From NCBI GenBank assembly GCA_030603385.1, contig JAUVXW010000030.1:1-57970 (forward strand): 57,970 bases of DNA, written 5' to 3'. Made by a program: the position numbers and the translations under genes. The notes under the pieces were generated by a model. That model was not told the origin of the DNA and did not search any database. It saw only the letters and a program-made list of their open reading frames with translations. Source of the DNA: Promethearchaeota archaeon (lineage in GTDB: Archaea; Asgardarchaeota; Lokiarchaeia; Sigyniarchaeales; SOKP01). Numbering within the stretch: the stretch's first letter is position 1; every line of letters begins with the position of its first letter. Shown here piece by piece: positions 1 through 57,970 of the stretch.

Positions 1-921
1 GCTGGAATTTTTCAATGTCCTCAATGTAGAAAAATAATTAAAGAGAGGGATAAAGAAAGCGCGCAAGAGAAATCAAAAATAGAGAAGGGTGAATTTCAAG
101 ATGGGGATTATTTTCATAAAAATGTAAGTCTAAATAAAAAATATGAAATTTGTGAGAAAGGAATTACTTTAAGTAAAACAGAAAATCGATTATTTGCGGC
201 TTTAATTTGTCATAATGCCTATTTAAAAGAGGAAAAGTATGTTAGATTGTCATGGTGGAAAAATTTACGGCACGCAGGCATGCTTAAAATTTATGATAAA
301 GAAGTACTTAATAATATCATTATTTCTTTAGAAAAATTTGATGAATCTTTTGATGATATTTGGGGTTGGAGTGGAAGTTATGGAAAGCAAGAGCCTAAAT
401 CGGAAGAAGAACTAGAAAAAGAAAAAAATTTGGAAATCATCAAATATAGAATTATCGAAAACAGAACGTGTCCAAAATGTGCAAATAAAATGGATAAAAA
501 GAAGTCCCATTATGAGTGTCAACATTGTGGAGAAATAGTAATATTAGAAGGATATAATCAACCAATTTTTAATGTGGCATCAACAGACCTCGATTTACGC
601 TTTCACGGAAATTTTCCAATAAACTTTTACTTGCCGGTAAGTGGGATAACAGTGAAACGGTTGATGGGTGAATGGAAAGCGTTAGCAGTTATCTATTCGA
701 AAGACAATCCAAACAGAAAATGGTTCAGATTCTATTGGTGGGTACGAGATCTTAGTAATATATTAAAATATGGACAAAGGGAAATGGGGGAAGGGACTCA
801 AATGGGTTGGAAAGCTCAAAGAGGAGTATCATCTCCAAATATCTATGATAAGAAGTTATTAATACCTTTAATTAGCGCTTTAAAAAAAATATCAACAGAA
901 TTAAATTGGAATATTAGTTAA
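1..921 (+). CDS. Hypothetical protein with two zinc ribbons and an internally duplicated domain (5' partial)
   Basis: The frame of ORF 247..921 is open back to base 1 (AGIFQCPQCRK...). CPQC, CPKC and CQHC motifs. Repeat YVRLSWW..IYDKEVL vs WFRFYWW..IYDKKLL. Confidence 0.75.
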   Translation, partial: AGIFQCPQCRKIIKERDKESAQEKSKIEKGEFQDGDYFHKNVSLNKKYEICEKGITLSKTENRLFAALICHNAYLKEEKYVRLSWWKNLRHAGMLKIYDKEVLNNIIISLEKFDESFDDIWGWSGSYGKQEPKSEEELEKEKNLEIIKYRIIENRTCPKCANKMDKKKSHYECQHCGEIVILEGYNQPIFNVASTDLDLRFHGNFPINFYLPVSGITVKRLMGEWKALAVIYSKDNPNRKWFRFYWWVRDLSNILKYGQREMGEGTQMGWKAQRGVSSPNIYDKKLLIPLISALKKISTELNWNIS

Positions 922-952
922 TAAATTTTTTTTTAAAAATAGAGGAACAAAT

Positions 953-2092
953 ATGGCAGAAGTCCAAGATACAACGTGGAAAATGTTATTGAACGATTTT
1001 GAAAATGGGCTTGAAAAAGCAATAGAAGAGTTGCAGAAAAGAGACGTTGAAAATATTCCAGGAGCTAAAGAAGCACTTATTCAAAGATTAAACAATATGA
1101 AACTTCACTTCCCTAAAAATAATGGGGATATCTTCATGAAATCGATAGATGAAAAAATTCAAAATGCATTTTTTCCAAATACTACAAGTTTTTCTGAAGC
1201 ATTCGAGAAAATATTGAAATCAAGGACTCATGACCAAGATTTCATTATAAATGAATTATTGAATGGATTTGTAACATCAAAAGCAAATGCAATTGCCTTA
1301 GGAACTCAAGGACCAATAATAGATAGGATGGTGGAAGCATTTAGTAAGAGAAACGATTTTCATATTGTTGATCACCAATTTTTTGCTATGTTTGGAGATC
1401 CTAATAAACCTCGACATTATGTAAAAAAGCAACTTGAAGAATTAGTGAATATGTTTGGACTCGTTTCAAAAGAACTTCTAATTGAAAAGGATATAAGGAG
1501 GAGTGAGGAAAAAGTATATACATTTTATACTTTTCCAAGTGAAATTATAAAAATACTTGAAGAAAAATATCTAATTATTGATGACGATTTGGGATATGCT
1601 TATGTTTCGGAAGAATTTGATAGAAATGTGTTTATCTGCATGTTTCTTGCTAATGTTGCCATTCATAGAGATGATATCGATAAAATCGGGGGTTCTTTTA
1701 CTATTAATGGTGTTTCTGCAATTTTTGCACTAATATTGTTGCTAAGTTTTATGCCAAAATTATCAGTAGATGAAACAAATCCTATTTTAAACGATCCCAC
1801 CTTTAAAGCAGACAATATGAGTGTTATTCCAAAATCATGGATGATAAGACAAGTTTTGGAACCTCTGTTTGAACCTCTCATTAAAATTGTAGCATATAGA
1901 GTAGGCGGAGGATTGTGGTTCTCAAAAATTGTTGGTTCTGAAATTAATAAAAAAATTCATAATCAAATAAGATTCCTCCTTAAAGATGTTAATAAATGGA
2001 TTTTAGGGAATTTATGTAGAGTAGAAATACCAATTTTTGTTGAAATATCCAACATTTTTACTGAAATTTTAGTTGGATATGATGAAGAATAA
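953..2092 (+). CDS. Hypothetical protein (379 aa)
   Basis: Long ORF, GAGG upstream of ATG, tightly spaced in operon. No recognised motif. Confidence 0.8.
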   Translation: MAEVQDTTWKMLLNDFENGLEKAIEELQKRDVENIPGAKEALIQRLNNMKLHFPKNNGDIFMKSIDEKIQNAFFPNTTSFSEAFEKILKSRTHDQDFIINELLNGFVTSKANAIALGTQGPIIDRMVEAFSKRNDFHIVDHQFFAMFGDPNKPRHYVKKQLEELVNMFGLVSKELLIEKDIRRSEEKVYTFYTFPSEIIKILEEKYLIIDDDLGYAYVSEEFDRNVFICMFLANVAIHRDDIDKIGGSFTINGVSAIFALILLLSFMPKLSVDETNPILNDPTFKADNMSVIPKSWMIRQVLEPLFEPLIKIVAYRVGGGLWFSKIVGSEINKKIHNQIRFLLKDVNKWILGNLCRVEIPIFVEISNIFTEILVGYDEE

Positions 2093-2104
2093 GAGAAAGA
2101 AGAG

Positions 2105-3418
2105 TTGTATTATTTAAGAATGAGTTATAAAAAAAAATCAACAAGAACTATAAAACATGGAAGAAAAAGAGAAAAATGGACCGATATTCTTCCTAGATAT
2201 TTAACATTTATAACTCATATGCGCCCTATTTTAAGAGAAACTAGAAGAATAATTATTAATTTAGATCCTGATTTATTACTAGATACAGAAATCTTAGATA
2301 AAATCCGTCAGGAGGAAGAGAAAAGAAATATACGTAAGGTTAGAGCACTCTCAGAATTTTCTGCTATGTATAGATCAAATATATATGAAATTATTAAAGA
2401 TTTTATAATAAAATATCGAGATGAAATTCCAATAATAGATATTAAAGACTATATTATAGATTTTCTCCATGAATCTGTAGATGCTTTAAACGTTTTACGA
2501 CATATCACTAATCCTGATGAACTCAATCTAGAAAATACTTATCTTTATCAATTAGTAAAATTCATTGAAGAAAGAATATTGTCAAGAGGTTCAAATCTAA
2601 AAATTATATACGAGAAATTATTAGAAAATTCACCAAATCTTTATGAATGCCAACGCCACATATTGCAATCCCATACATATTATAGAGAAAAATTAGAAAG
2701 TCCAGATAATTTTGAAATTCCAGTCATATCTCCAAAAGTATATCAAATTATCAATAATATAACATCTCTTTATAATCTAGATCCTAATTTTGGGGAGTTT
2801 CCTGAAAAAGAGAATTATGAAATTCCAATGATTTTAAAAAACGATGTATTTTTGCCATACATTGATTCAATTGCGAATGCTGAGGAAGAGGCAATAGAAA
2901 AAATGGCTGAACGCATAGGTTTGCGGTTAATTGATGGCATATTTCTAGCACCACAAGAAGATTTTGTTGAGATTCTATTAGATAATAATTACCTACGTGA
3001 AAATAAGCAAACCGATGGCACTATAAGGCTATTGCCTCAATTTAGCAATGAAACCCTAATAACTTATTATTTAGCATTTGCATCTCAAAGAAGAGGATTT
3101 CTATCAAAAGAACTAGTAAATTGGATTTCAATGAATTTTGCTTTTTTGATTTATATGGGTATTTTAAAATGGAAATTATCTGATGAGAATATTTTTTATG
3201 CAATTTTTAAAGACTTACAAACAAATGAGAAGATTCTTCCTTATTTAATGAAACTTATATGTTTTCCTAATTATCTAGGAGTAGATAAGATGAAAATTCG
3301 AGATTCTATTCAATATCGGAAAGAAATTTTTAATTTTATAGGTTCTCAAATTGATAATCTTAAAGAATTTATTAATGAAATTGCTGTATTCTGTAAAAAG
3401 TTTGAAAGTAGAAAATAA
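2105..3418 (+). CDS. Hypothetical protein (about 437 aa)
   Basis: Long ORF in operon; alternative ATG at 2120. Confidence 0.8.
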   Translation: MYYLRMSYKKKSTRTIKHGRKREKWTDILPRYLTFITHMRPILRETRRIIINLDPDLLLDTEILDKIRQEEEKRNIRKVRALSEFSAMYRSNIYEIIKDFIIKYRDEIPIIDIKDYIIDFLHESVDALNVLRHITNPDELNLENTYLYQLVKFIEERILSRGSNLKIIYEKLLENSPNLYECQRHILQSHTYYREKLESPDNFEIPVISPKVYQIINNITSLYNLDPNFGEFPEKENYEIPMILKNDVFLPYIDSIANAEEEAIEKMAERIGLRLIDGIFLAPQEDFVEILLDNNYLRENKQTDGTIRLLPQFSNETLITYYLAFASQRRGFLSKELVNWISMNFAFLIYMGILKWKLSDENIFYAIFKDLQTNEKILPYLMKLICFPNYLGVDKMKIRDSIQYRKEIFNFIGSQIDNLKEFINEIAVFCKKFESRK

Positions 3419-3573
3419 AAATAAAATTTTAAGCGAGTTGAGAGAAAGTTAGTAAAAAAAATGATGAAAATGAAGTAAAAATTACCTATACAGATGATAT
3501 AATTAAAGAACGTCTTGGTAAATATGGTGCTGTTTATCTTTCAGTAGATATAAAAGAATCTGTAGAAGATATT

Positions 3574-4557
3574 TTGGGTAATGAAGTAAAAAAAGAATTA
3601 CTAGATGATTTTTTCAAAGCCTTAATAAAATATGAGGAGTTTAAAGAACAATTAAAAGAAACAAAACTCACTCCCAATTTAACGGTACTTCTATATGGAC
3701 CTCCTGGTACTGGTAAAACTTCCTTAACAAGAGGATTTGCAAAAAAATATGATATACCTATATGTATTGTAGAATCTGATAGGCTTGTATCACCATTGTT
3801 AGGGGATACAATAAAAAACATTAGAGGTGTTGTTGAACTGGCAGCAGATATTTCAAAAGAGAGAGGGGCATTTATCCTATTTTTTGATGAACTTGATGCA
3901 ATAGGTTCAGAAAGGTCAAACATTCATGAGGTTGGAGAAATTAAAAGAGCGGTAATTTCTTTTCTACAAGTTATTGACAGAATTAATTATGAAGGTGTCC
4001 CATTAGCAATCTTTGGTGCGACTAATCATCAACATCAGCTTGATTCTGCGATTTGGCGCCGTTTCACATTCCATTTTGAATTCGATTTCCCTAATTATCA
4101 CCTACGCAAACAAATTATTGAATCTTTCATCAATAAGATAAAAAAAGCAAAAATAGGTGTTGATAACTCAATATTTTCGAATTTAAACAATGAATACAAA
4201 GAAATTCACGCGATTGCTAAAGAATTAGAGAATAAATTAGGGCGAAAAATTTCTGAGTTTGATGATAATGTTTTATGGGAAGAAATTAGTAAAAAAAGTA
4301 AGATAGATGGGCTTTTAAAGTTAACATATGGATACTCTGGTTCTGATATTGAAAGAGGAACTAGAGTTGCATTATTTAAAGCCATTAGTACAGAACTGCT
4401 TACTTATGATATGTTTTTTAATTCATTACGACTAGTTGGCGGTACAGCCATCCATGTTGAAAGACAAGATGTTTTAAGTAGTACTAAAATCCGTGCTAAC
4501 AGAACTAAAATTAGCGAGGAAAGAAGAAAAAGGTTACCCAGTCCCCCAGAAATTTAA
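3574..4557 (+). CDS. AAA+ ATPase (classical AAA clade, single domain)
   Basis: Walker A GPPGTGKT, Walker B ILFFDE, sensor-1 GATN, arginine-finger region LDSAIWRRF, GYSGSDI. The frame is open upstream to 3442, so the true start may be earlier. Confidence 0.9.
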   Translation: MGNEVKKELLDDFFKALIKYEEFKEQLKETKLTPNLTVLLYGPPGTGKTSLTRGFAKKYDIPICIVESDRLVSPLLGDTIKNIRGVVELAADISKERGAFILFFDELDAIGSERSNIHEVGEIKRAVISFLQVIDRINYEGVPLAIFGATNHQHQLDSAIWRRFTFHFEFDFPNYHLRKQIIESFINKIKKAKIGVDNSIFSNLNNEYKEIHAIAKELENKLGRKISEFDDNVLWEEISKKSKIDGLLKLTYGYSGSDIERGTRVALFKAISTELLTYDMFFNSLRLVGGTAIHVERQDVLSSTKIRANRTKISEERRKRLPSPPEI

Positions 4558-4594
4558 TAAAAAGAAAATCTAAATATAAATCTTTTAATCAAAT

Positions 4595-5635
4595 ATGATA
4601 GGAAGCCAATTGTTCAATCTTGAAAAAATTAAGGACTTTACATCCTCAATAGATGTGCTTCAAGCAAAAATTTATCAATTAAATGAAGATTCTGTAAATG
4701 TTAAAGCTTTCAAGCAGTCAGTAATTCACAATTTTACTAATAAAGATTTCCTTTCTCAAATTGAAGAAATAACAAATTTGATGAGTGATATAAAAAATAT
4801 TTTAGAAAATATATCAAATCATAATATAAGCAGTTTCTTAAGTCTTCAAGAGTGTCTGATCAAAAAATATAAAGAAAAAAATCAAGAGAAATTAAAAAAA
4901 CTAAGATTAAATCAAGGACTATTAAGAGAAATTGGATTATATTTGATTGAAAAAAGAGAAATTAATAAGACTATTCATGAGATATCATATGTCCCTTCAA
5001 TAGAAGTTGCTCAATGGTTAGAAATCTTAGATTCTTTAAAACAAAACTCACTATTTTTAAGAACTATAAAAAAAATTGAGCAATACTATGAAAATTTAAT
5101 TCAAGATAAACTCAAATTAGAATTAAGTAAAATACCTAAAGATGCTGGTATATCGTTAATAAAAGACTTTGAAGCTGTCTTTCTCGAAGATCCAAATATC
5201 ACTTTTACAGAATTTCTTCAAGATTTCGAAAGTAAATTAACCCAAAAAGAACTGAAGACAAAAAAAGAATTTATAGCAAAAGTAAAAAAGAGAGAAGAAT
5301 TAGAAAAATTGAAAAAGAAACAAGAAGAACAAAAAGAAGCTTATAATGACTACTTAAAATTATCTGATAAAGCATTTGAGAGAAAAACTCGTAAAAAGGC
5401 TAGAGAGAAATTGAGCAATATAATAACCACGGATAAAGAAACGAAAAAAATAGAAATTAGTGATGAAGTTTCGGAAAAAATCGAGAAATTTAAATCTAAA
5501 TTAGACAAGAGTTTTGAGGCAAAATATTTAATTCAGAAAGATGATGAAATAGATCCTCTTGATTTAATTAGGGAAAGGAAAATCAAAAAAGAAAAGGAGT
5601 ATAAGAAATATCAGGATCATTTTGAAAAAACTTAA
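4595..5635 (+). CDS. Coiled-coil hypothetical protein
   Basis: 346 aa, K/E-rich helical sequence. Confidence 0.75.
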   Translation: MIGSQLFNLEKIKDFTSSIDVLQAKIYQLNEDSVNVKAFKQSVIHNFTNKDFLSQIEEITNLMSDIKNILENISNHNISSFLSLQECLIKKYKEKNQEKLKKLRLNQGLLREIGLYLIEKREINKTIHEISYVPSIEVAQWLEILDSLKQNSLFLRTIKKIEQYYENLIQDKLKLELSKIPKDAGISLIKDFEAVFLEDPNITFTEFLQDFESKLTQKELKTKKEFIAKVKKREELEKLKKKQEEQKEAYNDYLKLSDKAFERKTRKKAREKLSNIITTDKETKKIEISDEVSEKIEKFKSKLDKSFEAKYLIQKDDEIDPLDLIRERKIKKEKEYKKYQDHFEKT

Positions 5636-5751
5636 ATCATAAATTAAAGGGCTTTAAGATTTCAGCAAAAAATTTTAATATTTTCATTGGTTCTAAAGAA
5701 ATTTCAATTCAAGATCGATATACGGTAATAAAGGGAAGATTTAAAAAAAAT

Positions 5752-7272
5752 ATGGTAAAAAGTCTTAAAAATGAAGTCTTCTCTGAAATTCTTGAGAATT
5801 TAGATCTAATTCCATTAAAAAAATTCATTGGAATCTATTTGGAGCGATTAGATAACTCCAGTAATTTAGAAAAAGGTTTAGCTTTGATAAGACTTCTTAA
5901 TGAATTTCATGATCTTATGAAAAAAAACATTGAAATTGTCTCGCAGTACAGTGAAATTCTAGAATCCGTCATATCACTTCTCAGATTTAATTCCCTTCTA
6001 AAAGAAAAAGAAAATTTTTTAATAGAATTAGAAATAACGGAAGAATATAAAAAATCTAGTGATAATGCTGCAATTTCTGATTTGCTAAAAAAGTTAAATA
6101 AGTCTATAAATGATAATAAAAAGAAATTAAAATACCTTGAAGAAGACTATTCTCAACGAAAGAATCAAATCGACCAGATTAATAAAACTATCAAAAATTA
6201 TGAGTTAAAAGTTAAAGATTTAACAAAACAGAAAAAAGAATTTTTCAGTCAAATTAATAAAATAACTCGTGAGATGTCTGGAAGTCCTATTAAGGAAAAA
6301 GAAGAATCAAATCTATTTCCCGAAATTGATGATAGTTTAACGAATTCTCAAAAAATAAAAGCATTTCAGAAGAAAGCAAAAGATGTTCAAAGTGAAATTA
6401 ATGAATTTAATCTGAAAATAGGTGAAACTAAATTGAAGTTCAATGAATTTAACCCACTTTATGAAATATATAAACGGGATTATGAAAAACTTAAAGAAAT
6501 GATTAAAACGGATGAACAGAGAGTTGAAGACTTACAAGTTGAACTTAAAGATAATCTCATGGAAAATGAAAATGGATCTCATAAAAACTTTAATGGAATT
6601 GATTTGAAATTAGTAAGATCGAAACAAGATATCGAGGATGACATTAAAAAAACTGACGAGGAATTGAAAATAATTTCAATTCCAGGGGATCTATGTAATC
6701 TTCAGAATCCAGAAGATTTATCTAGAATAAAAGAGAAATTAAATGATAATTTTAATAACTTGAAAATTCATAAGAGTGAAATTAAAATCGAAAAAAATGA
6801 AGGACAAATTAGAGAAACTTTTGAATCTTTTCAAAGATTAGAGATTATCATTGATGAACTTGAATCTTTAATTAATAAATTCTTACAAGAGATTAATTTA
6901 AGATCAAATTTTAGCATTCATTTAAGTAATGATAATAAGAGTTTTTTTATAAAAATTGGATTTATTCGAAATAATCGAGAGAAAATTACTTTTAACGAGT
7001 TAACTACACCTGAGAAGATATTTTTTATTATCATATATTATATTTCAATAGAACTCCAAGTTAAAAATGATAATATAATCTTTTCAAATTTGTTTATTCC
7101 AAGTATTTATAATAAAGCAGGATCAATTTTCAGGACAATTAGAAAAATCTTACCTCTTTTTGAAAACGAGGAAGATCTTACTAATTTTAATTTGATTTTT
7201 ATTCTTTCAAATTTAGAAATGAAAAAAGAAATAAAAAATTTAAAAATAATAACGATTCAAGCAAATGGGTGA
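5752..7272 (+). CDS. SMC/Rad50-like long coiled-coil protein with degenerate C-terminal ABC-type head
   Basis: Long coiled coil followed by ...KITFNELTTPEKIFFIIIYYISI..., positioned like the SMC LSGGE signature. No Walker A seen. Confidence 0.55.
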   Translation: MVKSLKNEVFSEILENLDLIPLKKFIGIYLERLDNSSNLEKGLALIRLLNEFHDLMKKNIEIVSQYSEILESVISLLRFNSLLKEKENFLIELEITEEYKKSSDNAAISDLLKKLNKSINDNKKKLKYLEEDYSQRKNQIDQINKTIKNYELKVKDLTKQKKEFFSQINKITREMSGSPIKEKEESNLFPEIDDSLTNSQKIKAFQKKAKDVQSEINEFNLKIGETKLKFNEFNPLYEIYKRDYEKLKEMIKTDEQRVEDLQVELKDNLMENENGSHKNFNGIDLKLVRSKQDIEDDIKKTDEELKIISIPGDLCNLQNPEDLSRIKEKLNDNFNNLKIHKSEIKIEKNEGQIRETFESFQRLEIIIDELESLINKFLQEINLRSNFSIHLSNDNKSFFIKIGFIRNNREKITFNELTTPEKIFFIIIYYISIELQVKNDNIIFSNLFIPSIYNKAGSIFRTIRKILPLFENEEDLTNFNLIFILSNLEMKKEIKNLKIITIQANG

Positions 7273-7775
7273 TACTAATAATGGAAATAAAAGAAATCGA
7301 AGAAGTAATAATAAATATTACCAAAATCATTTTAACTAATCCTCAAAAGATGATGAGAGAAGAAGATCTTAAGAATTTAAGCAAAGATTTAAATTTTAAA
7401 CAAGTTATAAGTGAAGTCTATGTGAATTTAAAAAATATTGGTTTTGAACTAATTAAAACTAAATTTCTTGGACAAACTTTTTATATTTTAACATCCGAGG
7501 GTAAAGATGATAATGTTACACCTTCTCAATATGGTACTTTAGCGTTAATAGTAGCTTTAAGCAAAGAAGTTGATGAGAATATAAAAATTGAAGATTTAAA
7601 AGAAATATTTAACGAAATATGGGATACTGATATTCAATTTCTAATCGAGAATGATTATATAAGAAAATTCGATGAGTTAGGAATAATAAGAGTGGCACCC
7701 TTAGGAAAAGCCATCATGAAAAACATCATTGTAGATATACAGCTGAAAAACCTGTTGAATTTGTTTAAAGAATAA
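7269..7775 (+). CDS. Putative tandem winged-helix (KITE/ScpB/Nse1-like) protein
   Basis: 168 aa, overlaps the SMC-like gene by 4 nt. Two wHTH-like halves (...NLKNIGFELIKTK...FYILTS; ...FLIENDYIRK...IIRVAPLG). Confidence 0.5.
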   Translation: MILIMEIKEIEEVIINITKIILTNPQKMMREEDLKNLSKDLNFKQVISEVYVNLKNIGFELIKTKFLGQTFYILTSEGKDDNVTPSQYGTLALIVALSKEVDENIKIEDLKEIFNEIWDTDIQFLIENDYIRKFDELGIIRVAPLGKAIMKNIIVDIQLKNLLNLFKE

Positions 7776-7798
7776 AATTAATTAAAAAATAAAAAAAA

Positions 7799-8215
7799 TT
7801 AATCTTCTAAATCCATTTTAAATTGTTCATAAATTTTTCTAACTCTATCTGCTGAAGGACCTTCTCCTCGTACTCCTTTCTCATCTACAAGTATTTTCCC
7901 ACTTAATATTGATATAATATTTTGATCTTCAATATAATTAACATGACCTTTTGAGAATATTGTAGCAATGCGTTCGCTGAGTGCAACCATAGGGAAAGGT
8001 TCTTCTTCCAAACTCACGAAGTTGTAAAAAGTATTTCTTATAAACAGCTTTGGGAATAACTTGCTTTTTTCATTTTTCGCATTAACTAGAATAAGGTTTG
8101 AATCCTCTGAAATTCCCATTAATTTTCCCACAAAAAACTTATCCTTATTAATGTATACCTTAACGATTTTATCAATTAAAGATCCTAACTCAGTATTATA
8201 TTGCCTTATTGACAT
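7799..8215 (-). CDS. Lsm/Sm-like RNA-binding protein with C-terminal extension (SmAP3-type)
   Basis: Sm1 motif VKVYINKDKFFVGKLMGI...NLILVNA, Sm2-like LFIRN. Confidence 0.8.
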   Translation of the reverse strand: MSIRQYNTELGSLIDKIVKVYINKDKFFVGKLMGISEDSNLILVNAKNEKSKLFPKLFIRNTFYNFVSLEEEPFPMVALSERIATIFSKGHVNYIEDQNIISILSGKILVDEKGVRGEGPSADRVRKIYEQFKMDLED

Positions 8216-8275
8216 GATATATCAGAACTATTTTCCTTAATAATAATATTATATTCTTTTACTTTTATTCTTAAT

Positions 8276-8932
8276 TTATTCAATTATCTCATTTATTAGT
8301 TGAGGGATATTTTCTCCAGTTAAAGCACTTGTTGTAATAATCTTAAGGTTTGGATTAATCTTTTTCGCGTCCGCAACCATTTCCTCTAAATTAATGTCTA
8401 TAACATCAAGTAGATCAATTTTATTGATAACCGCAACATCAGAGGATTTAAACAATAGAGGGTGTTTTTTTATCACCCATTCACCTTCGGTAATAGAAAC
8501 TATAACAACTCGTTTATCAGTGCCTAAGATAAAATCAGATGGACAAATTAGATTTCCTACGTTCTCTATAAAGAGAAGATTAGTTTGATGTAAATCGTAA
8601 TTTTTTATCACTTGAGAAATATGATAAGAATTAAGAGCACACTCTCGACCTGTATTAATCTGTATTGTGTTTACCCCATGTTTTTCAATCCTGTCAGCAT
8701 CAACTCTTGTGGTTACATCACCATTAACGACAAGAATCCTATATTCTTTTGATATTTCTTTTACAATGCTCTCAATGATTGCTGTTTTTCCCGCACCAAT
8801 TGCTCCTACAAAATCAACGGATTTTATTTTAAGTTCCTTTAAAATTTTCCTATTTTGCTCAGCTAAATTATCGTTATTTGCAATTAAATCTTCATTCAAT
8901 TCAATGATTCGTGAAGTTTCTCTTTCAGGCAT
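8276..8932 (-). CDS. hypB: Hydrogenase nickel incorporation GTPase HypB
   Basis: GAIGAGKT, QINTGRECAL, ENVGNLICP, KHP, NKID motifs. Confidence 0.93.
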   Translation of the reverse strand: MPERETSRIIELNEDLIANNDNLAEQNRKILKELKIKSVDFVGAIGAGKTAIIESIVKEISKEYRILVVNGDVTTRVDADRIEKHGVNTIQINTGRECALNSYHISQVIKNYDLHQTNLLFIENVGNLICPSDFILGTDKRVVIVSITEGEWVIKKHPLLFKSSDVAVINKIDLLDVIDINLEEMVADAKKINPNLKIITTSALTGENIPQLINEIIE

Positions 8933-9028
8933 TATAGAATATCAAAAAATATGACATAATTAATTGAAATATGAAGATAAAGTCTTTTTCATTGATAATT
9001 TTTATCAATTTTATGTATAGTTAGATTA

Positions 9029-9991
9029 TTATTTTTTTACAAAATTGTATTTATAAACTAAATAGGAGCCTAAAATCCCTCCTAACTCAGGTAAATAAAA
9101 TAATAAATAAACAAGAGATAAAAATGCGTATAATAACCCAAAAATTAAACGTATTGATACTATCATTATTAGAAAACTTCTTCCCGACATTCTCATTGGA
9201 ATAAATGCTCTTACTTCTCGCCTCATCATTGGAAAGATTATATATGAAATTAAACCATATATTCCCCCCCATGCTAATCCTACATATACCGGAGAAGAAT
9301 CTAAAGGTAAATATACAAGTAATGATAATCTTAGTAAAATATAGAATAAAGCCGAAAATAAACCACTAATAATATACAACTTTATTAAGAAAGAGGCTCC
9401 ATAACTAAATTCAATGCTTCTCGCCATAAAATATAAAAAGAACAACATAAAGAATAAAAAGAATAAATTAATTACAGAACTCATTGCTGAATAGTAGACA
9501 CTACTACTACTGAAACTTATAAAAAGGCTAGTGAAAAATGTATGATAGGTGAACTCAAATAATACTTTATTTAAACTTAAATAAATATATTGAGAGATTC
9601 CATAGCTATCAAAAAACAAAGCAATGATGGAAGTTAAAATTATTACTGCAAATAGTATCTTAGTATAATTATATTTGGTTGTTGTTTTCTCTGATTTTCC
9701 ATAGGTCTTCAGCGTTTTTTTTCTTTGTTTATCTTGTCTCCTTAGATATTTCCGTAATACTTTAGGTCCTTTATCCAAATATTCCTTAGAAGTAGGTTTC
9801 TTTAAAACAACATCTTGACGACGTTTACTTGGACTTCTTGAAGTAGTCGGTACAACTGGTACATGTTTTAATTCAAAAGTACATTCATGATTTTCTGGTA
9901 GTCTATGCTTCTTGCAAAAAGTACCACTGCAATATTTACATGTGAAAGGAAGATATCCGATCTGTTCACCACAGAATTCGCAATATGTCAG
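9029..9991 (-). CDS. AN1-type zinc finger fused to rhomboid-like (probably inactive) membrane domain
   Basis: The frame extends upstream of 9778 to encode [36 protein letters not shown]. Start is probably CTG at 9991 after GGTGA. Six TM-like segments with FFTSLF, NxF..., RSIE motifs. Confidence 0.75.
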
Positions 9992-10150
9992 TCTAATTCA
10001 CCAAGAAAGCAATTAAATTTTTCAATCCCATTGTTAAAGAATTCAAAAGTATAATAATTTAAAATTATCACCCTTCATAATTTTTACTTTTTATTTTATG
10101 CAAATAAAAATATAAAAAGACTCATTGAAGGTTATTTTTCTCTTTTTCAG

Positions 10151-11140
10151 CTAAGTAATGTAAGGATTAGTACTAACCGGAGCATAAATAATCGCATACG
10201 TAATTATTAAAAGCGTCAATAATGAACCACATAACACTAGATATATTTTTTTGTTCCATTTCCAAATATTTTGTCCATCTAAAATACCAATAGGGAGCAT
10301 ATTAAAAGTGCCTAGCATGAAGTTTAAATTCGCAGCTAGCCCTATTAACATGTTAAGTGGATAAGCGGGAATTACGAAGGAGATTCCGAAAAGTATTATT
10401 CCGTATACAAGATTAACTATAGGTCCAGCAGCTTTACACAAACCTGTAGTTCTATCTATTTTACTCAAACCCAAAACAACGACTGCTCCTGGTAAAGCTA
10501 ATGAAGGGAAGCTTGCTCCCCCCGATGTTAATGCATATATGTTAAATAAAACACCAAACACTGTTAACATCATTCCAAAAGTTAACAATCTAAATTTAGT
10601 TTGAAGATTAAAATGTTTTGCTACTTGCCTATGCCCAAGTTCGTGAAAGAAAAAAGCTGTGGCATAAAAACTCGCTAACATAAAAATGGCCCATTCATAC
10701 CCTGTATCGATTAAACTAGGATAGAATGTTAAGAGACCAATAATAAATATCAATGATACACCAACTACAAAATGAAATAATTCTGATTTGTGAGGTAACA
10801 AAATTCCTTTAAAATTAATTCCAGAATCTGGGTCAAATGCATTTACAGGAACTTGAGATTCCTGGCGATACCAAGTATACGTTCCATCTGTAGTCCCTCG
10901 AGTAACTCCTGGTGTACTTGGGGGCTGATATGTCTGGTCCTGAGATATAGACGCTACTTGAGGTTCCTGACTATAAGTTTGTGGTGTTGATATAGATTGT
11001 TGTAATCCTGAACTTTCTCTTATAATATTACAGTCGTGATTTTCTGGTTCTTTATGTCTTGCACAATAATCATACCCACATCTATCACAATAAAAGGGGT
11101 CTCCAATTAATTCATCCCCACAATGAGCACAATTTGCCAT
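10151..11140 (-). CDS. AN1-type zinc finger fused to site-2 protease (M50) domain
   Basis: CAHC..FYCDRC..YCARHKEPENHDC; HELGH, AAGPIVN, FNMLPIGILDG. Confidence 0.88.
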   Translation of the reverse strand: MANCAHCGDELIGDPFYCDRCGYDYCARHKEPENHDCNIIRESSGLQQSISTPQTYSQEPQVASISQDQTYQPPSTPGVTRGTTDGTYTWYRQESQVPVNAFDPDSGINFKGILLPHKSELFHFVVGVSLIFIIGLLTFYPSLIDTGYEWAIFMLASFYATAFFFHELGHRQVAKHFNLQTKFRLLTFGMMLTVFGVLFNIYALTSGGASFPSLALPGAVVVLGLSKIDRTTGLCKAAGPIVNLVYGIILFGISFVIPAYPLNMLIGLAANLNFMLGTFNMLPIGILDGQNIWKWNKKIYLVLCGSLLTLLIITYAIIYAPVSTNPYIT

Positions 11141-11348
11141 AAATACACCAAATTTAATTTTTAAAAAGAATTATTTTTTAATTAATTATTAAATTCCAGA
11201 TTTAAAATATTATTTAGAATATTCTCTTCTTCAACGATTTATATAGTTTAGATTTTTTTTCTATGGTTTTTTATTCATAACTTTGCTAAATTTTATTAAT
11301 GTGAAGTCTTCTATTTAGGTAGAGTTAAACAATTTTTAAGTGAGTGTT

Positions 11349-11504
11349 ATGAGTGAGGAAGAAAAAGAAGAGGAAGAACATTCAATAGATGAAGAACGAA
11401 AAAAGCTAGGTGAATTAGGTGTAGATAGTACTTGGGGTATATTGACAACTGGAGAGAAAAAAAAGAAAGAACCTGAAAAAAAACCCTTTAGAGGCTTTAA
11501 TTAA
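11349..11504 (+). CDS. Small hypothetical protein (51 aa)
   Basis: ATG..TAA ORF MSEEEKEEEEHSIDEERKKLGELGVDSTWGILTTGEKKKKEPEKKPFRGFN; purine-rich coding-like composition. Confidence 0.6.
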   Translation: MSEEEKEEEEHSIDEERKKLGELGVDSTWGILTTGEKKKKEPEKKPFRGFN

Positions 11505-11642
11505 CTTCTATAACTTCAATTTTTCACTTAGATATCATTTAATATAGATCATAGTTTTCTGGGATAATTAATATCAAAAAGTTTAATTCTTACTAAATAT
11601 ACTAATTTTACAATTTTAATTCAAATTCAGTAAATTTAAACA

Positions 11643-13226
11643 TTGTCTACCCCTGTCTCAATTCAGGATGGACCGTTTACAACTAATACCTTAGTTTCAA
11701 TAAAATTTGTTCTAATTCATATTTTAATTATTTGGGGTTCTGTCTTACCAATCCTAATAGAATTATACTTATTTTGGAAAATTGTGGAAGAGAATTTTAT
11801 ATTATTTTACTTTCTTTTACCTTTCCAATTTTGTATTTGTTTTCTAATATTAGTCATTTCCTCTACTCTTTTATCAAAATTACTATTACTTGTAATTAAA
11901 TTCATCCATAAACCAAAAGAAGGTGTTTTCAAAAAGGACAAAAAAGACAGAGATTACTATTTTTGGAGTTTAAGGGCAGTTATTAAGAAGTGGCCAATTT
12001 GGATCTCAAACTTAATTCCATCCTCATTAATCAAAAATCTGATGTTAAAAATATTGGGAATAACAACAGATTATTCTAATAAAATTTCTACTGGAAGTAT
12101 TGATGCTGAATTCATTGAATTAGGAAGAAATGTTAGTATAGGTCAGGGAAGTTCAATAAAATCAAGTATGATTCTAAGGGGACATTTAATTATCAAAAAA
12201 GTCATAATTGGAGATAATGTTATAATTGGCTCAAATTCATTTGTAGCTCCAGGTACTCACATAGGCTCCAATACTAGACTAGGAACAATGTCTGTAACTA
12301 AATTTAACCAGATACTAGATCCCAATTCTTCTTATCGTGGAAATCTTGCAGAAGAAATACATAATCCCCCAAGTGATTTAATGCAAATTTTTAATGATAT
12401 AGAATTGAAAGAGAATTCAAATACTTCTATAAATCCTGAAGATAAATTCGTTAAAAATTTAACCTATAATATAACTATCTTCGGAATTGTTTATTTTTTT
12501 TCCAACTTCATCCCTGTGTTAAGCATAATGTATTTCTGTAATGAATACTTTTTCCCGTTATATTTACACTCTCCTAATTTATTCCAAATTTTCGTAAAAA
12601 TTCAATCCTTATTAACATTTTTAATTACACCCCTATTCCTAATTTTTCTAATTTTGATCCATTTATTCACAGTTATACTTATCACTAAAATAACTTATAA
12701 TGCAATCCAACACAAAAATCCTGCTAAAGAAGGAATCTTTCACTGGAAGTATAAAAATCAGGATTTCAATAATTACTTTAAACGTTCTTTTATTTTAAGA
12801 TATGCAAAATGGAAAATACAAAGAAGCCCATTTCCTTGGTTAATAAAACCCGCTTTTAATTTCATAGGTAACTGTTATTTTGGGAAAAAAACTGTGATTG
12901 AAAATTCATATTTAGCAAAGGAGTTTTTACAAGTTGGGAAAAACTCATATATAGGAAAAGCATTACTTGCAAACCACCTATGGGATAAAAATCTAACCAT
13001 TAAAGGTATAATTATAGGAGATAATGTCAGTATTTCAGATAATTGTTGCATTGCGCCAGGAACAGAAATCGAGAATGATGTAACGTTATTACCTCTATCT
13101 GTTACCTCAAAATGCGACAAATTAACCTCTAATTCAGTTTATAATCATTCTCCCTTAAAAAAAATTTCAGAGGAAGAGTTAATTCAAATAATTAATTATG
13201 AAATTGGTGATAATCGTGGCGATTAA
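11643..13226 (+). CDS. Membrane-anchored hexapeptide-repeat (left-handed beta-helix) acyltransferase-like protein, two repeat units
   Basis: TM segments + P(K/A)KEG(V/I)F + IGDNVxI hexapeptide repeats, present twice. Confidence 0.8.
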   Translation: MSTPVSIQDGPFTTNTLVSIKFVLIHILIIWGSVLPILIELYLFWKIVEENFILFYFLLPFQFCICFLILVISSTLLSKLLLLVIKFIHKPKEGVFKKDKKDRDYYFWSLRAVIKKWPIWISNLIPSSLIKNLMLKILGITTDYSNKISTGSIDAEFIELGRNVSIGQGSSIKSSMILRGHLIIKKVIIGDNVIIGSNSFVAPGTHIGSNTRLGTMSVTKFNQILDPNSSYRGNLAEEIHNPPSDLMQIFNDIELKENSNTSINPEDKFVKNLTYNITIFGIVYFFSNFIPVLSIMYFCNEYFFPLYLHSPNLFQIFVKIQSLLTFLITPLFLIFLILIHLFTVILITKITYNAIQHKNPAKEGIFHWKYKNQDFNNYFKRSFILRYAKWKIQRSPFPWLIKPAFNFIGNCYFGKKTVIENSYLAKEFLQVGKNSYIGKALLANHLWDKNLTIKGIIIGDNVSISDNCCIAPGTEIENDVTLLPLSVTSKCDKLTSNSVYNHSPLKKISEEELIQIINYEIGDNRGD

Positions 13227-13959
13227 CGATATAATTGTAACAAACAATGTTGTGTTCCCTAATAGGTTTGTATGGCTACATCTTATCTTAATTTGGCTTT
13301 CGATTTTCCCAACAAGTCTTTTCTTTACGCTTTTTTTCAATTTATTTTCATTATGGATACCTACGATAGTAATAATTTGTTTTCTACCTCTTTCAATTGT
13401 TCTCTATTATGGGCTCTTTATCTTATTTCTTCTATTTTTTTCGAAATCATATTTAATTATTATAAACTTAATTCATCAGCCAAAAGAAGGAATATTTGAA
13501 AGATCTTTGAATGATAAAGACTTTCTTTTCTTTGTTTTAAGAAGAAATTTGAAAAGATTCATTTTAAAAATATATAATTACTTTCCTTTACCGTGGGCGA
13601 AATTACTAGCCCTAAAAATATTAGATATAAAAATTCCCTATAATACCGGAGTATTAGATAGCTATATTGATTCAGATTTCGTAGAAATAGGTAATAATGT
13701 TATTCTTGGTGAAGGGTCAATAATAATGAGTTCTATGATTGTAGGAAATTTATTCCTAATAAAAAGAGTAATACTCAAAGATGGATGTACTATAGGTGCA
13801 TTTAGTGTAATTTCTCCAGGAACAGTAGTCGAAGAAGGAGCCATTCTGGGAATGGGAAGCTATACCAAAGTTAACCAATGTCTTAAACAAAATTCCATTC
13901 ATATTGGAAGACCCGCGAAGAGATGGAAAAATATACAAAATATGGAGAACAAAAAATAA
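13198..13959 (+). CDS. Membrane-anchored hexapeptide-repeat acyltransferase-like protein, single unit
   Basis: Paralogous to the upstream gene (PKEGIF, IGNNVILG, GRPAK). Confidence 0.8.
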   Translation: MKLVIIVAINDIIVTNNVVFPNRFVWLHLILIWLSIFPTSLFFTLFFNLFSLWIPTIVIICFLPLSIVLYYGLFILFLLFFSKSYLIIINLIHQPKEGIFERSLNDKDFLFFVLRRNLKRFILKIYNYFPLPWAKLLALKILDIKIPYNTGVLDSYIDSDFVEIGNNVILGEGSIIMSSMIVGNLFLIKRVILKDGCTIGAFSVISPGTVVEEGAILGMGSYTKVNQCLKQNSIHIGRPAKRWKNIQNMENKK

Positions 13960-14013
13960 TTAAATTTCTATATATATTATAAAATATTAAAAACATAATT
14001 AGGATATTAGTGA

Positions 14014-14250
14014 CTTACCACGAAAAAAGGTAAAAGGACCGCTTTTTGTCCAACATGTGAACGTGAAGTGGTATTGGGGCGAAAGACGTTCGACCATATT
14101 TATCACGAGATTCTTTGCTTCCTTGTCATCCTAACTATAGGTTTGGGCTTTATCATTTACTTTATTTTGAAATACAGTAAAAAGCCAAACACTTGTCCTA
14201 ATTGTGAATCAGAATTTGACTTAAAAACACTTAAACCTATAACAAGTTGA
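14014..14250 (+). CDS. Small LITAF-like zinc-ribbon membrane protein
   Basis: The frame upstream of 14068 encodes AFCPTC, then a hydrophobic stretch and TCPNC. Start uncertain (no ATG/GTG/TTG before the first CxxC). Confidence 0.65.
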   Translation, partial: LTTKKGKRTAFCPTCEREVVLGRKTFDHIYHEILCFLVILTIGLGFIIYFILKYSKKPNTCPNCESEFDLKTLKPITS

Positions 14251-14415
14251 ATATTTCCTAAAAAGCAAACTAAATTTATCATTTAGTTCTTAATGTAAGA
14301 AGAACATTTTTAAGTAATCTTCTTGCCCAGAAATAGTTAATTCATTTACTCACTCATTTATTTTATCAAACAACAAAAATTAAGATTTTACTTTTTTTCT
14401 TTATGTTTTTTTTTT

Positions 14416-14565
14416 TATCACGAACTATCCTGTTTTATGGTAATTCTTACTGTAGGCCTTGGTTTTATCATTTACTTTAATTTGAAATATTCTAAAAAGC
14501 CTAATACATGTCCAAATTCTGAGTCTGAATTTGATTTAAAAACTCTTACCTTGAAAACAAGTTAA
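14416..14565 (+). pseudogene. Truncated duplicate of the LITAF-like gene
   Basis: Reads YHELSCFMVILTVGLGFIIYFNLKYSKKPNTCPNSESEFDLKTLTLKTS*. Lacks the N-terminal CxxC, and CPNC has become CPNS. Confidence 0.8.
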
Positions 14566-14593
14566 AAGGTTCAATGAAAAAAAATAAGATCAT

Positions 14594-14860
14594 TTAGGTC
14601 TTTTTAACCTTCATCTCCTTATTACATCTAGGGCAAATCTTATCTTTTTCTTTAAGCTGTTTTTTCATAATTGTTTTTTGATACTTACATTTTGCGTTAG
14701 GGCACACAAGAACGTATTTTACAAGTTGTGTTGGTGGACTTTTAAATGTACTTAATTTTTCACTTTCTCTCTTACTTTTTTTAGCTTCGGTTAAAACAGC
14801 TTTTTTTTTTTCTTCCCTTTCTACTTCCTCTTCAGTTTTAAGCCACTTGTCTAAGCCCAC
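14594..14860 (-). CDS. Small zinc-ribbon protein
   Basis: CPNAKC ... CPRC at the C-terminus. Confidence 0.7.
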   Translation of the reverse strand: MGLDKWLKTEEEVEREEKKKAVLTEAKKSKRESEKLSTFKSPPTQLVKYVLVCPNAKCKYQKTIMKKQLKEKDKICPRCNKEMKVKKT

Positions 14861-14962
14861 TTGATACTCACTTTTTAAATATCTTTTTTCATAAATAAGA
14901 AAGAAACTCTAATATATAAAAAAAGAGAAAAAAATAAAAATTTGTTTATCAATGTTAAGTTG

Positions 14963-16207
14963 TTAAAACACTTGAACCTTACCTGCGATAAGTCTCTTTC
15001 TTAAATCAATAAAACTTTCTTTACTGAGTTTTTCTGCCAAGACTTGTTCTGCTATTTTCTTTACTGAATCGAAGTTTACATTATCAGCAGGAATTAATTC
15101 TATAGAAGAAATCCAAGGATCTGTTATCTTTCGACCTATCTGAGAAAGTAATTTTACGTGCGCTTCTACTATATCCCCTTGACCTCGATTAACAATTTCT
15201 CTTGCCATTTCTGTACTGAGTACATTGTATAATTTTCCAACATGATTGATTGGATTTTTTCCACAAACGGCTTCCAAACTCATTGTTCTACAAGGAGTTA
15301 TAAGGCCATTAGATCGATTTCCACGGCCTACCCCTCCATCATCTCCAGCTTCAGCACTAGTCCCGGTAATCGTAAGATAGGTAATCCCTTTTTCTATATT
15401 ATCTGCTACGTTTACTTGACAAGTCACATCACGCTCAGGGATGATATCTGCCGCAAGATCCAATACAGCATCTCTTATTTGATTTGTATAGCTAACATAT
15501 TCACTAGCATCATTTATATACTTACTGACCATAGCTGCAGCAACTGTTATCCCAACTTCATTTCCGATTCTCTCAACCATAACCTTGATGTCTTCACCTG
15601 AAGCTTTACATTTTTTCTTGAATTTATCTGAATTTATCAATCTCTCTGCTTCTAACGTAATTTTTTCTACATCTGAATAAGGAGCATATCCCACACCGAA
15701 ACTGGTATCATTCGCAAGTGGAACTTCTTCAGTATGATGAGATTCATCAAAAACCCCTGTTAAATCTATTGATCCTGGCCGCACAGCATAATCAAACTGG
15801 ATATCTCTGTTTAAATCGAGGTTTCTAAAAATCTCAGAAAGTACTTTACGCTGAGTTTCTATACAAATAGTTGGGATAGGAATATGTTCAAGCTTGCTCT
15901 TACCATCTCCACATTCTATAAGGATCTGATTTATCGCTCGTCCAACAATTAGAAAATATTGTGGTTGAATAATTAGACCTCCACCATATTCGGGCTTTGC
16001 GGTACCTCCAACAAGAGCAGCCTTATCGACATTGTGGTGGTATACTCGGTCGAAATTTTCGAGGTAATAAACACACAAGGCTCTAGAACAAGCATCAGCA
16101 ACAGCATCGCAGACAGTATCAGGATGTCCAATCCCTTTCCTTTCTACGAGTTCTGGGAATTCACTTTTTTCAATAGGTAAAAAGTTAGCACGAGTAATTT
16201 TTAACAT
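14963..16207 (-). CDS. mat: S-adenosylmethionine synthetase (archaeal type)
   Basis: [46 protein letters not shown]. Confidence 0.95.
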
Positions 16208-16399
16208 TTCATTTAACCAACTTCTTAATGATATAAATAGTTCTTTTAAGTATGTTTTTAAATTATTTATCCGTTAAATTCCTTATTAAATGAAAAATGC
16301 ATTTCTTTCATTTATTATGTATGATTAATTCATAACTTTTATAAATATTTTGTTCTTATAATATGCACAACCCGCATAATTTTTTATCATAATCTAAAA

Positions 16400-16972
16400 A
16401 TGCAAAGATTACCCTTATTAAGCGAAATTAAACGTTTACGAAAGAAATTGGATATTAGCCAGAAAAAATTGGGAGAAGAATTAGATATACCTCAATCCAC
16501 GATTTCACGTATCGAAAATGAATCAATTGATCCCCCATATTCTAAGGTTAAAAAGATATTTGAATATTTAGAGAGTGAACGTTTGGCTCGTAAAAAATCT
16601 AAGAAACACGCTAAGGACATAATGACTCATCAAATTATTTCTATCAAGCCTAGTTCATCAATAAGAGATGCTGTAGAGTTAATGAATGAATATGGCTATT
16701 CACAACTCCCATTGTTAGAAAATCAACAAAATTATGGAAGTATTACATCAAAAAAAATTCAAAAATGCATAACTGATAATCCTGAAATCCTCGGTGCAGA
16801 TGTTTTACTTATAAAGGAATTACCTTTTCCCGAAGTTGATGAGATTTGGAATGTAAAAGATATTTCTGATTTACTTATAAGATATTCTGCTGTTTTAGTA
16901 AAAGATAATCAACATAACTTTGTTGGAATAATAACTGATGCTGATTTTCTTAAACTCACTCATAACTATTGA
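16400..16972 (+). CDS. XRE-family HTH regulator with CBS domain pair
   Basis: RKKLDISQKKLG...QSTISRIE; CBS motifs YSQLP, VGIITDAD. Confidence 0.9.
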   Translation: MQRLPLLSEIKRLRKKLDISQKKLGEELDIPQSTISRIENESIDPPYSKVKKIFEYLESERLARKKSKKHAKDIMTHQIISIKPSSSIRDAVELMNEYGYSQLPLLENQQNYGSITSKKIQKCITDNPEILGADVLLIKELPFPEVDEIWNVKDISDLLIRYSAVLVKDNQHNFVGIITDADFLKLTHNY

Positions 16973-17082
16973 AAAACAAAATAATTCTTATTGATAATTT
17001 CTGAAAATAGAAATAAATTAAATAGGTTTTAATACATTATCATCACAAAAAAAGATTTAATTATAACATAACATTTAAGTAA

Positions 17083-18093
17083 TTGGATTTAATGACGAGT
17101 ACTGTTATTGAACAAATTAACAATTTGCTGAAAAAGGCTAATTATGAAACCTTCTTGTTAGGAAGTTTTGCAACTACAAAGAGTAAGTTTTGTTTTGATT
17201 TAATAGTAAAGAAAGATGACCAAATTTTTAGTGTAAAGGTATTTCCCAATATTGACAATTTGAATCCAGACTTAATCAGTGATATTAAATCTTTATCTTT
17301 AATCTTAAAGTCTAAACCATTGTTAATAGGAATTAAGAATAGGTACCAGAAATTAGAAGATAACACAATATATGTAAGAAACGGGTTACCATTTATAACA
17401 TTAAAAACACTTGAGAAAATCCTTACATATAATATATACCCCTATATTTTAGCAAGGAGAGGTGGGGGAGTAGTGTTTTTAGACGGAAATTTAATGAAAG
17501 AAATAAGAGAACAGCACTCAATAACGAGAAAAGAATTATCAGAAAAGTTAGGCATAACTAAACGGACTGTTAGTTCATATGAAAATGAGAGTATGCGTCC
17601 TTCAGAAGAAATGGCTCAGAAAATTTTAAATATTTTAGAGGATAGTGAAATATTCAAAAAGATTAACATTTTCAAATGGAATATTAAGTATGATATGGAA
17701 GATAAGGAAATATTTGAAGGAATAGAATTGAGTGAATTTGAATCTCATGTTGAAAATATAATAAAAGATATTGGGCTTTCTTCTTATTGGTATAAAAAAG
17801 GATCTATTCCTTTCAAATTATCATTATTTTCTTCAATTGATAAAATTGAAAGCAGGGGCTTTTACCCTCTTTTTTCCGCCCTCTCCGAGGAACAAGGTAA
17901 AGTCAATGAGATAAATTATAATTGTTTGAAGATGTTTAATGACTTATTTCATAAAACTGCGCTTTATATCATCGATAATAACGTAAAAATTCCAGGAACC
18001 ATAAAAGGAAAAGATATTCATATTGTAAAAATAAAGAATTTAGAAGAAGTTGATGATGAGGAAGAATTCATTGAACTCATCCAAGACTCTTGA
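17083..18093 (+). CDS. Conserved archaeal HTH transcriptional regulator (COG1395-like)
   Basis: CFDL..., NIDNL, ARRGG, central HTH ITKRTVSSYENE. Confidence 0.8.
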   Translation: MDLMTSTVIEQINNLLKKANYETFLLGSFATTKSKFCFDLIVKKDDQIFSVKVFPNIDNLNPDLISDIKSLSLILKSKPLLIGIKNRYQKLEDNTIYVRNGLPFITLKTLEKILTYNIYPYILARRGGGVVFLDGNLMKEIREQHSITRKELSEKLGITKRTVSSYENESMRPSEEMAQKILNILEDSEIFKKINIFKWNIKYDMEDKEIFEGIELSEFESHVENIIKDIGLSSYWYKKGSIPFKLSLFSSIDKIESRGFYPLFSALSEEQGKVNEINYNCLKMFNDLFHKTALYIIDNNVKIPGTIKGKDIHIVKIKNLEEVDDEEEFIELIQDS

Positions 18094-18796
18094 GGAGAAA
18101 TCAGAATTGATTTGTGGTATAGACGAGGCTGGTAGAATATAATTCATTTCGAATTCTGTACCAAAAGGTCCCGTTCTTGGTCCTCTTGTTTTGTGTGGTG
18201 TTTGTTTTAAAAAAGATCAACTATCATATTTAGTTGAAATAGGTGTAAAAGATTCTAAGAAATTAAGTGCTAAAAGAAGGAGTACACTAGCAAAACTAAT
18301 TAAGGATAAGTGTCATTCTTTTAAAATTCTTATAGTTCCTCCAGCAGAAATTGATCAAAGGGAAGAAAAAAGAATTACATTGAATAAATTAGAAGAATTA
18401 AAAATGGCTGAAATTATTAGAGAATTAAAACCTAGCTCAATATATATTGACGCCGTCGATGTAAATGAAGATAGATTTAGAGATTCAATACTAAATCTTT
18501 TAGATTATAGTCCAGAAGAAATCATTTCAAAACACAAGGCTGATGATCTATTTCCCATAGTATCAGCGGCCTCAATCATTGCCAAGGATAAAAGAGACAC
18601 CTTAATTGAGGAAATGAAGGAAAAATATGGAGATTTTGGTTCGGGATATCCTTCGGATAAAAGAACTATTGATTTCCTTCGAAAATGGATAAAGAAGAAT
18701 AAAAAGATACCACATTTCGCTAGAAAATCATGGGCTACAACAAAAAAAATATTAGAAGAAGAACTATCTAACAGAAAAATAACTGATTTTTTCTGA
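18071..18796 (+). CDS. rnhB: Ribonuclease HII, interrupted by a 30-nt BHB intron (join 18071..18135, 18166..18796)
   Basis: LICGIDEAGR | GPVLGPLVLCGV is split by a 30-nt insert with in-frame TAA. GVKDSKKL, KADD..VSAASIIAK, GSGYPSD motifs. Start is TTG 18071 or 18107. Confidence 0.92.
18136..18165 (+). other. Putative BHB intron in rnhB mRNA (30 nt)
   Basis: Central helix TGGT/ACCA, 3-nt bulges AGA and AAA, internal stem ATATAATTC/GAATTCTGT. Confidence 0.85.
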
Positions 18797-18798
18797 TT

Positions 18799-19491
18799 TC
18801 ACTTTCTTTTAACTATTAAGACTATATGATTAGCAGCATATTTATGTATGTTTATACTTTCAAGGATATTATATCCTGCCTTTTCAAGAACTTTCTTTTC
18901 TTGAGCATACACAACTTCAGATTTTTGGATACTATCGATAGATTGAGACTTAATCGCGATAATTAATAATCCATTCTCTTTGAGATAATAATTACAATTA
19001 GTTAATGCGATTTCTGCTTGATTTGGTTGAGAAACATCTTGATAAATAAGGTCTATACTAGAAAAAATTGATTTAGCATAGTTTTGTGGATATCGAGCAT
19101 CATCTAATATCGGAATAATATTTTTTCTTCTTGATGTATTTTGTATTAGCTGTCTAATACTTCTTTCAGCAAATTCAACAGAATATATCACACCTGATTT
19201 TGCAATATCAGAAAGATGAGAAACGGTGGTACCAGATGATGCTCCCAAATACAAGCAATTTATATCTTCTGATAAAAAATTACTTATAGGTCTTTCCAAC
19301 AATAATGCTGCTAGCTTACTTCTATAAGGATCCCATTCTCTATACTCAATTCCTTTGTATAATACTAATTTCTCTCCATAAAATCTATTTCCTTTATCTA
19401 AATTTCTTGTATAAAGTTTAAGCTTACCCTTAGGCCCAGATATAAATACATTAAAAAATTTTGGATGATTTCTTATTTCAATCTTAGACAT
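18799..19491 (-). CDS. flpA: Fibrillarin-like rRNA/tRNA 2'-O-methyltransferase
   Basis: YREWDPYRSKLAA, LYLGASSGTTVSHLSD, DARYP, YQDVSQPNQ. Confidence 0.95.
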   Translation of the reverse strand: MSKIEIRNHPKFFNVFISGPKGKLKLYTRNLDKGNRFYGEKLVLYKGIEYREWDPYRSKLAALLLERPISNFLSEDINCLYLGASSGTTVSHLSDIAKSGVIYSVEFAERSIRQLIQNTSRRKNIIPILDDARYPQNYAKSIFSSIDLIYQDVSQPNQAEIALTNCNYYLKENGLLIIAIKSQSIDSIQKSEVVYAQEKKVLEKAGYNILESINIHKYAANHIVLIVKRK

Positions 19492-19508
19492 ATTTTAATT
19501 GAATTTCC

Positions 19509-20714
19509 TCATCTTTTCTTTTTAGGTTTTTTTTTTTTATTTTTTACAGGTTCTGTCTTTTTAGGTGGATTTGGATATTTTTCTTTAATTTCTTTAATTT
19601 TATTTTCAATCTCAATTGCCAATTTCTCTCCAATAAATTCACCAGAAAAATAATCAACTTTAGCCGATAATCCTATTTTCCCTGCGACTACTCTTGCGAT
19701 TTTACCTCTATGATAATATTTACTTCCCCTAATTTGATTCCATTGAAATATCAAGCCATGTTTTGGTCTTTTTTCTCCAGTTTTAAGAAAACGATAAAGT
19801 GCTTTTTCAGCTCCCAATAATTGAATTCTAGACGAGGGCATAAAAGCCAACTTTTTCAAACTACCTGCTTTTGCAATAAGTTTAGCACCTATTAATGATC
19901 CAATTATCGCATTTATATTAGGCGCAGATTTTTCCATTAGATCTGTTAAATAGTCTTCTAATCCTTGACGATATGAATCTAAAGAAACAATTTGGCTCGC
20001 ATAATCTTGAACTATTTTCAAATCAAAATTAGCTCCCATAGAGTCTGAAGCATATTTCTGTAAAATATTGATTTTATTTTCTGTGAATTCAAAATTGTTT
20101 TTAAGATTTTCATAAGTAAATTTCTCTCTTGCTCCTAAAAAAGAAACAATTTTAGCCAAAAGGATATTGTCCTCAACTATTTTATCAGTTAATTCAGGGA
20201 AGTGTAACCCATACCATTCTCTAAGATGACTAGAAAATAAGCTAATTGATTTCTTGATCACATCTAGTGTATTGATGATCTGAATTATCATGTTATCAGA
20301 ATGTCCACTCGCCTGGCTTACCTTTTTCTTGGTTAATACTTCGCTTATCTCTTTGTACTGTGCGAGAATCTCATCTTTCGATTTATTTATACCAACTTTT
20401 TTTAATTGGGTTTCCAAATTTAAACGAAAATTTTTAAGTTCGAGTGAAAAACCCTCAAAAATCGCTTTATATCCTAATATTTGTGATGTTAATGTTTGTA
20501 ATTCCTTGTTATCAAATATAAATTCATCAAAACCAGAATTTTTCAATTCTAATAAAAAATTTTCATATATACTCTGAATAATACCATTATCAATAGCATC
20601 ATAAAACTGAATTATTTTTTGTTTTTGATCATCAAAATCAATAAAATTTAGAATATTTCCAGTTTCATCAAATGCAAAAATTCCAACTAAAGTATCTGCA
20701 ATATATGATTTCAT
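19509..20714 (-). CDS. nop5: C/D box sRNP protein Nop5 (Nop56/58)
   Basis: REWYGLHFPEL, IQLLGAEKALYR, PKHGLIFQ; adjacent to fibrillarin. Confidence 0.95.
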   Translation of the reverse strand: MKSYIADTLVGIFAFDETGNILNFIDFDDQKQKIIQFYDAIDNGIIQSIYENFLLELKNSGFDEFIFDNKELQTLTSQILGYKAIFEGFSLELKNFRLNLETQLKKVGINKSKDEILAQYKEISEVLTKKKVSQASGHSDNMIIQIINTLDVIKKSISLFSSHLREWYGLHFPELTDKIVEDNILLAKIVSFLGAREKFTYENLKNNFEFTENKINILQKYASDSMGANFDLKIVQDYASQIVSLDSYRQGLEDYLTDLMEKSAPNINAIIGSLIGAKLIAKAGSLKKLAFMPSSRIQLLGAEKALYRFLKTGEKRPKHGLIFQWNQIRGSKYYHRGKIARVVAGKIGLSAKVDYFSGEFIGEKLAIEIENKIKEIKEKYPNPPKKTEPVKNKKKKPKKKR

Positions 20715-21181
20715 TTTTCTGATATGGTTCAGAGTTATTTTTTCTTCATTAATTATTATAAAATTATTTAAAAAATATTATAATTTTTTTTTTAATTGCT
20801 AAAATTCTTAGTGTTTAAAGTCTTAAAAGACTTTTTGTAAAAATTTATGAAATCGAAAAGTTCAATCCAAAAGAGAAAACGGTATACTTATACCACTAAA
20901 ATAAGAATTGTGAGATCCTATTTTAACAATCAGGTTTTATACTAGGTTTTAAACACGTTTATTATTCAGCGATTTGCTTTATTTTCTTGATACAGTTCTG
21001 CTTCTTTTCAGTAAAATTACAAATATACTAATTATTAAAGGGGCTACCAATTGCACATATTGTCATTATTTCATTATAACTTAGAATTTTATGAGTATAT
21101 TATCATAGAAATTATCAATCCATCGTGTTTATAAAGAATAAATATGAGTATGCATTATTAATTCAGAAGGTTGTTTTCCAT

Positions 21182-21358
21182 ATGAAAAACAAATTTGCTA
21201 TTACTTATGTATCGTGGGTTATAAGCCTTTTACTATATATGTGGGTCTGCTCTGTCACTTCAGAAACCCAAGAACAATTTTTTTATTTATTGAGTATTGG
21301 GACGATGATTAGTATGGTTTTTTTCTGCACACTCCTTATGTCTTTAACAGAAAATTAG
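21182..21358 (+). CDS. Small putative two-TM membrane protein
   Basis: ATG 21182, 58 aa with two hydrophobic segments. Confidence 0.4.
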   Translation: MKNKFAITYVSWVISLLLYMWVCSVTSETQEQFFYLLSIGTMISMVFFCTLLMSLTEN

Positions 21359-21534
21359 ATTAAATTAAAAAATGATATTTTTATAAAATTGGGAATCATC
21401 AAGTAAACTGAATTTCGCTGAGTTTCTGTTAGCCTTTTCCATTTGATTCTCGTTTTCTTCCCAAGCTCTCTTATTCAAATAACTATTATTAATAATAATT
21501 ATTATAAAATTATAATCATTATTTTCTTAAAAAA

Positions 21535-22461
21535 ATGCTTGGAATAAATCTTTCCGGTTTAAAATTAAAATCTCCACTCATTTTAGCCTCTGGAATTTTA
21601 GGAGTATCTTTTTCTTCAATGAAGAGAGTAATTGACGCTGGAGCTGGTGCTATAACAACCAAATCTATTGGTCCAACCTCAAGGAAAGGATATAAAAATC
21701 CATCTATAATCGAAATTTATCCCGGAACTTTTTTGAATGCAGTTGGTCTTGGGAATCCTGGAATAGATGATTTTATCTCAGAAATAAGAGAAATTAAGAA
21801 ATATAACATTCCATTAGTTGTGAGTGTTTTTGGGGATACTAATGACGTTTACCTTTATGTAGCTACTAAGGCTGTAAAAGCAGGTGCTGATGCCATTGAG
21901 ATTAATATTTCATGTCCTCATGCTGAAGTTGCTTCAATTGGTATTGATAAGGACTTGACATTTGAAATTGTCAAATTTTTGAAAGAAAAATTAACTGTTC
22001 CTCTTTTTGTAAAATTAAACCCTAATGTAACAAATATAAGCGAGATTGCATTGGCTGCTGAAAGAGGTGGTGCAGATGGTGTTGTAGCAATTAATACCTT
22101 AGCAGCTATGACAATTGATGTTAATACTCAAAGACCTATCTTATCTCACGGAAGCGGAGGTCTTTCTGGAAAAGCAATACATCCTATAGCAGTTAAAAAA
22201 GTATATGATTTATACAAAATTCTGAAAATTCCCATAATAGGATGTGGGGGAATAGATTCTTGGCAAGATGTCGTTGAATTCTTTCTCGCAGGAGCCTCAG
22301 CAGTACAAATTGGCACAGCTTTATACAAGGGTGCGGAAATTATTACTGAAATCAATGAAGGAGTAATTAGATATCTTAACACATATGAATATAAATCCAT
22401 AAATGATATCAAAGGTTTGGCTCATCAATTTAAAACTCAAGAGGTGCCTGATTTTGACTGA
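21535..22461 (+). CDS. pyrD: Dihydroorotate dehydrogenase family 1B, catalytic subunit
   Basis: ASG, TTKS, NAVGLGNPG, EINISCPH, GGLSG, IIGCGGI, AVQIGTA. Confidence 0.94.
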   Translation: MLGINLSGLKLKSPLILASGILGVSFSSMKRVIDAGAGAITTKSIGPTSRKGYKNPSIIEIYPGTFLNAVGLGNPGIDDFISEIREIKKYNIPLVVSVFGDTNDVYLYVATKAVKAGADAIEINISCPHAEVASIGIDKDLTFEIVKFLKEKLTVPLFVKLNPNVTNISEIALAAERGGADGVVAINTLAAMTIDVNTQRPILSHGSGGLSGKAIHPIAVKKVYDLYKILKIPIIGCGGIDSWQDVVEFFLAGASAVQIGTALYKGAEIITEINEGVIRYLNTYEYKSINDIKGLAHQFKTQEVPDFD

Positions 22462-23293
22462 AAACACCATTCAAACATTAAGAGTAAGTAGAATTAAAAA
22501 TGATTGTATAGGTGTTAAAACACTTATTTTCAAAAAACCAACAGAACTAAAACCAAAACCAGGTCAATTTGCGATGATCTGGGTTCCTGGTGTAGATGAG
22601 GTACCAATGTCTATTTCGGCTTGTGATGAGGCAAGTAATTGGGCTATTACTGTTAAAAATGTCGGCGAATGTACCCAATCGTTACATAATCTAACGATCA
22701 ATGATTATATTGGAGTGCGAGGACCATTAGGTAATTATTTCAAATTACCTACGGATAGAAAAAAAAATATCTTTTTGGTCGGTGGGGGTATAGGAATGGC
22801 ACCACTTAGGTTTTTAGCCCATGATCTAAATAAATCTGGTTATAATTTTAAAATTATACAAGGAGCTAAAGAAGAAAGCGATTTGCTCTATATGGATGAA
22901 TTTTATGATTATGATCGTGAAAGTTCAGAATTTCATTTTTGTACAGACGATGGAAGTTATGGTGAAAAGGGATTCGCATCAGATTTATTTGAAACTCTTA
23001 TTAAAGATTATACACCAGAACAATTCAAGAATACCGTTGTATATTCTTGTGGCCCTGAAATAATGATGTATAAATTGTTACAAAAATGCGAAAAGCATAA
23101 CATCGAATTTTATGCATGTCTTGAGAGGATTATGAGATGTGGCTGTGGATTGTGTGGATTATGTACATTAGATCCATTAGGGCTACTAGTTTGTAAGGAT
23201 GGACCTATATTTAGCTCAGAGGAATTAAAAAAAATCGAAGATTTTGGTAAATATAAGCGAGATTTTACTGGAAGAAAAATTTCATTAGAATGA
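22454..23293 (+). CDS. pyrK: Dihydroorotate dehydrogenase electron transfer subunit
   Basis: PGQFAMIW, GPLGN, GGGIGMAP, CGP, MRCGCGLCGLC..CKDGP; TTG 22454 after GAGGTG. Confidence 0.93.
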   Translation: MTENTIQTLRVSRIKNDCIGVKTLIFKKPTELKPKPGQFAMIWVPGVDEVPMSISACDEASNWAITVKNVGECTQSLHNLTINDYIGVRGPLGNYFKLPTDRKKNIFLVGGGIGMAPLRFLAHDLNKSGYNFKIIQGAKEESDLLYMDEFYDYDRESSEFHFCTDDGSYGEKGFASDLFETLIKDYTPEQFKNTVVYSCGPEIMMYKLLQKCEKHNIEFYACLERIMRCGCGLCGLCTLDPLGLLVCKDGPIFSSEELKKIEDFGKYKRDFTGRKISLE

Positions 23294-23366
23294 ATTCCTT
23301 TTATCATTTCAAACTATTCTTAATAACAATCAAATATTTTAAGAAATATAGATTATCTTTTTTGAA

Positions 23367-24995
23367 ATGGCCCCTATAGAGACTAAGAACTCTGAAAAAG
23401 TCAAACTTCTCTCAAGAGAAATAATAGAATATTTAACTACAAATCCACAAATTTCTAAAGATAAAGTTACAAATCTTAAAGGCCGAATCGGTAAGAAATA
23501 TAATTATAATAAGGTTATTAAAAATGCTACGATTTTGGGTTATGCAACGTCAAAAGAAAAATTAATCATTACTCAAATTCTTAAAAGAAGAAAAACTAGA
23601 ACATTATCTGGTGTATCTGTCATAGCTATTATGACAAAACCACTCCCATGTCCTGGAACTTGTATTTACTGTCCAGGATCTGATTCACAACCGGGTGAAA
23701 AAGTAGCTCAATCATATACCGGTAGAGAACCAGCAGCCATGAGATCTATTCACAATAATTATGATCCCTATCTTCAAGTTCAAAGTAGAATAAAAGATCT
23801 TGAAGTTATCGGTCATGATATAGATAAGATTGAATTAATCATTATGGGCGGTACATTTTTATCAACTGATTTAAATTACCAAGAAAGTTTCATTAAAGGT
23901 GCTATTGAAGGAGTCATTGAACAACGAGTAGAGAGTTTAGAAGAAGCTAAAAAGCTTGCTGAAACCTCTAAAAGAAGAATTGTGGGAATCACTATTGAAA
24001 CGCGGCCAGATTATTGTAAAGAAAAAGAAATAGACCGGATGCTTAATTTCGGAACAACTCGGGTTGAGCTTGGCATACAAACTGTTTATGATGATATCTA
24101 TAATTTGGTCAGGAGAGGTCATACCTCAGCTGACAGTATTGAAGCAATTAGATTAGCTAAAGATGCCGGATTAAAAATAAATGCGCACATGATGCCGAAC
24201 CTGCCTAGTGCAAGTCTCAAATCTGACTTAGAAATGTTTAATTCTTTATTCTCAAATGCTGATTACCGCCCAGACATGTTAAAGATTTACCCTACTGTGG
24301 TATTAAAAGGGACAGAATTATATGAATGGTGGAAACAAGGAAAACACTTACCATATTCTAATGAAGAATTAATTGATTTACTCGCGAATGTGAAGAAAAA
24401 TATCCCTTCATATGTAAGAATCCAAAGAATTATGAGAGACATTCCCGCATATTTAATTGAAGCTGGTTGTAATAAAAGCAATTTAAGACAATTAGTACAA
24501 GAAAAATTAAGAGAGACAGATGAATCTTGTAAATGCATAAGGTGTAGGGAATATGGTATAATTAAAAGAACACAACGTGATGAAGAGAGCTCTTTGAATA
24601 ATATTAAATTATTTCGATTCGATTATGAAGCATCCAACGGACAAGAAATCTTTTTGTCTTATGAGAATAATCAAGAGAATTACTTAGTTGGATATTTAAG
24701 ATTAAGAAAACCTTCAGAATTTGCCCATAGACCTGAATTAAATGATGGAAAAACAATGATCATTAGGGAAATCAAGGTAGTAGGTGAATTGGTCCCTAAA
24801 GACATGAAGCCAAGTCGACTCTCTCAAATCCAGCATAGAGGTTTTGGGAAGTTGTTAATGGAAAATGCGGAAAAGATATCAAGTGAAGAATTTGATGTTA
24901 AAAAGTTAGCTGTCATAAGCGGTATTGGTGTGAGGGATTGGTTCTATAAAATGGGTTATGAATTAGATGGTGTCTATGTATCAAAAACTATTTAA
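23367..24995 (+). CDS. elp3: Elongator protein 3 (radical SAM + GNAT), tRNA U34 acetyltransferase
   Basis: CPGTCIYCPG, QSYTGREPA, TIETRPD, KIYPT, QHRGFG, ISGIGVR. Confidence 0.95.
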   Translation: MAPIETKNSEKVKLLSREIIEYLTTNPQISKDKVTNLKGRIGKKYNYNKVIKNATILGYATSKEKLIITQILKRRKTRTLSGVSVIAIMTKPLPCPGTCIYCPGSDSQPGEKVAQSYTGREPAAMRSIHNNYDPYLQVQSRIKDLEVIGHDIDKIELIIMGGTFLSTDLNYQESFIKGAIEGVIEQRVESLEEAKKLAETSKRRIVGITIETRPDYCKEKEIDRMLNFGTTRVELGIQTVYDDIYNLVRRGHTSADSIEAIRLAKDAGLKINAHMMPNLPSASLKSDLEMFNSLFSNADYRPDMLKIYPTVVLKGTELYEWWKQGKHLPYSNEELIDLLANVKKNIPSYVRIQRIMRDIPAYLIEAGCNKSNLRQLVQEKLRETDESCKCIRCREYGIIKRTQRDEESSLNNIKLFRFDYEASNGQEIFLSYENNQENYLVGYLRLRKPSEFAHRPELNDGKTMIIREIKVVGELVPKDMKPSRLSQIQHRGFGKLLMENAEKISSEEFDVKKLAVISGIGVRDWFYKMGYELDGVYVSKTI

Positions 24996-25194
24996 CCCTG
25001 TATTAAAAATGATAAAGAGAGATTTAAAACTCAATAAAATTTCATCCCATATTAGTTATTAGAAAAAATATAAATTTAATCTTGCTCTAAGCAAATTTGT
25101 ATTTTCTAAAAATAAACATTTATTTCTTTATATTTTTATGTACAAGATAGTATAGGTTATATAGTTTTAAAAATTTTAAATGTGATTTAGTAAA

Positions 25195-26283
25195 ATGGCT
25201 TCAGAAAGACAATTATCAAAAAAGAAAACTACTCAGCAAACAATTTCAATTTCACCAGCTCTCAAAGCTCGAATAGAGAAATATGTGAATGATAATAATA
25301 AAAAAAATCCAAAAGATAATAGATTTAAAAGTATTTCTGCATTTTATAATTATGTTCTGGAGAAAACATTGGATTGTTTTGATAAAGGCAAGACTCTAGA
25401 TGATTTTGAAACATTTATAGACAGTAAAATTCAAAACTTTTTCGATAAAATCTCTTTTAATGCTCTAATTCCGTATTATGAGAATGCTGTTAAACCTAAT
25501 AGATACACGGATCCAACTTTTGAAAAGTTGCCCTTTTTATACTTAACAATAAGAAGACTATATTTCTCCATAATGGATCCTTATGACATCAATAGTATTA
25601 AAAATGTATTTAATAGATTAAAAAATTATTTGCTTTCGAATAATTTAACAAAAGAGTCGAATTTAGATCTTTTTACAGGCAAAAGTAAAACTGATTTAAC
25701 TGGAATCTTCGAGTTTAGTGGCATTTATCGGAATTTAAGTTTCGAGAATTTCAAATATATGGCAGCAATATTCGGATTACTAGGGGGAAAAATAACTAAC
25801 GGTTTATATTTGGAAAAAGATAATTACTGTAGATTCGATCTAAAAGCCACAGATTTATTTTTCAGAAAAGATTTGGCTAAGTCAGAGAGGATGAAGCTCA
25901 TAAACTATAATATTTCTCAGTTAATCAATTATATGAGAATTATTAATGATGATGATTATTACCTATGGATGAAAATGGCTGAAGATAAAAATAATTTCAT
26001 TTCTTTTAATAATTCAGAAGCTAGAAAGGAATGGTTTGATTTAATAGAAAGAGAACTTGAAAGATTCGGCGAAAAAGAGGATTATACACTCAATATGTTA
26101 AGATTTTTTGAAAGGTTACATTGGGTCGATGTCGAAAGTGAAAGTGAAAGAGAAATAATATTTCATATTCGATTATCAGAACCTAAAAATAAGGATGAAA
26201 TACAACTTTTAAAGAAGATTCTTTCAAGAAAATCGAAAATCTCGCAAAGAGATGGGAAACATTATCTAGAAAACATAAGCTAA
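25195..26283 (+). CDS. Hypothetical protein with putative N-terminal ribbon-helix-helix (paralog 1)
   Basis: TISISPALK..RFKSISAFY; full-length similarity to the next ORF. Confidence 0.75.
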   Translation: MASERQLSKKKTTQQTISISPALKARIEKYVNDNNKKNPKDNRFKSISAFYNYVLEKTLDCFDKGKTLDDFETFIDSKIQNFFDKISFNALIPYYENAVKPNRYTDPTFEKLPFLYLTIRRLYFSIMDPYDINSIKNVFNRLKNYLLSNNLTKESNLDLFTGKSKTDLTGIFEFSGIYRNLSFENFKYMAAIFGLLGGKITNGLYLEKDNYCRFDLKATDLFFRKDLAKSERMKLINYNISQLINYMRIINDDDYYLWMKMAEDKNNFISFNNSEARKEWFDLIERELERFGEKEDYTLNMLRFFERLHWVDVESESEREIIFHIRLSEPKNKDEIQLLKKILSRKSKISQRDGKHYLENIS

Positions 26284-26659
26284 AAATAATGGTCAAGGTA
26301 TTGTCAAAAAAAAAATGAGATCTCGTCCTCCTTAACCTTGCTATTTTCCCCCTTAATTTTGCCTTTATGGTAATGTCTCCTATCAATCCCCTTGATTTTT
26401 ATTGCCTAAAATAGCCCAATTATACTTTTTCGGGGGTACTTAAAAAGCATACTATTAGGTTTTAGTTTTCAAGATCATTAATCTAGATAATTAAAAACAC
26501 ACACACAATTATAAAAAGGGCACAAATAAACTATTAGGAAAAAATGTATCTTATAAAAGAATAATTAATCAATTAATTTTTATTTTATTTGATGAAATCT
26601 TAGAAAATTGAATTTTTCAACTAATATAATTTTAAAAATAATATTTCATTTAACTTATT

Positions 26660-27733
26660 ATGACTTCAAAAAAATATCTTTCAGACAAAAAAACTTCTCA
26701 ACTAACGATATCGATATCGCCTGCCCTTAAAGATTGGGTAAAAAGATATGTAAATGTAAAACGCGGGAAGAACCCTAAAGACGACAGATTTAAGAGCATA
26801 TCAGCGTTTTATAGTTATGTAATAGAGAATATGTTAGAATTATTTGAAAAAGGGAAAACATTAGATGACTTTAGCAGATTAGAAGATAAGGGTGTTAAAG
26901 ATTTCTTTGAACCGTTCACTTTCAGAGCCACAATACCGCTTTATGAGATGGTCTCAGAATCAAATAGATATACTCACTTTACTTTAGGATTTACTACTCA
27001 CTTTATTTTAGCTTACTTTAATTTCTTAAGAAAACAATTTAAACCAGGTAGCTATGATGATCTCAAGATATTATTTGAAAGATTAAAAAGTAGAGTTAGT
27101 CTTTCTAATATTTCTAAAGACTGGAGATTGGAAATAACACCTGACGAAAAGAAGGGACCTGCTCAGGGAGTTTTAGAATTTATTGGAATGCATAGAAATT
27201 TACATTACGAAAATTGTAAATTTATGGCAGCCGTATTTGGAATGTTAGGTGTAAAAGTAACTGATTTTATATATTCACAGGAAGACTATTATGGGAGATT
27301 AGATTTAATTGAAACAGATCTTTTATTTGGAAGAGAATTAGCTAAGAGAGAAAGAATAAAGCTTATTAAAGAAAACGTAAGATTTATAATAAATTACGAT
27401 AGAATGCTTGATGATAAAGATATTTATCTGTGGATGAATTTAGCGGAAGACAACGAATTATATGTATGTTTTAGGAATAAAAGTGCTTTCAATAAATGGA
27501 TCAAAATTATTGAAGAAGATTTAACAAAATTCGGCAATAAAGAGAACTTTCTTCACAAAATATTGTTATTTTTTAGTAAAATACATTGGATACGAATTGA
27601 AAATTTGAAAAACCTCTCTTTTCAAATTGAGGACTTTATTGAAAATAATCAAGAACAAAAGCAATTCATTATGGATTATCTTTCAAAATATTCAGAAATT
27701 TCTCAAATTGATGGAATTTATTATTTAAATTAG
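26660..27733 (+). CDS. Hypothetical protein with putative N-terminal ribbon-helix-helix (paralog 2)
   Basis: Shares TISISPALK, RFKSISAFY, KGKTLDDF, YLWM motifs with 25195..26283. Confidence 0.75.
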   Translation: MTSKKYLSDKKTSQLTISISPALKDWVKRYVNVKRGKNPKDDRFKSISAFYSYVIENMLELFEKGKTLDDFSRLEDKGVKDFFEPFTFRATIPLYEMVSESNRYTHFTLGFTTHFILAYFNFLRKQFKPGSYDDLKILFERLKSRVSLSNISKDWRLEITPDEKKGPAQGVLEFIGMHRNLHYENCKFMAAVFGMLGVKVTDFIYSQEDYYGRLDLIETDLLFGRELAKRERIKLIKENVRFIINYDRMLDDKDIYLWMNLAEDNELYVCFRNKSAFNKWIKIIEEDLTKFGNKENFLHKILLFFSKIHWIRIENLKNLSFQIEDFIENNQEQKQFIMDYLSKYSEISQIDGIYYLN

Positions 27734-27908
27734 TACATAAACCGGGCGTCTTCTATACAATTTTTTTTGTTAACATTTCTTAGGCAATTCCCAATTATAT
27801 AAAAATATCCCAAAACTTTTTTGAAAATAATTATATAACTTATCACTTGATTAGTTATTGTATCTGACATTGTATAAACTAAAATTATTAAATAAGATTT
27901 GATTATTT

Positions 27909-29828
27909 TTGGAAGATTACGATTATGAAAAACTAGACCTAAAATGCGGTCTTGAAATCCATCAGCAACTTGACACAGAAACAAAATTATTTTGCAGATG
28001 CCCCGCTAAACTACAAGGTACTCGAGAATTAGACTTTACAGTAAACCGAAAAATGAGGCCGGTACTGGGTGAAATGGGTACTTATGATAAAGCAATGCTT
28101 ACAGAATACGAAAAAGGAATGAGCACTATTTATGAAGGTTACAATGATGTGGTTTGTACTTATGAACTTGATGACACTCCACCATTTGCATGTAATGAGG
28201 ATGCGAAGACGATAGCACTCCAAATTGCAATGCTCCTTGATGCGAACATTATTGAAGAAATGCATGTGTGTCGTAAAAACTATTTAGATGGAAGCGTTCC
28301 ATGCGGATTTCAACGTACAATGATACTAGGGACAGATGGTTTTATTACATTAGAAAATGGTAAAAAAATTCGAATAGATATATTGAGTTTGGAAGAAGAT
28401 GCTGCCAGGAAAATCAAAACTGAGCAAAAAACCAATTATTTTCGACTAGACCGATTAGGTATTCCGTTAGTGGAAGTTACGACCAAACCAGACATTAGGT
28501 CTCCTGAGGAATGTCGAGAAGCTGCTGAAAGAATTGGATTACTATTATGGTCAACAAAAGTAAAGAAGGTTCTTGGATCGATTAGACAAGATATTAATGT
28601 AAGCGTCAAGGGGGGAATAAGAGTCGAAATTAAAGGAGTCCAAAAACTAGACTGGATTCCTGTATTAATTAATCACGAAATTTCACGACAGTTAAAACTC
28701 CTTGAAATTAAAGAAGAACTTGAGAAGAGAAAGTTAGAAGAGAAAAATCTTAATACTTCCCGTATAGAGTTAACTCAAGCATTAAAAAAAACTAAATCTA
28801 AGTTTATAGCCAAAGGTATTCAATCAGGAAAAAAAATTTACGGGATTAACTTCAATGGATTCAAGGGCATATTTGGAAAAAAATTAATGGAGGATTATAG
28901 ATTTGGTACGGAAGTTAGTAGCAAAGTGAAATTAATTTCTGGATTAAAAGGAATTATTCATTCTGATGAAGATTTAAATAAATATAATTTTTCAAATGAA
29001 GATATTAAGAAAATCAATGAGAAACTGGGTCTCAAAGAACAGGATTGCTTTGTTTTAGTCTTAGGCTCTAAAAAAGAAGTGGGTAAAGCATTGGATGTTA
29101 TTATTAATCGAGTAAAATTTGCTTTTAAGGGTGTACCTCCCGAAACTAGAAGAGCCCTTGAAAATGGAAATACAGAGTTTTTAAGAGAACTTCACGGGGG
29201 TGCAAGGCTATATCCTGATACAGATACAGAAGTTATATTTAACCTAGAAGAAGAAATTAATGAAATAAGGGAAAATCTACCAGAATACCCTTGGGTAACT
29301 ATAAAACAGTATTCTAAAAAATATAAAACGGAAGAAAGATTGATAAAAGACCTCATTTTTACAGGAAGACTCAACTTATTTGACGATTTAATAGAATTAT
29401 ATCCTGATAATCCCTCTTTAGTATTCACAACTTTATTAGAAACTACAACTGCTCTTAGAAGAGATGGGAAAAATATGGAAAATATTACTGATAATGATTA
29501 TCTTGAAATATTTGCTCTATTAAAAAAAAAGGAAATCAGTAAAGAAGCAATTGAAGAAGTTATGAGTCTTAAAGCAGATTCTCCAGAGCTCTCTATTGAT
29601 CAGATTAAAAAGAAATTAAAAATTGAGAGTCTTTCTTTAGAAGATCTAAAAAAATTGATTAATGAGATTATAGATGATAACTCTAAACTGATAAAAGAAA
29701 AAGAAATGAGGGCAAAAGGACCATTAATGGGAGAAGTCATGAAAAAAGCTCGAGGAAAAATTGATGGTGCTATTATTTCTAAGGAATTAGAAATTGCTAT
29801 AGAAGAAAAATTAAAGGAGTTGAAATAA
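27909..29828 (+). CDS. gatE: Glutamyl-tRNA(Gln) amidotransferase subunit E
   Basis: GLEIHQQL..KLFCRCP, LEEDAARK, LDRLGIPLVE, IRQDINVS. Confidence 0.95.
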   Translation: MEDYDYEKLDLKCGLEIHQQLDTETKLFCRCPAKLQGTRELDFTVNRKMRPVLGEMGTYDKAMLTEYEKGMSTIYEGYNDVVCTYELDDTPPFACNEDAKTIALQIAMLLDANIIEEMHVCRKNYLDGSVPCGFQRTMILGTDGFITLENGKKIRIDILSLEEDAARKIKTEQKTNYFRLDRLGIPLVEVTTKPDIRSPEECREAAERIGLLLWSTKVKKVLGSIRQDINVSVKGGIRVEIKGVQKLDWIPVLINHEISRQLKLLEIKEELEKRKLEEKNLNTSRIELTQALKKTKSKFIAKGIQSGKKIYGINFNGFKGIFGKKLMEDYRFGTEVSSKVKLISGLKGIIHSDEDLNKYNFSNEDIKKINEKLGLKEQDCFVLVLGSKKEVGKALDVIINRVKFAFKGVPPETRRALENGNTEFLRELHGGARLYPDTDTEVIFNLEEEINEIRENLPEYPWVTIKQYSKKYKTEERLIKDLIFTGRLNLFDDLIELYPDNPSLVFTTLLETTTALRRDGKNMENITDNDYLEIFALLKKKEISKEAIEEVMSLKADSPELSIDQIKKKLKIESLSLEDLKKLINEIIDDNSKLIKEKEMRAKGPLMGEVMKKARGKIDGAIISKELEIAIEEKLKELK

Positions 29829-31187
29829 TTGAGCGAAAAGTTAAGAGGTTATAAAGCAGAAGGAAAAAAACTTCTAGAAAAAAATAAAATAGAAATCTGG
29901 GATATCGTCCAAATTAGAACAACAAAAACCAATTATGAAGGGATTATTTTGCCAAGAAGCGAGTATTCTGCACCCAATTTCATTAATCTTAAGTTAAAAA
30001 ATAATTACAATGTTGGAATTAAAGTTTCTGAGATTCAAGAGATCAAAAAAGTTGGAAAAAGAGAAGCGTCCTATAAAATTCCAGAGAAAGAATTTCCAAA
30101 AAATAAAAATCTCCCCAATGTTACACTATTAGGTACAGGTGGAACAGTTGCTTCAAGATTAGATTATACTACAGGAGCCGTAATACCCTCTTTTACTCCA
30201 GGAGAATTATTTAGCTCTGTTCCAGAATTGGCAGAAATATGTAATCTTGAATGTGAAATGGTTTTTGAAATTCTATCAGAAAATATGAAATATGAATACT
30301 GGCAAAAATTGGCTAAGAAAATTGAAGAAGCAGCTAATTCTGGAATTGATGGTATAATGATAGGGCATGGAACAGATACAATGTCTTTTACCAGTGCGGC
30401 ACTATCATTCATGTTAAAGGACTTATCAATCCCCGTAGTATTGGTTGGAAGTCAAAGAAGTTCTGATAGACCCTCCTCTGATGCCGCTATAAATTTAATC
30501 AACGCCGCAATCGTAGCTGGCTCTGATATCGCCGAAGTGGTTGTTTCAATGTTAGGCTCTACATCACATGATTATGGTTTAATCCATAGAGGAACTACAG
30601 TAAGAAAAATGCATTCTTCTGTAAGAGACACATTTCGGACAATCGATAATATCCCTCTTGGAATGATAAGGAATAGGAAAATAAAGATGTTTACCCAAGA
30701 TTATAAAAGAAGATCAAAATCGAATACAATAGCTAATACGAACTTCGAAAAGAAAGTCGCCCTCATATATTCATATCCTGAAATTGATAATGAATTAATT
30801 GATTTCTATGTAGATAAAGGATATAAAGGAATTGTTTTTGCGGGAACTGGATTAGGACATTTACCCACTACCCTCTATAACTCGATAGAAATAGCTGTAC
30901 AAGAAGGAATGACAATTCTCATGACCACACAAACAATTCACGGGTTCGTTGGTATGAATGTGTATTCAACAGGACGAGAATTGCTAAACCTGGGTGTTAT
31001 CCCGGGTAGAAACCTATTACCAGAGGTTGGATATGTTAAATTAGGCTGGGTTTTAGGACAAACTAGTGATCCTGAAGAAATTAAAAAATTACTACACCAA
31101 AATATCGCAGGTGAATTTATAGATAGAGAATTACCAATTGCTTTCAACTATAATATCGATCAACTTCTGGAAAACAATAAACTCTAA
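29829..31187 (+). CDS. gatD: Glutamyl-tRNA(Gln) amidotransferase subunit D
   Basis: TGGTVASRLDY, HGTDTM, GSQRSSDRPSSD, GTGLGH. Confidence 0.95.
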   Translation: MSEKLRGYKAEGKKLLEKNKIEIWDIVQIRTTKTNYEGIILPRSEYSAPNFINLKLKNNYNVGIKVSEIQEIKKVGKREASYKIPEKEFPKNKNLPNVTLLGTGGTVASRLDYTTGAVIPSFTPGELFSSVPELAEICNLECEMVFEILSENMKYEYWQKLAKKIEEAANSGIDGIMIGHGTDTMSFTSAALSFMLKDLSIPVVLVGSQRSSDRPSSDAAINLINAAIVAGSDIAEVVVSMLGSTSHDYGLIHRGTTVRKMHSSVRDTFRTIDNIPLGMIRNRKIKMFTQDYKRRSKSNTIANTNFEKKVALIYSYPEIDNELIDFYVDKGYKGIVFAGTGLGHLPTTLYNSIEIAVQEGMTILMTTQTIHGFVGMNVYSTGRELLNLGVIPGRNLLPEVGYVKLGWVLGQTSDPEEIKKLLHQNIAGEFIDRELPIAFNYNIDQLLENNKL

Positions 31188-31317
31188 AATCCTTGATTTA
31201 TAATCTGTTTTAGATGAATTCTTTATTTTCAATAATTTCTTAAATTTCATTGAAAACAATAAAAAATTTAAAGTTTAAAGAATTTAAATTTATATCCAGA
31301 AAATATCGTGAAAACAT

Positions 31318-32046
31318 ATGGGAAAACGTATACTTGCTCAACGCAAAGGTAGAGGGTCTTTACCATTCCGAAGTCCTAGCCATCGCCACATTGGAGCTGT
31401 AAAATACCGTCCATTCAAAATAAATGAGAAATTATTCAAATTTAAAGTAATAGATCTCATCCATTCTCCAGGACGAGGCGCTCCAATAGCTCGAATTCAA
31501 TATTACAATGGCGAGAAAGGATTTTGGCTTCCCCCAGAAGGAATTTTTGTAGGACAAGAATTTATACAATCAAAAACCGGATATGGCCAACCAGTAGAAG
31601 TTGGAAATATTATGCCTTTAAAAAAAATGCCTTTAGGAACTCTTGTTTTCAATATTGAATCAACCCCTCAAGATGGCGGCAAATTTGCACGATCCTCTGG
31701 AGTGGCAGCAATAGTTAGAAATAAATCTGGGAATAAAGTTGAACTCCTATTTCGATCAAAGAGAACTAAATGGATAAATGAAAAATGCCTCGCAACTGTC
31801 GGTGTCGTAGCTGGTGGGGGAAGAACAGACAAGCCCTTTCTAAAGGCAGGCAACAAGTTTCACTATATTAAATCTAAGGCAAAAAAATGGCCTGTTGTTA
31901 GAGGAGTCGCCATGAACGCTGTGTCTCACCCTTATGGGGGTGGCGCTAAGCAATCTCCGCATAAATCTACGACAACAAGTAGAAATGCTCCCCCAGGTAG
32001 GAAAGTTGGGCAAATAGCAGCTCGTAGAACGGGACATCAGAATTAA
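31318..32046 (+). CDS. rpl2: 50S ribosomal protein uL2
   Basis: MGKRILAQRKGRG, WPVVRGVAMNAVSHPYGGG, PPGRKVG. Confidence 0.96.
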   Translation: MGKRILAQRKGRGSLPFRSPSHRHIGAVKYRPFKINEKLFKFKVIDLIHSPGRGAPIARIQYYNGEKGFWLPPEGIFVGQEFIQSKTGYGQPVEVGNIMPLKKMPLGTLVFNIESTPQDGGKFARSSGVAAIVRNKSGNKVELLFRSKRTKWINEKCLATVGVVAGGGRTDKPFLKAGNKFHYIKSKAKKWPVVRGVAMNAVSHPYGGGAKQSPHKSTTTSRNAPPGRKVGQIAARRTGHQN

Positions 32047-32170
32047 GACTTTTAAATCGTATTTTCTTAAACTTAGAAGAATATAGATTCTAAATTCATT
32101 TTAGTATATAATTAAATGAGGAGAAAATTCTCCTCAACCCTAACCCTATTAGAAATGAAAAAAGAAAAAC

Positions 32171-33061
32171 TTAGGCTGTATTAAAATTAAAACTAACATG
32201 TTGTAAAAATTCCTTATACCTCGAGCGTAAGGTTACCTCTGTAACCCTTATCACCTTTGAAATATCTTTTTGGCTTACTTTTTGGTTCTTTAGTTTTGCT
32301 ACTAAATAAATCGCTCCTGCACATAACCCTTTTGGATCTTTACCACAGATAGAAGTAGAATTTATGAAACTTTTTAACACTTTTATTGCTTCCTTCTCTA
32401 TATTGATACCTAATCCTAAATCCGCACAATATCTTGGAATTAATGCAACTGGATCGATATGTGGAGATTTTAGGTTCAATTCTCGTACTAAAATCTTATA
32501 GCACTTTTTTACAATATTATCATTAATTGAAGCCTCACCTAAGATCTCCTGAAGTGTAATAGGTACTCTTTCTTTTTTGCATACATAATACGCACATGCC
32601 GCAATCATCCCATTTATTGACCTTCCCCGTAATAAATTCTTTTTAAATACCTCTTTGTAAAGACGAACTGCTGCCTTTTTAACACGCTCTGGAAAATTTA
32701 AATTGCCGCCAATTCTTTTTAATTCAGTTATAGCTATAAGCATATTTCTCTTTTCCCATGATAAATGCGTATTCCACTTAGCTGCCCTTCTTAAATCAGG
32801 ATTCTTGATCTTTGTTCTATCAATGATAGTACTCAAACCAATATCCGGCATTAAAATGGATATAGGACAGCCTGTCCGCTCTTTTTTATCCTTCTCTTGT
32901 TTTGAATAGGCTCTTATACCACTGTGAGAAATATCAAATTCTTTCTCATTTACAACCAAGCCACATTGCTGGCACACTGTCTCCCCTCTCTGATGGATAG
33001 AGATTGTACCTCCGCCACATTCAGGACAAAAATTCGCCTGAGGAGTTATTTCAACAACCAT
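32171..33061 (-). CDS. tfb: Transcription initiation factor IIB (TFB) paralog
   Basis: Zn ribbon CPEC..VCQQCGLV, two cyclin folds, GRS, GKDPKG, VTEVTLRSRY. Confidence 0.92.
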   Translation of the reverse strand: MVVEITPQANFCPECGGGTISIHQRGETVCQQCGLVVNEKEFDISHSGIRAYSKQEKDKKERTGCPISILMPDIGLSTIIDRTKIKNPDLRRAAKWNTHLSWEKRNMLIAITELKRIGGNLNFPERVKKAAVRLYKEVFKKNLLRGRSINGMIAACAYYVCKKERVPITLQEILGEASINDNIVKKCYKILVRELNLKSPHIDPVALIPRYCADLGLGINIEKEAIKVLKSFINSTSICGKDPKGLCAGAIYLVAKLKNQKVSQKDISKVIRVTEVTLRSRYKEFLQHVSFNFNTA

Positions 33062-33497
33062 TATTTCTTACCTTAACCCAAATCTTATGATATTAATTTT
33101 TTTAATAGTTTTTTTCTACACACAAACCTAATAATTTTTTTGTACACAGAGAAAATATTGGTGTAAAAAACTTTTTTAGTTATAACAAAAGATGCTATTC
33201 TAGTATATAAATCTTTTCGTTATAAAAATTCCTTTATATATGCACTATCTTTGTATAAAAAATTATCTAGGTAAATATTTTTGTTATGTTTTTCCTTGTA
33301 AAAAACTTATATCTTATTGTTTTTGAAACAATATATTATTATCGTGATATTATTTATTGTAAAAAATATTTGGCTATACTCAATTTTGTCGCCTTTTAGA
33401 TAATTGATGTGTTATAATTGTTAAATCACTACAAAAATGTTAAAAAATAGGAGTTATAAAAATATTGATATGTAATAAAAAATGCATACAATCATAA

Positions 33498-33515
33498 TTT
33501 GTATACAAAAACTTT
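33498..33515. promoter_or_regulatory. Candidate operator: palindrome TTTGTATACAAA (+AACTTT)
   Basis: Perfect 12-bp palindrome 33498..33509; GTATACAAAAACTTT recurs at 34816..34830. Confidence 0.45.
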
Positions 33516-33760
33516 CTATGATTATCTCATACTTGGTGAAAATTTTATTCCTACGTATAACCTTCAAAATTTAACTAATGAAAAAACATTAAATACAAGT
33601 TCTTTTATTAGGTTTTCAACTAAAACTATCGATAGCAATTAGTGGTCAAAAAATTCCACCTCCAAATAATACAGAGGAAAATACCGACAATTCTGAAGAC
33701 ATCTCGGAAGATGGGGATTTAAAAAAAATTGATAATAATTCCATTGAGAAAACTGAAGAG

Positions 33761-34603
33761 ATGAAAAGCTATGAAAGAGAAACTAATCGATATGCGGTGT
33801 GGCGCGGAGTAATAACTGAAGGTTTTAAAAAATGGCAAAAAGGAGAAAAGATTTATCAACGGGACAAAGAACGGATTTCTTTATATGTTTCTGAAGATAC
33901 TAAAGCGAAATGGTTAGATTATACCAAAAATGATGGTAGTTTAACTATTTCAAAATTAATTAGGGGAGCAGTAGACACATTCATTGAAAGTCAAGAGCAT
34001 TTAAAAGGTACTAAATTAGGCAAGTTAAACCCTGAAACCATTTCTAGCATTTCTCATACATTGAAAGAACCACTTACTTCGATAAAAGGATATTCGCAAT
34101 TACTTCTTGAGAATTACAGAGAAAAATTAAATGAACAAGTATTAGATACGGTAAAGAATATATTTGAGCAGAGTGTTCTACTTGAAAAGAAAATAATTAA
34201 TATTTTAGATAATATTAAGGTAAAACCTGAATATGATGTTCTATTAATCGAAGATGATTTATCAACCATTCGTCTTATTAAGAGTTATTTCGAAAGTAAA
34301 GGGATTAAATGTAAGGGTGTTGTTAGTGGTTCTAAAGGGTTGGAAGAATTAGGGAATGCTATTCCGAAGCTTATTTTGTTAGATATAATTTTACCGGATT
34401 TAAGTGGATATGATATATGTAAAACGATTAAGTCTGATAAAGAATATAAAAATATTCCAGTTTATTTCTTAACCGCAATATCTGGTTCTGAAGTGAAAAA
34501 GAATTTAGATGAAACTAATGCTGATGGCTATATATTAAAACCTTTTAATTTTTCTGATTTTGAAATTGTATTTGATATCTTAAAAGGTAAGAAAGAAAAA
34601 TAA
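33761..34603 (+). CDS. Response regulator with RHH-like and HisKA domains (no HATPase), paralog 1
   Basis: ERISLYVSE..TISKLIRGAV (RHH-like); ISHTLKEPLTSIKGY (HisKA); IEDD, ILLDIILPD, LTA, KPF (REC). Possible ATT start at 33638. Confidence 0.85.
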   Translation: MKSYERETNRYAVWRGVITEGFKKWQKGEKIYQRDKERISLYVSEDTKAKWLDYTKNDGSLTISKLIRGAVDTFIESQEHLKGTKLGKLNPETISSISHTLKEPLTSIKGYSQLLLENYREKLNEQVLDTVKNIFEQSVLLEKKIINILDNIKVKPEYDVLLIEDDLSTIRLIKSYFESKGIKCKGVVSGSKGLEELGNAIPKLILLDIILPDLSGYDICKTIKSDKEYKNIPVYFLTAISGSEVKKNLDETNADGYILKPFNFSDFEIVFDILKGKKEK

Positions 34604-34815
34604 ACAAATCTTTAAAATTTTCTTTTTACTGATTTCACAATCAACTAACTATAGTTCCTTATAAACCATATTTACATAACATATTAATATTTATAATAAA
34701 AAAGATTTATTAAATGATAAAAATATACAAATTATTGTAAACAATCATTTTATAGACGATTATTTTTATAAAAAAAGAAAGAAAATATAATAATAGATAC
34801 AAATTTTAATAAGAA

Positions 34816-34830
34816 GTATACAAAAACTTT
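34816..34830. promoter_or_regulatory. Second copy of candidate operator GTATACAAAAACTTT, overlapping a TATA-like TTTTATAA
   Basis: Identical 15-mer to 33501..33515. Confidence 0.45.
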
Positions 34831-34966
34831 TATAATATTTATTTTACAAATTTATCAAAGTAATAGTATTAAAACCTAGAGAGTTGGAGAGAAAATTTCG
34901 GGCGAAAAAAATAAAAATAAAAACAAAAAGGAAGAAAATACTGAAGACAATCCCGAAAGAGTTAGT

Positions 34967-35857
34967 ATGACAGATGAGGAGATCGCAAAGTTAGATTTAG
35001 AAAGCGCACATACTAAAGATTTAATGGAAATTTACCAAAAAGACACTGATAAATATGCAATTTGGCGTGGAACTATAACTGAGGGATTTAAAAAGTGGCT
35101 AAAAGGAGAGAAAATTTACGATCGAGATAAAGAAAGAATATCCTTATACGTTTCTGAGGAGACTAAAATCAATTGGCAAAACTTTAAGGAATCTCACGAA
35201 TATTCAACAATATCAGCATTAATTAGAGATAGCGTAGATTATTACATTGAGAAAAAGTCGGATTTACTGAGTGGTGGATTAAAAGGGATGAATGAAAAAA
35301 CTCTATCCAATATTTCACATGCCCTAAAGGAACCATTAACAACTATCAAAGGATTTAGCCAACTGCTTTTAGAAAATTATAAAGAGGAATTAGATGGAGA
35401 AGTATTATCGACTATTAAAAATATCTTTGATCAAAGTATGCTTCTTGAAAATAAGATTATTAGCATTCTAGATGATATAAACACGGATGAGATTGAGCCA
35501 CAGTATGATATACTATTAATTGAAGACGATTTAGCGACCATTCGGCTGTTGACCAGCTATTTTGAAAGTAAAGGTTATAAATGTAAAGGCGTAGTGAGTG
35601 GTACTAAAGGTATTGATGAACTAAGGGCTGGAGTACCTAAATTAATATTGCTAGATATTATTCTACCAGATATATCCGGTTACGAAATCTGCAAAATGAT
35701 TAAAGAACATCAGAAATACAAAGAAATCCCGATCTTTTTATTAACTGCTATACCTGGTAGTGAAGTCGAAAAGAAAATGCCTGAAACTAAAGCAGATGGC
35801 TACATTTTGAAGCCCTTCGATTTTTCCGATTTTGAAATATTATTTCAGCATATGTAA
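34967..35857 (+). CDS. Response regulator with RHH-like and HisKA domains (no HATPase), paralog 2
   Basis: Same architecture as paralog 1; possible ATT start at 34895. Confidence 0.85.
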   Translation: MTDEEIAKLDLESAHTKDLMEIYQKDTDKYAIWRGTITEGFKKWLKGEKIYDRDKERISLYVSEETKINWQNFKESHEYSTISALIRDSVDYYIEKKSDLLSGGLKGMNEKTLSNISHALKEPLTTIKGFSQLLLENYKEELDGEVLSTIKNIFDQSMLLENKIISILDDINTDEIEPQYDILLIEDDLATIRLLTSYFESKGYKCKGVVSGTKGIDELRAGVPKLILLDIILPDISGYEICKMIKEHQKYKEIPIFLLTAIPGSEVEKKMPETKADGYILKPFDFSDFEILFQHM

Positions 35858-35956
35858 ATCTTTTGAGCCAAAATCAAAATTTGCTTCTCATTTTATTAGT
35901 CTTATTTCTCAAGAAAATAATTAAGTTTGATATTAAATAATTTAAGAAATAAATCG

Positions 35957-36030
35957 CGGGCTATGAGGGATTTGAACCCCCGACCTGCCGGTTAAGAGCC
36001 GGTTGCGCTACCTGCCTGCGCCAATAGCCC
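35957..36030 (-). tRNA. tRNA-Lys(CTT)
   Basis: Acceptor GGGCTAT, anticodon arm ACCGG-CT-CTT-AA-CCGGC, T loop GTTCAAATC. Confidence 0.93.
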
Positions 36031-36066
36031 TTGCGTTTAGAATCAAAAGATTTCTTATTATATAGA

Positions 36067-36168
36067 CGCAGATGGAGGGACTCGAACCCCCGAGCGCTCA
36101 TGCGCACCAGCTCACTTGAATGTAAGAAATACTCAAGGCTGGCGTCTTACCAGCTAGGCTACATCTGC
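36067..36168 (-). tRNA. tRNA-Ser(TGA) with 19-nt intron at 37/38 (36113..36131)
   Basis: Acceptor GCAGATG/CATCTGC, anticodon stem CCAGC/GCTGG, long variable arm. Intron helix CTTG/CAAG with bulges AG|T and TG|A. Confidence 0.88.
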
Positions 36169-36303
36169 TAATTTTTTGACATTTATTGATTAACTTAGAT
36201 TATATTTATTATAATAAATTTTTTTTTGTTTTTTATTGCTTTATGCCTAATTCTGTCTTGTATTTAAAGAAAAATATAAATTTTATGCTACATTTTTAAA
36301 AAT

Positions 36304-36792
36304 ATGAGCGGGGCAAAAGATTTTCGTTACTTAATACCGGAAAGCTTATTTAAAGATATAACTCAAAAAGCAGCAGATGAATATCCGATGATTTGCCACG
36401 GCTGGTTGTTTGCCGATCGTAAGGAGAATTTCGGAATCTGCACTAAATTCATTATGAATACGGACTTACGCAAAAATAAAGTTCATGTAAAACCAAGAAG
36501 CTGGATGAGATATAAAAAATCTAAGATCTATAATATGCGGAAATTTAAACAAGAACTTGAGGTCGATATAGTGTGGCAATGGCACTCTCATCCGAGCGGT
36601 AACGAGAAGCTTCACGCTATTGATAAAAGAATCTTGAAATATCTCTCAAATGGGGTTATGATAATCGTCGTGCCAGCAGTACCAAATAGAGAGCCAGAAC
36701 AAAAAGCGCATCTTGTAGGGTGGTATTACGATAAACGATATACAAAAAAGCCGATCATCGAAAAAATGGTTTTTGAGATAATATCTGAATAA
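36304..36792 (+). CDS. JAB/MPN-domain protein
   Basis: WQWHSHPSG......D JAMM-like motif. Confidence 0.75.
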   Translation: MSGAKDFRYLIPESLFKDITQKAADEYPMICHGWLFADRKENFGICTKFIMNTDLRKNKVHVKPRSWMRYKKSKIYNMRKFKQELEVDIVWQWHSHPSGNEKLHAIDKRILKYLSNGVMIIVVPAVPNREPEQKAHLVGWYYDKRYTKKPIIEKMVFEIISE

Positions 36793-36903
36793 TTTAAATT
36801 TTATCCTTAAAATATTCCTTTTTCTTTTCTTTTTTGTGAGATAATAAAATATTAAAATTTTGAATCGTTATATTGAAATTGTATCATATCAAATAATTGC
36901 AAA

Positions 36904-36986
36904 GCAATCGTAGCAAAGCCTGGTATTGCGCTGGATTGCTAATCCAGTGTCCTACGGACTCGTGGGTTCGAATCCCACCGATTGCG
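36904..36986 (+). tRNA. tRNA-Ser(GCT)
   Basis: Acceptor GCAATCG/CGATTGC, CTGGA-TT-GCT-AA-TCCAG, long variable arm, GTTCGAATC. Confidence 0.93.
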
Positions 36987-36995
36987 CTCAATTAA

Positions 36996-37068
36996 GGGCC
37001 AGTGGTCTAGTGGTTATGACGCCTCGCTTACACCGAGGAAATCGGGAGTTCAATCCTCTCCTGGCCCA
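36996..37068 (+). tRNA. tRNA-Val(TAC)
   Basis: Acceptor GGGCCAG/CTGGCCC, CCTCG-CT-TAC-AC-CGAGG, GTTCAATCC. Confidence 0.93.
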
Positions 37069-37080
37069 CTATTATTAAAA

Positions 37081-37875
37081 TTAGTTATACAACTTTCTGA
37101 TTCTTTTCGGCTGTAATACACTAAACTTACAATTTTCTAGGTCTTTTCCAATATGAGAGATGATCCCTGGAGCATCGGAATCTTGTTTTAATAACACTAG
37201 ATTTTCTAAGAAACCAAATCTCTTTACGGTAATTATATCCCTAAAGTGACCTTTTCTCGCAATTGCTTTTTTAAATTGTCCCTTAGTCTCCCCACTTAAA
37301 ATTATAGCTTCTAGATTCTCATTCATAATCTTTTTAAAGAGGTTTAGCGAATTAGGGGCAATTTCTCCCTGAATTTTATGGTTTTCTTTATCTATTTTGA
37401 TAATTTTCACTTCTATAGGAAAATGATCTATAAAATCATAGGCTTCAATTATCTCTGTTAAAGACTTTTCACGCCCTTTACATAACTGATCTCTGAGCGT
37501 GTGTAAATTTATTAAAACATCAACTTGAGGGTTCATAATTCCACAATCCATAAATAAACCGAAACCAACTCTTCCTACATCAATAAGTGTACCCTTACAA
37601 ATGTCGCCCTTTTTGATATCCTTTAACTCTTTTATGCTCCCAATTTCATTTTTTAAGAGATTAAACACAAAAACCTCTTCAGGACCACTGATAGTTACTT
37701 CGAATCTCTTATCAAATTCTCTTAATTTTTTTATTTTCAATGTGGTATTTGGAAAACCTTTAACTCGCTCTCTTAAATACTTTAAGTATCTTAGGAATAT
37801 ATCTTCCTTTTTCCTTTCTTTAGAAACTATATAAATTTTATCAAATAAAACTAAATTTTTAACCATAGATAACAC
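37081..37875 (-). CDS. Conserved archaeal protein, DUF2110-like (S1-type fold)
   Basis: GTLIDVGRVGFGLFMDCG, GHFRDI, DAPGII motifs. Confidence 0.7.
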   Translation of the reverse strand: MLSMVKNLVLFDKIYIVSKERKKEDIFLRYLKYLRERVKGFPNTTLKIKKLREFDKRFEVTISGPEEVFVFNLLKNEIGSIKELKDIKKGDICKGTLIDVGRVGFGLFMDCGIMNPQVDVLINLHTLRDQLCKGREKSLTEIIEAYDFIDHFPIEVKIIKIDKENHKIQGEIAPNSLNLFKKIMNENLEAIILSGETKGQFKKAIARKGHFRDIITVKRFGFLENLVLLKQDSDAPGIISHIGKDLENCKFSVLQPKRIRKLYN

Positions 37876-38041
37876 AAAGTAGCTAAAAGCTAAAGGAATT
37901 TAAGTATTTTAATATGTAAAAGGTAAAATACTTTTCCTATATATCAAACTATAGTTTTTTTCGTTCTAAAAAGACTTAAATTACTAAATTATTATTTTTC
38001 AATGTAACTAAAAACAGATTTAATTTGATAGATGAAAAAGT

Positions 38042-38413
38042 ATGGAAGAGCAAAGATTTCAAGTATTAGTTAAAGCTTTAGAAGAACAAGAAGGAGTAGA
38101 AGAAATTTTTCTGTTAAATAGTGATGGAGAGGCTGTCTACAAGTCAGGAGATTTTCAATTATCCAATGAAGAAGCAAAAGCAATTCTTACTGCATGGAAA
38201 ACAAAAGAACCTGCCATTATGTTTCAAAACAATCGATTTGCAGTTTTAAAAAATGATGATATTCAATTAGCTGCTAAGAATATTGGTGGTGGAAAAGGCA
38301 ATATCGTTGGTTCAATTACAAAGGAAGGAGATTATTTAGTTGTGCACACTCGGGATGAGGGTCTGATCATATTAGAATGGTCAATTTTTATTAATAAAGT
38401 TGCATGGTCATAA
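38042..38413 (+). CDS. Profilin-like protein (Asgard type)
   Basis: 123 aa; IFLLNSDG, IMFQNNRFAVL, KNIGGGKGNIV pattern resembles Asgard profilins. Confidence 0.65.
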   Translation: MEEQRFQVLVKALEEQEGVEEIFLLNSDGEAVYKSGDFQLSNEEAKAILTAWKTKEPAIMFQNNRFAVLKNDDIQLAAKNIGGGKGNIVGSITKEGDYLVVHTRDEGLIILEWSIFINKVAWS

Positions 38414-38610
38414 TTTGCTATAATAATAAGATAAATAATTCAATCCTTCTCTACCTTGTTTTTTCAATCAAATTTTACTCTTTTTTTAAATTATTTAACC
38501 AATTCACACACACTTCTTCCTAAGAAACCTTATTATTTGATTGATTCTATTTAATAAAAATTCTGTTATGTTATATTCAACGAAAATCTTGAAAAGAAGA
38601 AAAAAAGAAT

Positions 38611-40926
38611 TTAACTAAATAGGTATCTAATAAACATTAAATTTTTACAGATCTTAGTGAATTCACTCTGTTCTCGCCTCCTATCACCGATACGCTGATA
38701 TCCAATCAAAACTCCGTTCTCTTTAAAAGAATTCATGACATTCACAATACTATCAGTATCACTACTATCATATAAAGATAAATCAAAATTTGCTACAACT
38801 GGAGCACTTACATAATCTTGCGTTTGCGGTCTTGAATTATAAAGATTTAATCCCTCACTAGAAGATAAACTCAAAGCACCAAATAATAAGTTGAATGCAC
38901 ATAAATCTTGTACCAAACTGCCGGAACTGTCCGTCTCACGTAATACAAAAGTCTGGTGATCAACTAAAAGACCGCCTAATATCTTTATAAAATCATCAGT
39001 AAAATCGGCTAGACTCTCTTGGTTAAGGATAAAAATTTGATCAGCTCCAGTATTCTCTGCATCTGGGAAAAATGTTAGATAAGATGCACGTCTCGAGTAC
39101 GCAAACCCGTCAAAATAAGTAGTGAAAGGACATATCTCAATATTATGCCCGTTTTGTAAGTCTGCAACCAATTTTTTCAAGAAATTTCCAAAGTTGACAA
39201 TCTCATTTCTTTGGGCTCTTAGAATGTTCTCTGTGTAATATTCTACAACTCCTTTATAAGGTGTCCTCCGTACCCCTTCGCCCTCTGTATGAGGATGAAT
39301 TCTTGCTGGATACAACGAATCAGTTATCAATTTCACATCCTTAGATTGAAAATAATTATTAAATATCAACGCATCCAGTTTAACGGCCTTCAAGCCCTCT
39401 AAAGTACTTGGGAAGCCAGACACTTTGAGCTTAAGGACGAACCACTTAGAATTATCTGCGCCTCCCGAGAGGAAATATTCTAATAATCGACCTCTTGTTT
39501 TTACACTTCCCTTATCTGCGAATATCATAAAGTTTAATGATTCTGCAATCATTAACAATAACATCGATTTCTGAGAAGGTGTGATTAAATTATCTCGGAT
39601 AGCCTTGTCAATTTTATCTTCATATATATCCAAAAAGGTGAAATATAGTTCTGCATTTCCAGGGACTCTTGTCTTAAAAGGATCCACTTGTCTATCAGGT
39701 ATAGTAAATACTTCTCTTGCTGTGATGTAGGATAAGAAATCATAGAAACTGGGGAGATTGCTTCTGGAAATCTCTGTCGCATCTTTATAAAGTGGAGCCC
39801 ACCTTTCTGTTGGAAGAGCTGGCATAAGATCAACAACAAAATCATTGAGCCCAGTCTGTAAATTTTCTGCTATTCCTAGAGTATATAGATCCAAGAGAAT
39901 ATTTTGAGCTCTGTAATATGTATTTCTGCTTAATAATTTTCCGAGTCTGGACTGTGGAATAATATCATGGAGCAATGAAATATGAGTATCTTTAGCGTGA
40001 GTGAAAAACGCTTGCCAAGTATGAGCGATAACTTGGGCATTATAATCTTTCGCAAACAGTGACCCTGTTCTAAAGGCAATGAAGGTAAACCTACCAAAGA
40101 TGGTGACTATTAATTCTTTTATTATCTTTGCTAATTGCAGATCATTATCATCAAAATATTGACCATCGGAAAAAGGAACTTTGGATTTAATACCTGAAGA
40201 CTTAATGAAAGCTTCATAATCCTTACCTTGATAAACATAGTCGGTGAAGATTTGATACCATGCTTTGTACCAGTCTTTTTCAGATTGCTTCTTTATTATT
40301 AAACTGCTGACTTTATATTCGTTACCTTCATTTCTTACATCGTTATAGCAAATCTTATATAATAAATTATTAGGATCTTTAAAGTTAATACCACCTAGTA
40401 AGTCTTTGAGTAGTTGTCCAACTTTTTCCAAGGTAAGACCCGAACTCACGATACCATTTTTTATAAAAGAATTTAAGTTGGAAAAAATATCATTAATAGG
40501 AAGAATTGAGGGAGTCTTAGTGGTAGCAAGCTGCATTGATATTAAACTATCAATCTTTGATAATAATTCTTTTGCTTCTGATTTCATCTCTTCAGTTATT
40601 CTATAGAAATTCAACCAATCAGTCTCAGTCAATTTTCCTTTTTTAGATTTAGAAAAGCCTTGAAAATCTGCGTAATACTCTTTAAAATATTTATATTTAA
40701 GATCATATTTCAAAAATGGTGATATCAGATTTGTCTTAGAGATTGCAATTTGATAAGAGTCTCCAAATCGAGTAAAAATGCTACTGACAACCTGAAGACC
40801 ATATTGTTTACCCCCAGTCTCCAGAATATTATCTTCAAACGCAGTTTTAACGTAGTAGTTATCCGACCACCATTCAACACCATAATCATTTATAACATCG
40901 TCTTTAAACATAAACCTGTTATACAA
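38611..40926 (-). CDS. Large hypothetical protein (771 aa or more)
   Basis: Uninterrupted 2.3-kb ORF; frame open about 43 more codons upstream. No recognised motif. Confidence 0.75.
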   Translation of the reverse strand: MYNRFMFKDDVINDYGVEWWSDNYYVKTAFEDNILETGGKQYGLQVVSSIFTRFGDSYQIAISKTNLISPFLKYDLKYKYFKEYYADFQGFSKSKKGKLTETDWLNFYRITEEMKSEAKELLSKIDSLISMQLATTKTPSILPINDIFSNLNSFIKNGIVSSGLTLEKVGQLLKDLLGGINFKDPNNLLYKICYNDVRNEGNEYKVSSLIIKKQSEKDWYKAWYQIFTDYVYQGKDYEAFIKSSGIKSKVPFSDGQYFDDNDLQLAKIIKELIVTIFGRFTFIAFRTGSLFAKDYNAQVIAHTWQAFFTHAKDTHISLLHDIIPQSRLGKLLSRNTYYRAQNILLDLYTLGIAENLQTGLNDFVVDLMPALPTERWAPLYKDATEISRSNLPSFYDFLSYITAREVFTIPDRQVDPFKTRVPGNAELYFTFLDIYEDKIDKAIRDNLITPSQKSMLLLMIAESLNFMIFADKGSVKTRGRLLEYFLSGGADNSKWFVLKLKVSGFPSTLEGLKAVKLDALIFNNYFQSKDVKLITDSLYPARIHPHTEGEGVRRTPYKGVVEYYTENILRAQRNEIVNFGNFLKKLVADLQNGHNIEICPFTTYFDGFAYSRRASYLTFFPDAENTGADQIFILNQESLADFTDDFIKILGGLLVDHQTFVLRETDSSGSLVQDLCAFNLLFGALSLSSSEGLNLYNSRPQTQDYVSAPVVANFDLSLYDSSDTDSIVNVMNSFKENGVLIGYQRIGDRRREQSEFTKICKNLMFIRYLFS

Positions 40927-41725
40927 TTTGTTCCCATTATGATCTGTTAAGATTACTTGATGAATATTTCCTGATGAGTCTAAATATCCTAGAACATAAC
41001 CTTTTTCAGCGATCTTGTAAGGATCATTACTACTGAATGGGAATATTCACACCACTCAATATTTAAGATTACCACAAAAGGCAAGAGATTTGCCCTCTAT
41101 TTATCCACCCATCATCCTTATTTGTTCAACAATTATCGTCATTTTGACTTGGAAGACATATATGCGCAATATAAACGTCATTCCTCACGGGTAACACTAA
41201 TAAGATATCTCCTGTTTTTTTTCTTAGGTATCCTAATTTTTAGCCTGTTAGCAGGTGCCATTATTCTAATAGGTATTAGTCTCAAAGGAATATTATGGGT
41301 ACCTCAAATTTCAACTCAATGCTCTATTCAATGTCATAGGTGCCTATTGGCATTGATGTGATAAGGGATAAATATTCGTAGCAGTAAGGGTTTCATTTGA
41401 CGAAAAGCTGGGGGAGAACTAGAGTAAAAGTTGTCTTGTAGTTTAGTAAAATAAGAATTTCCCTTTTTTCTCCATATAAATAATAAGGTTTCTTAGGATT
41501 GTTTATTGCCTCTAAACTTTTTTGTTTAAAATCTCTAAATTTTTTGGTTTAGTGTTTTGTCTTAATTTTTATATTTTAGTATTTTTTATATAGACAAAAT
41601 ATAAATTTCATTAATTATTTCATTGTTCATAATAGAATTAAAAAGAAATGTAAAAAAATAACATAAATTAAAAGAATTAAGTAAATGTTTAAGGATTTTA
41701 ATCCAAATAAGGAGGTTATTAAAAA

Positions 41726-42512
41726 ATGTTTCAGCAAGCAGGACGCGGGTATGATATGGCTATTACGCAATTCTCACCCGAGGGACGGCTTTTTCAAGTT
41801 GAGTATGCTATTGAAGCCGTTCGAAGAGGAACAACCGCAATAGTGTGTCGGAATAAAAGCTCTGTTGTGTTTGCGGTTGAGAAAAAGAGCTCTGAGCTTC
41901 AAGAACAAAGCATGGGTTCGGAAAAAATATTTAAAATTGACGACCACATTGGCGTAGCTATTGCAGGATTGACCGCGGACGCTAGAGTACTAATCTTAAG
42001 TCCCACAGGCGACTGAGAGTACTAATCGATCGCGCCCGCGTTCAAGCTCAAGTTAATTTATTGAATTATGATGAGAAAATCTCTGTGAAGGACAGCACGA
42101 TAAATATTTGCGAGTATAAGCAAGTATTCACTCAAAACTAGGCGGAGCTTATCCGTTAGTGAGCCATGCCGGTGTGCGACCTTTTGGAGTTTCTTTTCTG
42201 ATTGCTGGAATTGATGCAAATGGACCCTCCTTATATCTCACTGATCCGAGTGGAGCTTTTTGGAATTATTTCGCCTTCGCTATCGGATCGGGTTCGACTG
42301 AAGCAAGGGCTTACCTTGAAGAACATTATAATAAAGATATGAGTGATGAGGAATTAAAATTATTACCCTTAAGAGCTCTCAAGGAATTGATGGATGATAA
42401 TTTAGATAAAAATACATGTGATGTAGCTTTTATATTGAAAGAGGATAAAACGTTTAAACTTCTAAGTTTAGATGAAGTGGAAGAATTACTAAGTAAATTA
42501 TCAGATTCCTAA
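41726..42512 (+). CDS. psmA: Proteasome subunit alpha with two BHB introns (join 41726..41992, 42025..42136, 42166..42512; 241 aa)
   Basis: [20 protein letters not shown]; spliced [10 protein letters not shown]|IDRARVQAQ...KQVFTQ|[10 protein letters not shown]; TDPSG, AIGSG. Located upstream of sdo1-rrp4. Confidence 0.93.
41984..42027 (+). repeat. 12-bp direct repeat AGAGTACTAATC (41984..41995 and 42016..42027)
   Basis: Exact repeat spanning both splice junctions of psmA intron 1. Confidence 0.95.
41993..42024 (+). other. Putative BHB intron 1 in psmA mRNA (32 nt)
   Basis: Central helix GTAC/GTAC, bulges TAA and TAA, inner stem TCTT(A)AGTC/GACTGAGA. Confidence 0.87.
42137..42165 (+). other. 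Putative BHB intron 2 in psmA mRNA (29 nt)
   Basis: Central helix CTCA/TGAG, bulges AAA and CCA, inner stem CTAG(G)CGGA/TCCGTTAG. Confidence 0.87.
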
Positions 42513-42630
42513 AATCTTGTATAAGATATCAAGGTTCCAGCTTATTATATTTATCAATTAATACAGAGACAAAATATAGGAAAAGATAGAAATCAAGGAA
42601 AATCATGTTACACAGTTGTGAAATTATACT

Positions 42631-43434
42631 ATGATCGATCGACCGACTGACCGAGGAAGAATTGATTTAGGCGGATTTATTGTTGGGAAAATTGAGAAAT
42701 CTGGAAGACGTTTCGAAATGTTAATGGATCCAGAGAAAGCCTGGGAAGCAAAGAAATTAATTCGAGAAGAAATCGACAAACGTTTAAAATCAGGAGCAGA
42801 AAAATCCCGACTTACTATTGATGATATCCTGGATAATAATAAGATAGATCTAGAACTAATTTTTGAGAGTTTTACCGTATTTGAAGATTTAAGAAGAGGT
42901 AAAAAGGCAACAGATGGTGATATGGAAGCCGTTTTTGATACAAGCGAGGGCATGAGAATAGCAGGACATATTCTAATTGAGGGAGAAATACACTGGACGA
43001 AAACTCAGAGAGAAGAGGAGAAAAGTAAAAAATTGAAACAAATTATAACGATTATTAGTAAAAATGCTATTAATCCTCAGAATAAGAAACCTCATCCATA
43101 TCAAAGAATAGAGAAAGCAATTGAAGAAGCAAAAGTAAAAATTGATTTAATGAGGGGCGCTGAAGAACAAGTTGACGATGTAGTTAAAAGCATTCGAGCT
43201 ATCATTCCTATTCGCATGGAACAAGTAGAGATAGCAATAAAAATTCCTTCAGCTTTTACAGCCAAGGGATATAATATTGTAGCTCAACTAGCACAAATTA
43301 AAAAAGAGGAATGGCAATCTGATGGGTCTTGGGTTTCTGTTGTTAGCTTACCAGCAGGTTTGCAAATGGAATTGATAGATAAGTTAAACAAACTAACCCA
43401 TGGGAGAGTTCAAACAAAACCTTTAAAATCCTGA
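42631..43434 (+). CDS. sdo1: Ribosome maturation factor SBDS/Sdo1
   Basis: GRRFE, INPQNKKPHPYQRIEKAIEEA, EEWQSDGSW; superoperon position. Confidence 0.92.
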   Translation: MIDRPTDRGRIDLGGFIVGKIEKSGRRFEMLMDPEKAWEAKKLIREEIDKRLKSGAEKSRLTIDDILDNNKIDLELIFESFTVFEDLRRGKKATDGDMEAVFDTSEGMRIAGHILIEGEIHWTKTQREEEKSKKLKQIITIISKNAINPQNKKPHPYQRIEKAIEEAKVKIDLMRGAEEQVDDVVKSIRAIIPIRMEQVEIAIKIPSAFTAKGYNIVAQLAQIKKEEWQSDGSWVSVVSLPAGLQMELIDKLNKLTHGRVQTKPLKS

Positions 43435-43516
43435 CCAAGAAGTTTTTAATTAATTCTCGTTTATGTTATTTTTTTTTGCAATGGTTAGGTTATAATTGAA
43501 AAGTTAAAAAAAGAGT

Positions 43517-44350
43517 GTGATTATTTTGGAGAATGAAACAGATAAAGAAGTTATAGAAGAGACTCAAGAAAACGATGAAAAAGAAGGTGAAGATTTCGAA
43601 GATTTCGAAGATGAGGAAGATTCGAGAGATATCGTTGTACCTGGAGAGGTATTAACTGAAGACACTAAGAATTTTTTACCTGGTAGAGGTACAATTTATA
43701 ATAGTGAAAGAACTAAGATAATTTCTTTAAATATTGGGTTAAAACAAATAAGAAAAAATTATATAAATGTGATTCCCCTTAGAGGATTTTATACACCTAG
43801 ACCTGGAGATAAAATTATCGCTCTTGTTGTTGATAAAAATCCTGTGAAATATAAATGTGATATTAATGCAAAAGATTTTGGCACGCTTAAGCCAAAAAAC
43901 ACTATAAAGAGAGGTAAGATGAGATCATTCAGGGGCAGTGGTGGTAGTGGTTATCCTCAAGATGAAGCAAATATTGAAAGATTTGAAATAGGAGATATCT
44001 TGATTGTAAAAATTTTATCTGCTGATCGTTTAAACAAGCCTGAATTAACTACTGTTGGCAAATATTTGGGCAAGAAAAACAATGGATTTGTAATTTCAAT
44101 AGATCCACCAAAAATTCCCCGAGTTATAGGTCGCAATGGTTCAATGATTAAAATGCTAAAAAACTTGACAAAAACCAATATTTTTGTCACTCAAAATGGG
44201 CGCATATGGTTAAAAGGTGAAGATATTGCTCATGAAAGATTATTAGTAGAATCAATACAGAAAATTGCGGCAGAAGCACACACAGTAGGTTTAACTGACC
44301 GAATGCAGGAATTTATTATAAATGAGAAAAAAATAAGAGGTATAGAATAA
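43517..44350 (+). CDS. rrp4: Exosome RNA-binding subunit Rrp4
   Basis: IVVPGE, YTPRPGD, KH motif PRVIGRNGSMI, QNGRIW, AHTVGLTDR. Confidence 0.93.
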   Translation: MIILENETDKEVIEETQENDEKEGEDFEDFEDEEDSRDIVVPGEVLTEDTKNFLPGRGTIYNSERTKIISLNIGLKQIRKNYINVIPLRGFYTPRPGDKIIALVVDKNPVKYKCDINAKDFGTLKPKNTIKRGKMRSFRGSGGSGYPQDEANIERFEIGDILIVKILSADRLNKPELTTVGKYLGKKNNGFVISIDPPKIPRVIGRNGSMIKMLKNLTKTNIFVTQNGRIWLKGEDIAHERLLVESIQKIAAEAHTVGLTDRMQEFIINEKKIRGIE

Positions 44351-45106
44351 ATGCCGTTGATTATTAAGGATGAATATCCCGAGAAGTTATTCCGTGAAGA
44401 TGGAAAAAGACTTGATGGTAGAGAATTAAATGAATTAAGACCTATTAAGATGGAAGTAGATGTCATCAAAAGCGCAGATGGCTCTGCATATCTGGAATGG
44501 GGAAATAATAAAGTTTTTGCTGCTGTTTATGGACCAAGAGAAGTTCACCCACATCATTTAGCTAAACCAGATAAAGGAATTTTAAGAGTCTTTTATAGGA
44601 TGGCGACATATTCAGTTTTTGACAGAAAAAGACCTGCACCTGGACGCAGAGAAAAAGAAATTTCTATGATTGTATCAGATTGTTTAGAACCAATCCTCTT
44701 TCTTGAATTATACCCAGGTACGAGCTTTGAAGTCTTTATTGAAGTTGTGGATGCAGATGGGGGCACTAGATGCGCCAGTATTACAGCAGCAGCATTAGCT
44801 TTAGCAGATGCAGGAATACCAATGAAAAGTTTAGTTTCAGCTGTAGCAGTAGGTAAAATAGACGGTAAACAAGTTGTAGATCTTTCTGGAATTGAAGATA
44901 AAGCAGGAGACGCTGATTTACCGATTGCTATAACATGGTATAATGAAGAAATTTCATTACTGCAATTTGATGGAAATATGGATTTAGATGAGATGACAAA
45001 ATTCTTAGATCTAGCAAAAGATGCTTTAAGTAAAATACATCAAATGCAATTAGATTCTTTAAAGAGTAAATACATAACCTTAAAAGAAGGAGAGGGTGAA
45101 AAGTAA
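44351..45106 (+). CDS. rrp41: Exosome catalytic subunit Rrp41
   Basis: RLDGR..ELRP, ADGSAY, VYGPRE, DADGGTRCA. Confidence 0.95.
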   Translation: MPLIIKDEYPEKLFREDGKRLDGRELNELRPIKMEVDVIKSADGSAYLEWGNNKVFAAVYGPREVHPHHLAKPDKGILRVFYRMATYSVFDRKRPAPGRREKEISMIVSDCLEPILFLELYPGTSFEVFIEVVDADGGTRCASITAAALALADAGIPMKSLVSAVAVGKIDGKQVVDLSGIEDKAGDADLPIAITWYNEEISLLQFDGNMDLDEMTKFLDLAKDALSKIHQMQLDSLKSKYITLKEGEGEK

Positions 45107-45108
45107 AG

Positions 45109-45936
45109 ATGATGAATGTTAAACGAATAGTTTCACGCATAGAAAAAAATTATATTTTATCAAATTTAAGAAAAGAAGAGCGTATTGATGGCAGAGGGTT
45201 ATGGGAGTATCGCAAATTTAGAATTGAAAGCGACACAATTGCCTCAGCTGAAGGTTCTGCCGATGTTACATTAGGAGACACGAGGATTATTACTGGTTTA
45301 AAATATGACATTGGTCAACCATTTCCTGATCTTCCAAATGAGGGTGTTTGTACTGTTATGGCAGAGTTACTTCCATTAGCATCTCCTTTATTTGAAAGAG
45401 GCCCTCCAGATGAACAATCTATAGAACTAGCTAGAGTTGTAGATCGAGGTATCCGACATGCTGATTGCATTCAAACACAAAAACTTTGCATTAAAGAAAA
45501 AGAAGCTGTATATATCTTATTTCTTGATATGTATGTCATAAACCATGATGGTAATTTAATTGATACTGGAGGAGTAAGTGCTATAACTACGTTACTTTCA
45601 GCACATCTTCCCGAGGGCATAATTGGAGATAATGGTCTTGAATGGACCGGAAAATATTTAACAGGAGACGATTTAGTAAATGAACTACCATTAGTTTTGA
45701 CTTATGGAAAGATTGATGATATTATCTTTTTAGATCCTAATTTACCTGAAGAATTAGTTTGCGAGGGGAAAATCTCAATATCAGTAACTGAGAAAAAAAT
45801 AACCTCTATTCAAAAAAGTGGGGCTACTACATTTTCAATTGATGATATTAAGATGTTAGGAAAAAAAACGCTAGAAATTAGTCAGAAACTAAGAAAAGAA
45901 TTAAATCTATTACAATATAAGACTTCCATTAAATAA
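45109..45936 (+). CDS. rrp42: Exosome subunit Rrp42
   Basis: RIDGR, AEGSA, FERGPPDE, ELARVVDRGIR, DGNLID. Confidence 0.95.
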   Translation: MMNVKRIVSRIEKNYILSNLRKEERIDGRGLWEYRKFRIESDTIASAEGSADVTLGDTRIITGLKYDIGQPFPDLPNEGVCTVMAELLPLASPLFERGPPDEQSIELARVVDRGIRHADCIQTQKLCIKEKEAVYILFLDMYVINHDGNLIDTGGVSAITTLLSAHLPEGIIGDNGLEWTGKYLTGDDLVNELPLVLTYGKIDDIIFLDPNLPEELVCEGKISISVTEKKITSIQKSGATTFSIDDIKMLGKKTLEISQKLRKELNLLQYKTSIK

Positions 45937-45998
45937 TTTTTTTTATTAATAATTTTATTATTATTTTTTACTAATTTTTTTATTATTTAGAAATCGTT

Positions 45999-46979
45999 TT
46001 ATTTTTTATCTAATTTCACTTTTCTTAAAGTTTCAAACGTTCCGTAACCACCTTTTATTCCATCCAGTTCAAAATTGCCTATTGATTGAACAAGTATAGA
46101 TTGGTTACCCTCACTATCTAAAAAGGGAACTGGTATTATTGGTCCAACATTAGCTTTCAACTGATGGTTTTCACCTAAAGCATCTACAATTTCAAGCTCT
46201 GAACTTACAGGAAGGATTCCATCTTCTCGAAACTTCTGATCAACGATATTAATTGTTTTCAATGGTATATTCACCCCATTTTTAAACAAAAATCCTCCTG
46301 TGGATAAACGGCCATCATCTGTAACTATTGCTGCTGGATTTATTCCTAAATTCTTATTGAACCACACTACATAATATAACCAATTACCTACTCCCGTCCA
46401 ATCTCTCACACCATAAGTATGGTCTCTTTGCCCAATAGTATTTTTTATAGGGAAATTTGTATTATTAATCTGAATATTTCCAGACAAATTAGCTATTTGT
46501 TCCCAGTGTTTATCTCCTGCTTTTTTGCCTATTTCTAATGATTCTGGAGTCATATTTTCACTATATTCATAAACTTTATTAATAGGATCGAAGTTAATAT
46601 CGATTTTTACTTTTAGAGTATTTGCAATTAATGTAGGGTTTTCACGGACTTTAGGTAAATCTTCAGAATTTTCTACAACAATCATGTTTCCTTGAAATCT
46701 GTAGTTCCATTGTGAGCTATTTTTACATTTATGAATAACACCACCAACTTGAAGGGAATTTGTATAGTCCTCAACTTTTTGAACTAAATTATATCCCGCT
46801 GCTGATGAGCCATTAGGTAAAAATAAAAAGTAAAAAGTCATTCCTTCTTGCTTATTGGGCTTAAATCCTAATCGTGTCATTCCTCCTAAACTATGTTCTT
46901 TACTATAAAAGACGAAATAGTAAGATTCATTCCATTCTGGATGGTCGGTACATTGATCAGAATGAGTTAAGGGTTCCAA
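45999..46979 (-). CDS. Hypothetical beta-rich protein (tocopherol-cyclase/CrtC-like fold possible)
   Basis: WNESYYF, HWEQ, GQRDHTYGVRDW motifs. Confidence 0.7.
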   Translation of the reverse strand: MEPLTHSDQCTDHPEWNESYYFVFYSKEHSLGGMTRLGFKPNKQEGMTFYFLFLPNGSSAAGYNLVQKVEDYTNSLQVGGVIHKCKNSSQWNYRFQGNMIVVENSEDLPKVRENPTLIANTLKVKIDINFDPINKVYEYSENMTPESLEIGKKAGDKHWEQIANLSGNIQINNTNFPIKNTIGQRDHTYGVRDWTGVGNWLYYVVWFNKNLGINPAAIVTDDGRLSTGGFLFKNGVNIPLKTINIVDQKFREDGILPVSSELEIVDALGENHQLKANVGPIIPVPFLDSEGNQSILVQSIGNFELDGIKGGYGTFETLRKVKLDKK

Positions 46980-46984
46980 TTTTT

Positions 46985-49717
46985 TTAGTCTCTCTCTTTT
47001 AAGTTTTGAGGTATAACTGTTCCATTATAACCATTTATTTTTACTATTTGACCCGTTTTAAAAATTTTGCTTGCATTTGTAATATTTGTTACTGCTGGGA
47101 TACCATATTCTCGTGAGACTACGGCTCCATGAGAAAGAATTCCACCAGTTTCTGTTATTAATCCACCGATTTTTGAAAAAACAGGAGTCCAACCAGGATC
47201 TGTTTGAGGTACAACTAGAATCTCTCCACTTCGTACAGTAGAAATGAGATTAATATCATGAAGGATGCGTATAGGTGCAGTAGTAATCCCCTGACTTGCG
47301 GGAAGACCATTAAAAATCGGGCTTTTCTCGTTATATTTTAACTCATCATCAAATTCTCGTGAACCCAAAAGGAACTTAGGAGGTATTTTGTTTTCATATA
47401 TTTTAAAATCTTCATAACGTTTAATTACTTCAGATGATATTTGTTGAATTTCCTGACTAGTATATTTGTCCAATGCCAATTTTTTAATTTCATGTTTACG
47501 GAGGAAAAAGATTTTATTCTCATCTGGTATTATTCCTCTTTTTGTAAAATTTTTCCCAATTTTTAAATAGGCATTTCTATTCATTGTAATCCATTTATCA
47601 AGGTTAAAGCGCTGATTCTCCCGAAATGATATGTATTTCTTACTATTTTTTAATATTGCGGAAAATATTTTCCATTTTAATATCCCAAATCGTTGGGATC
47701 TTATCTTTTTCTCTACAATCAAAGCAGTTCGCTTTCTTTTCTTAAAATTTATAGCTTTTATCGTATCCAGTTCTTCCCATTTATCTATAACTAACGATTT
47801 TAGGATATCAAAAACATTGTTCATTGGTGGTTCTTTCCACCGAGGGTAATATATTTCTCTGGTAAAGCCACGTACCCCATGTTCATTTAAAAATATTTCA
47901 AATTCACTTAAGAAATTTTGAAAAGATGGATCATTTTTTGTTGATAAAGTGTTATAAATCTCTGATGAATCTTGATTAGTGAATAATGATTTCAATGCCT
48001 GAGATTTATTAATGAGAGAAGCTAAATTATGGATTTTATCATTAGTTTCTGTTAATTTGTTTTTGAGCCCTGATATCAAAAATGGATATAGTTGATAACA
48101 TTCCTCCTTACTAATAAATCGAGTAAGAAGATATTGGACTAATAAATTCATCCCTATGTTATGGACAGGAATCCCATATCGAACAAGTCGAAAATGAGCA
48201 ATCATAATTCTATCTAAATCTTCAACTAAGCTAATAAGATCCTTTAGTTCGCCAATTTCTTGTAATTGATTTTCAAATTTTTTACAATAAGGAATAAATG
48301 ATTCTTGATTCCAATTTTCATACGCTTCAGCAGTTTTAGATATTGATCCGTTAGGATCATAGGAGCTTATCCTGAGCTCTGCAACTATTCGACTAATAAT
48401 ATGAAATGGAAGATTCTTTGTCGTAATTTTTCCATAAGGACCCGAACCTTCTGGAAAATAATTTAAAACATCTTCGTTACGAATAAATTTGGGTATTTCA
48501 TTCTCTACTTTTCTTTTTATCACATTGAGATTGAAATAAACATGGGCATTATATAATTTTAATAATTCAGTATCCATTCGCTTATAGCCCATTATATCGT
48601 TTAATTCTATATTAACTACTTTTGTTATATGATCTCCTAAAAGTTCAAAATAGAGCGGTGTGACATTATCATTCCAATAGTCATCTGAATATCCTCTGCT
48701 CCATAATATTTTAGGTGGAATAGGATCTGCCTTTATTGCTGTAACGGGTCGAGTTTGCAGAATATTAATTCGATTATCTTGATCTATAGCCCATTCAATG
48801 TCTTGAGGAATTCTATTAAACTTTTTTTCTATCTGAAGTCCTATTTTAGCAAGTTTTATAATATCACTATCAGAAAGAGACGGTTGTTGGGCTAAATCTT
48901 CGGATAATTCTATATACTCAATACCTCCATCAGATCCTTTAGATATTGGATGTGCTGCTAATCTTTTTCTACCTATTCGTCTATTAAGAATGTTAAGTGA
49001 TCCTCTCTTTAGTTTTCGAATAAAGAATTGATCTGGGCTAGCTTTTCCTTATACAATTGATTCTCCCAATCCAAAATTTGACTCAATTAATAATTCGTCA
49101 TTCTTATAAGTTATTGGATTTAAGGTAAATAAAACACCAGCAGACTTCGCAGATATCATCTTTTGCACAATAACAGCAATTTTAACCATCTCATGAGGGA
49201 TTTTGTTTTTATGTCTATATATAATTGCCCGACTTGTCCATAGTGACCCATAACATTTCTTAATATGCTTGAGAATTTGAGAAAAATCCCTCAAATTCAA
49301 ATATGTGTCATATTGTCCAGCAAACGAAGCAGATGGTAGATCTTCAGCGGTGGCTGATGATCGAACAGCAACATTATAAGAGGAAAATTCTTTATATTTC
49401 AATTCTAATTCATTAACTAGTTCTGAGGGAAATTCGCTATTCTTAATTGAGTCATGAATAGTCTTAGAACATTTTTCAATAGTTTCATAATTATTGAACA
49501 CGATTTTTAATAAAGATTCTTGTATTATATCATCAAGATTATTAAAACTCACAAATTCATTATACGCATTAGTTCTAATAACAAAACCTTCAGGAACAGG
49601 GAATTTATATTGAATTAATTTGCTTAAATTAGCTGCTTTATTTCCTACTTCTAAATTATCATAATCCAATTGATTTAAATCCGCAATAAAAGATACTTGA
49701 TTTGACATAAATGACAA
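46985..49717 (-). pseudogene. PEP synthase/rifampicin phosphotransferase-like dikinase with a single in-frame TAA (49049..49051)
   Basis: The two ORFs are one frame: VRSSATAEDLPSASFAGQY...GLGESIV*GKASPD...PQDIEWA...LQTRPVT...TDPGWTP..GGILSHGAVVSREYGIPAV. Confidence 0.85.
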
Positions 49718-49904
49718 TAAAAATTAGGAATTATAATTAATTTAATTGTTATATGATCATTTATTTATAAATTTCCTTTATAATTAGTTTCACTCTGGTC
49801 AAAATAAAAATTACCATGCAAATTTCTATTGTTGTTTAGAAAAATTTATAGTTTACCCTAAGTTTTAATATAACATCAATTATTAAAAACGATTTTGTGA
49901 TAAA

Positions 49905-50186
49905 ATGGGAAAGCGAACGGGAATCACTGGTAAATACGGTGCTCGTTATGGGAGTACTTTACGAAAAAGAACTCGTTTAATTTTAGAAAAAATGAAAGGA
50001 GATATTAAATGCCCTAGGTGTGAAACTAGAGGATCTATACATAGAATATCAACCGGTATTTGGTATTGTAGAAAATGTGATGCTCGATTTACTGGTGGTG
50101 CATATTTCATCGAAACTCCTAGAGGCGCCGAATCCTTTAGAATTTCTAAACGTAAGCAAAGAGAATTAGAAATTGTTGAAGAATAA
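49905..50186 (+). CDS. rpl37ae: 50S ribosomal protein eL43 (L37Ae)
   Basis: GKYGARYG, CPRC, GIWYCRKC..FTGGAY. Confidence 0.95.
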   Translation: MGKRTGITGKYGARYGSTLRKRTRLILEKMKGDIKCPRCETRGSIHRISTGIWYCRKCDARFTGGAYFIETPRGAESFRISKRKQRELEIVEE

Positions 50187-50452
50187 TGAATAAAAATTTT
50201 ACAATTGAATCAATAATAGAATTAAACTTTAATGATTCTCAGATAAGAGATATTTCTTATAACTCGTTTATTCCTGAAATTAAAAAATTACAAACAAATC
50301 GATCTAAAGTATTAGTAGAAAAACAAAATAATTGTAAGTTAGTCTTTAAGGTCGAATCTTGTGATATCACGGCGTTTCGAGCTAGTATGAATGAAATTAT
50401 TAGTTTTGGAAAAGTCATTGATAATACCTTACAAATAGCAGAAATTTCTTAA
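50186..50452 (+). CDS. pcc1: KEOPS complex subunit Pcc1
   Basis: PE....RS, DITAFRASMN; located between rpl37ae and prefoldin. Confidence 0.8.
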   Translation: MNKNFTIESIIELNFNDSQIRDISYNSFIPEIKKLQTNRSKVLVEKQNNCKLVFKVESCDITAFRASMNEIISFGKVIDNTLQIAEIS

Positions 50453-50511
50453 AATAAAGAAATATTACTACAATACTATTATAGAATAAATTTTAGAATA
50501 AGAAAAGAAAA

Positions 50512-50874
50512 ATGTCAATCAATTTAAACAATCTTGATGAAGAACAAAGAAATAAAATCCAAAATCTAGCGAACTTACAACAAACCTATGAAATTATCAA
50601 TACCCAAAAAAATCAAACAGAATCCCATCGTAGAGAAACCGAATTTGCAATAGAAGAATTGGAAAAAGTCGACGCGGACACACCAGTTTTTAAGTCACTT
50701 GGCGGAATAATGTTGAAAAGTGAAAAGAATAAGCTTCTAGATGAGAAAAAAAGTCTAAAAGTAACTCTTGAAATGAGATTAAAAACATTAGACCAAAAAA
50801 AATCAAGATTGGAAAATCAAATTACAACATTGAGTAATTCTATCCAAGCTGATCTTCAAAATAAAAGCGGCTAA
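50512..50874 (+). CDS. pfdB: Prefoldin beta subunit
   Basis: Coiled coil - VFKSLGGIML hairpin - coiled coil, 120 aa. Confidence 0.88.
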   Translation: MSINLNNLDEEQRNKIQNLANLQQTYEIINTQKNQTESHRRETEFAIEELEKVDADTPVFKSLGGIMLKSEKNKLLDEKKSLKVTLEMRLKTLDQKKSRLENQITTLSNSIQADLQNKSG

Positions 50875-50882
50875 ACAACTTC

Positions 50883-51887
50883 ATGTTATATTCTAAATAT
50901 GAAGATTTTTTAACCTTTTTAAAGGGTAAAAAAATCCTTATTACAACTCATGATTTAGTTGATATTGATGGGTTTGTATCTTGTTATGCTTTAAGATTCT
51001 TTTTAATCCAACATTGTAACAAACCGATATCAATCTTTTTCTCAGAACTCTCAAAGCATACAAAAAATTTTATGCTTAGATTTTCAGAAAAATTCCCTGA
51101 ATTTCATTTTAACCATAAAAGTGAAGTAAATTTTTCTGAATTCGACGTATGCATAATAAATGATACAAATGATTTAAGTCAAATACAATTTAATTGTAGT
51201 AAAACCATTAAATTAGAAATTCCTTATATATTTATAGATCACCACCATTTTGGTAAAAATATTTTAAAAAATGGAAATATTTCTTCACTAAATTTAATAA
51301 ATGATAATGTTTCTTCAACTACTGAAATTATTTTAGAGTTGTTTGAATATTATAGCCAAAATTTAACAACCCCCTATAAAAATCTCATAGTTACTGCCAT
51401 TTTAACTGATTCTGGTTTTTTTAAATATGGAAACAATCAAACGATTAAAAAAGTGAGCAATTTATTAGATGAAGAAGTGAATTTTCAACAACTACTATTA
51501 ATGTTAAAAACTGATGTTGATATTTCAGAGAGGATTGCTAAAATAAAAGGGTTACAGAGAGTAAAGTTAATTCGTAAAGGAGATTATTTAATTGGAATTA
51601 GTAATGTTAGTAGTTTTGGAGCCAGTGTTGCATCGATGTTAATAAAAACTGGATTTGACATCAGTATTATTTATTCAAAGGAAAAAGATAAGAATATGAT
51701 TAATAGTAGAGCAAAAAAAAGCATTTGTATGAAAACTGGATTACATCTAGGGAAAATTTTTGAAGAAATATCAGAATATTCTGAAGGAAGTGGTGGAGGA
51801 CATGATGGCGCTGCGGCTTTAACCTTTAAAGCAGATTTCGATACAGTTCTTCTTAAAATTGTTGAAAGAATAAAACATTTTTTATAA
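50883..51887 (+). CDS. DHH/DHHA1 family phosphoesterase
   Basis: THDLVDIDG, IDHH, ILTDSG, GGGHDGAA. Confidence 0.9.
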   Translation: MLYSKYEDFLTFLKGKKILITTHDLVDIDGFVSCYALRFFLIQHCNKPISIFFSELSKHTKNFMLRFSEKFPEFHFNHKSEVNFSEFDVCIINDTNDLSQIQFNCSKTIKLEIPYIFIDHHHFGKNILKNGNISSLNLINDNVSSTTEIILELFEYYSQNLTTPYKNLIVTAILTDSGFFKYGNNQTIKKVSNLLDEEVNFQQLLLMLKTDVDISERIAKIKGLQRVKLIRKGDYLIGISNVSSFGASVASMLIKTGFDISIIYSKEKDKNMINSRAKKSICMKTGLHLGKIFEEISEYSEGSGGGHDGAAALTFKADFDTVLLKIVERIKHFL

Positions 51888-51950
51888 TCTAAATTTTAAA
51901 TCATTAAACATTATTATAATTCAAAGCTGAATTAAGATTTCATATTAAAC

Positions 51951-52796
51951 ATGGATTTAATAAGATTTGAAAAGTTTTATTATCGTTATAAAGGAAATGA
52001 AGAATATGCTCTAAATAACATTAATTTAAGGATAGAAGAAGATAACTTTATTTTGTTATGTGGAGAAACTGGTTCTGGAAAAACAACCTTAATTAGATGC
52101 ATGAATGGTTTAATCCCCCAATTTTATTCTGGTTTTTATAAGGGAAAAGTTTTTGTAAATGAAAAAGATACAATCAATACTCCTATTGCAAAATTATCTA
52201 CTGATGTCGGCATAGTATTTCAAAATCCGGAGAATCAATTAATCGCTATGAATGTAGAACATGAAATAGCATTTGGACTAGAAAATTTAGGTGTTCCTCC
52301 AAAAGAAATCTCAAAAAGGATAAAAGAAAGTACCTCGTTAACCGAAATTGAACATATTTTAGATAAAGCACCATTCGAATTAAGTGGTGGAGAACAACAA
52401 CGAGTTGCTATTGCTTCAATCTTAGTCTTAGAACCCAAAATTCTAATATTGGATGAGCCAACAGCTTTATTAGACCCTTATATGGCAAAAAAAATCATTA
52501 ATTTGATAAAAGAAATTCAAGTTGAAAGAAATCTTACAATTATGATAAGTGAACATCGATTGGACTTAGTACTTCCGTTTGCAGATCAAATGATCTTGAT
52601 GAGGAATGGAGAAGCCATTGAACATGATTCTCGTGATGATGTGCTTAATGGAATAAACTTTCAAAATTTGATGTTAAATAAACCTGTGATTTACACAATA
52701 TTCAAAAGATTAAGAAACGAAAACTTATTTTTTGGAAAAATACCCGCTTCAATTCCGGCTGCAATAGATTCCATGAAAAAATTACAATCAGAATAA
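51951..52796 (+). CDS. ecfA1: ECF transporter ATPase A
   Basis: GETGSGKT, FQNPENQL, LSGGEQQR, LDEPT. Confidence 0.88.
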   Translation: MDLIRFEKFYYRYKGNEEYALNNINLRIEEDNFILLCGETGSGKTTLIRCMNGLIPQFYSGFYKGKVFVNEKDTINTPIAKLSTDVGIVFQNPENQLIAMNVEHEIAFGLENLGVPPKEISKRIKESTSLTEIEHILDKAPFELSGGEQQRVAIASILVLEPKILILDEPTALLDPYMAKKIINLIKEIQVERNLTIMISEHRLDLVLPFADQMILMRNGEAIEHDSRDDVLNGINFQNLMLNKPVIYTIFKRLRNENLFFGKIPASIPAAIDSMKKLQSE

Positions 52797-52798
52797 AG

Positions 52799-53671
52799 GT
52801 GCTTACTATATCGAAAGATTTACCATTAATTATTATTGAAGATGTCGACTATGTTTATCCAAATGGCACTGTAGCCTTGAAAAATATTAATTTAAATGTT
52901 CATAAAGGAGAAATGTTAGGAATAATGGGTAAAAATGGAGCCGGGAAAACAACTCTTATTCGAACCTTGAATGGATTAATTAGACCAACATCAGGTGATA
53001 TTTACATCAACAATGAAAACACTAATTCTAAAAGTATAGCAGAGTTATCAAAAAATATAGGTTTAATTTTTCAAAATCCTTCTCATCAGCTATTTGCTAA
53101 CTCTGTTGAGGATGAAATTAATTTCTCTTTAAAAAATCTTTATCTGAATAAGGAAGAGCTTCAAATAAAAACAAATGAAATCTTAAAAAATTTTAACCTT
53201 GACAAATACCGAGATAGATCTCCTTTAAACTTATCAGGAGGGGAGTCCAAAAAATTAGCTATTGCTTCAATAATTTGCAGAGCTCCAGAAATCTTAGTAT
53301 TCGATGAACCTACTCTAGGTCAAGATGCTAGAGAAATTGAATCTTTCATTAAATTAATCAATACTGAGAAGGAAGAAGGCAAAACCATAATTATTATAAC
53401 TCATAATGTTGAATTTGCTTTTGAATTTATCCCTAGGACAATTTTGATGGAGAGTGGGGAAATTATTGCTGATGGTCCTACACAAAATGTGTTAAATAAT
53501 AACTTTTTAACTGAAAGATCATCATTAATTCTACCTCAAACTCGACAATTATCTTTAGCTCTACAAAAAATAGGATTCCAAGATATCAATAAAGCTGTTT
53601 CAAAAAATGATATTACCGAATATCTAATTAATTTTTTGAGGAATAAAACCACTATTGTTCAGGAGGAGTAA
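52799..53671 (+). CDS. ecfA2: ECF transporter ATPase A'
   Basis: GKNGAGKT, FQNPSHQLF, LSGGE, DEPTLGQD. Confidence 0.88.
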   Translation: MLTISKDLPLIIIEDVDYVYPNGTVALKNINLNVHKGEMLGIMGKNGAGKTTLIRTLNGLIRPTSGDIYINNENTNSKSIAELSKNIGLIFQNPSHQLFANSVEDEINFSLKNLYLNKEELQIKTNEILKNFNLDKYRDRSPLNLSGGESKKLAIASIICRAPEILVFDEPTLGQDAREIESFIKLINTEKEEGKTIIIITHNVEFAFEFIPRTILMESGEIIADGPTQNVLNNNFLTERSSLILPQTRQLSLALQKIGFQDINKAVSKNDITEYLINFLRNKTTIVQEE

Positions 53672-53677
53672 AATTAT

Positions 53678-54445
53678 ATGTCATTAGAATTTCTCAATGC
53701 TTTTAAATTTATGAAAAAAGAATCTTTTCTACATAATTTAGATCCAAGAGCTAAATTAGTACTTGCACTAACATACACTATTAGTGCCTTATTATTCAAT
53801 CAAATTATTCCTTTACTCATTATTTTTTTGAGTTTAATCCCTTTAGTTATTTTTGGCAAAATTTTAAAACAGTGGATTAAAAGTATTCATGGATTATCAT
53901 TCTTAGTTCTCTTTATAATTATATTAAACACGTTATTCATGTCCTTATCTTTTGCTATAGCTATGATATTGAGAATTTGTATCATGGTATCGGCATTTTC
54001 AATCTTCTTTTTAACAGTAGATCCAAACGATTTAGCTCTTTCTTTGATATCTATGAAATTTCCATATGAATTTGCTTTCTCCTTTTCTTTAGCGTTTAGG
54101 TTTGTGCCAACTATTGCTAATGAAGCCCAAAATATCATCGATGCTCAACAAAGTAGAGGATATGAGATGCAAAAAAAAGGATTTATTAATCAAATCAAAA
54201 ACCTCTTTCCTTTATTAATCCCATTAATTATATGTTCAATTAAAAGAGCTTTTAATGTAGCGGAAGCTTTAGAATCAAGAGCCTTTGGAAGTAAAAAAGA
54301 ACGTTCATATTATTATACAATTAAATTTTCATTAAAAGATTGGATTTTTACAATTTATTTGATACTAATTCTTATAATATTTATTTTTGTTAAAATCCAA
54401 TTCAGTGTAATGCCTGATTGGCTTGTTTGGAGACTCCCTGTATGA
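53678..54445 (+). CDS. ecfT: ECF transporter transmembrane component T
   Basis: LDPRAKL, RFVP, AQQSRG, ALESRAF. Confidence 0.9.
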   Translation: MSLEFLNAFKFMKKESFLHNLDPRAKLVLALTYTISALLFNQIIPLLIIFLSLIPLVIFGKILKQWIKSIHGLSFLVLFIIILNTLFMSLSFAIAMILRICIMVSAFSIFFLTVDPNDLALSLISMKFPYEFAFSFSLAFRFVPTIANEAQNIIDAQQSRGYEMQKKGFINQIKNLFPLLIPLIICSIKRAFNVAEALESRAFGSKKERSYYYTIKFSLKDWIFTIYLILILIIFIFVKIQFSVMPDWLVWRLPV

Positions 54446-55131
54446 TTGTAAGAGACTTTTATATTGAAGCAATGAAATTAAGATATTTTGTTGGAATAAA
54501 TCAAATTAAATTTGACTTAAATCAATTTTTAAAAGCTAATGAAATACATGATGAAGAAGAAGCTTTAAATTATGTATTTAATATAATTGAGGAACTCCAA
54601 GATAAAAATAAAGAGTCAACCATACAATTTATTAGCGATAAATATGTTTTAAATCAAGATCATATCTTTATTGCATGTTATTATATGCAAAAAGCTTTTT
54701 TTCATAAAACTCACATTTCAAATAAAAAAAATATTGAATTACTGTTATACTTATCAACAAGCAGGCAAATAAGTAAAGGTTTTGAATCATTTGGCATTGA
54801 TTATTATGATTTAAAGGAAGGAAACATAATAATCTGTATTGTTTCACCAATTGATAACCTAAATAAAATAAACAAGGAGATCTTACAAATATTAGATGTC
54901 AATGAGATAGATTTAACAATAAATATCTTAACAATTGAAAAGATCAATACAATCATTAACAACTATGAATTTTCTGACTTGCAAATCAAATCTGTTTTAA
55001 ACTCTTATGGGAATAAGAAAAATAATATAACAGATTTCAAAAATAATTTAGAATCTTTATCTTTGGTAATATCTGATTTAATTTGCGAGAAAATGGCTCT
55101 TCTGAATCTAGAAAAAACAAAAATGGATTAA
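54418..55131 (+). CDS. cgi121: KEOPS complex subunit Cgi121-like
   Basis: ELLLYLSTSRQISKG..FG and terminal EKMALL; start probably ATG near 54442. Confidence 0.75.
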   Translation: MACLETPCMIVRDFYIEAMKLRYFVGINQIKFDLNQFLKANEIHDEEEALNYVFNIIEELQDKNKESTIQFISDKYVLNQDHIFIACYYMQKAFFHKTHISNKKNIELLLYLSTSRQISKGFESFGIDYYDLKEGNIIICIVSPIDNLNKINKEILQILDVNEIDLTINILTIEKINTIINNYEFSDLQIKSVLNSYGNKKNNITDFKNNLESLSLVISDLICEKMALLNLEKTKMD

Positions 55132-55139
55132 AGTAACTT

Positions 55140-55667
55140 TTATAGATTCCCTATTCTAATAATATCATTTCTTTCTAAAAAAGACACACCACAAAAATTA
55201 CCTAATACCTCAAGTCTAATAACTTTATCTGGATTTTCAAGATCAACCTTATTATTTAGTAGGTTAGCAATTCGTTCAATTACATTATTCCTTTCTATTT
55301 TTTCATGCTTTCTCCTTTTTAATACTATTTTGAAAGAATCTCCCTCTTTTATAAAAGCCTTAGAATGTTCTTGTATTAGATTAACTAATATTTTAGTGTT
55401 AGTTTCACATACAAAATCAATGGGAATAATTTTTAGGATAAATTGAAAAAAATGAGGATTATTTTTCAATATTTGTCGAATTTTTAGAATTACTCTTTTA
55501 GCATCTATGTTGGTTAAAGCAGTAATTAACCCAGGAAACGTTAACCTTGAAATTATTGGATAATTATCACCGCATATTAATAGGGTAAACCACATTTCAG
55601 TAGTGGCGTTCCTCTCATTAAACCTAGATGTTGAGATTAGTAAATTAAAATTTTTCGTGTATACCAC
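55140..55667 (-). CDS. THUMP-domain RNA-binding protein
   Basis: SFKIVLKRR, KVDLENPDKVIRLE. Confidence 0.85.
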   Translation of the reverse strand: MVYTKNFNLLISTSRFNERNATTEMWFTLLICGDNYPIISRLTFPGLITALTNIDAKRVILKIRQILKNNPHFFQFILKIIPIDFVCETNTKILVNLIQEHSKAFIKEGDSFKIVLKRRKHEKIERNNVIERIANLLNNKVDLENPDKVIRLEVLGNFCGVSFLERNDIIRIGNL

Positions 55668-55675
55668 TCTCTTTT

Positions 55676-56332
55676 TTATGATAAAAATTCTAAAATCTCT
55701 TCCTCAGGTATCTTACCAATTCTTAAAAATTTTGGTTCTACTGTTGTACAATCAACAATAGTTGTTGGTAATCGGGATTTAGATTTACCCCCATCAAGGA
55801 TTAAATCAATAGGACTTAATATTTTCTTTGCAACTCCATCTCCGCTAATACAAGGAGGTTCACCTGAATAATTTGCTGAAGTCCCTATTATAGCTCCAAG
55901 ATGTCCCTCTTTTTTCAAGAGCTTCAATATATTCAAGATGATCTCGTTTTCAGGAACTCGTAGGCCAATTGTGTCTTTTAAAGCAGTTACTTCTGGTGGA
56001 ATAATACTCGGTTCATTTTTTTTTAAAATTAATGTTAACTGACCTGGCCAATATTGTTTCACTAATTTTTTGGCCAACTCATTAAATTCCGCGATTTTTA
56101 AAGCCTCTGCAAAATCGGAAACTAACAAAAGAAATCCTTTAGCTTTATCTCTGAATTTAATATCATATAATTTGTTAACCACATTTAGGTTTAAAGGACT
56201 TCCTCCAATCCCATAAACTGAGTTAGTTGGAAAAGCAATAACTTTTCCCTCTATTATATTTTCCACCGCAATTTTTAAATAAACTTCAATATCTTTTAGT
56301 TCCTTTCCTGCCAGTTTTATTAAAAATCCCAT
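55676..56332 (-). CDS. sua5: Threonylcarbamoyl-AMP synthase (YrdC/TsaC-domain Sua5)
   Basis: AFPTNSVYG, IKFR, WPGQLT, GLRVP, TSANYSG. Confidence 0.9.
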   Translation of the reverse strand: MGFLIKLAGKELKDIEVYLKIAVENIIEGKVIAFPTNSVYGIGGSPLNLNVVNKLYDIKFRDKAKGFLLLVSDFAEALKIAEFNELAKKLVKQYWPGQLTLILKKNEPSIIPPEVTALKDTIGLRVPENEIILNILKLLKKEGHLGAIIGTSANYSGEPPCISGDGVAKKILSPIDLILDGGKSKSRLPTTIVDCTTVEPKFLRIGKIPEEEILEFLS

Positions 56333-56444
56333 GAATATAAATTAATTTTTTTTTCTTACTTAACTCAATTGATTATTGATTTATATAAAAATTTTAGAAA
56401 ACTTCTTAAAGTTTTAGAATGAATAAGAAATTATTTGTTATAAA

Positions 56445-56707
56445 AGATTTTATAATATATGCAGCTGTAAAGGAAATACTATTACAGATTATATATAATA
56501 TTAGCATAAGATGTTAACATTTCAGCAGATGTGTTTATTGACAAAAATAGAATTCGCTCAAGTGAAGTGCCATTATTAATTGGTAGAAATAATAAGATCG
56601 TAAAAGATTTAGGATGACGGCCTGTAAAGTCTATAGTGGATATAATTAAAGAAGGCCTTAAATATTTCCCAGATCATCCAGAACAGTTAGGAATTGAAGC
56701 TCATTAA
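56445..56707 (+). pseudogene. Degenerate C-terminal remnant of a GDP-mannose dehydratase-like NDP-sugar enzyme
   Basis: Fragments YNICSCKGNTITD and DKNRIRSSEVPLLIGRNNKIVKDLG*RP in different frames, with stops. Confidence 0.55.
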
Positions 56708-56795
56708 TTTTTTTTTAATAGTAATTTTAAATTCTAGAAATATAAATAAATGGTTAGAGATACTTAATTAACAATTATTTCTTTTAGGTAATAAC

Positions 56796-57419
56796 ATGTC
56801 AGGAGAAAAAAAAAATAATGAATCCAATTTTAAACTAGACTATAAAATCGAAAATGTTGTTGCAACAGTCATTATGGAAATTACCGAAAAGATAGATCTT
56901 ATCAAAATCTCCCGTAAGTATGATGATGTAGAGTACAATCCCGAAAGGTTTCCAGGTCTTATTATGAGAATCAATGAACCAAAAGCAACATTTCTTATCT
57001 TCACTACAGGAAAAATGGTTATCACAGGACTTAGAAGAGCAGATGACGCAAGTCTTGCAGTAAAGAAAGTAGTTAAATCTCTTAAAAAGGGCGGAATTAA
57101 TGTATCTAATCCAGAAATAACGATTCAGAATATTGTCGCAAGTGGAGATTTACACACATATATAGATTTAAATATGGCTGCGATTGTAATGGAAAATGTT
57201 ATGTATGAGCCAGAAGTATTTCCAGGTTTAATTTACCGTATGGGAGATCCCAAAACTGTTTTCTTAATTTTTTCTACGGGAAAAGTAGTTTGTACAGGAG
57301 CAAAGAATAAAAAAATTGTAAGAGATGCCTTTTTAAAATTAAATCACCATGTACGGGAACTGGGCGTTACTAAAAAAATTAAGGCTAACATCGATAATCA
57401 AGACATAACTTTTATTTAA
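56796..57419 (+). CDS. tbp: TATA-box binding protein
   Basis: IENVVAT, YNPERFPGL, IQNIVAS, YEPEVFPGL. Confidence 0.96.
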   Translation: MSGEKKNNESNFKLDYKIENVVATVIMEITEKIDLIKISRKYDDVEYNPERFPGLIMRINEPKATFLIFTTGKMVITGLRRADDASLAVKKVVKSLKKGGINVSNPEITIQNIVASGDLHTYIDLNMAAIVMENVMYEPEVFPGLIYRMGDPKTVFLIFSTGKVVCTGAKNKKIVRDAFLKLNHHVRELGVTKKIKANIDNQDITFI

Positions 57420-57521
57420 ATCTTTTTAGGCAATTATAGATTTAATTTGAGTAAAAATATATGCTTAAATATACTTGTAAAGTATTAATTAAAACATGAT
57501 GAATAGGTTAAAAATAGTTCT

Positions 57522-57970
57522 ATGACAAAAATTATCTTTATGTCTGGTTTTCCACCGATGATACATGGGATAGGATCTTATACCAAGTATTTAGTCGATG
57601 CCATGTGTGAAAAGGATTGTGATTGTGGAATAATAAGTTTTGATCCTAATACTTGTGAATTTCCCATAATGAAGGAGAAAAAAGTAGAATGTGACTATCC
57701 AGTCCTTTATACCATCCCTAGTTGTTATGATTATAATTTCAATCTGATTATTGACAGTTTAACTAATTTATATAGAAATGAGGATAATTATGTTTTATGG
57801 ATACAACAAGGTGATAGTTTTTGGAAAAATCGTCTACAATTTGTTAAGATGTTGAAATTTTTCAAGAAAAAGAAAGTTAAAAACATAATTGTTACACATC
57901 ACACTCTTAATTTTCAGAGCCCTGAAACCAGATATGGTCTTAAAAAATGGCAATATGAATTACTTAAAAA
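57522..57970 (+). CDS. Glycosyltransferase family 4-like protein (3' partial)
   Basis: MTKIIFMSGFPPMIHGIGSYTKYLVDA N-terminus; runs off the window. Confidence 0.65.
   Translation, partial: MTKIIFMSGFPPMIHGIGSYTKYLVDAMCEKDCDCGIISFDPNTCEFPIMKEKKVECDYPVLYTIPSCYDYNFNLIIDSLTNLYRNEDNYVLWIQQGDSFWKNRLQFVKMLKFFKKKKVKNIIVTHHTLNFQSPETRYGLKKWQYELLK

Follow-up and report, generated by a model that had tools for sequence, protein, structure and literature searches.

The window analysed here, a 57,970-nt stretch of DNA from a Promethearchaeota archaeon, raises the question of how two of its housekeeping genes, rnhB and psmA, could yield full-length proteins when their reading frames are broken by short inserts. 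An initial annotation had described inserts of 30, 32 and 29 nt, one in rnhB and two in psmA, in what it took to be a probable Asgard archaeon; all three are present where it placed them, and the homologues are indeed named Promethearchaeota or Lokiarchaeota. From the comparisons described below, it is very likely that these inserts are tRNA-type BHB introns in protein-coding mRNAs, which would be excised by the tRNA splicing endonuclease EndA and the ligase RtcB. The exons and predicted introns, together with a tRNA gene of the same window that contains an intron, are as follows.

18107..18135, + strand: rnhB exon 1, with a TTG start, encoding M-ICGIDEAG and the first two bases of an Arg codon
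18136..18165, + strand: predicted rnhB BHB intron, 30 nt, canonical hBHBh', with an in-frame TAA at 18140-18142
18166..18796, + strand: rnhB exon 2, the last base of the Arg codon followed by GPVLGPL..., ending at TGA
36067..36168, - strand: tRNA-Ser(TGA) gene, from an Rfam tRNA match and ARAGORN with intron search
36113-36131, - strand: canonical BHB intron of tRNA-Ser(TGA), 19 nt, from the BHB scan and ARAGORN on the spliced form
41726..41992, + strand: psmA exon 1, matching the Proteasome_A_N and Proteasome Pfam families
41993..42024, + strand: predicted psmA BHB intron 1, 32 nt, flanked by a 12-nt direct repeat
42025..42136, + strand: psmA exon 2, 112 nt, which ORF callers would not report
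42137..42165, + strand: predicted psmA BHB intron 2, 29 nt, with an in-frame TAG at 42139-41
42166..42512, + strand: psmA exon 3

Each of the three inserts has a central helix with four of four pairs, 3-nt bulges and an inner stem of at least 3 bp, and the geometry of an EndA substrate that the initial annotation claimed, a 4-bp helix with two 3-nt bulges, is thus found in every case. The true tRNA-Ser intron of the window served as the control for this geometry. In rnhB the central helix is formed by TGGT (18130-33) and ACCA (18160-63), the bulges are AGA (18134-36) and AAA (18164-66), and the inner stem pairs 18137-45 with 18151-59 with one mismatch; the outer helix consists of a single C-G pair, so that the motif is relaxed on the exon side. 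Intron 1 of psmA pairs GTAC (41987-90) with GTAC (42019-22), has TAA at both bulges, an inner stem of at least 5 bp and an outer helix of 2 bp, and its direct repeat AGAGTACTAATC of 12 nt occupies 41984-95 and 42016-27. Intron 2 of psmA pairs CTCA (42131-34) with TGAG (42160-63), with AAA and CCA as bulges, an inner stem of 4+4 bp and again 2 bp of outer helix.

When each bulge is cut after its second base, both the reading frame and a highly conserved motif are recovered at three of three sites (DEAGR|GP in rnhB, ARVL|IDRAR and FTQ|NAGVRPFG in psmA), as had been proposed, and intron-less alleles agree with these junctions. At the last of them CAA A|AT GCC reads QNA, matching all orthologues. 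Once the inserts are removed in silico, RNase HII is 219 aa and PsmA 241 aa long, both with zero stops. A BHB of equal stringency occurs at ~6e-4 of (position, length) pairs in this genome, and by our own arithmetic the chance of three BHBs at pre-defined junctions is ~1e-8. The folding energy of the insert regions is unexceptional (z-scores of -0.2 to -2.1), and support for BHB introns comes from geometry and covariation rather than from fold stability. A GT-AG micro-intron was also considered and rejected, as no GT-AG pair yields the conserved junctions at the three sites.

The initial annotation had proposed a comparison of orthologues as a check, and this comparison reveals precise presence and absence as well as covariation, both of which argue for excision. 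Of the 109 genomes compared within the order, 59 have the rnhB intron at the identical site, spread over seven genera within one family and almost invariably 30 nt in length, and the remaining 50 carry intron-less rnhB alleles with the junction exactly as predicted. Double compensatory changes occur at two of the four pairs of the central helix and at eight of the nine of the inner stem, and ten of the 17 pairs of the fold have changes on both sides. Among the intron-bearing genomes 87.6% of cells are paired versus 78.3% when shuffled, with none of 500 shuffles as high, and slid controls reach 24-45%. The two variable positions of the central helix are third codon positions of exon 1 (GCN, GGN), and the intron changes to match them. 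The protein sequence of exon 1 is retained in 59/59 intron-bearing genomes, and its start position is common to relatives, one of which (G119) has an ATG there. This is the only RNase HII gene in the genome, its Pfam RNase_HII match covers both exons, and its dN/dS versus G019, a congener 94-97% identical to this genome, is 0.155. Judged by its distribution, the intron in rnhB is old, with many precise losses or gains in its history.

Intron 1 of psmA is missing in 19 congeners, whose intron-less alleles set the same junctions to the base. Identical copies of it exist in three independent assemblies (L164, L165 and L181) and are too alike to show compensatory change. A JGI contig from 3300009488 and an ENA contig from ERZ27251131 share both introns without a difference, a Logan contig from SRR30965928 carries intron 1, and L181 precisely lacks intron 2, providing a related allele with intron 1 alone. 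The site of intron 2 is occupied in the congeners G076 and G089 with compensatory stem changes: identity there is 18-19/29, all stem pairs are kept, and three pairs are compensated across the three sequences (C-G to U-A, G.U to A-U). Around intron 1 there is an additional helix of nine positions with one A.C mismatch (CGCGGACGC/GCGCCCGCG), an exon-exon pairing created by synonymous exon changes in the intron-1 alleles and missing from intron-less alleles. The psmA exons have a dN/dS of 0.049 versus G019, and exon 2 differs from that of G019 by 14 nt and only two amino-acid changes; by this measure purifying selection acts strongly on the exons, the 112-nt middle one included. Among the listed members of two 90% clusters, which come mostly from DNA assemblies, none is identical to the spliced form of this genome's exons.

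All four combinations of presence and absence of the two psmA introns exist among closely related alleles, and the flanks of these alleles are mosaic, which points to transfer or removal via homologous recombination at the DNA level. This patchy, recombination-like distribution fits elements that may be mobile or easily lost. The introns are too short for any encoded endonuclease, and the mosaic flanks fit recombination and name no nuclease. Searches of the surroundings gave no recognisable nuclease gene neighbouring the introns, and there are no second copies of the intron sequences in the genome. A 771-aa ORF beside psmA is specific to this genome and has no Pfam or NCBIfam match; in G076 and G089 it does not adjoin psmA.

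The enzymes that such splicing would call for are encoded in the genome. There are two EndA paralogues of ~200 aa, both of which have the N and the C domain (PF01974/PF02778; genes at C44:18795-19019 and C9:36254-36502), and one RtcB gene (PF01139; C39). Asgard EndA is an (alpha-beta)2 enzyme with a broad-specificity L1 loop (PMC5829648). Of the features by which a BHB intron is recognised, the motif and cut positions that yield uninterrupted proteins are present for all three inserts, compensatory changes for the rnhB intron and psmA intron 2, and the host enzymes in the genome. ARAGORN counts only 18 tRNAs in the genome.

The initial annotation had also expected further mRNA introns, and at least four more of 28-31 nt were verified elsewhere in the genome, restoring the B12-binding DxHxxG of a mutase subunit, IorB, Alba and the P-loop of a small GTPase. 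Three of the four are backed by gap-free alignments of paralogues over the BHB junction; for the small GTPase the BHB was placed by hand, and what its paralogue alignment covers is a junction of equal length in decoy geometry, the mirror image in which the central helix lies 3' to the cut sites. The genome total is thus at least seven BHB introns in six protein genes, one gene having two. In a genome-wide scan for BHBs that join ORFs, canonical geometry showed no excess over the decoy, with 170 versus 162 at lengths 28-32 as one example, and the addition of a hexamer coding score did not change this. Any census signal is drowned out by neighbouring genes and short open frames, true exons are often short, and the decoy itself is contaminated since real introns can satisfy the mirror geometry a few bases off. 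This null result is a failure of the method and says nothing for rarity. A test for paralogues that span the junction, applied to 44,661 candidates, gave no length peak; individual convincing cases emerged from it. Within the window, BHB candidates at 48672-, 14379-, 14372-, 34688+, 56384+, 55887- and 2075+ (position and strand) were set aside as weak, with implausible peptides.

Several other explanations of the inserts need to be weighed against excision. That they are assembly or chimera artefacts of a metagenome-assembled genome is hardly credible: the bin does have 58 contigs and an estimated contamination of ~7%, but the same psmA introns recur in the independent JGI, ENA and Logan contigs and the rnhB intron in 58 other genomes, and the presence of the introns in independent assemblies refutes an artefact of the kind that the initial annotation wanted checked. 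It is also very unlikely that the inserts are simply disruptive, with zero splicing, leaving pseudogenes or truncated proteins made from downstream starts. Each insert does bring a stop or a frameshift, and public annotation does contain shorter ORFs. Such decay is at odds with an rnhB insert that persists across seven genera, in 59 genomes, its fold preserved by compensatory changes, with the retention at the protein level of an exon 1 that encodes the catalytic DEAGR in the sole RNase HII gene, with strong purifying selection on psmA exons including one of 112 nt that cannot be called, and with the small probability (~1e-8) of three chance BHBs at exact junctions.

Coding inserts of ~30-50 nt that contain stops and are left out of the protein are known from T4 gene 60 and the mitochondrial byps. 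A ribosome that bypasses the inserts in this manner, as in T4 gene 60 or yeast mitochondrial 'byp', while the RNA stays unspliced, could be imagined from the 29-32 nt insert size, which resembles that of byps, and from the 12-nt direct repeat of psmA intron 1, which could supply matching take-off and landing codons. Bypassing needs such matched codons and not a BHB, whereas matched codons are lacking at the protein-restoring junctions of rnhB (AGA...AAA|GGT) and psmA intron 2, that is at two of three sites. Moreover, the covariation concerns the pairing of exon end with intron end in the BHB, for which bypassing has no need, and the true tRNA intron of the window fits the same geometry; we regard bypassing as extremely unlikely. 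A different possibility is that EndA cuts mainly regulate or destroy the mRNA, with splicing conditional or inefficient and the inserts acting as expression gates. A BHB intron in a Haloferax 5' UTR does alter expression of HVO_1309 (PMC7714728), and inserts within essential catalytic motifs would leave an unspliced mRNA with no active protein. Sequence cannot separate gating from constitutive splicing, but the existence of intron-less relatives makes no conserved regulatory need evident, and a mainly regulatory role seems quite improbable.

Excision of the inserts as BHB introns remains our preferred explanation, and it has partial counterparts elsewhere. HAC1/XBP1 mRNA undergoes unconventional cytoplasmic splicing in which Ire1 cuts and tRNA ligase or RtcB joins. 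The likeness is that a protein-only endonuclease cuts two loops of an mRNA and a tRNA ligase joins the ends with a change of frame; the difference is that Ire1 acts on a stem-loop motif in one regulated target, and homology is not implied. In the literature that we searched, archaeal mRNA BHB introns amount to cbf5, the sole coding gene, and one Haloferax 5'-UTR intron. The crenarchaeal cbf5 (pseudouridine synthase) pre-mRNA carries a BHB intron, and its splicing by the tRNA machinery has been experimentally demonstrated (Watanabe 2002; Yokobori 2009, PMC2738675). That intron is likewise short, within coding sequence, patchily gained and lost, and found in hosts with hetero-oligomeric EndA. 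The present introns differ in that they lie in rnhB and psmA of the Asgard phylum, in several genes per genome and in a narrow 28-32 nt class, with splicing that is predicted; with these hosts they fall outside the cbf5 family while sharing its presumed mode of action. The HVO_1309 intron of Haloferax volcanii is similarly an EndA substrate in mRNA beyond tRNA and rRNA, but it lies in an untranslated leader, interrupts no frame and is a single euryarchaeal case with a homodimeric enzyme (PMC7714728). Asgard tRNA genes are heavily interrupted by BHB introns (bioRxiv 10.64898/2026.10.13.758758). Archaeal tRNA and rRNA introns share the motif, the enzymes and repeated gain and loss with those described here, whose host RNA is instead a messenger. 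Consequently, excision must be base-exact to keep the frame, and the exon partners of the pairing are constrained by their codons.

We infer that rnhB and psmA transcripts are cut and joined in the following manner. Pairing of the upstream exon's end with the intron's 3' end would produce the central helix of 4 bp, with a 3-nt bulge on either side, and an (alpha-beta)2 EndA would cleave each bulge after base 2. RtcB would then ligate the exons and probably circularise the 29-32-nt intron, such that full-length RNase HII and PsmA would be translatable only after splicing. A broader proposal, to which we assign an even chance of being correct, is that Lokiarchaeia routinely splice mRNAs via the tRNA machinery and that dynamic, endonuclease-less BHB introns of 28-32 nt colonise conserved housekeeping motifs, move or vanish by homologous recombination with short co-conversion tracts, and drive synonymous exon changes that improve excision.

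If excision by EndA and RtcB does hold, then mRNA splicing of this type would be recurrent in essential genes of Asgard archaea and more than a one-gene curiosity of cbf5. Dated, precise gains and losses together with synonymous co-adaptation of the exons would make these introns a tractable system for studying the origin and movement of protein-spliced introns. Lokiarchaeia belong to those prokaryotes that are most closely related to eukaryotes. The coupling of transcription and translation in such cells would have to tolerate or avoid unspliced messages, which bears on why intron-bearing genomes separate both processes. Annotation would be affected as well, with RNase HII deposited without its catalytic first exon, psmA called in fragments, and the 112-nt exon invisible to gene callers; inferences on Asgard gene content and 'pseudogenes' would be biased as a result. 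The form of this mis-annotation is not the one initially supposed, split pseudogenes, since public entries are mostly shorter, intact-looking ORFs: those for RNase HII are 198-216 aa in length and start downstream of the intron.

The 3.89-Mb source genome (58 contigs, G+C ~30%) contains, on the 57,970 bp that make up the entire contig C17, two genes whose reading frames are broken by short inserts. The genes and the stretches removed for translation are as follows:

18107 (+), TTG start: rnhB (RNase HII), opening with ICGIDEAGR, followed by a 30-base insert with an in-frame TAA, after which the frame resumes with GPVLGPLV
41726 (+), ATG start: psmA (proteasome alpha), with a 32-base insert after ...ADARVL and a 29-base insert after ...QVFTQ
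18136-18165 (+): rnhB intron removed
41993-42024 and 42137-42165 (+): psmA introns 1 and 2 removed

Once these three intervals are deleted, both frames stay open throughout and encode 219 and 241 residues, which bears out the initial annotation in its claim that cuts after the second base of each bulge restore the frame. The rnhB gene is the sole RNase HII gene in the genome. Public RNase HII entries from this clade are 198-216 aa long and are without the catalytic DEAGR exon, so their start was called downstream of the intron.

In the canonical bulge-helix-bulge (BHB) motif the four exon bases that immediately precede the 5' bulge are paired to the four intron bases immediately ahead of the 3' bulge, and each 3-nt bulge is cut between its second and third bases. 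A scan with this definition found four of four central-helix pairs at all three sites, 3-5 uninterrupted inner-stem pairs (more if a mismatch or bulge is tolerated), and implied intron lengths of exactly 30, 32 and 29, as had been claimed from the sequence. A BHB of equal stringency occurs genome-wide at only ~6e-4 of (position, length) pairs, and with three matches at independently fixed junctions chance is therefore excluded. Folding thermodynamics of the regions gave unremarkable z-scores. Applied to the tRNA-Ser(TGA) gene in the window, this definition also finds its 19-nt intron, and ARAGORN recognises the spliced form of the gene.

The rnhB exon-1/exon-2 region was gathered from 110 genomes of the order, 109 of which could be classified. 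An insert at the identical site is present in 59 of the 109, with the same length in 55 of these 59, and is distributed among genera as listed here:

g1: 32/32 genomes
g12: 4/4
g17: 4/4
g14: 14/33
g15: 3/5
g16: 1/6
g19: 1/1

The remaining 50 genomes, including 16 of 16 from the three other families, have rnhB without the intron and read ...GAxGCxGGxAGA|GGx, which is the very junction predicted from the bulges. Intron sequences diverge strongly between genera while the fold is kept; standard pairs fill 87.6% of pair cells in the 59-sequence alignment, as compared with 78.3% in column shuffles (0/500 as high) and 24-45% once partners are displaced by 1-3 columns. Two-sided changes affect two of four central-helix pairs and eight of nine inner-stem pairs. 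The two variable central-helix positions are third bases of the exon-1 Ala and Gly codons, and synonymous changes at these bases have matching counterparts in the intron, so the same rnhB bases are under both coding and structural constraint. The intron is identical in the nearest relative (G019), with an exon dN/dS of 0.155. The rnhB intron is thus an old one that has kept its shape, and each genome either has it or lacks it to the exact base.

The psmA introns have a different distribution. In 19 congeners the gene is contiguous, the DNA alignment having gaps of precisely 32 and 29 nt where the junctions were predicted; joining at junction 2 yields QNA, as in all other orthologues. When the search was extended to 135 genomes of the family, the same short open frame drew attention to two congeners, G076 and G089; both have a 29-nt intron at site 2 and none at site 1. 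Their intron 2 is identical to that of the source genome at only 18-19 of 29 positions, with all stem pairs retained through C-G to U-A and G.U to A-U changes. That the psmA inserts might be an artefact of this assembly is excluded by one JGI and one ENA contig in which both psmA introns are present and identical. A related allele in Logan contig SRR30965928_268427 has an intron 1 that is 32/32 identical and precisely lacks intron 2, and consequently all four psmA intron combinations exist. This allele nearly matches that of the source genome near intron 1 and in the final 318 nt (316/318), but a ~90-nt patch with intron 2 at its centre has differences at 13 of 61 positions, and there the source genome is closer to intron-2-bearing genomes than to intron-less ones. 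Such a pattern would be the expected trace of a recombination event that left a short co-conversion tract, and both directions, gain by transfer and loss by conversion, would be compatible with it.

In psmA alleles with intron 1, synonymous changes create an exon-exon helix of nine positions, one of them an A.C mismatch (CGCGGACGC/GCGCCCGCG); the helix is absent from alleles without introns. Relative to G019, whole-gene dN/dS is 0.049, and in the 112-nt middle exon 14 bases differ but only two amino acids change. By sequence comparison the psmA introns are young and look mobile. Intron 1 also exhibits an exact 12-nt direct repeat, AGAGTACTAATC, at 41984-41995 and 42016-42027 around 20 unique bases, and the palindrome GTAC within it is the central helix.

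When a genome-wide structural scan was filtered by open frame or by coding potential, canonical sites were not in excess of those with a decoy geometry (mirror-image BHB with the central helix 3' of the cuts), and thus an intron number for the genome cannot be given. We also used a paralogue test, which requires that the joined peptide match a paralogue from another locus of the genome gap-free through the junction. Both psmA introns were recovered in this way, along with three additional BHB introns, and a fourth came to light through the decoy geometry:

C26:94205 (+): B12-dependent mutase small subunit, 28-nt intron, central helix GGCT/GGCT
C46:6067 (+): iorB, 31-nt intron, gap-free paralogue alignment across the BHB junction
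C5:48564 (+): alba, 31-nt intron, gap-free paralogue alignment across the BHB junction
C1 about 11470 (-): small GTPase P-loop, 30-nt intron, central helix GATT/GATC, no outer pair

The mutase intron has a 9-bp inner and a 5-bp outer helix, and its removal restores GLDGHDRGAK. In the GTPase case it is a decoy junction of the same length that the paralogue alignment crosses, and the BHB was placed by hand. Each of the four (28-31 nt) lies within a conserved motif. Of the proposal of many mRNA introns genome-wide, these four cases bear out that the genome has more than the three in the window. Central helix and bulge repeats comparable to those of psmA intron 1 occur in the mutase (GGCTTGA / GGCTTAA) and GTPase (ATTACTGTC / ATCATTGTC) introns. 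Such flanking repeats may be a footprint of intron origin, by duplication or as a target-site repeat.

The RNase HII exon homologues carry the names Promethearchaeota or Lokiarchaeota, in agreement with the proposed Asgard affiliation. The genome encodes one RtcB and two tRNA-intron-endonuclease proteins of ~200 aa, each with N- and C-terminal domains; these two paralogues fit the published Asgard EndA, which is (alpha-beta)2 with a broad-specificity L1 loop (PMC5829648). The tRNA-Ser(TGA) gene (36067-36168, minus strand; 19-nt canonical BHB intron at 36113-36131) is missed by default ARAGORN and found by Rfam and by ARAGORN with intron search. Across the 3.9-Mb genome ARAGORN reports just 18 tRNA genes (7 intron-containing), and the majority therefore probably escape recognition because of their interruptions; this agrees with the heavily interrupted tRNA genes of Asgard archaea (bioRxiv 10.64898/2026.10.13.758758).

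The three inserts with their BHB geometry are confirmed, and strong comparative evidence from sequence supports reading them as mRNA BHB introns. A BHB intron within an archaeal coding sequence is known from cbf5 of Crenarchaeota (PMC2738675), and a 2020 study of one 5'-UTR BHB intron in Haloferax called cbf5 the only other case (PMC7714728). In the searchable literature, subscription-only papers aside, cbf5 is the sole coding-sequence example and nothing is reported on mRNA introns in Asgard, Lokiarchaeota or Promethearchaeota. The rnhB and psmA introns would work in the same way as the cbf5 intron, but are distinct from it. What is new here is how many genes are affected, the lineage in which this occurs, the narrow range of intron sizes and the visible dynamics of gain and loss.

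Relative to G019, the psmA region (41726-42512) has a dS of 0.65 and ~90% DNA identity, whereas the rnhB region (18107-18796) is far less diverged (dS 0.037, 97%); the genome is mosaic around psmA. A ~3-kb segment directly upstream of psmA (38503-41552) is not at this place in G019 and contains a 771-aa ORF (38611-40926, minus strand) that matches neither Pfam nor NCBIfam and has a 28%-identical homologue elsewhere in G089. In the closed congener genome G006, C1:293060-293368 (the psmA locus) encodes only the C-terminal 100 PsmA residues with no N-terminal part within 3 kb upstream, a sign that a larger insertion or a rearrangement may lie near residue 139. Next to rnhB lie fibrillarin and Nop5 genes of the C/D-box RNP (18799-20714, minus strand). 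Between nop5 and pyrD, a single-copy 726-nt segment (20768-21493) is missing in five of five congeners compared; its sole content is a 77-aa ORF without family, and an AT-rich direct repeat of ~17 nt (AATTATTATAAAATTAT) is present at both ends.

What the first reader, a model, noticed from the sequence alone, without database searches (positions are those of the whole stretch)
18136..18165. 30-nt BHB intron splits the catalytic DEAGR-GP motif of RNase HII
GAC GAG GCT GGT AG|[AATATAATTCATTTCGAATTCTGTACCAAA]|A GGT CCC. The insert carries an in-frame TAA (18140..18142). Helix TGGT(18130-33)/ACCA(18160-63), bulges AGA (18134-36) and AAA (18164-66), a 9-position inner stem with one mismatch, and exon-exon pairing GACGAGGC/G(G)TCCCGTT. 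Removal gives DEAGRGPVLGPLV. The downstream ORF alone lacks the first catalytic D and E, so splicing is needed for an active enzyme.
Basis: partly seen in the sequence, partly recalled or inferred. Interest (0 to 1): 0.88.

Follow-up and report, generated by a model that had tools for sequence, protein, structure and literature searches.

The report
Spliced tRNA-type mini-intron in rnhB
The only RNase HII gene of this uncultured Asgard (Lokiarchaeia-type) archaeon is broken inside its catalytic motif by a 30-base tRNA-style intron, and a metatranscriptome contig lacks exactly those 30 bases, so this protein-coding mRNA is evidently cut and rejoined, which the papers I could search report for only one other archaeal coding sequence (cbf5).

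Summary
A 30-nt insert (18136-18165, equally 18137-18166) with an in-frame TAA separates ...ICGIDEAGR from GPVLGPLV... in the genome's single rnhB.

Comparative and RNA evidence supports the bulge-helix-bulge (BHB) intron reading:
- The insert sits at the same codon in 80 of 154 genomes of the order. All 80 are in one family, in 8 of its 13 sampled genera.
- Insert sequences are often unrelated, and lengths are 28, 29, 30 or 31 nt.
- Sister families, and some lineages nested among carriers, read DEAGRGP without a break.
- The proposed helices pair in 94% of cells, against 46% or less when slid. Both end pairs of the 4-bp central helix show compensatory changes.
- Exon 2 is under purifying selection (pN/pS about 0.13).
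- A 753-nt contig from an RNA library, 98% identical to the window, spans 17908-18690 with exactly 30 nt missing at 18136. A DNA run keeps them.
- The genome encodes two EndA paralogues, RtcB and Archease.

Caveats: the single-sequence fold is not significant, the 3' bulge region has one extra G, and no matched DNA exists for the RNA sample.

Known kind (cbf5 pre-mRNA intron), new gene and phylum. This scan noted similar introns in other Asgard genomes; none of the follow-up summaries I saw mentions RNA evidence.

The parts
18107..18135 (+). rnhB exon 1: probable TTG start, then ICGIDEAG plus the first two bases (AG) of the Arg codon. An ATG at 18053/18056 in the same frame, overlapping the upstream gene, is an alternative start.
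   Evidence: The codon 5 before Asp is TTG, GTG or ATG in the closest relatives. Solved RNase HII has Asp at position 7. The start codon is inferred, not shown.
18122..18129 (+). 5' strand of the outer (exon-exon) helix h, GACGAGGC, covering codons Asp-Glu-Ala.
   Evidence: Pairs with 18168-18175 at 7 of 8 positions. RNAalifold predicts this helix on its own. It is paired in 98% of cells. All 36 intron-bearing sequences have GAG GC here, while intronless relatives often have GAA.
18130..18133 (+). 5' strand of the central 4-bp helix H (UGGU).
   Evidence: Pairs with 18160-18163. Pair 12-39 occurs as UA/UG/CG/GC and pair 9-42 as UA/AU/CG.
18134..18136 (+). 5' three-base bulge AGA. The inferred cut is AG|A, or one base later, because the A run makes the site ambiguous.
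   Evidence: A13 and G14 are invariant and A15 nearly so across the sequences.
18136..18165 (+). The 30-nt intron (equally 18137-18166). Its in-frame TAA is at 18140-18142.
   Evidence: Absent from an RNA-library contig and present in a DNA run. Absent from sister families and some nested lineages. Every one of 36 distinct inserts carries at least one in-frame stop.
18137..18159 (+). Inner hairpin h': stem 18137-45 with 18151-59, loop 18146-50.
   Evidence: Paired in 90% of cells, with three pairs showing double changes. Unrelated stems occupy the same place in other genera.
18160..18163 (+). 3' strand of the central helix H (ACCA).
18164..18166 (+). 3' three-base bulge AAA, inferred cut AA|A. 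G18167 is an extra unpaired base, or it pairs with C18129.
18166..18796 (+). rnhB exon 2: the last base of the Arg codon, then GPVLGPLV... through the stop.
   Evidence: Pfam RNase_HII positions 9-199, E 4e-44. Solved RNase HII chains (best 2dfh, then 1io2) align from residue 12. pN/pS is 0.12-0.15 against five relatives.

Best explanation
This is an archaeal bulge-helix-bulge (BHB) intron inside a protein-coding sequence. The rnhB pre-mRNA folds so that exon 1 (codons Asp-Glu-Ala) pairs with the start of exon 2 (Gly-Pro-Val). The last four bases of exon 1's Gly codon region (UGGU) pair with the intron's 3' end (ACCA). Two 3-base bulges lie on opposite strands of that 4-bp helix, and the rest of the intron forms a hairpin.

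The splicing endonuclease EndA, here probably an alpha-beta heterotetramer, cuts in both bulges. RtcB, with Archease, joins the exons. That creates the Arg codon AG|A and the intact DEAGRGP active-site motif.

Unspliced RNA would stop three codons into the insert, and the product would lack almost the whole enzyme.

Shown here: the structure, by covariation; position-specific conservation with precise losses; and an RNA-library contig lacking the 30 nt.
Inferred: the enzymes that act, the exact cut sites, the fate of the intron, and any regulatory role. I see no evidence for a regulatory role, and a neutral intron that merely has to be removed is the default.
For: Structure:
- 93.8% of cells pair, against 46% or less when slid, and 4 pairs show compensatory change.
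- The 35-sequence table gives UA/UG/CG/GC and UA/AU/CG at the ends of the central helix.
- RNAalifold finds the exon-exon and inner helices on its own.

Distribution:
- 80 of 154 genomes of the order carry the insert, all in family f1. The reversed-pattern control gives 0.
- Intron sequences in several other genera of the family are unrelated, with the same architecture.
- Lengths of 28, 29 and 31 nt occur in G151, G049, G024 and G152.
- DEAGRGP is contiguous in families f2 and f3 and in lineages nested among carriers. The tree needs about 4 changes, against 17 when labels are shuffled.

Gene is functional and single:
- pN/pS is 0.12-0.15.
- There is one RNase_HII match in the genome.

RNA:
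- Metatranscriptome run X16 has a 753-nt contig, depth 242, over 17908-18690 with 30 nt left out at 18136. DNA run X1 keeps them.
- That contig shares 5 variants with G019, whose DNA has the intron.

Machinery:
- Two EndA paralogues of 198 and 200 aa, both with N and C domains.
- RtcB and an adjacent Archease.
- A canonical BHB intron in tRNA-Ser(UGA) in the same window.
- Asgard EndA is reported as the (alpha-beta)2 type with the L1 loop that allows relaxed motifs (PMC5829648).
Against: - The single-sequence fold is no better than shuffles, and the unconstrained MFE of a 71-nt piece is a different fold.
- The motif is not strictly canonical. There is one extra G next to the 3' bulge, several relatives have a G-G, G-A or three G-U pairs in the central helix, and the outer helix keeps an A-C mismatch.
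- The RNA evidence is one assembled contig from a strain 98% identical, without matched DNA. An RNA library can hold DNA, and contigs cannot give the spliced fraction.
- No enzyme assay links EndA or RtcB to this substrate.
Confidence: 0.9

Rival explanations
1. The RNA contig comes from a strain whose DNA lacks the insert. In G000 the gene is then a split gene or a pseudogene that is never repaired at RNA level.
For: The contig differs from the window at 15 of 753 positions, and no matched DNA was laid. Intronless alleles do exist in the family.
Against: The contig's variants place it with G000 and G019, both intron-bearing. The next relatives, down to 78% protein identity, also carry the insert. 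80 genomes keep both exons open with pN/pS about 0.13. It is the only rnhB in the genome. The helices covary, which a dead insert would not require.
Confidence: 0.03
2. The insert stays in the mRNA and is handled by the ribosome, either by stop-codon readthrough giving ten extra residues, or by translational bypass as in phage T4 gene 60.
For: 30 is a multiple of 3. A hairpin follows a stop soon after a Gly codon, and GGT occurs on both sides.
Against: Inserts of 28, 29 and 31 nt shift the frame. Many inserts have two stops, and TAA, TAG and TGA are all used. Take-off at GGT and landing at GGT would delete the conserved Arg-Gly, and in many relatives the two Gly codons differ. The RNA contig lacks the 30 nt.
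Confidence: 0.02
3. The insert is removed from the RNA, but by machinery other than EndA and RtcB: another endonuclease or ligase, or self-cleavage.
For: No enzymology was done here. The motif has one extra base, and weak central helices occur in some species.
Against: The topology, the 4-bp spacing, the 3-base bulges and the cut positions needed for the correct codon are those of EndA substrates. Thirty bases are too few for a group I or II ribozyme, and Rfam finds nothing there. EndA, RtcB and Archease are all present.
Confidence: 0.05

Closest known systems
BHB intron in the cbf5 (pseudouridine synthase) pre-mRNA of Crenarchaeota (Watanabe 2002; Yoshinari 2006; Yokobori 2009, PMC2738675)
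   Same: A short intron inside a coding sequence, defined by a (often relaxed) bulge-helix-bulge at the exon-intron borders. It is linked to a hetero-oligomeric splicing endonuclease with broad specificity, and it is patchily gained and lost among related lineages.
   Different: The host gene is rnhB, not cbf5. The phylum is Asgard/Promethearchaeota, Lokiarchaeia-type, not Crenarchaeota. The site is inside the catalytic DEAGRGP motif, only about 9 codons from the probable start. The length is tightly held at 28-31 nt. PMC7714728 (2020) states that cbf5 was the only such mRNA intron reported besides its own 5'-UTR case.
Archaeal tRNA BHB introns, for example the 19-nt intron of tRNA-Ser(UGA) at window 36067-36168 (-)
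   Same: The same motif grammar. In that tRNA the central helix is CUUG/CAAG, the bulges are AGU and UGA, and the cuts fall after the second bulge base (read by eye). The same enzymes are expected to act.
   Different: The substrate here is an mRNA with no tRNA body. The outer helix is made of two pieces of coding sequence, so codon choice (GAG GCN ... GGN YCN GUN) is constrained by RNA pairing.
BHB intron in the 5' UTR of Haloferax volcanii HVO_1309 (PMC7714728)
   Same: EndA acts on an mRNA, shown there in vivo and in vitro.
   Different: That intron lies in the untranslated leader and does not interrupt the reading frame. The one here must be removed to make the protein.
Unconventional HAC1/XBP1 mRNA splicing by IRE1 and RtcB in eukaryotes (reviewed in PMC13149111)
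   Same: It works alike: a protein endonuclease recognises RNA structure and excises a very short intron from an mRNA. From my own knowledge, the XBP1 intron is 26 nt and the exons are joined by RtcB in metazoans. No spliceosome is involved.
   Different: The nuclease (IRE1) is unrelated and recognises twin stem-loops, not a BHB. That splicing is regulated by stress and changes the frame on purpose. No regulation is shown here.

Membership tests
Archaeal BHB (splicing-endonuclease) intron | [quoted passage not shown] | tested here: met
   UGGU/ACCA with bulges AGA and AAA. The helix is paired in 94% of cells with covariation at both end pairs. Caveat: one extra G (18167 or 18168) lies beside the 3' bulge, so the form is slightly relaxed.
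Archaeal BHB (splicing-endonuclease) intron | Flanking helices: an outer exon-exon helix (h) and an inner intron helix (h') | tested here: met
   The outer helix has 7 of 8 pairs and is 98% paired. The inner helix has 9 positions and is 90% paired. Both were predicted independently by RNAalifold.
Archaeal BHB (splicing-endonuclease) intron | Cuts at the symmetric bulge positions give a functional joined product | tested here: met
   AG|A ... AA|A gives the codon AGA (Arg) and DEAGRGP, identical to intronless relatives and matching the N-terminus expected from solved RNase HII chains. The rule holds for inserts of 28-31 nt.
Archaeal BHB (splicing-endonuclease) intron | The intron is absent from mature RNA but present in DNA | tested here: met
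   RNA-library contig X16 lacks exactly 30 nt at 18136, and DNA run X1 and all close genomes keep it. This is contig-level evidence without matched DNA.
Archaeal BHB (splicing-endonuclease) intron | The host encodes EndA and an RNA ligase of the RtcB type | tested here: met
   Two EndA paralogues (99 and 71 bits), RtcB (558 bits) and Archease (144 bits).
Archaeal BHB (splicing-endonuclease) intron | Cleavage by EndA leaving 2',3'-cyclic phosphate and 5'-OH ends, and a circular intron | not testable with these tools
   This needs enzyme assays or circular-RNA sequencing.
RNase HII (Pfam PF01351) | Full-length match including the N-terminal Asp-Glu of the DEDD active site | tested here: met
   Exon 2 alone covers profile positions 9-199. 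Read through the stop, the match covers 1-199 at 157 bits. Exon 1 supplies IDEAG. That Asp7 and Glu8 are catalytic is from established knowledge of Thermococcus RNase HII (PDB 1IO2).
Group I / group II self-splicing intron | A ribozyme core of hundreds of nucleotides | tested here: not met
   The insert is 30 nt, and Rfam has no match in the region.
Programmed translational bypass (T4 gene 60 type) | Matching take-off and landing codons, with a product that lacks the gap only | tested here: not met
   A GGT to GGT hop would delete the conserved Arg-Gly. The Gly codons differ in many relatives. Frame-shifting insert lengths occur. The RNA lacks the insert.

The most novel reading that the evidence does not exclude
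The rnhB intron is one member of a large set of EndA-spliced micro-introns of about 30 nt in housekeeping mRNAs of this family of Lokiarchaeia-type Asgard archaea. In this genome the candidates include psmA (twice), uvrB and rpoA1, and, by other readers' unchecked notes, histone, hdrB, elf1 and uL11. If so, routine splicing of protein-coding transcripts, with family-level intron gain and precise loss, exists in the closest prokaryotic relatives of eukaryotes. It would be independent of spliceosomal or group II machinery.
Probability: 0.65. Interest if true: 0.9.

Novelty: new member of a known kind. Interest (0 to 1): 0.8.

Why it matters
In the papers I could search, introns in archaeal coding sequences rest on one gene (cbf5) in one phylum. 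Here a second, unrelated housekeeping gene in Asgard archaea needs tRNA-type splicing to make its active site. The case has covariation support, a dated distribution (one family, several precise losses) and an RNA contig showing the joined form.

It shows that gene callers will truncate or miss such genes in Asgard genomes. It also shows that exon codon choice is shaped by the pairing needed for splicing. It gives a concrete 54-nt substrate for testing how far the EndA/RtcB pathway acts on mRNAs in the lineage nearest to eukaryotes.

Tried and rejected
- Single-sequence folding. The z-scores are not significant, and the unconstrained MFE differs or shifts the central helix by one pair. It was not used as support.
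- Genome-wide census by a BHB descriptor plus ORF-merging and codon-usage filters. It gave 16,100 structural candidates and about 340 that pass the coding test. There was no excess over decoys in which the excised length was changed by 1-2 nt. The filter cannot separate a few true introns from chance in a 31% GC genome. This says nothing about how many introns exist.
- BLAST of the intron against the genome. Only short chance words matched, so the intron is single-copy and not a repeat family.
- RNA runs X17 and X20 did not cover the site, and parts of the stretch had no cover in X16. No conclusion was drawn from either.
- ARAGORN missed the intron-containing tRNA that Rfam found.
- Six literature searches found no paper on BHB introns in Asgard protein-coding genes. 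The library lacks most subscription journals, so this is not proof of absence.
- Readthrough, bypass, intein and group I/II readings were rejected, as listed in the membership tests.

Full report
WHAT IS THERE

The window comes from a 3.9-Mb, 31% GC archaeal genome. Its relatives are deposited as Promethearchaeota/Promethearchaeia (Asgard, Lokiarchaeia-type) MAGs from marine sediments and cold seeps.

Downstream of an HTH-domain gene, and next to fibrillarin and Nop5 on the opposite strand, lies rnhB. The frame reads ...ICGIDEAGR-I-stop. Ten codons later, in the same frame, it resumes as GPVLGPLVLCG... for 209 residues.

The downstream part matches Pfam RNase_HII only from profile position 9. 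It aligns to solved RNase HII chains (best match 2dfh, then 1io2) from residue 12. Read through the TAA, the profile is matched over positions 1-199, and this is the only RNase HII match in the genome.

IS IT MORE THAN CHANCE?

Not by folding this sequence alone. The z-scores are -1.8 and -1.2, and a 71-nt piece prefers another fold.

The comparative evidence is strong:
- In all 23 same-genus genomes with a match that were searched first, the open frame stops 2-10 codons upstream of GPV or GSV. Other families of the order have a continuous gene.
- Reading the loci showed a 30-nt insert at the identical codon position in every genus member, with one member at 29 nt.
- A pattern search over 154 genomes of the order found the interrupted form in 80. 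All 80 are in family f1, in 8 of its 13 sampled genera: g1 48/53 (G000 excluded), g15 5/6, g16 4/4, g22 13/42, g23 4/7, g21 3/10, g13 1/1 and g17 1/2.
- None was found in 19 genomes of families f2-f4, and the reversed-pattern control gave none.
- Insert lengths are 28, 29, 30 and 31 nt.
- In several other genera of the family (for example G057, G060, G148, G150) the insert shares no sequence with the one here but has the same layout.

STRUCTURE

The layout is that of an archaeal hBHBh' motif:
- On the 5' strand: outer helix (18122-29), central helix (18130-33), 3-base bulge (18134-36), inner helix.
- On the 3' strand: inner helix, central helix (18160-63), 3-base bulge (18164-66), outer helix (18167/8-75).

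On 22 distinct genus sequences, 93.8% of cells form standard pairs. That compares with 29-46% when the 3' partners are slid by 1-3 columns. Four pairs change on both sides, and 0 of 500 shuffles reach the observed covariation score.

On 35 distinct sequences from more genera, the two end pairs of the central helix occur as UA/UG/CG/GC and UA/AU/CG. RNAalifold, given no structure, predicts the exon-exon helix and the inner hairpin.

The best register pairs C18129 with G18168. That leaves G18167 as a fourth unpaired base. Both G positions are invariant Gly-codon bases, so covariation cannot decide. Some relatives have weak central helices with G-U pairs or one mismatch. The motif is therefore slightly relaxed.

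Published work assigns Asgard archaea the (alpha-beta)2 endonuclease with the L1 loop that tolerates relaxed motifs (PMC5829648).

A side effect is visible in the exons. All 36 intron-bearing sequences have GAG GC in exon 1, while intronless relatives often use GAA. These sequences are related, so the comparison is not independent.

THE GENE IS ALIVE AND NEEDS EXACT EXCISION

- Exon 2 has pN/pS of 0.12-0.15 against five relatives.
- Every one of 36 distinct inserts has at least one in-frame stop, and TAA, TAG and TGA are all used.
- Four genomes have inserts whose length is not a multiple of three. This excludes readthrough.
- A gene-60-type hop from GGT to GGT would delete the conserved Arg-Gly.
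- On a maximum-likelihood tree of the conceptually spliced proteins, the 38 intron-bearing and 21 intronless rows need about 4 changes, against 17 when labels are shuffled. Intronless lineages (L039-41, L045) sit among carriers and read DEAGRGP exactly.
- That pattern fits one old gain in the family and a few precise losses. The precise losses give the product predicted by the cut sites.

RNA

Fifteen DNA runs from at least nine studies hold most of the stretch. I laid two metatranscriptome runs, one doubtful run and one DNA run:
- The DNA contig (X1) covers the whole 2.2 kb and keeps the insert.
- Run X16, on record as RNA-Seq, has a 753-nt contig at depth 242 that lies on 17908-18690 with 15 other letters and one gap: 30 letters left out at 18136.
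- Five of its variants are those of G019, a 99%-identical genome whose DNA has the intron. The next relatives also have it.

The limits are these. It is one assembled contig. An RNA library can contain DNA. Contigs cannot give the spliced fraction or the exact cut within the A run.

MACHINERY

The genome has two EndA paralogues of 198 and 200 aa, each with the N-terminal and catalytic domains. That fits a two-subunit enzyme. By eye, one of them has a His at the expected place (...LEHS...) and the other does not. That is my reading, not a test.

It also has RtcB and, next to it, Archease.

The same window holds a tRNA-Ser(UGA) gene with a 19-nt canonical BHB intron. The pathway is therefore in use.

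MECHANISM

The pre-mRNA folds into the BHB. EndA cuts after the second base of each bulge. RtcB joins the exons, forming the AGA Arg codon. The mRNA then encodes a normal RNase HII of about 219 aa from the probable TTG at 18107, or longer if the ATG at 18053 is used.

The fold, the conservation and the missing 30 nt in RNA are shown. The enzymes, the end chemistry, circularisation of the intron and any regulatory use are inferred. I estimate 0.9 for this reading.

The rivals are an intronless DNA allele behind the RNA contig, ribosomal recoding, and other machinery. Together they get about 0.1.

COMPARISON WITH WHAT IS KNOWN

The closest known case is the cbf5 pre-mRNA intron of Crenarchaeota (PMC2738675). 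PMC7714728 (2020) calls cbf5 the only mRNA BHB intron reported besides its own 5'-UTR example in Haloferax. My six searches found nothing on Asgard protein genes. A 2026 preprint on Asgard tRNA introns does not treat mRNAs.

This is therefore a new member of a known kind: new gene, new phylum, placed in a catalytic motif, and with RNA support.

Earlier notes of this scan report similar inserts in other Asgard genomes and in other genes of this genome. None of the follow-up summaries returned to me mentions RNA evidence, and one states that it had none. I used them only as leads.

In this genome I checked three of them:
- psmA is in three pieces, matching Proteasome profile positions 1-61 and 98-189 with a 33-aa middle piece.
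- uvrB has a 30-nt stop-containing hairpin that interrupts a conserved motif.
- rpoA1 has the same kind of insert.

My own genome-wide census failed to rise above background. The number of such introns in this genome therefore remains open.

Noticed in passing
window 41726-42512 (+): The proteasome alpha gene psmA is in three pieces. Exon 1 matches Pfam Proteasome positions 1-61 and exon 3 matches 98-189, with a 33-aa piece between them. The gaps are 32 nt (41996-42027) and 29 nt (42135-42163). By eye both fit a BHB: GUAC/GUAC with bulges UAA/UAA, and CACU/AGUG with bulges CAA/AGC. Both restore ...ARVLI|DRARV... and ...FTH|HAGVRPFG.
   Followed up: partly
window 41984-41995 and 42016-42027: A 12-nt direct repeat (AGAGTACTAATC) flanks the first psmA insert, so its borders can slide by 12 nt. 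The repeat contains the palindromic central helix and the bulge. It could be a trace of how the intron arose (a duplication at insertion), or only the two-fold symmetry of the motif.
   Followed up: no
window 36067-36168 (-): A tRNA-Ser(UGA) gene with a 19-nt intron after position 37 and a canonical BHB (CUUG/CAAG, bulges AGU and UGA). Rfam found it (43.9 bits) and ARAGORN missed it.
   Followed up: partly
G000 C4, near 251894 (+) and 219999 (+): uvrB and rpoA1 each carry a 30-nt stop-containing hairpin insert in a conserved motif: YYDYYQPE|AYMP, and DEDG|..PIP. These were leads from other readers' notes. I checked only that the sequences are as described.
   Followed up: partly
window 18053-18121: The rnhB frame is open back to ATG 18053 and overlaps the last 41 nt of the upstream HTH gene (17083-18093). 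Homology favours the TTG at 18107, which has a GGAG 10-13 nt upstream. In more distant genus members that codon is TTA, CTA or ATA, so they may start at the upstream ATG. If TTG is the start, exon 1 is only 29 nt.
   Followed up: partly
window 18122-18129 and the same site in relatives: All 36 intron-bearing rnhB sequences use GAG GC for Glu-Ala, which the outer helix needs. Intronless relatives often use GAA. Coding sequence appears to be constrained by the splicing structure. The sequences are related, so the comparison is not independent.
   Followed up: partly
G000 C39:18568-20315: RtcB (+) and Archease (-) are adjacent and convergent.
   Followed up: no

What the first reader, a model, noticed from the sequence alone, without database searches (positions are those of the whole stretch)
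41993..42024. 32-nt BHB intron 1 in proteasome alpha subunit gene
The insert shifts the frame and stops the ORF at 42016. Helix GTAC(41987-90)/GTAC(42019-22), bulges TAA (41991-93) and TAA (42023-25), inner stem TCTT(A)AGTC/GACTGAGA. Removal gives [15 protein letters not shown] and recovers a 112-nt middle exon (42025..42136) that the ORF track misses.
Basis: partly seen in the sequence, partly recalled or inferred. Interest (0 to 1): 0.88.

Follow-up and report, generated by a model that had tools for sequence, protein, structure and literature searches.

The report
tRNA-type mini-intron in Asgard proteasome gene
A proteasome alpha-subunit gene of an Asgard (Promethearchaeota) archaeon is interrupted by a 32-base insert shaped like a tRNA intron, with a 29-base one further on; comparison with relatives indicates both are cut out of the mRNA by the tRNA-splicing enzymes, which the papers I could search report inside only one other archaeal coding sequence (cbf5).

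Summary
Window 41993-42024 is a 32-nt insert in a proteasome alpha gene (41726-42512, + strand). It forms a strict bulge-helix-bulge (BHB) motif. Cutting after the second base of each bulge restores the frame.

- About 50 intron-less orthologues in the genus are exactly colinear with the spliced product. Pfam Proteasome positions run 1-60, 61-96 and 99-189 over the three exons.
- Homologous 30-nt introns sit at the same site in two other allele types from at least 10 independent metagenome assemblies. They show two compensatory base-pair changes.
- Intron 2 (42137-42165) recurs in many more assemblies and in two genus genomes.
- dN/dS across exons 1-2 is 0.014-0.035 with saturated dS, so this is not a pseudogene.
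- The genome encodes EndA alpha and beta subunits and RtcB.

Intron presence is patchy. The sister genome, 97-98% identical on both flanks, lacks both introns.

Earlier notes of this scan flag similar introns on other DNA of the same genome (histone, hdrB, elf1, uvrB, uL11). I verified one such note on this window itself, in rnhB.

Verdict: a genuine BHB mRNA intron, and a new member of a known but very rare kind.

The parts
41710..41715 (+). Shine-Dalgarno-like AGGAGG upstream of the psmA start codon
   Evidence: Read directly. The same AAGGAGGTTATTAAAAA-ATG context is present in the sister genome G019.
41726..41992 (+). psmA exon 1 (89 codons)
   Evidence: Pfam Proteasome_A_N (8e-14) and Proteasome profile positions 1-60. 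It is 87-98% aa identical to genus orthologues and ends exactly where their exon-2-equivalent begins.
41993..42024 (+). BHB intron 1, 32 nt (the finding)
   Evidence: Absent from the orthologues of 22 congeners that I aligned. Homologous 30-nt introns occupy the same site in L053/L074/L075 and L067-L073.
41985..42027 (+). BHB core of intron 1: outer pairs 41985-86/42026-27, central helix 41987-90/42019-22, bulges 41991-93 and 42023-25, inner stem 41994-42002/42011-18. It contains the 12-nt direct repeat AGAGTACTAATC (41984-95 and 42016-27).
   Evidence: repeat D11. The repeat is what a two-fold symmetric BHB built on the palindrome GUAC must look like.
41970..42044 (+). Extended GC-rich exon-exon stem (41970-82 with 42032-44) that closes the BHB
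   Evidence: Minimum-energy fold. Helix 1 of the alignment is paired in 93% of cells across the three intron-1 alleles.
42025..42136 (+). psmA exon 2 (112 nt, 37 codons plus 1 nt)
   Evidence: Pfam Proteasome profile positions 61-96. It is 89-97% aa identical to genus orthologues.
42137..42165 (+). BHB intron 2, 29 nt: central helix CTCA 42131-34 / TGAG 42160-63, bulges AAA 42135-37 and CCA 42164-66
   Evidence: The same site and length occur in genus genomes G041 and G047. Introns of 29-32 nt occur at this site in many metagenome assemblies, with compensatory pairs.
42166..42512 (+). psmA exon 3, including the stop codon
   Evidence: Pfam Proteasome profile positions 99-189. It is 97% aa identical to G019.

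Best explanation
Window 41993-42024 is a genuine archaeal bulge-helix-bulge intron inside the coding sequence of a proteasome alpha-subunit mRNA. A second such intron lies at 42137-42165, making a three-exon gene.

Proposed mechanism:
1. In the transcript, the last bases of exon 1 pair with the last bases of the intron to form the 4-bp central helix GUAC/GUAC.
2. A 3-nt bulge (UAA) sits on each strand. The intron's own hairpin lies on one side, and an exon-exon stem closes the other side.
3. The heterotetrameric (alpha-beta)2 splicing endonuclease encoded in the genome cuts after the second base of each bulge.
4. RtcB joins the exons. The intron is presumably released as a small circle.
5. The joined mRNA encodes an ordinary 241-aa alpha subunit.

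Shown here: the structure, exact colinearity with intron-less orthologues, homologous introns in other alleles with compensatory changes, purifying selection on the exons, and the presence of the enzymes.

Inferred, not shown: the cleavage and ligation themselves.
For: 1.
2. The three exons match Pfam Proteasome profile positions 1-60, 61-96 and 99-189.
3. In 22 congeners and 6 genomes of other families in the order, the three exon equivalents abut with no insert. The G000 sequence with 41993-42024 and 42137-42165 removed aligns base for base. In all, 47 genus orthologues have full-length open frames.
4. Intron 1 has 30-nt homologues at the same site in two further allele types. These come from 10 contigs in 10 assemblies (seven ERZ250734xx, ERZ23498717, SRR29492072 and SRR29492073), so it is not an assembly artefact.
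5. On the three intron-1 alleles the canonical BHB is paired in 96.5% of cells, against 28-49% when partners are slid. Two pairs show compensatory changes: C-G to U-A and A-U to G-C.
6. dN/dS over exons 1-2 is 0.014-0.035 with dS above 1.4, including against the intron-2 carriers G041 and G047. Against the two-intron allele L070, dN is 0.037 and dS is too saturated to estimate.
7. The genome holds two EndA paralogues and RtcB. One paralogue (contig C44) has Tyr, His and Lys at the positions I read as the catalytic triad. The other (contig C9) lacks the His. RtcB is on contig C39. Asgard archaea are reported to have (alpha-beta)2 EndA with the L1 loop, the insert tied to broad substrate specificity in TACK EndAs (PMC5829648).
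8. A third insert of the same build, 18136-18165, restores the GIDEAGRGP motif of RNase HII in this window.
Against: The exact 32-nt G000 intron occurs only in this contig.

Covariation for intron 1 rests on three alleles only; 44 of 500 shuffles reach the observed score.

For intron 2 of G000 the BHB (-8.1 kcal/mol) is not the minimum-energy fold (-13.2). Some intron-2 alleles have a mismatch in the central helix or an enlarged 3' bulge.

A genome-wide motif scan showed no excess of strict BHB hits over decoys, so the motif alone is weak evidence.
Confidence: 0.88

Rival explanations
1. The gene is a decaying pseudogene. Two small insertions broke this alpha-subunit copy, and the intact paralogue on contig C4 supplies the function.
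For: A second, uninterrupted alpha subunit (239 aa, Proteasome_A_N plus Proteasome) exists on C4. The unspliced frame stops at 42016.
Against: The C4 protein is a 43%-identical paralogue present, besides the orthologue, in nearly all of the 40 relatives searched, so both genes are conserved. The only defects are the two inserts, and both have BHB geometry with cut sites that restore the frame. dN/dS is 0.014-0.035 with saturated dS, including against other intron-bearing alleles. The same inserts persist in alleles about 20% diverged in nucleotide sequence, with compensatory changes.
Confidence: 0.04
2. The insert is skipped by programmed translational bypassing, as in T4 gene 60 or mitochondrial byp elements. 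The ribosome would take off at CUA 41990-92 and land at the identical CUA 42022-24, skipping 32 nt that contain a hairpin.
For: The 12-nt direct repeat gives matched take-off and landing codons in G000, and the gap folds into a hairpin.
Against: In the two other intron-1 alleles the would-be landing codon is CCA, not CUA. Intron 2 has no matching codons at its ends. No stop codon follows the take-off codon directly. The 3-nt bulge, 4-bp helix, 3-nt bulge geometry with exon pairing has no role in bypassing, yet it is conserved.
Confidence: 0.02
3. The insert is an assembly or binning artefact, or a strain-level indel in a metagenome-assembled genome that is not present in any living cell's functional gene.
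For: The genome is a 58-contig MAG with about 7% contamination. The exact 96-aa truncated product is seen on one contig only. The exact intron strings were not found in the JGI metagenome collection, though that tool may leave out the genome's own records.
Against: Homologous introns at the same two sites occur in many independent assemblies from ENA, Logan, JGI and NCBI. A random artefact would not carry a canonical BHB twice in one gene.
Confidence: 0.02

Closest known systems
BHB intron in the cbf5 (pseudouridine synthase) pre-mRNA of Crenarchaeota (Watanabe et al. 2002; Yoshinari et al. 2006; Yokobori et al. 2009, PMC2738675)
   Same: Both are short introns inside a protein-coding sequence, bounded by a bulge-helix-bulge motif and removed by the tRNA-splicing endonuclease of a lineage with hetero-oligomeric (alpha-beta)2 EndA. 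Both show patchy gain and loss among relatives.
   Different: The gene (proteasome alpha) and the phylum (Promethearchaeota/Asgard) differ. Here two introns sit in one gene. Presence or absence varies even between genomes that are 97-98% identical on the flanks. No sequence homology to the cbf5 intron is claimed, and splicing here has no experimental support yet.
Canonical archaeal tRNA and rRNA BHB introns (hBHBh' motif; Marck and Grosjean 2003, cited from my own knowledge)
   Same: The motif is identical: two 3-nt bulges on opposite strands, a 4-bp helix between them, flanking helices, and a cut after the second bulge base. The expected enzymes (EndA, RtcB) are the same.
   Different: The host RNA is an mRNA. 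The outer helix is made of codons of two exons rather than an anticodon stem, so exon sequence is constrained by both the protein and the RNA structure.
BHB element in the 5' UTR of Haloferax volcanii HVO_1309 mRNA (PMC7714728)
   Same: It is an mRNA substrate of the archaeal splicing endonuclease.
   Different: That element lies in an untranslated leader and does not interrupt a reading frame. It comes from a euryarchaeon with a different EndA type (stated from my own knowledge).
Non-conventional HAC1/XBP1 mRNA splicing in eukaryotes (Ire1 plus tRNA ligase/RtcB; from my own knowledge)
   Same: It is non-spliceosomal, protein-enzyme splicing of a short intron from an mRNA, with ligation by the tRNA ligase.
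   Different: The endonuclease (Ire1) and the recognition motif (two stem-loops) are different, and that splicing is regulated. No regulation is shown here.

Membership tests
Archaeal BHB intron (substrate of splicing endonuclease EndA) | Two 3-nt bulges on opposite strands separated by a 4-bp helix | tested here: met
   GUAC 41987-90 pairs with GUAC 42019-22. The bulges are UAA 41991-93 and UAA 42023-25. The central helix is invariant in all three alleles.
Archaeal BHB intron (substrate of splicing endonuclease EndA) | Flanking helices h and h' of at least 2 bp on both sides (strict hBHBh') | tested here: met
   The outer pairs are A41986-U42026 and G41985-C42027, followed by an extended exon-exon stem. 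The inner stem has 8 bp with one bulged A. Helices are 89-100% paired across alleles.
Archaeal BHB intron (substrate of splicing endonuclease EndA) | Cutting after the second base of each bulge yields the functional mature RNA | tested here: met
   The predicted cuts at 41992|41993 and 42024|42025 remove 32 nt. The result is a CDS colinear to the base with intron-less orthologues and contiguous in the Pfam profile.
Archaeal BHB intron (substrate of splicing endonuclease EndA) | Structure maintained in evolution (covariation in homologous introns) | tested here: met
   Three alleles give 96.5% of cells paired and 2 compensatory pairs, against 28-49% paired and 0 compensatory pairs for slid controls. 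The sample is small, and 44 of 500 shuffles reach the score.
Archaeal BHB intron (substrate of splicing endonuclease EndA) | Host encodes the splicing endonuclease and an RNA ligase | tested here: met
   Two genes carry PF01974 and PF02778 (C44 and C9, 33% identical to each other). One has Tyr, His and Lys at the positions I read as the catalytic triad, and the other lacks the His. RtcB scores 1e-167 on C39.
Archaeal BHB intron (substrate of splicing endonuclease EndA) | Excision observed in RNA (spliced junction, circular or linear intron) | not testable with these tools
Pseudogene | Relaxed selection (dN/dS near 1) and accumulating further defects | tested here: not met
   dN/dS is 0.014-0.035 with dS above 1.4. 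There are no stops or frameshifts outside the two inserts.
Programmed translational bypass element (T4 gene 60 / byp type) | Identical take-off and landing codons flanking the skipped stretch | tested here: not met
   The codons are CUA/CUA in G000, but CUA/CCA in the two other intron-1 alleles, and nothing matches at intron 2.

The most novel reading that the evidence does not exclude
BHB micro-introns of about 30 nt may form a dynamic, genome-wide class of mRNA introns in Promethearchaeota. They would interrupt housekeeping genes: psmA twice and rnhB in this window, with histone, hdrB, elf1, uvrB and uL11 flagged elsewhere in the genome. They would be removed by the tRNA-splicing machinery. 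They would also be gained, lost or exchanged between species by recombination of whole alleles.

The last point rests on G000, whose intron-bearing 5' half of psmA, together with a 3-kb upstream insertion, is divergent in a genome otherwise 97-98% identical to an intron-less sister.

Probability: 0.55. Interest if true: 0.85.

Novelty: new member of a known kind. Interest (0 to 1): 0.7.

Why it matters
A 2020 study of endonuclease substrates states that a BHB intron had been reported in only one archaeal mRNA, cbf5 of Crenarchaeota, besides the 5'-UTR element it describes itself (PMC7714728). My four full-text searches found no report of BHB introns in Asgard protein-coding genes.

A three-exon proteasome gene in Promethearchaeota, with the same introns seen in many natural populations, has several consequences:
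- The tRNA-splicing machinery appears to act on mRNAs in the lineage closest to eukaryotes.
- Gene callers split or truncate such genes. Public records list the pieces as "hypothetical protein" or as a partial proteasome subunit.
- It offers a tractable case of recent intron presence/absence polymorphism for studying how protein-enzyme-spliced introns arise and spread.

Tried and rejected

2. Exact-string scans of the JGI metagenome collection for intron 1 and intron 2 of G000 found nothing. The tool may leave out the genome's own records.

3. A degenerate pattern for the intron-1 BHB ends over 54 genus genomes matched only G000 above control level.

4. blastn-short of both introns against the whole genome found no other copy. 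They are therefore not a repeated mobile sequence, and no tRNA intron looks like a donor.

5. Genome-wide scan for BHB geometry that joins open frames: 621 hits against 634-656 in mis-registered decoys under lenient rules, and 10 against 6-11 under strict rules. The scan cannot tell how many coding BHB introns the genome has. It also missed the real rnhB intron, so it is not evidence that such introns are rare.

6. Target-site duplication as the origin of intron 1. The 12-nt direct repeat is what a two-fold symmetric BHB on the palindrome GUAC requires, the other alleles keep 10 of 11 of its bases, and intron 2 has no repeat. The repeat therefore neither supports nor excludes a duplication origin.

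7. The claim that synonymous sites of the flanking exons were reshaped to build the outer stem. The intron-less G019 already has much of the same GC-rich complementarity because of its Asp-Ala-Arg / Asp-Arg-Ala-Arg codons. I dropped this as evidence.

8. The 811-aa ORF in the upstream insertion has no Pfam or PADLOC hit.

9. L077 (contig coverage about 1) is full of frameshifts and was ignored. For L076 I could not find a BHB register that gives the right product.

10. G006, G042 and L064 were uninformative because of N gaps or contig ends.

Full report
**What is in the sequence**

A gene for a proteasome alpha subunit starts at ATG 41726, preceded by AGGAGG at 41710-15. It reads in frame until TGA at 42014-16. 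The protein continues in a second frame (42025-42136) and then in a third (from 42166 to the stop at 42510-12).

The three pieces match the Pfam Proteasome profile at positions 1-60, 61-96 and 99-189. The first piece also carries the Proteasome_A_N signature. Removing 41993-42024 (32 nt) and 42137-42165 (29 nt) gives a 726-nt CDS including the stop. It encodes 241 aa and reads ...[15 protein letters not shown]... and ...VFTQNAGVRPFG... across the joints.

**The BHB motif of intron 1**

| Element | Coordinates |
|---|---|
| Central helix | GUAC 41987-90 with GUAC 42019-22 |
| Bulges | UAA 41991-93 and UAA 42023-25 |
| Inner stem | 41994-42002 with 42011-18 (8 bp, one bulged A) |
| Outer pairs | A41986-U42026 and G41985-C42027 |
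| Extended exon-exon stem | 41970-82 with 42032-44 (GC-rich) |

RNAfold of 41970-42045 returns essentially this fold: -26.1 kcal/mol, z = -3.1, with 0 of 200 shuffles as stable.

In archaeal BHB substrates the endonuclease cuts after the second bulge base. I state this from established knowledge of tRNA introns at position 37/38.

The 12-nt direct repeat AGAGTACTAATC (D11) is the two symmetric halves of this BHB. The halves are identical because GUAC is a palindrome and GA pairs with UC.

Intron 2 has the same build: central helix CUCA/UGAG, bulges AAA and CCA, and outer pairs CA/UG. In G000, however, its BHB (-8.1 kcal/mol) competes with a more stable alternative hairpin (-13.2).

**Is it more than chance?**

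A scan of the whole 3.9-Mb genome for this geometry, combined with the joining of two open frames, gives as many hits with mis-registered decoys as with the true geometry: 621 against 634-656 under lenient rules, and 10 against 6-11 under strict rules. The motif alone therefore proves little.

The comparative evidence is what decides it. The genome is a Promethearchaeota (Asgard) MAG (58 contigs, 94% complete).
- In 22 other species of its genus and 6 genomes of other families in the order, the three exon equivalents abut directly in one frame.
- The G000 sequence without the two inserts aligns with them base for base across both joints.
- Over the whole genus (54 genomes), 47 orthologues have full-length open frames.

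**The introns are not private to this contig**

A search with the truncated exon-1 product found N-terminal psmA fragments on long contigs from many assemblies.

*Intron 1.* Two allele types carry a 30-nt insert at exactly the intron-1 site, and both also carry intron 2:
- one in ERZ23498717, SRR29492072 and SRR29492073;
- one in seven ERZ250734xx assemblies.

In these alleles the insert happens to be in frame and free of stops, so gene callers read it as ten extra residues.

The three intron-1 sequences share the GUAC/GUAC helix, the xAA bulges and the outer pairs. Their hairpins differ but stay paired. Between the two 30-nt alleles, C-G becomes U-A and A-U becomes G-C. Counted on the canonical BHB, 96.5% of cells are paired, against 28-49% when partners are slid by 1-3 columns. 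Two pairs show compensatory changes. With three sequences the shuffle control is weak (44 of 500).

*Intron 2.* It is far more widespread. It occurs in genus genomes G041 and G047 and on at least 13 further contigs. Lengths are 29-32 nt and there are several compensatory pairs. Some of these alleles have a mismatch in the central helix, or need a cut register shifted by one base (my reading).

**The gene is not a pseudogene**

Across exons 1-2, dN/dS between G000 and other alleles is 0.014-0.035 with dS above 1.4. This holds against the intron-2 carriers G041 and G047. Against the two-intron allele L070, dN is 0.037 and dS is too saturated to estimate. Intron-bearing alleles have therefore diverged to synonymous saturation while keeping the protein, which requires that the introns be removed.

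The other alpha subunit in the genome (contig C4, 239 aa) is a 43%-identical paralogue. It is found, besides the orthologue, in nearly all of the 40 relatives searched, so it is not a replacement.

**The machinery is present**

- Two EndA paralogues, each with the N-terminal and the catalytic-type domain, are 33% identical to each other.
- In their pairwise alignment the C44 protein has Tyr, His and Lys at the positions I read as the catalytic triad. The C9 protein lacks the His. This fits an alpha-beta heterotetramer (assigning the triad is my inference).
- Asgard archaea are reported to have (alpha-beta)2 EndA with the L1 loop, the insert tied to broad substrate specificity in TACK EndAs (PMC5829648).
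- RtcB is on contig C39.
- ARAGORN finds only 22 tRNA genes, 9 of them with introns. That fits heavily interrupted tRNA genes in Asgard archaea (bioRxiv 10.64898/2026.10.13.758758).

**Evolutionary pattern**

On trees of psmA and of the neighbouring SBDS gene:
- the four intron-1 alleles lie in one sub-clade that also holds intron-less G019, G002 and G004 (at least 2 changes);
- intron 2 needs at least 6 changes.

G019 is the sister of G000. The two are 97-98% identical from about 42270 rightwards and left of 38502.

Between those points G000 differs in two ways:
- It has a roughly 3.06-kb insertion (38503 to about 41565). The insertion holds an 811-aa ORF with no family hit and a perfect 21-nt inverted repeat.
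- Its promoter region and psmA exons 1-2 are only 75-90% identical to G019.

So the intron-bearing 5' half of psmA is a divergent allele, either brought in or retained by recombination. I could not tell which genome is the recombinant, nor whether the introns were gained or lost.

Two-intron metagenomic alleles also have a cargo ORF at the same upstream spot, but it is a different and unrelated ORF.

**Rivals**

- Translational bypassing fits the matched CUA codons of G000 only. The other alleles have CUA/CCA, and intron 2 has no match.
- An assembly artefact is excluded by the independent assemblies.
- A pseudogene is excluded by the selection data.

**Comparison with what is known**

A 2020 study of endonuclease substrates states that a BHB intron had been reported in only one archaeal mRNA, cbf5 of Crenarchaeota. 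It adds a 5'-UTR element in Haloferax (PMC7714728; PMC2738675). Four full-text searches found no report of BHB introns in Asgard protein-coding genes. Absence from this library is not proof of absence.

Earlier notes of this scan flag similar micro-introns elsewhere in the same genome, and one histone intron was followed up by another agent. I treat those notes as leads only. I tested one of them, the 30-nt rnhB insert at 18136-18165, whose removal restores GIDEAGRGPVLGP.

**Verdict**

This is a real BHB intron in an mRNA, and a new member of a known but very rare kind. Confidence is 0.88. The missing piece is RNA evidence.

Noticed in passing
window 42137-42165: A second BHB intron (29 nt) lies in the same gene. 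Its homologues (29-32 nt) sit at the same site in genus genomes G041 and G047 and in many metagenome assemblies, with compensatory changes in the inner stem. Its distribution needs at least 6 gains or losses on the psmA tree.
   Followed up: yes
window 18136-18165: A 30-nt stop-containing insert lies in rnhB. Removing it restores the RNase HII motif GIDEAGRGPVLGP in a 240-aa frame. The local fold pairs UGGU 18130-33 with ACCA 18160-63.
   Followed up: partly
window 38503-41565: G000 has a roughly 3.06-kb insertion relative to its sister genome G019, between the conserved upstream gene and the psmA promoter. It holds an 811-aa ORF on the minus strand (38611-41046) with no Pfam or PADLOC hit. 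It also has a perfect 21-nt inverted repeat (38518-38538 / 41478-41498). Two-intron metagenomic alleles (L074, L069) carry an unrelated 352-aa ORF at the same spot, so this is a variable cargo site.
   Followed up: partly
window 41565-42270: The promoter region and psmA exons 1-2 of G000 are only 75-90% identical to G019, while both flanks are 97-98% identical. A recombination boundary lies inside exon 3, near CDS position 480.
   Followed up: partly
L076:984-1013 (ENA ERZ27271168, 15.9-kb contig): In another Promethearchaeota assembly, the paralogous alpha subunit (the contig C4 type) carries a 30-nt insert with an in-frame TGA, between ...YTQYGG and IRPFG. This is close to the intron-2 site. 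I could not find a canonical BHB register that gives the right product.
   Followed up: partly
proteins P0026, P0028, P0030, P0031, P0040, P0021: Further psmA fragments from metagenomes diverge from the family at other points: after [25 protein letters not shown] and EYLQ. They may mark other insertion sites or be chimeric short contigs.
   Followed up: no
whole genome G000: ARAGORN detects only 22 tRNA genes in a 94%-complete 3.9-Mb genome, and 9 of them have introns. This suggests many tRNA genes are too interrupted to be found.
   Followed up: no
public records behind P0020 and P0022: Public annotations list the pieces of intron-split psmA genes as 'hypothetical protein' or as a partial proteasome subunit. 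Gene callers therefore systematically mis-annotate these genes.
   Followed up: no

Follow-up and report, generated by a model that had tools for sequence, protein, structure and literature searches.

A putative tRNA-type mini-intron in an Asgard archaeal gene for the proteasome alpha subunit is probably spliced from its mRNA

How can a proteasome alpha subunit be produced from a gene whose reading frame is broken twice? The question is raised by psmA in the window, the 57,970-nt stretch of DNA analysed here, which is the entire contig C17 of a genome of the Promethearchaeota (Asgard archaea). This genome, G000, is a MAG of 58 contigs and 3.9 Mb with 30% G+C and about 7% contamination. The gene (41726-42512, plus strand; Pfam families PF10584 and PF00227) is interrupted at 42137-42165 by 29 nt, its protein runs on in two other frames after exon 1, and calls of uninterrupted ORFs yield only fragments of 97 and 130 aa. 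When this insert and an earlier one (41993-42024) are left out, the coding sequence is 726 nt long and encodes 241 aa, the length that a first-pass annotation had proposed. The Pfam profile positions covered by the three exons (Table 1) show that the joints neither lack nor duplicate residues. With a probability of roughly 0.86, we consider the 29 nt at 42137-42165 to be a BHB (tRNA-type) mRNA intron that is spliced at the predicted sites, cleavage and ligation both being deduced from sequence comparisons.

Table 1. Features of psmA with its two putative introns, and inserts of the same kind in other genes of G000 (positions refer to the window unless a contig is named)
Feature	Position	Strand	Remarks
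Shine-Dalgarno-like AGGAGGT	41710..41716	+	9 nt 5' of psmA start codon; read from sequence
psmA exon 1, 89 codons	41726..41992	+	Pfam Proteasome_A_N and Proteasome profile positions 1-60; translation agrees with orthologs
Putative intron 1, 32-nt BHB insert	41993..42024	+	not present in any ortholog examined
psmA exon 2, 37 codons + 1 nt	42025..42136	+	Pfam Proteasome profile positions 61-96
Central BHB helix of intron 2, exon strand CUCA	42131..42134	+	4/4 pairs with 42160-42163; invariant in all four carriers
5' bulge AAA	42135..42137	+	predicted cut 42136/42137 from BHB geometry
Putative intron 2, 29-nt BHB insert	42137..42165	+	exactly 29 nt extra relative to G019 ortholog; homologous same-site inserts at loci L106, L107 and L124
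Inner stem-loop h'	42138..42159	+	4 bp, bulged G, 4 bp, 5-nt loop
Central BHB helix of intron 2, intron strand UGAG	42160..42163	+	pairs with CUCA
3' bulge CCA	42164..42166	+	predicted cut 42165/42166; third bulge base is an exon base
psmA exon 3 including stop codon	42166..42512	+	Pfam Proteasome profile positions 99-189; 97% amino-acid identity to G019
Putative 30-nt BHB mini-intron in rnhB, splits DEAGRGP motif	18136..18165	+	removal restores RNase HII motif GIDEAGRGPVLGPLV
30-nt BHB insert, unknown protein	C55:17369-17398	+	census against G023
28-nt BHB insert, B12-binding-domain-like protein	C26:94206-94233	+	census against G023
31-nt BHB insert, Alba-like protein	C5:48565-48595	+	census against G023
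37-nt BHB insert, uL11	C41:68091-68127	-	census against G023
30-nt BHB insert, thioredoxin, just before WCGPC site	C51:66051-66080	-	census against G023

The codons at the second interruption read ACT CAA AAC TAG in the frame of exon 2, with the in-frame stop TAG at 42139-42141, and the insert additionally shifts the frame; all the coordinates that the first-pass annotation had assigned to these features hold. In pre-tRNAs, the first bulge is immediately preceded by the exon strand of the BHB helix, and cleavage takes place behind the second base of the bulge. The cut rule applied here was derived from the 37/38 rule and from the anticodon-intron pair. The predicted cuts coincide exactly with the two ends of the 29-nt surplus over the ortholog of the related genome G019, and excision of 42137-42165 restores the peptide common to all orthologs, in agreement with the protein that had been predicted from removal of the insert. 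Removal of 42138-42166 would give an identical product because base 42137 equals base 42166. A BHB is defined as a helix of 4 bp with a bulge of 3 nt at each end, the two bulges being on opposite strands (PMC4090602). The helix of CTCA and TGAG, the AAA and CCA bulges and the inner stem that had been drawn for this site were all recovered, with 4/4 pairs in the central helix and 4+4 bp around a bulged G in the inner stem. The first two bases of the 3' bulge differ between carriers of the intron (CC, AC and AU). The outer exon-exon helix h comprises 2 pairs only in G000 (42129-30 with 42167-68); it likewise has 2 bp in the carrier G079 and 0 bp in two others, G073 and a JGI contig. Since the outer helix is this weak (0-2 bp), the motif is better described by the relaxed HBh' form than by the strict hBHBh' form and needs an endonuclease of broad specificity.

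The likelihood of such a fit arising by chance was assessed with random or shuffled 29-nt inserts placed at the intron 2 site, any register giving the same product being allowed. The BHB pattern appeared in 40 of 400,000 inserts drawn with the base composition of the genome and in 94 of 400,000 shuffled versions of the intron, that is in about 1-2.4 per 10,000. Folding of the single sequence did not return the BHB at intron 2: the minimum-energy fold of the 56-nt region in G000 is a different structure (-13.2 vs -8.1 kcal/mol for the BHB) with an unremarkable z-score. A self-splicing group I or group II intron was also considered as the identity of the insert and rejected, given a length of only 29 nt and Rfam matches in the window that consist only of tRNAs; the ribozyme cores of such introns span hundreds of nucleotides and can be recognised with covariance models.

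The first insert of psmA has the same architecture, with a GUAC/GUAC central helix (4/4 pairs), two UAA bulges, an inner stem of 5 bp and an outer helix of 2 bp, and its 76-nt region folds with z = -3.1. It is flanked by a 12-nt direct repeat (41985-41996 and 42017-42028), which is explained by the palindromic central helix and the identical bulges. The flanking exon sequences, through G+C-rich synonymous codons, can additionally pair with each other over about 11 bp. Both inserts fit a BHB at frame-restoring cuts and have no sequence in common, which bears out the earlier statement that they are alike in structure and not in sequence. The suggestion of independent gains is likewise supported, as the sequences are unrelated and intron 1 was found only in G000, the other carriers of intron 2 being without it. 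Further positions in psmA are occupied elsewhere in the family. A 30-nt BHB-like insert lies at ITQ/FSPEGR in G047 (L108), and another of 30 nt at GRGY/DMAITQ in G086 (L109) and G069 (L110), whose copies are distinguished in the central helix by one pair, G-U in one case and A-U in the other. Interruption of the gene at no fewer than four positions in the family also argues for independent gains.

Most relatives have a continuous psmA. The 39 orthologs fetched, some species being represented twice, are all uninterrupted, and about 115 of the 134 other family genomes give one continuous psmA match over the whole protein; the loci of G014, G064, G074 and G116 stop at contig ends and are uninformative for introns, and the ortholog of G006 is masked. 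In two genomes of the same genus, G073 and G079, the match breaks at residue 128, and in the DNA 29 nt are inserted at the codon that is interrupted in G000. Scanning JGI metagenomes for the pattern revealed a fourth carrier, contig Ga0209977_10000529. Intron 2 is found in 3 of the 54 genomes of the genus and is not a private, recent gain of G000: it is patchily present within the genus and, as discussed below, sits in a recombinant-looking tract. Neither psmA intron has a copy elsewhere in G000, and the 134 other family genomes contain no copy of intron 2 at up to 3 mismatches, which indicates that it is not a repeated mobile element.

Comparison of the carriers permits the structure to be followed while the sequence drifts. 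In an alignment of G000, G073 and G079, which represent effectively two lineages, 97.6% of the BHB cells are paired, compared with 26-50% when the partners are slid. Two inner-stem pairs change from C-G to U-A on both sides and one from G-U to A-U, with all cells paired in the three sequences; the central helix is invariant, and variation is seen in the loop and in those bases of the 3' bulge that belong to the intron. Unguided RNAalifold predicted the central helix, the 5' bulge and the inner stem, and the alternative fold of G000 was absent. The pattern of a structure that is kept while its sequence changes is seen in the four carriers, at the low power of a three-sequence alignment, in which 55 of 500 shuffles reach the observed covariation score. 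Three related assemblies that keep the insert site with compensating base changes indicate that the mRNA is very probably spliced. The proposal of a BHB intron at this site is therefore supported by the same-site insert in three other assemblies, by compensatory changes and by the constrained exons described below, the splicing itself being predicted from these comparisons.

The insert is not the only one of its kind in the genome. In a census that made no use of the motif, tblastn was run against G000 with the ORFs in 1.2 Mb of G023, a genome of the same genus. Five clean inserts of 28-37 nt in other genes were detected (Table 1), and excision at the BHB cuts gave a gapless alignment across each junction. 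About five inserts per thousand genes compared suggests tens per genome. The insert in rnhB has a fully paired central helix (4/4), an inner stem of 3 bp followed by a mismatch and an outer helix of 1 bp. The reverse census identified one such insert in G023. At about position 335883 of the G023 chromosome (within L043), IPMH and NWGKDL are separated by an insert of 30 nt that is in frame and includes a stop codon, in a gene that is continuous in G000, so relatives have introns of their own. A scan of the whole genome that started from the motif collected 214,554 BHB candidates, which were passed through ORF joining and a codon-usage test and evaluated with canonical cuts and with cuts shifted by 1-2 nt. 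No excess of frame-restoring over off-by-one cuts was found in G000 by this route, since a signal of tens is hidden by chance joins, which number in the hundreds and arise at gene boundaries and in off-frame ORFs.

The tRNA genes of G000 were inspected as well. The tRNA-Thr(UGU) of the window (36067-36168, minus strand, 102 nt) has inserts of about 22 nt in the anticodon loop and of 13 nt before the T arm. When it was used to calibrate the cut rule, the strict criteria matched only one of the two inserts, with a different length. Aragorn reports only 13-18 tRNAs in the 3.9-Mb genome, which suggests that most tRNA genes are interrupted beyond its reach, in keeping with the heavily interrupted tRNA genes described for other Asgard classes. 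Among its calls is a putative tRNA with anticodon CUA ('tRNA-Pyl') and an 8-nt insert that, if real, might bear on the reading of TAG in G000.

Candidates for the enzymes of the reaction are encoded in the genome. There are two EndA-family proteins. EndA alpha (198 aa, contig C44) retains the catalytic Tyr, His and Lys and has a loop that we interpret as being of the Crenarchaea-specific type. Among solved structures in the PDB it is matched best by chains 3p1z_B and 3ajv_B; we take these to be the catalytic subunit of the Aeropyrum pernix heterotetramer. The other protein (200 aa, contig C9) is without the catalytic His and is classified on this ground as beta-like. The ligase RtcB is also present (contig C39, 558 bits). 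Asgard archaea are described as having an (alpha-beta)2 EndA with an L1 loop and broad substrate specificity (PMC5829648), and an enzyme of this type would agree with the weak outer helix of intron 2. Splicing could then proceed as follows. In the transcript, CUCA at the end of exon 2 would pair with the UGAG that lies shortly before the 3' boundary of the intron, producing the 4-bp central helix between two 3-nt bulges together with the 8-bp inner stem. The alpha/beta EndA would cut after the second base of each bulge, and RtcB would join the exons to create the codon AAU (Asn127) and hence the normal protein. Removal of intron 1 in the same manner would complete the message for the 241-aa subunit.

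Public sequence data were searched for traces of the transcript and its product. None of the 24 runs listed, from marine sediment and cold seeps, contained half of the sampled words. The four runs examined gave fragmentary contigs of relatives, none of them spanning 41991-42021 or 42146-42176 and none with a joint, and the only run that was clearly RNA reached just exon 1 of a relative. No full-length protein identical to exon 1 was found among 5.8 billion proteins, where the best matches were uninterrupted relatives with 97% identity.

Other explanations of the inserts can be weighed against splicing. They could be unspliced and disabling, leaving psmA a pseudogene whose function has passed to an alpha paralog on contig C4. 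This idea draws on the predicted status of splicing and on the paralog itself, a second alpha-type protein with 43% identity. Relatives have such a paralog too, however, so it is not a replacement for psmA. The exons of the G000 gene show no other stop or frameshift and no relaxed constraint. Pairwise comparison of the carriers gives dS values of 1.3-1.5 (saturated) and an omega of about 0.06, a sign of strong purifying selection; omega against G019 amounts to 0.03-0.11, and all 136 residues that do not vary among about 30 orthologs are retained in G000, G073 and G079. A disabling insertion would not be kept next to intact exons over such divergence, with dS above 1 between the lineages. The exact fit of both inserts to a BHB at frame-restoring cuts, the compensatory changes in the stem and the occurrence of the same type of insert in uL11, thioredoxin, rnhB and further genes also speak against decay, and we regard a pseudogene as very unlikely. 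A regulatory reading, which we rate just as low, holds that EndA cuts the BHB while the exons are poorly rejoined, so that the element is a switch that destroys or limits psmA mRNA. The motif and the enzymes are there and ligation is a predicted step of the scheme, but the cuts exactly restore both the frame and a conserved residue, a precision that would be superfluous at a site of cleavage alone. Moreover, RtcB is encoded, and psmA is the sole ortholog of the main alpha subunit that G000 has.

Even less probable is programmed translational bypassing, in which the ribosome would pass over the 29 nt, or some other form of recoding that involves no RNA processing. In the bypassing of phage T4 gene 60, a stop follows the take-off codon and is itself followed by a hairpin. 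The stop in psmA comes directly after an Asn codon and before a hairpin, and the direct repeat of 12 nt around intron 1 would also suit such a mechanism. Yet intron 2 is without a landing codon that matches the take-off codon, and the conserved features are those of a BHB (the 4-bp exon helix and the two 3-nt bulges). Reading through the TAG would still meet TAG and TGA in a frame that is still shifted. Hardly any weight, finally, is given to an artefact of MAG assembly or binning. The genome does consist of 58 contigs with some 7% contamination, and none of the read sets examined spans the site. Against this, three further assemblies, each independent, have a homologous insert of identical length at that codon, which shows that the insert is not an assembly artefact, and a precise BHB would not arise twice in one gene in this way. 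Splicing of a BHB intron is thus the explanation with which we proceed.

The history of intron 2 may involve exchange between genomes. On the basis of psmA exon sequence, the nearest relative of each carrier is without the intron. The introns of G073 and G079 differ at 4 of 29 positions, and their exons show a pS of 0.61. Between G000 and its sister G019 (L004), dS is 1.3 and DNA identity about 80-87% from the start codon to about 42190, whereas beyond this point dS is 0.11 and identity 96-97%. The region upstream of psmA in G000 matches no relative, while the corresponding region of G019 shows conservation within the genus. The pattern resembles a breakpoint of recombination or rearrangement, located some 30 nt past the 3' end of intron 2, and the simplest reading would be that G000 acquired a divergent tract holding both introns. 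More tentatively, and at somewhat less than even odds, BHB introns in the protein genes of this genus may form a live population that turns over, with intron-bearing allele segments spreading between species by homologous recombination and gain continuing. This view is based on the colonisation of psmA at at least four positions, on the patchy presence of intron 2 among carriers that are not nearest relatives by exon sequence, and on a synonymous divergence from the sister that is about 10 times higher in the intron 2 tract than in the rest of psmA.

The closest known system is the BHB intron of cbf5, the gene for the aCBF5 pseudouridine synthase, in Crenarchaeota (Watanabe 2002; Yoshinari 2006; Yokobori 2009, PMC2738675). 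Beyond cbf5, introns in other archaeal genes were not confirmed and are referred to as 'predicted' (Yokobori 2009, PMC2738675). In the literature searched, splicing of an archaeal coding sequence by the endonuclease is confirmed only for cbf5 of Crenarchaeota. Both cases concern a short, BHB-defined intron within a coding sequence, and in both the presence or absence of the intron is lineage-specific. Removal of the cbf5 intron by the tRNA-splicing endonuclease was shown experimentally, whereas for psmA it is predicted. Membership in the family of cbf5 pre-mRNA introns was rejected, since the host is psmA; the kind of intron is the same. Unlike cbf5, psmA is a proteasome alpha gene and belongs to an Asgard phylum, the Promethearchaeota. 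It carries two introns, with at least four psmA intron positions across the family, and these are among several in housekeeping genes of G000.

The tRNA introns of Asgard archaea share with those of psmA the motif and presumably the enzymes, and in both cases lineage-specific gains have occurred repeatedly without shared families of intron sequences; the tRNA genes of G000 look heavily interrupted, too. The difference lies in the host, which for psmA is an mRNA, so that the cut must keep the reading frame and precede translation. [quoted passage not shown] A functional parallel is offered by HAC1/XBP1 splicing through IRE1, where a short intron is likewise removed by proteins only, independently of the spliceosome, and the exons are sealed by tRNA ligase or RtcB. 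The XBP1 intron is 26 nt long. The nuclease IRE1 recognises stem-loops, in contrast to the BHB that EndA is predicted to cut in psmA. HAC1/XBP1 splicing is a regulated stress switch, and psmA is likened to it by intron removal only.

If the introns are spliced as proposed, an Asgard archaeon depends on two splicing events in a core housekeeping gene before the protein can be made. Confirmation at the RNA level would show that gene callers truncate or miss genes of this kind, and the availability of close genomes with and without the intron would make gain and loss of BHB introns tractable. It would also mean that splicing of mRNA before translation is routine in the closest archaeal relatives of eukaryotes, which would bear on ideas that tie intron load to the separation of transcription and translation.

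Follow-up and report, generated by a model that had tools for sequence, protein, structure and literature searches.

A 12-nt direct repeat at both junctions of a bulge-helix-bulge mini-intron in an Asgard archaeal psmA gene: a possible scar of duplicative birth

A bulge-helix-bulge (BHB) intron is reportedly present in the cbf5 pre-mRNA of Crenarchaeota (Watanabe 2002; Yoshinari 2006). Group I introns, in turn, move by intron transfer, or homing, with co-conversion of the flanking exons. For spliceosomal introns, the described routes of gain include duplication of an AGGT proto-splice site, either in tandem or by a transposon with target-site duplication, the repair of double-strand breaks, which leaves direct repeats, and "intron transfer" (PMC3443670). 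For introns in tRNA genes, transposition has been described in Thermoproteales (Fujishima 2010, in PMC3293823), and a 2026 preprint with a census of Asgard tRNA introns describes repeated gains, finds no general route and states that the way in which these introns arrive is open (bioRxiv 10.64898/2026.10.13.758758). One broad survey of direct repeats around splice sites includes only four introns from Archaea (PMC11782384), and in the literature searched no birth proposal of such a kind was found for BHB introns.

The locus described here lies in the genome of a Promethearchaeota archaeon (assembly GCA_030603385.1; hereafter G000), within a window of 57,970 nt, the whole stretch of DNA that was analysed. 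The gene is psmA, encoding the proteasome alpha subunit, and it is read from the plus strand in three collinear pieces that match the Pfam families Proteasome_A_N and Proteasome: exon 1 (41726-41992; residues 1-89; PF10584, PF00227), which is colinear with 29 orthologues, exon 2 (42025-42136), and exon 3 with the stop codon (42166-42512). They are separated by intron 1, of 32 nt (41993-42024), and intron 2, of 29 nt (42137-42165). A sequence-only reading of this DNA had set psmA intron 1 beside two other introns; psmA itself has two, not three, and the third belongs to rnhB (18136-18165). In close relatives (loci L114, L115 and L117), the gene upstream of psmA has a weak profilin (PF00235) match and the gene after it is of the SBDS family; in the window, the equivalent place downstream of psmA is taken by the ORF at 42628-43434.

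Intron 1 is bounded by two exact copies of the 12-mer AGAGTACTAATC, at 41984-41995 and 42016-42027, which lie 32 nt apart from start to start and enclose 20 unrelated bases, the filler TTAAGTCCCACAGGCGACTG (41996-42015). This arrangement is as the sequence-only reading had described it, and a whole-genome search (3.89 Mb, 30.8% G+C) found no further exact copy of the 12-mer beyond the psmA pair. The core of the repeat, GTAC, is self-complementary. Each copy consists of AGA, one strand of an outer helix; GUAC, which enters the 4-bp central helix; UAA, a 3-nt bulge; and UC, the start of the other outer helix. Copy 1 is the 5' half-site, and copy 2 the 3' half-site, of a BHB with perfect two-fold symmetry, GUAC:GUAC with two UAA bulges, in which the 3-nt bulges lie on opposite strands with the 4-bp helix between them, in register with the reading frame. 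The geometry that the same reading had ascribed to the palindromic core is thereby borne out: from the duplicated AGA-GTAC-TAA-TC come the central helix, the two bulges and, in each flanking helix, the first pairs.

In the minimum-free-energy fold of 41970-42042 (-23.5 kcal/mol, z = -2.3), GUAC of copy 1 is paired with GUAC of copy 2, and UAA is bulged after copy 1. The filler forms the intron hairpin, which comprises UC, the filler and AGA (UCUUA/UGAGA, one bulged A, GUC/GAC, CC/GG), and the intron-side helix is strong, with 8 pairs and the one bulged A. The exon-side helix beside the 3' bulge is of a relaxed form, with 2 adjacent pairs and a distal 8-bp GC stem. This GC-rich exon-exon stem, CGCGG.CGC (41974-41982) against GCG.CCGCG (42032-42040), brackets the motif and has 8/8 Watson-Crick pairs in G000, versus 2-6 in the 29 relatives. 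The stem is complete in G000 alone; an allele that carries the same intron (L116) has CCGAA for CCGCG, with the loss of two pairs. The 5' strand of the stem, ACCGCGGA, is already found in the intronless alleles L118-L120.

Cleavage was assumed to occur after the second bulge base, a rule that was checked on two 30-nt histone introns of G000, whose predicted products, KHNGA and TRND, match intact paralogues. Excision of 41993-42024, or of the frame-shifted equivalents within the repeat, yields an uninterrupted psmA that is colinear with all orthologues, and the product is identical for every cut position inside the repeat. The genome encodes two EndA-family proteins of ~200 residues each (PF01974; contigs C44 and C9) and one RtcB (PF01139; C39). 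Apart from the relaxed exon-side helix, intron 1 passes the sequence-level tests for an archaeal BHB mRNA intron; presumably, the splicing endonuclease cleaves the mRNA within each UAA bulge and RtcB ligates the exons. The spliced junction was also considered as a mimic of a tRNA anticodon arm; with 3/5 stem pairs, counted by hand, this idea was rejected.

The 96-residue ORF that runs from exon 1 into the intron recurs letter for letter on two other contigs, one from a JGI metagenome and one from an ENA assembly, which differ from the window by 1 and 4 SNPs, respectively, and have the identical intron and repeats. A third outside contig, L116 (Logan SRR30965928), also carries intron 1. Since three other assemblies from different samples contain the identical intron, it is not a mis-assembly, an outcome that the sequence-only reading had named as fatal to its proposal. 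The longer, ORF-bearing allele for which that reading had suggested a search was not seen at the site. In 29 congeneric species, the psmA orthologue reads through the site without an insert (...GCN AGA GTN CTN ATT GAY...); 9 closer intronless alleles from public assemblies are likewise without intron 1, and the outgroup matches are all single open frames of ~240-270 residues. All exons are intact, and strong purifying selection acts on them, with 94-98% amino-acid identity versus ~80% DNA identity. Judged from these alleles, psmA intron 1 is a lineage-restricted gain.

Searches for a source of the intron were empty throughout. The filler has no second copy at up to 3 mismatches in G000 or in 53 congeners, apart from two chance matches inside ordinary coding sequence, one in G027 (3 mismatches; the sole one in the genus) and one on contig C24 (the best within the genome, 16/17), which were set aside. 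Neither the JGI metagenome contigs nor 185,579 species genomes contain an exact copy of it. Exact-pattern scans of metagenome and species-genome collections, from which records near the window's own genome were possibly left out, returned nothing for the spliced junction, the filler or the 12-mer empty site, and neither the 38 alleles nor the 185,579 species genomes yielded an intronless allele with AGAGTACTAATC.

The rarity of the repeat was estimated in three ways. Because the AT-rich genome yields a low real-to-decoy ratio (1.3-2 even with a dicodon coding score), the lists from a structure-only BHB census of G000 were used solely as a background distribution. Among the 5042 BHB-shaped, ORF-joining candidates of this census, which are mostly background, junction microhomology of at least 8 nt has a probability of 0.2%, and psmA intron 1 exceeds all the others, its half-sites being identical at 12/13 positions and its microhomology 12 nt long. 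When the junctions of verified introns were paired across different positions, 0/260 permutations reached 8 nt. Analytically, the probability of a palindrome given a paired central helix (0.08), multiplied by that of six further free identities (5.6e-4), is 4.6e-5. The three estimates agree that the repeat of psmA intron 1 is far beyond chance. A repeat-first scan of the genome gave no other in-register repeat of at least 9 nt with a strict BHB and a restored ORF; suitable half-sites are themselves frequent, at about 1 per 164 nt.

The generality of the pattern was examined in a verified set of 17 intron instances at 12 independent positions, defined against intronless orthologues or paralogues: two in psmA, one in rnhB, five in dodecin genes (seven genomes), three in histones, and one in a G002 gene. 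Junction microhomology at these positions is 12, 8, 5, 3, 3, 2, 2, 1, 1, 0, 0 and 0 nt, so that 9/12, including two apparent singletons (dod52 and dod11), have 0-3 nt and stand at the permutation null. Among these nine are the window's two other introns, psmA intron 2 and the 30-nt rnhB intron, with 1 nt of identity each, and the earlier observation that they lack such a repeat was correct. A palindromic central helix is present at one of the 12 positions, psmA intron 1, compared with 8-12% in the background. The genome-wide enrichment of junction repeats and palindromic helices that the sequence-only reading had predicted is therefore not borne out by these counts.

One further intron has a long repeat. 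This second, independent intron, at residue 47 of dodecin (G073 and G067), has an 8-nt junction repeat, TAAAGAAG, made up of bulge and helix, which has decayed in G063. Its central helix, GGUU:AACU, lies outside the repeat; therefore, a palindrome is not required. Long junction repeats are thus over-represented, at 2/12 positions against an expectation below 0.05 in a small set drawn partly from one gene, but most introns lack them. In the dodecin gene, 204 nt long (loci L089, on G000 C11 at ~21080, L082, L084, L087 and L088), the intron positions at residues 22 and 47 share the exon half-site GGTTAAAG and the intron 3' end AACTAA. The same half-site with unrelated interiors in the two introns hints at a preferred target motif.

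Verified introns of this kind are sparse. Reciprocal tblastn of G000 against 400 kb of G002 yielded no more than two weak candidates in G000 and two sites in G002, a five-genome search revealed almost no split histones, and a genus-wide search of the histone family listed intact genes only. A symmetric candidate on contig C4 (30 nt, AATT helix, TGA bulges) was rejected as an intron, as it reads through in frame and its orthologues have the same length. The G002 orthologue of a gene on G000 C36 (G002 C3, ~76486-76567; L095-L096) contains two 34-nt inserts with a 15-nt micro-exon, EYPMG, between them; the second has a strict BHB (ATGG:CCAT), and the first is without a strict motif in register. 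Rfam searches with four non-coding symmetric BHB-like repeats gave nothing useful. Two such elements lie outside long ORFs and have no Rfam match. The first, on the minus strand at the end of contig C15 (approximately plus-strand 67326-67366; L034), is a 19-nt near-exact direct repeat, CTTAG-N-ATATTTACTAAGA, with 38 nt spacing; its copies would together make a fully symmetric BHB whose outer helices are 5 bp long. The second, on C26 (approximately plus-strand 119401-119432; L033), is an 11-nt direct repeat, TAATATCAATA, with 29 nt spacing, around a perfect 7-bp hairpin, and has an ATAT central palindrome and CAA bulges. As for tRNA genes, ARAGORN recognized only 18 (7 with introns) in the 94%-complete, 3.9-Mb G000; most are probably hidden by multiple or non-canonical introns.

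The alleles of psmA bear directly on how these introns spread. In coordinates of the spliced CDS, the site of intron 1 is 267 and that of intron 2 is 378. Intron-bearing L116 and intronless L117 come from sibling sequencing runs and differ at 25 positions in all, of which 14 lie within the 47 exonic nt of CDS 233-279, at nearly every synonymous site, and 7 within 371-407. Over CDS 231-280, L116 is identical to G000 and has intron 1; it is without intron 2. The corresponding patch, at 41959-42037 of the window, is the same in G000 and L116. G000 and L117 are identical over CDS 283-346 and 408-726 and divergent over 0-282 and 347-407. The segment 347-407 (42105-42194 in the window) surrounds intron 2, differs from L117 at 13 of its 61 exonic nt, and most resembles G031, the only one of 29 congeners that also has intron 2. 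The flank variants of intron 2 are common to G000 and G031 only and absent from all close intronless alleles, and intron 2 itself (CUCA:UGAG helix, bulges AAA and CCA) is common to both with compensatory changes.

All four combinations of the introns exist: both in G000, intron 1 only in L116, intron 2 only in G031, and neither in L117. Intron 1 is thus a presence/absence polymorphism between near-identical strains. The exon carried along amounts to ~35 nt upstream and 13 nt downstream of intron 1, and to ~30 nt on each side of intron 2. From these alleles it follows that homologous, short-patch recombination spreads the psmA mini-introns among related strains. The gene as a whole is a recombination mosaic, in which each intron sits in a short patch of foreign ancestry and the rest is identical to an intronless allele (loci L116, L117 and L025).

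This patch structure limits what the present alleles can say about the origin of the repeat. Since intron 1 lies inside a short recombined patch in both G000 and L116, the repeat was not generated in situ there, and the exon copy of the 12-mer may have travelled in with the intron rather than been its target. The empty site of the sibling allele L117 reads AGAGTGCTTATAGAC and has no palindrome, and each of the four junction codons, GTA CTA ATC GAT, ends in a base that is not found there in any close intronless allele (GTG CTT ATA/ATT GAC). An empty site with patch-type flanks that reads AGAGTACTAATC would strongly favour duplication; were it to read, for example, AGAGTGCTTATA instead, the exon copy would have been imported or adapted.

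The best reading of the 12-nt repeat is that it is the birth scar of a duplicative insertion, a reading that is drawn from one clear and one partial case and that we hold tentatively, at slightly less than an even chance. In an unsampled ancestral allele, a small hairpin-forming insert would have come to lie in the exon while 12 nt of its target were duplicated, as in the repair of a staggered break. With a target of the form h-GTAC-NNN-h', in which a palindromic 4-mer is flanked by complementary segments, duplication would yield the central helix, the bulges and the first outer-helix pairs; the duplicated target supplies these parts of the splice motif, and the insert would therefore be spliceable at once. 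In an important gene, only spliceable products would survive, which would also explain why the filler forms a hairpin. The intron now passes from strain to strain among relatives through homologous recombination. The repeat was preserved because coding or base pairing constrains nearly all of its 24 positions. Its identity extends to positions without a pairing role, the bulge bases T and A, which is accounted for by duplication and not by selection.

The duplication envisaged here is of a particular kind. A simple tandem duplication, as the sequence-only reading had suggested as one route, is excluded because only 12/32 nt are exon-derived; when compared by eye with the neighbouring exon 20-mers, the filler agrees at only 3/20 and 5/20 positions. 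The earlier proposal of birth by duplication thus finds partial support, in the lineage-restricted gain and in a repeat beyond chance, but not in its tandem form, nor as an event at the present site, given the patch. A transposable element with target-site duplication, of which related copies, a transposase or fixed terminal repeats would be the signs, is not supported either, and a fixed-stagger transposon is unlikely because the filler has no other copy in the genomes and contigs searched and the junction repeats vary in length (12, 8 and 5 nt). An excision footprint of the P-nucleotide type is unlikely as well, the ends of the filler not being, by eye, reverse complements of the adjacent flanks. 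Finally, a search of the 94%-complete genome gave no RVT_1-family reverse transcriptase, and insertion at the RNA level is disfavoured for this reason. Against the duplicative reading, besides the patch, stand the following: no empty site with the 12-mer turned up in the alleles and genomes searched; a 20-nt filler must be a hairpin, and random inserts rarely are; 11 of the 12 verified positions are without a palindromic helix; and 9 of the 12 have junction identity no higher than the null. The wider proposition, that mini-introns in Asgard protein genes are born through a hairpin insert and a duplicated self-complementary "proto-splice" half-site and are then passed on by short-patch gene conversion, is more doubtful.

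Other origins must be weighed against the birth scar. The intron might have been imported as a ready-made cassette that existed beforehand in some other gene, in a mobile element or in a distant lineage; the exon 12-mer would then have come from the donor, or have been needed for insertion at the site, rather than being a duplicated target. Such a cassette, its insertion guided by homology or structure, could have entered through an exchange between mRNA and circular intron RNA, mediated by endonuclease and ligase at matching half-sites and followed by copying to DNA, or through recombination that overwrote the junctions. The joint movement of the intron with ~50 nt of exon as a patch between alleles speaks for import, as does the third-position divergence of all four junction codons, and a BHB formed in trans would, from its geometry, force identity on the outer-helix parts of the half-sites. 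Formation in trans nevertheless leaves the identical bulges and the palindrome unexplained, with a residual coincidence of ~0.002; no donor of filler or 12-mer appears in G000 beyond psmA, in the 53 congeners, in the JGI metagenome contigs or in the 185,579 species genomes; and copying to DNA would have to proceed in a genome where no RVT_1-family enzyme was detected. We therefore consider import unlikely. It is less likely still that an originally asymmetric intron acquired its symmetry after insertion, its half-sites having converged by selection as a substrate or by gene conversion between nearby segments. The complete pairing of the exon-exon stem in G000, compared with its relatives, does suggest that the exon was tuned around the intron, and GTA and ATC both pair better. 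Pairing demands complementarity, however, and not identity, and the matches of the bulge bases and of AGA with AGA have no known structural value. Moreover, the 11 other intron positions show no drift to symmetry, and gene conversion is not established for tracts of 12 nt that lie 32 nt apart.

Chance identity, superimposed on structural constraint and an A/T-rich composition, is improbable to a similar degree. Palindromic central helices do occur at the background rate of 8-12%, A-rich bulges are common and make short identities frequent (the probability of at least 3 nt is 0.36 in the permutation null), and psmA intron 1 was chosen post hoc. Against this, its 12 nt are the maximum of the 5042 background candidates and lie above all 260 permutations, and at an analytic probability of ~5e-5 the expectation is at most 0.015 even with 100-300 introns per genome. 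Hardly credible, finally, is an artefact or a dead gene, whether the assembly is at fault or psmA has recently become a pseudogene, disrupted by an insertion that is not spliced out. A second alpha-subunit paralogue is present (G000 C4), and the splicing of intron 1 is deduced from its sequence; but the identical insert occurs in three other assemblies from different samples, the intact exons bear the mark of strong purifying selection, the BHB geometry is exact, and psmA intron 2 is conserved with compensatory changes.

Among the described systems, psmA intron 1 resembles the intron of cbf5: both are short, are defined by a BHB and interrupt an archaeal mRNA that encodes a protein, and the tRNA splicing endonuclease and a ligase presumably excise them. 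Unlike the cbf5 intron, it is found in an Asgard (Loki-type) archaeon, measures 32 nt, is perfectly symmetric, carries an exact 12-nt repeat, and is polymorphic between strains within a recombined patch. The likeness to tRNA intron gains is that BHB introns have been gained repeatedly and recently; there, the introns lie in tRNA genes and the evidence consists of families of related introns, whereas psmA intron 1 is without relatives, and the preprint text searched does not deal with junction repeats. With homing, the locus shares the presence/absence polymorphism in near-identical alleles and the short tract of flanking exon that travels along. However, the 32-nt intron is too short to encode a homing endonuclease, and general recombination is therefore implied. 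The psmA alleles thus directly show BHB introns moving between strains along with short exon tracts.

Parallels to the proposed birth are found among spliceosomal introns. As in gains through break repair, filler DNA lies within a short target repeat of variable length (12, 8 and 5 nt in three introns here); those gains are eukaryotic and proceed by end joining. As in the AGGT model, a duplicated short exonic motif would serve both splice sites and give a precisely removable insert that leaves the protein unchanged. Unlike in that model, psmA would rely on a protein endonuclease that reads RNA shape, the half-site is self-complementary, and only 12 of the 32 nt are duplicated exon. The locus offers a concrete and testable model of birth: a gain is found there with an exact junction repeat from which the whole splice signal derives, and alleles both with and without the intron occur in nature. 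In an Asgard host, mechanisms of intron gain and spread also bear on ideas of how interrupted genes became common before eukaryotes. If true, birth from a proto-splice half-site would be a prokaryotic counterpart of the AGGT model, in the closest archaeal relatives of eukaryotes.
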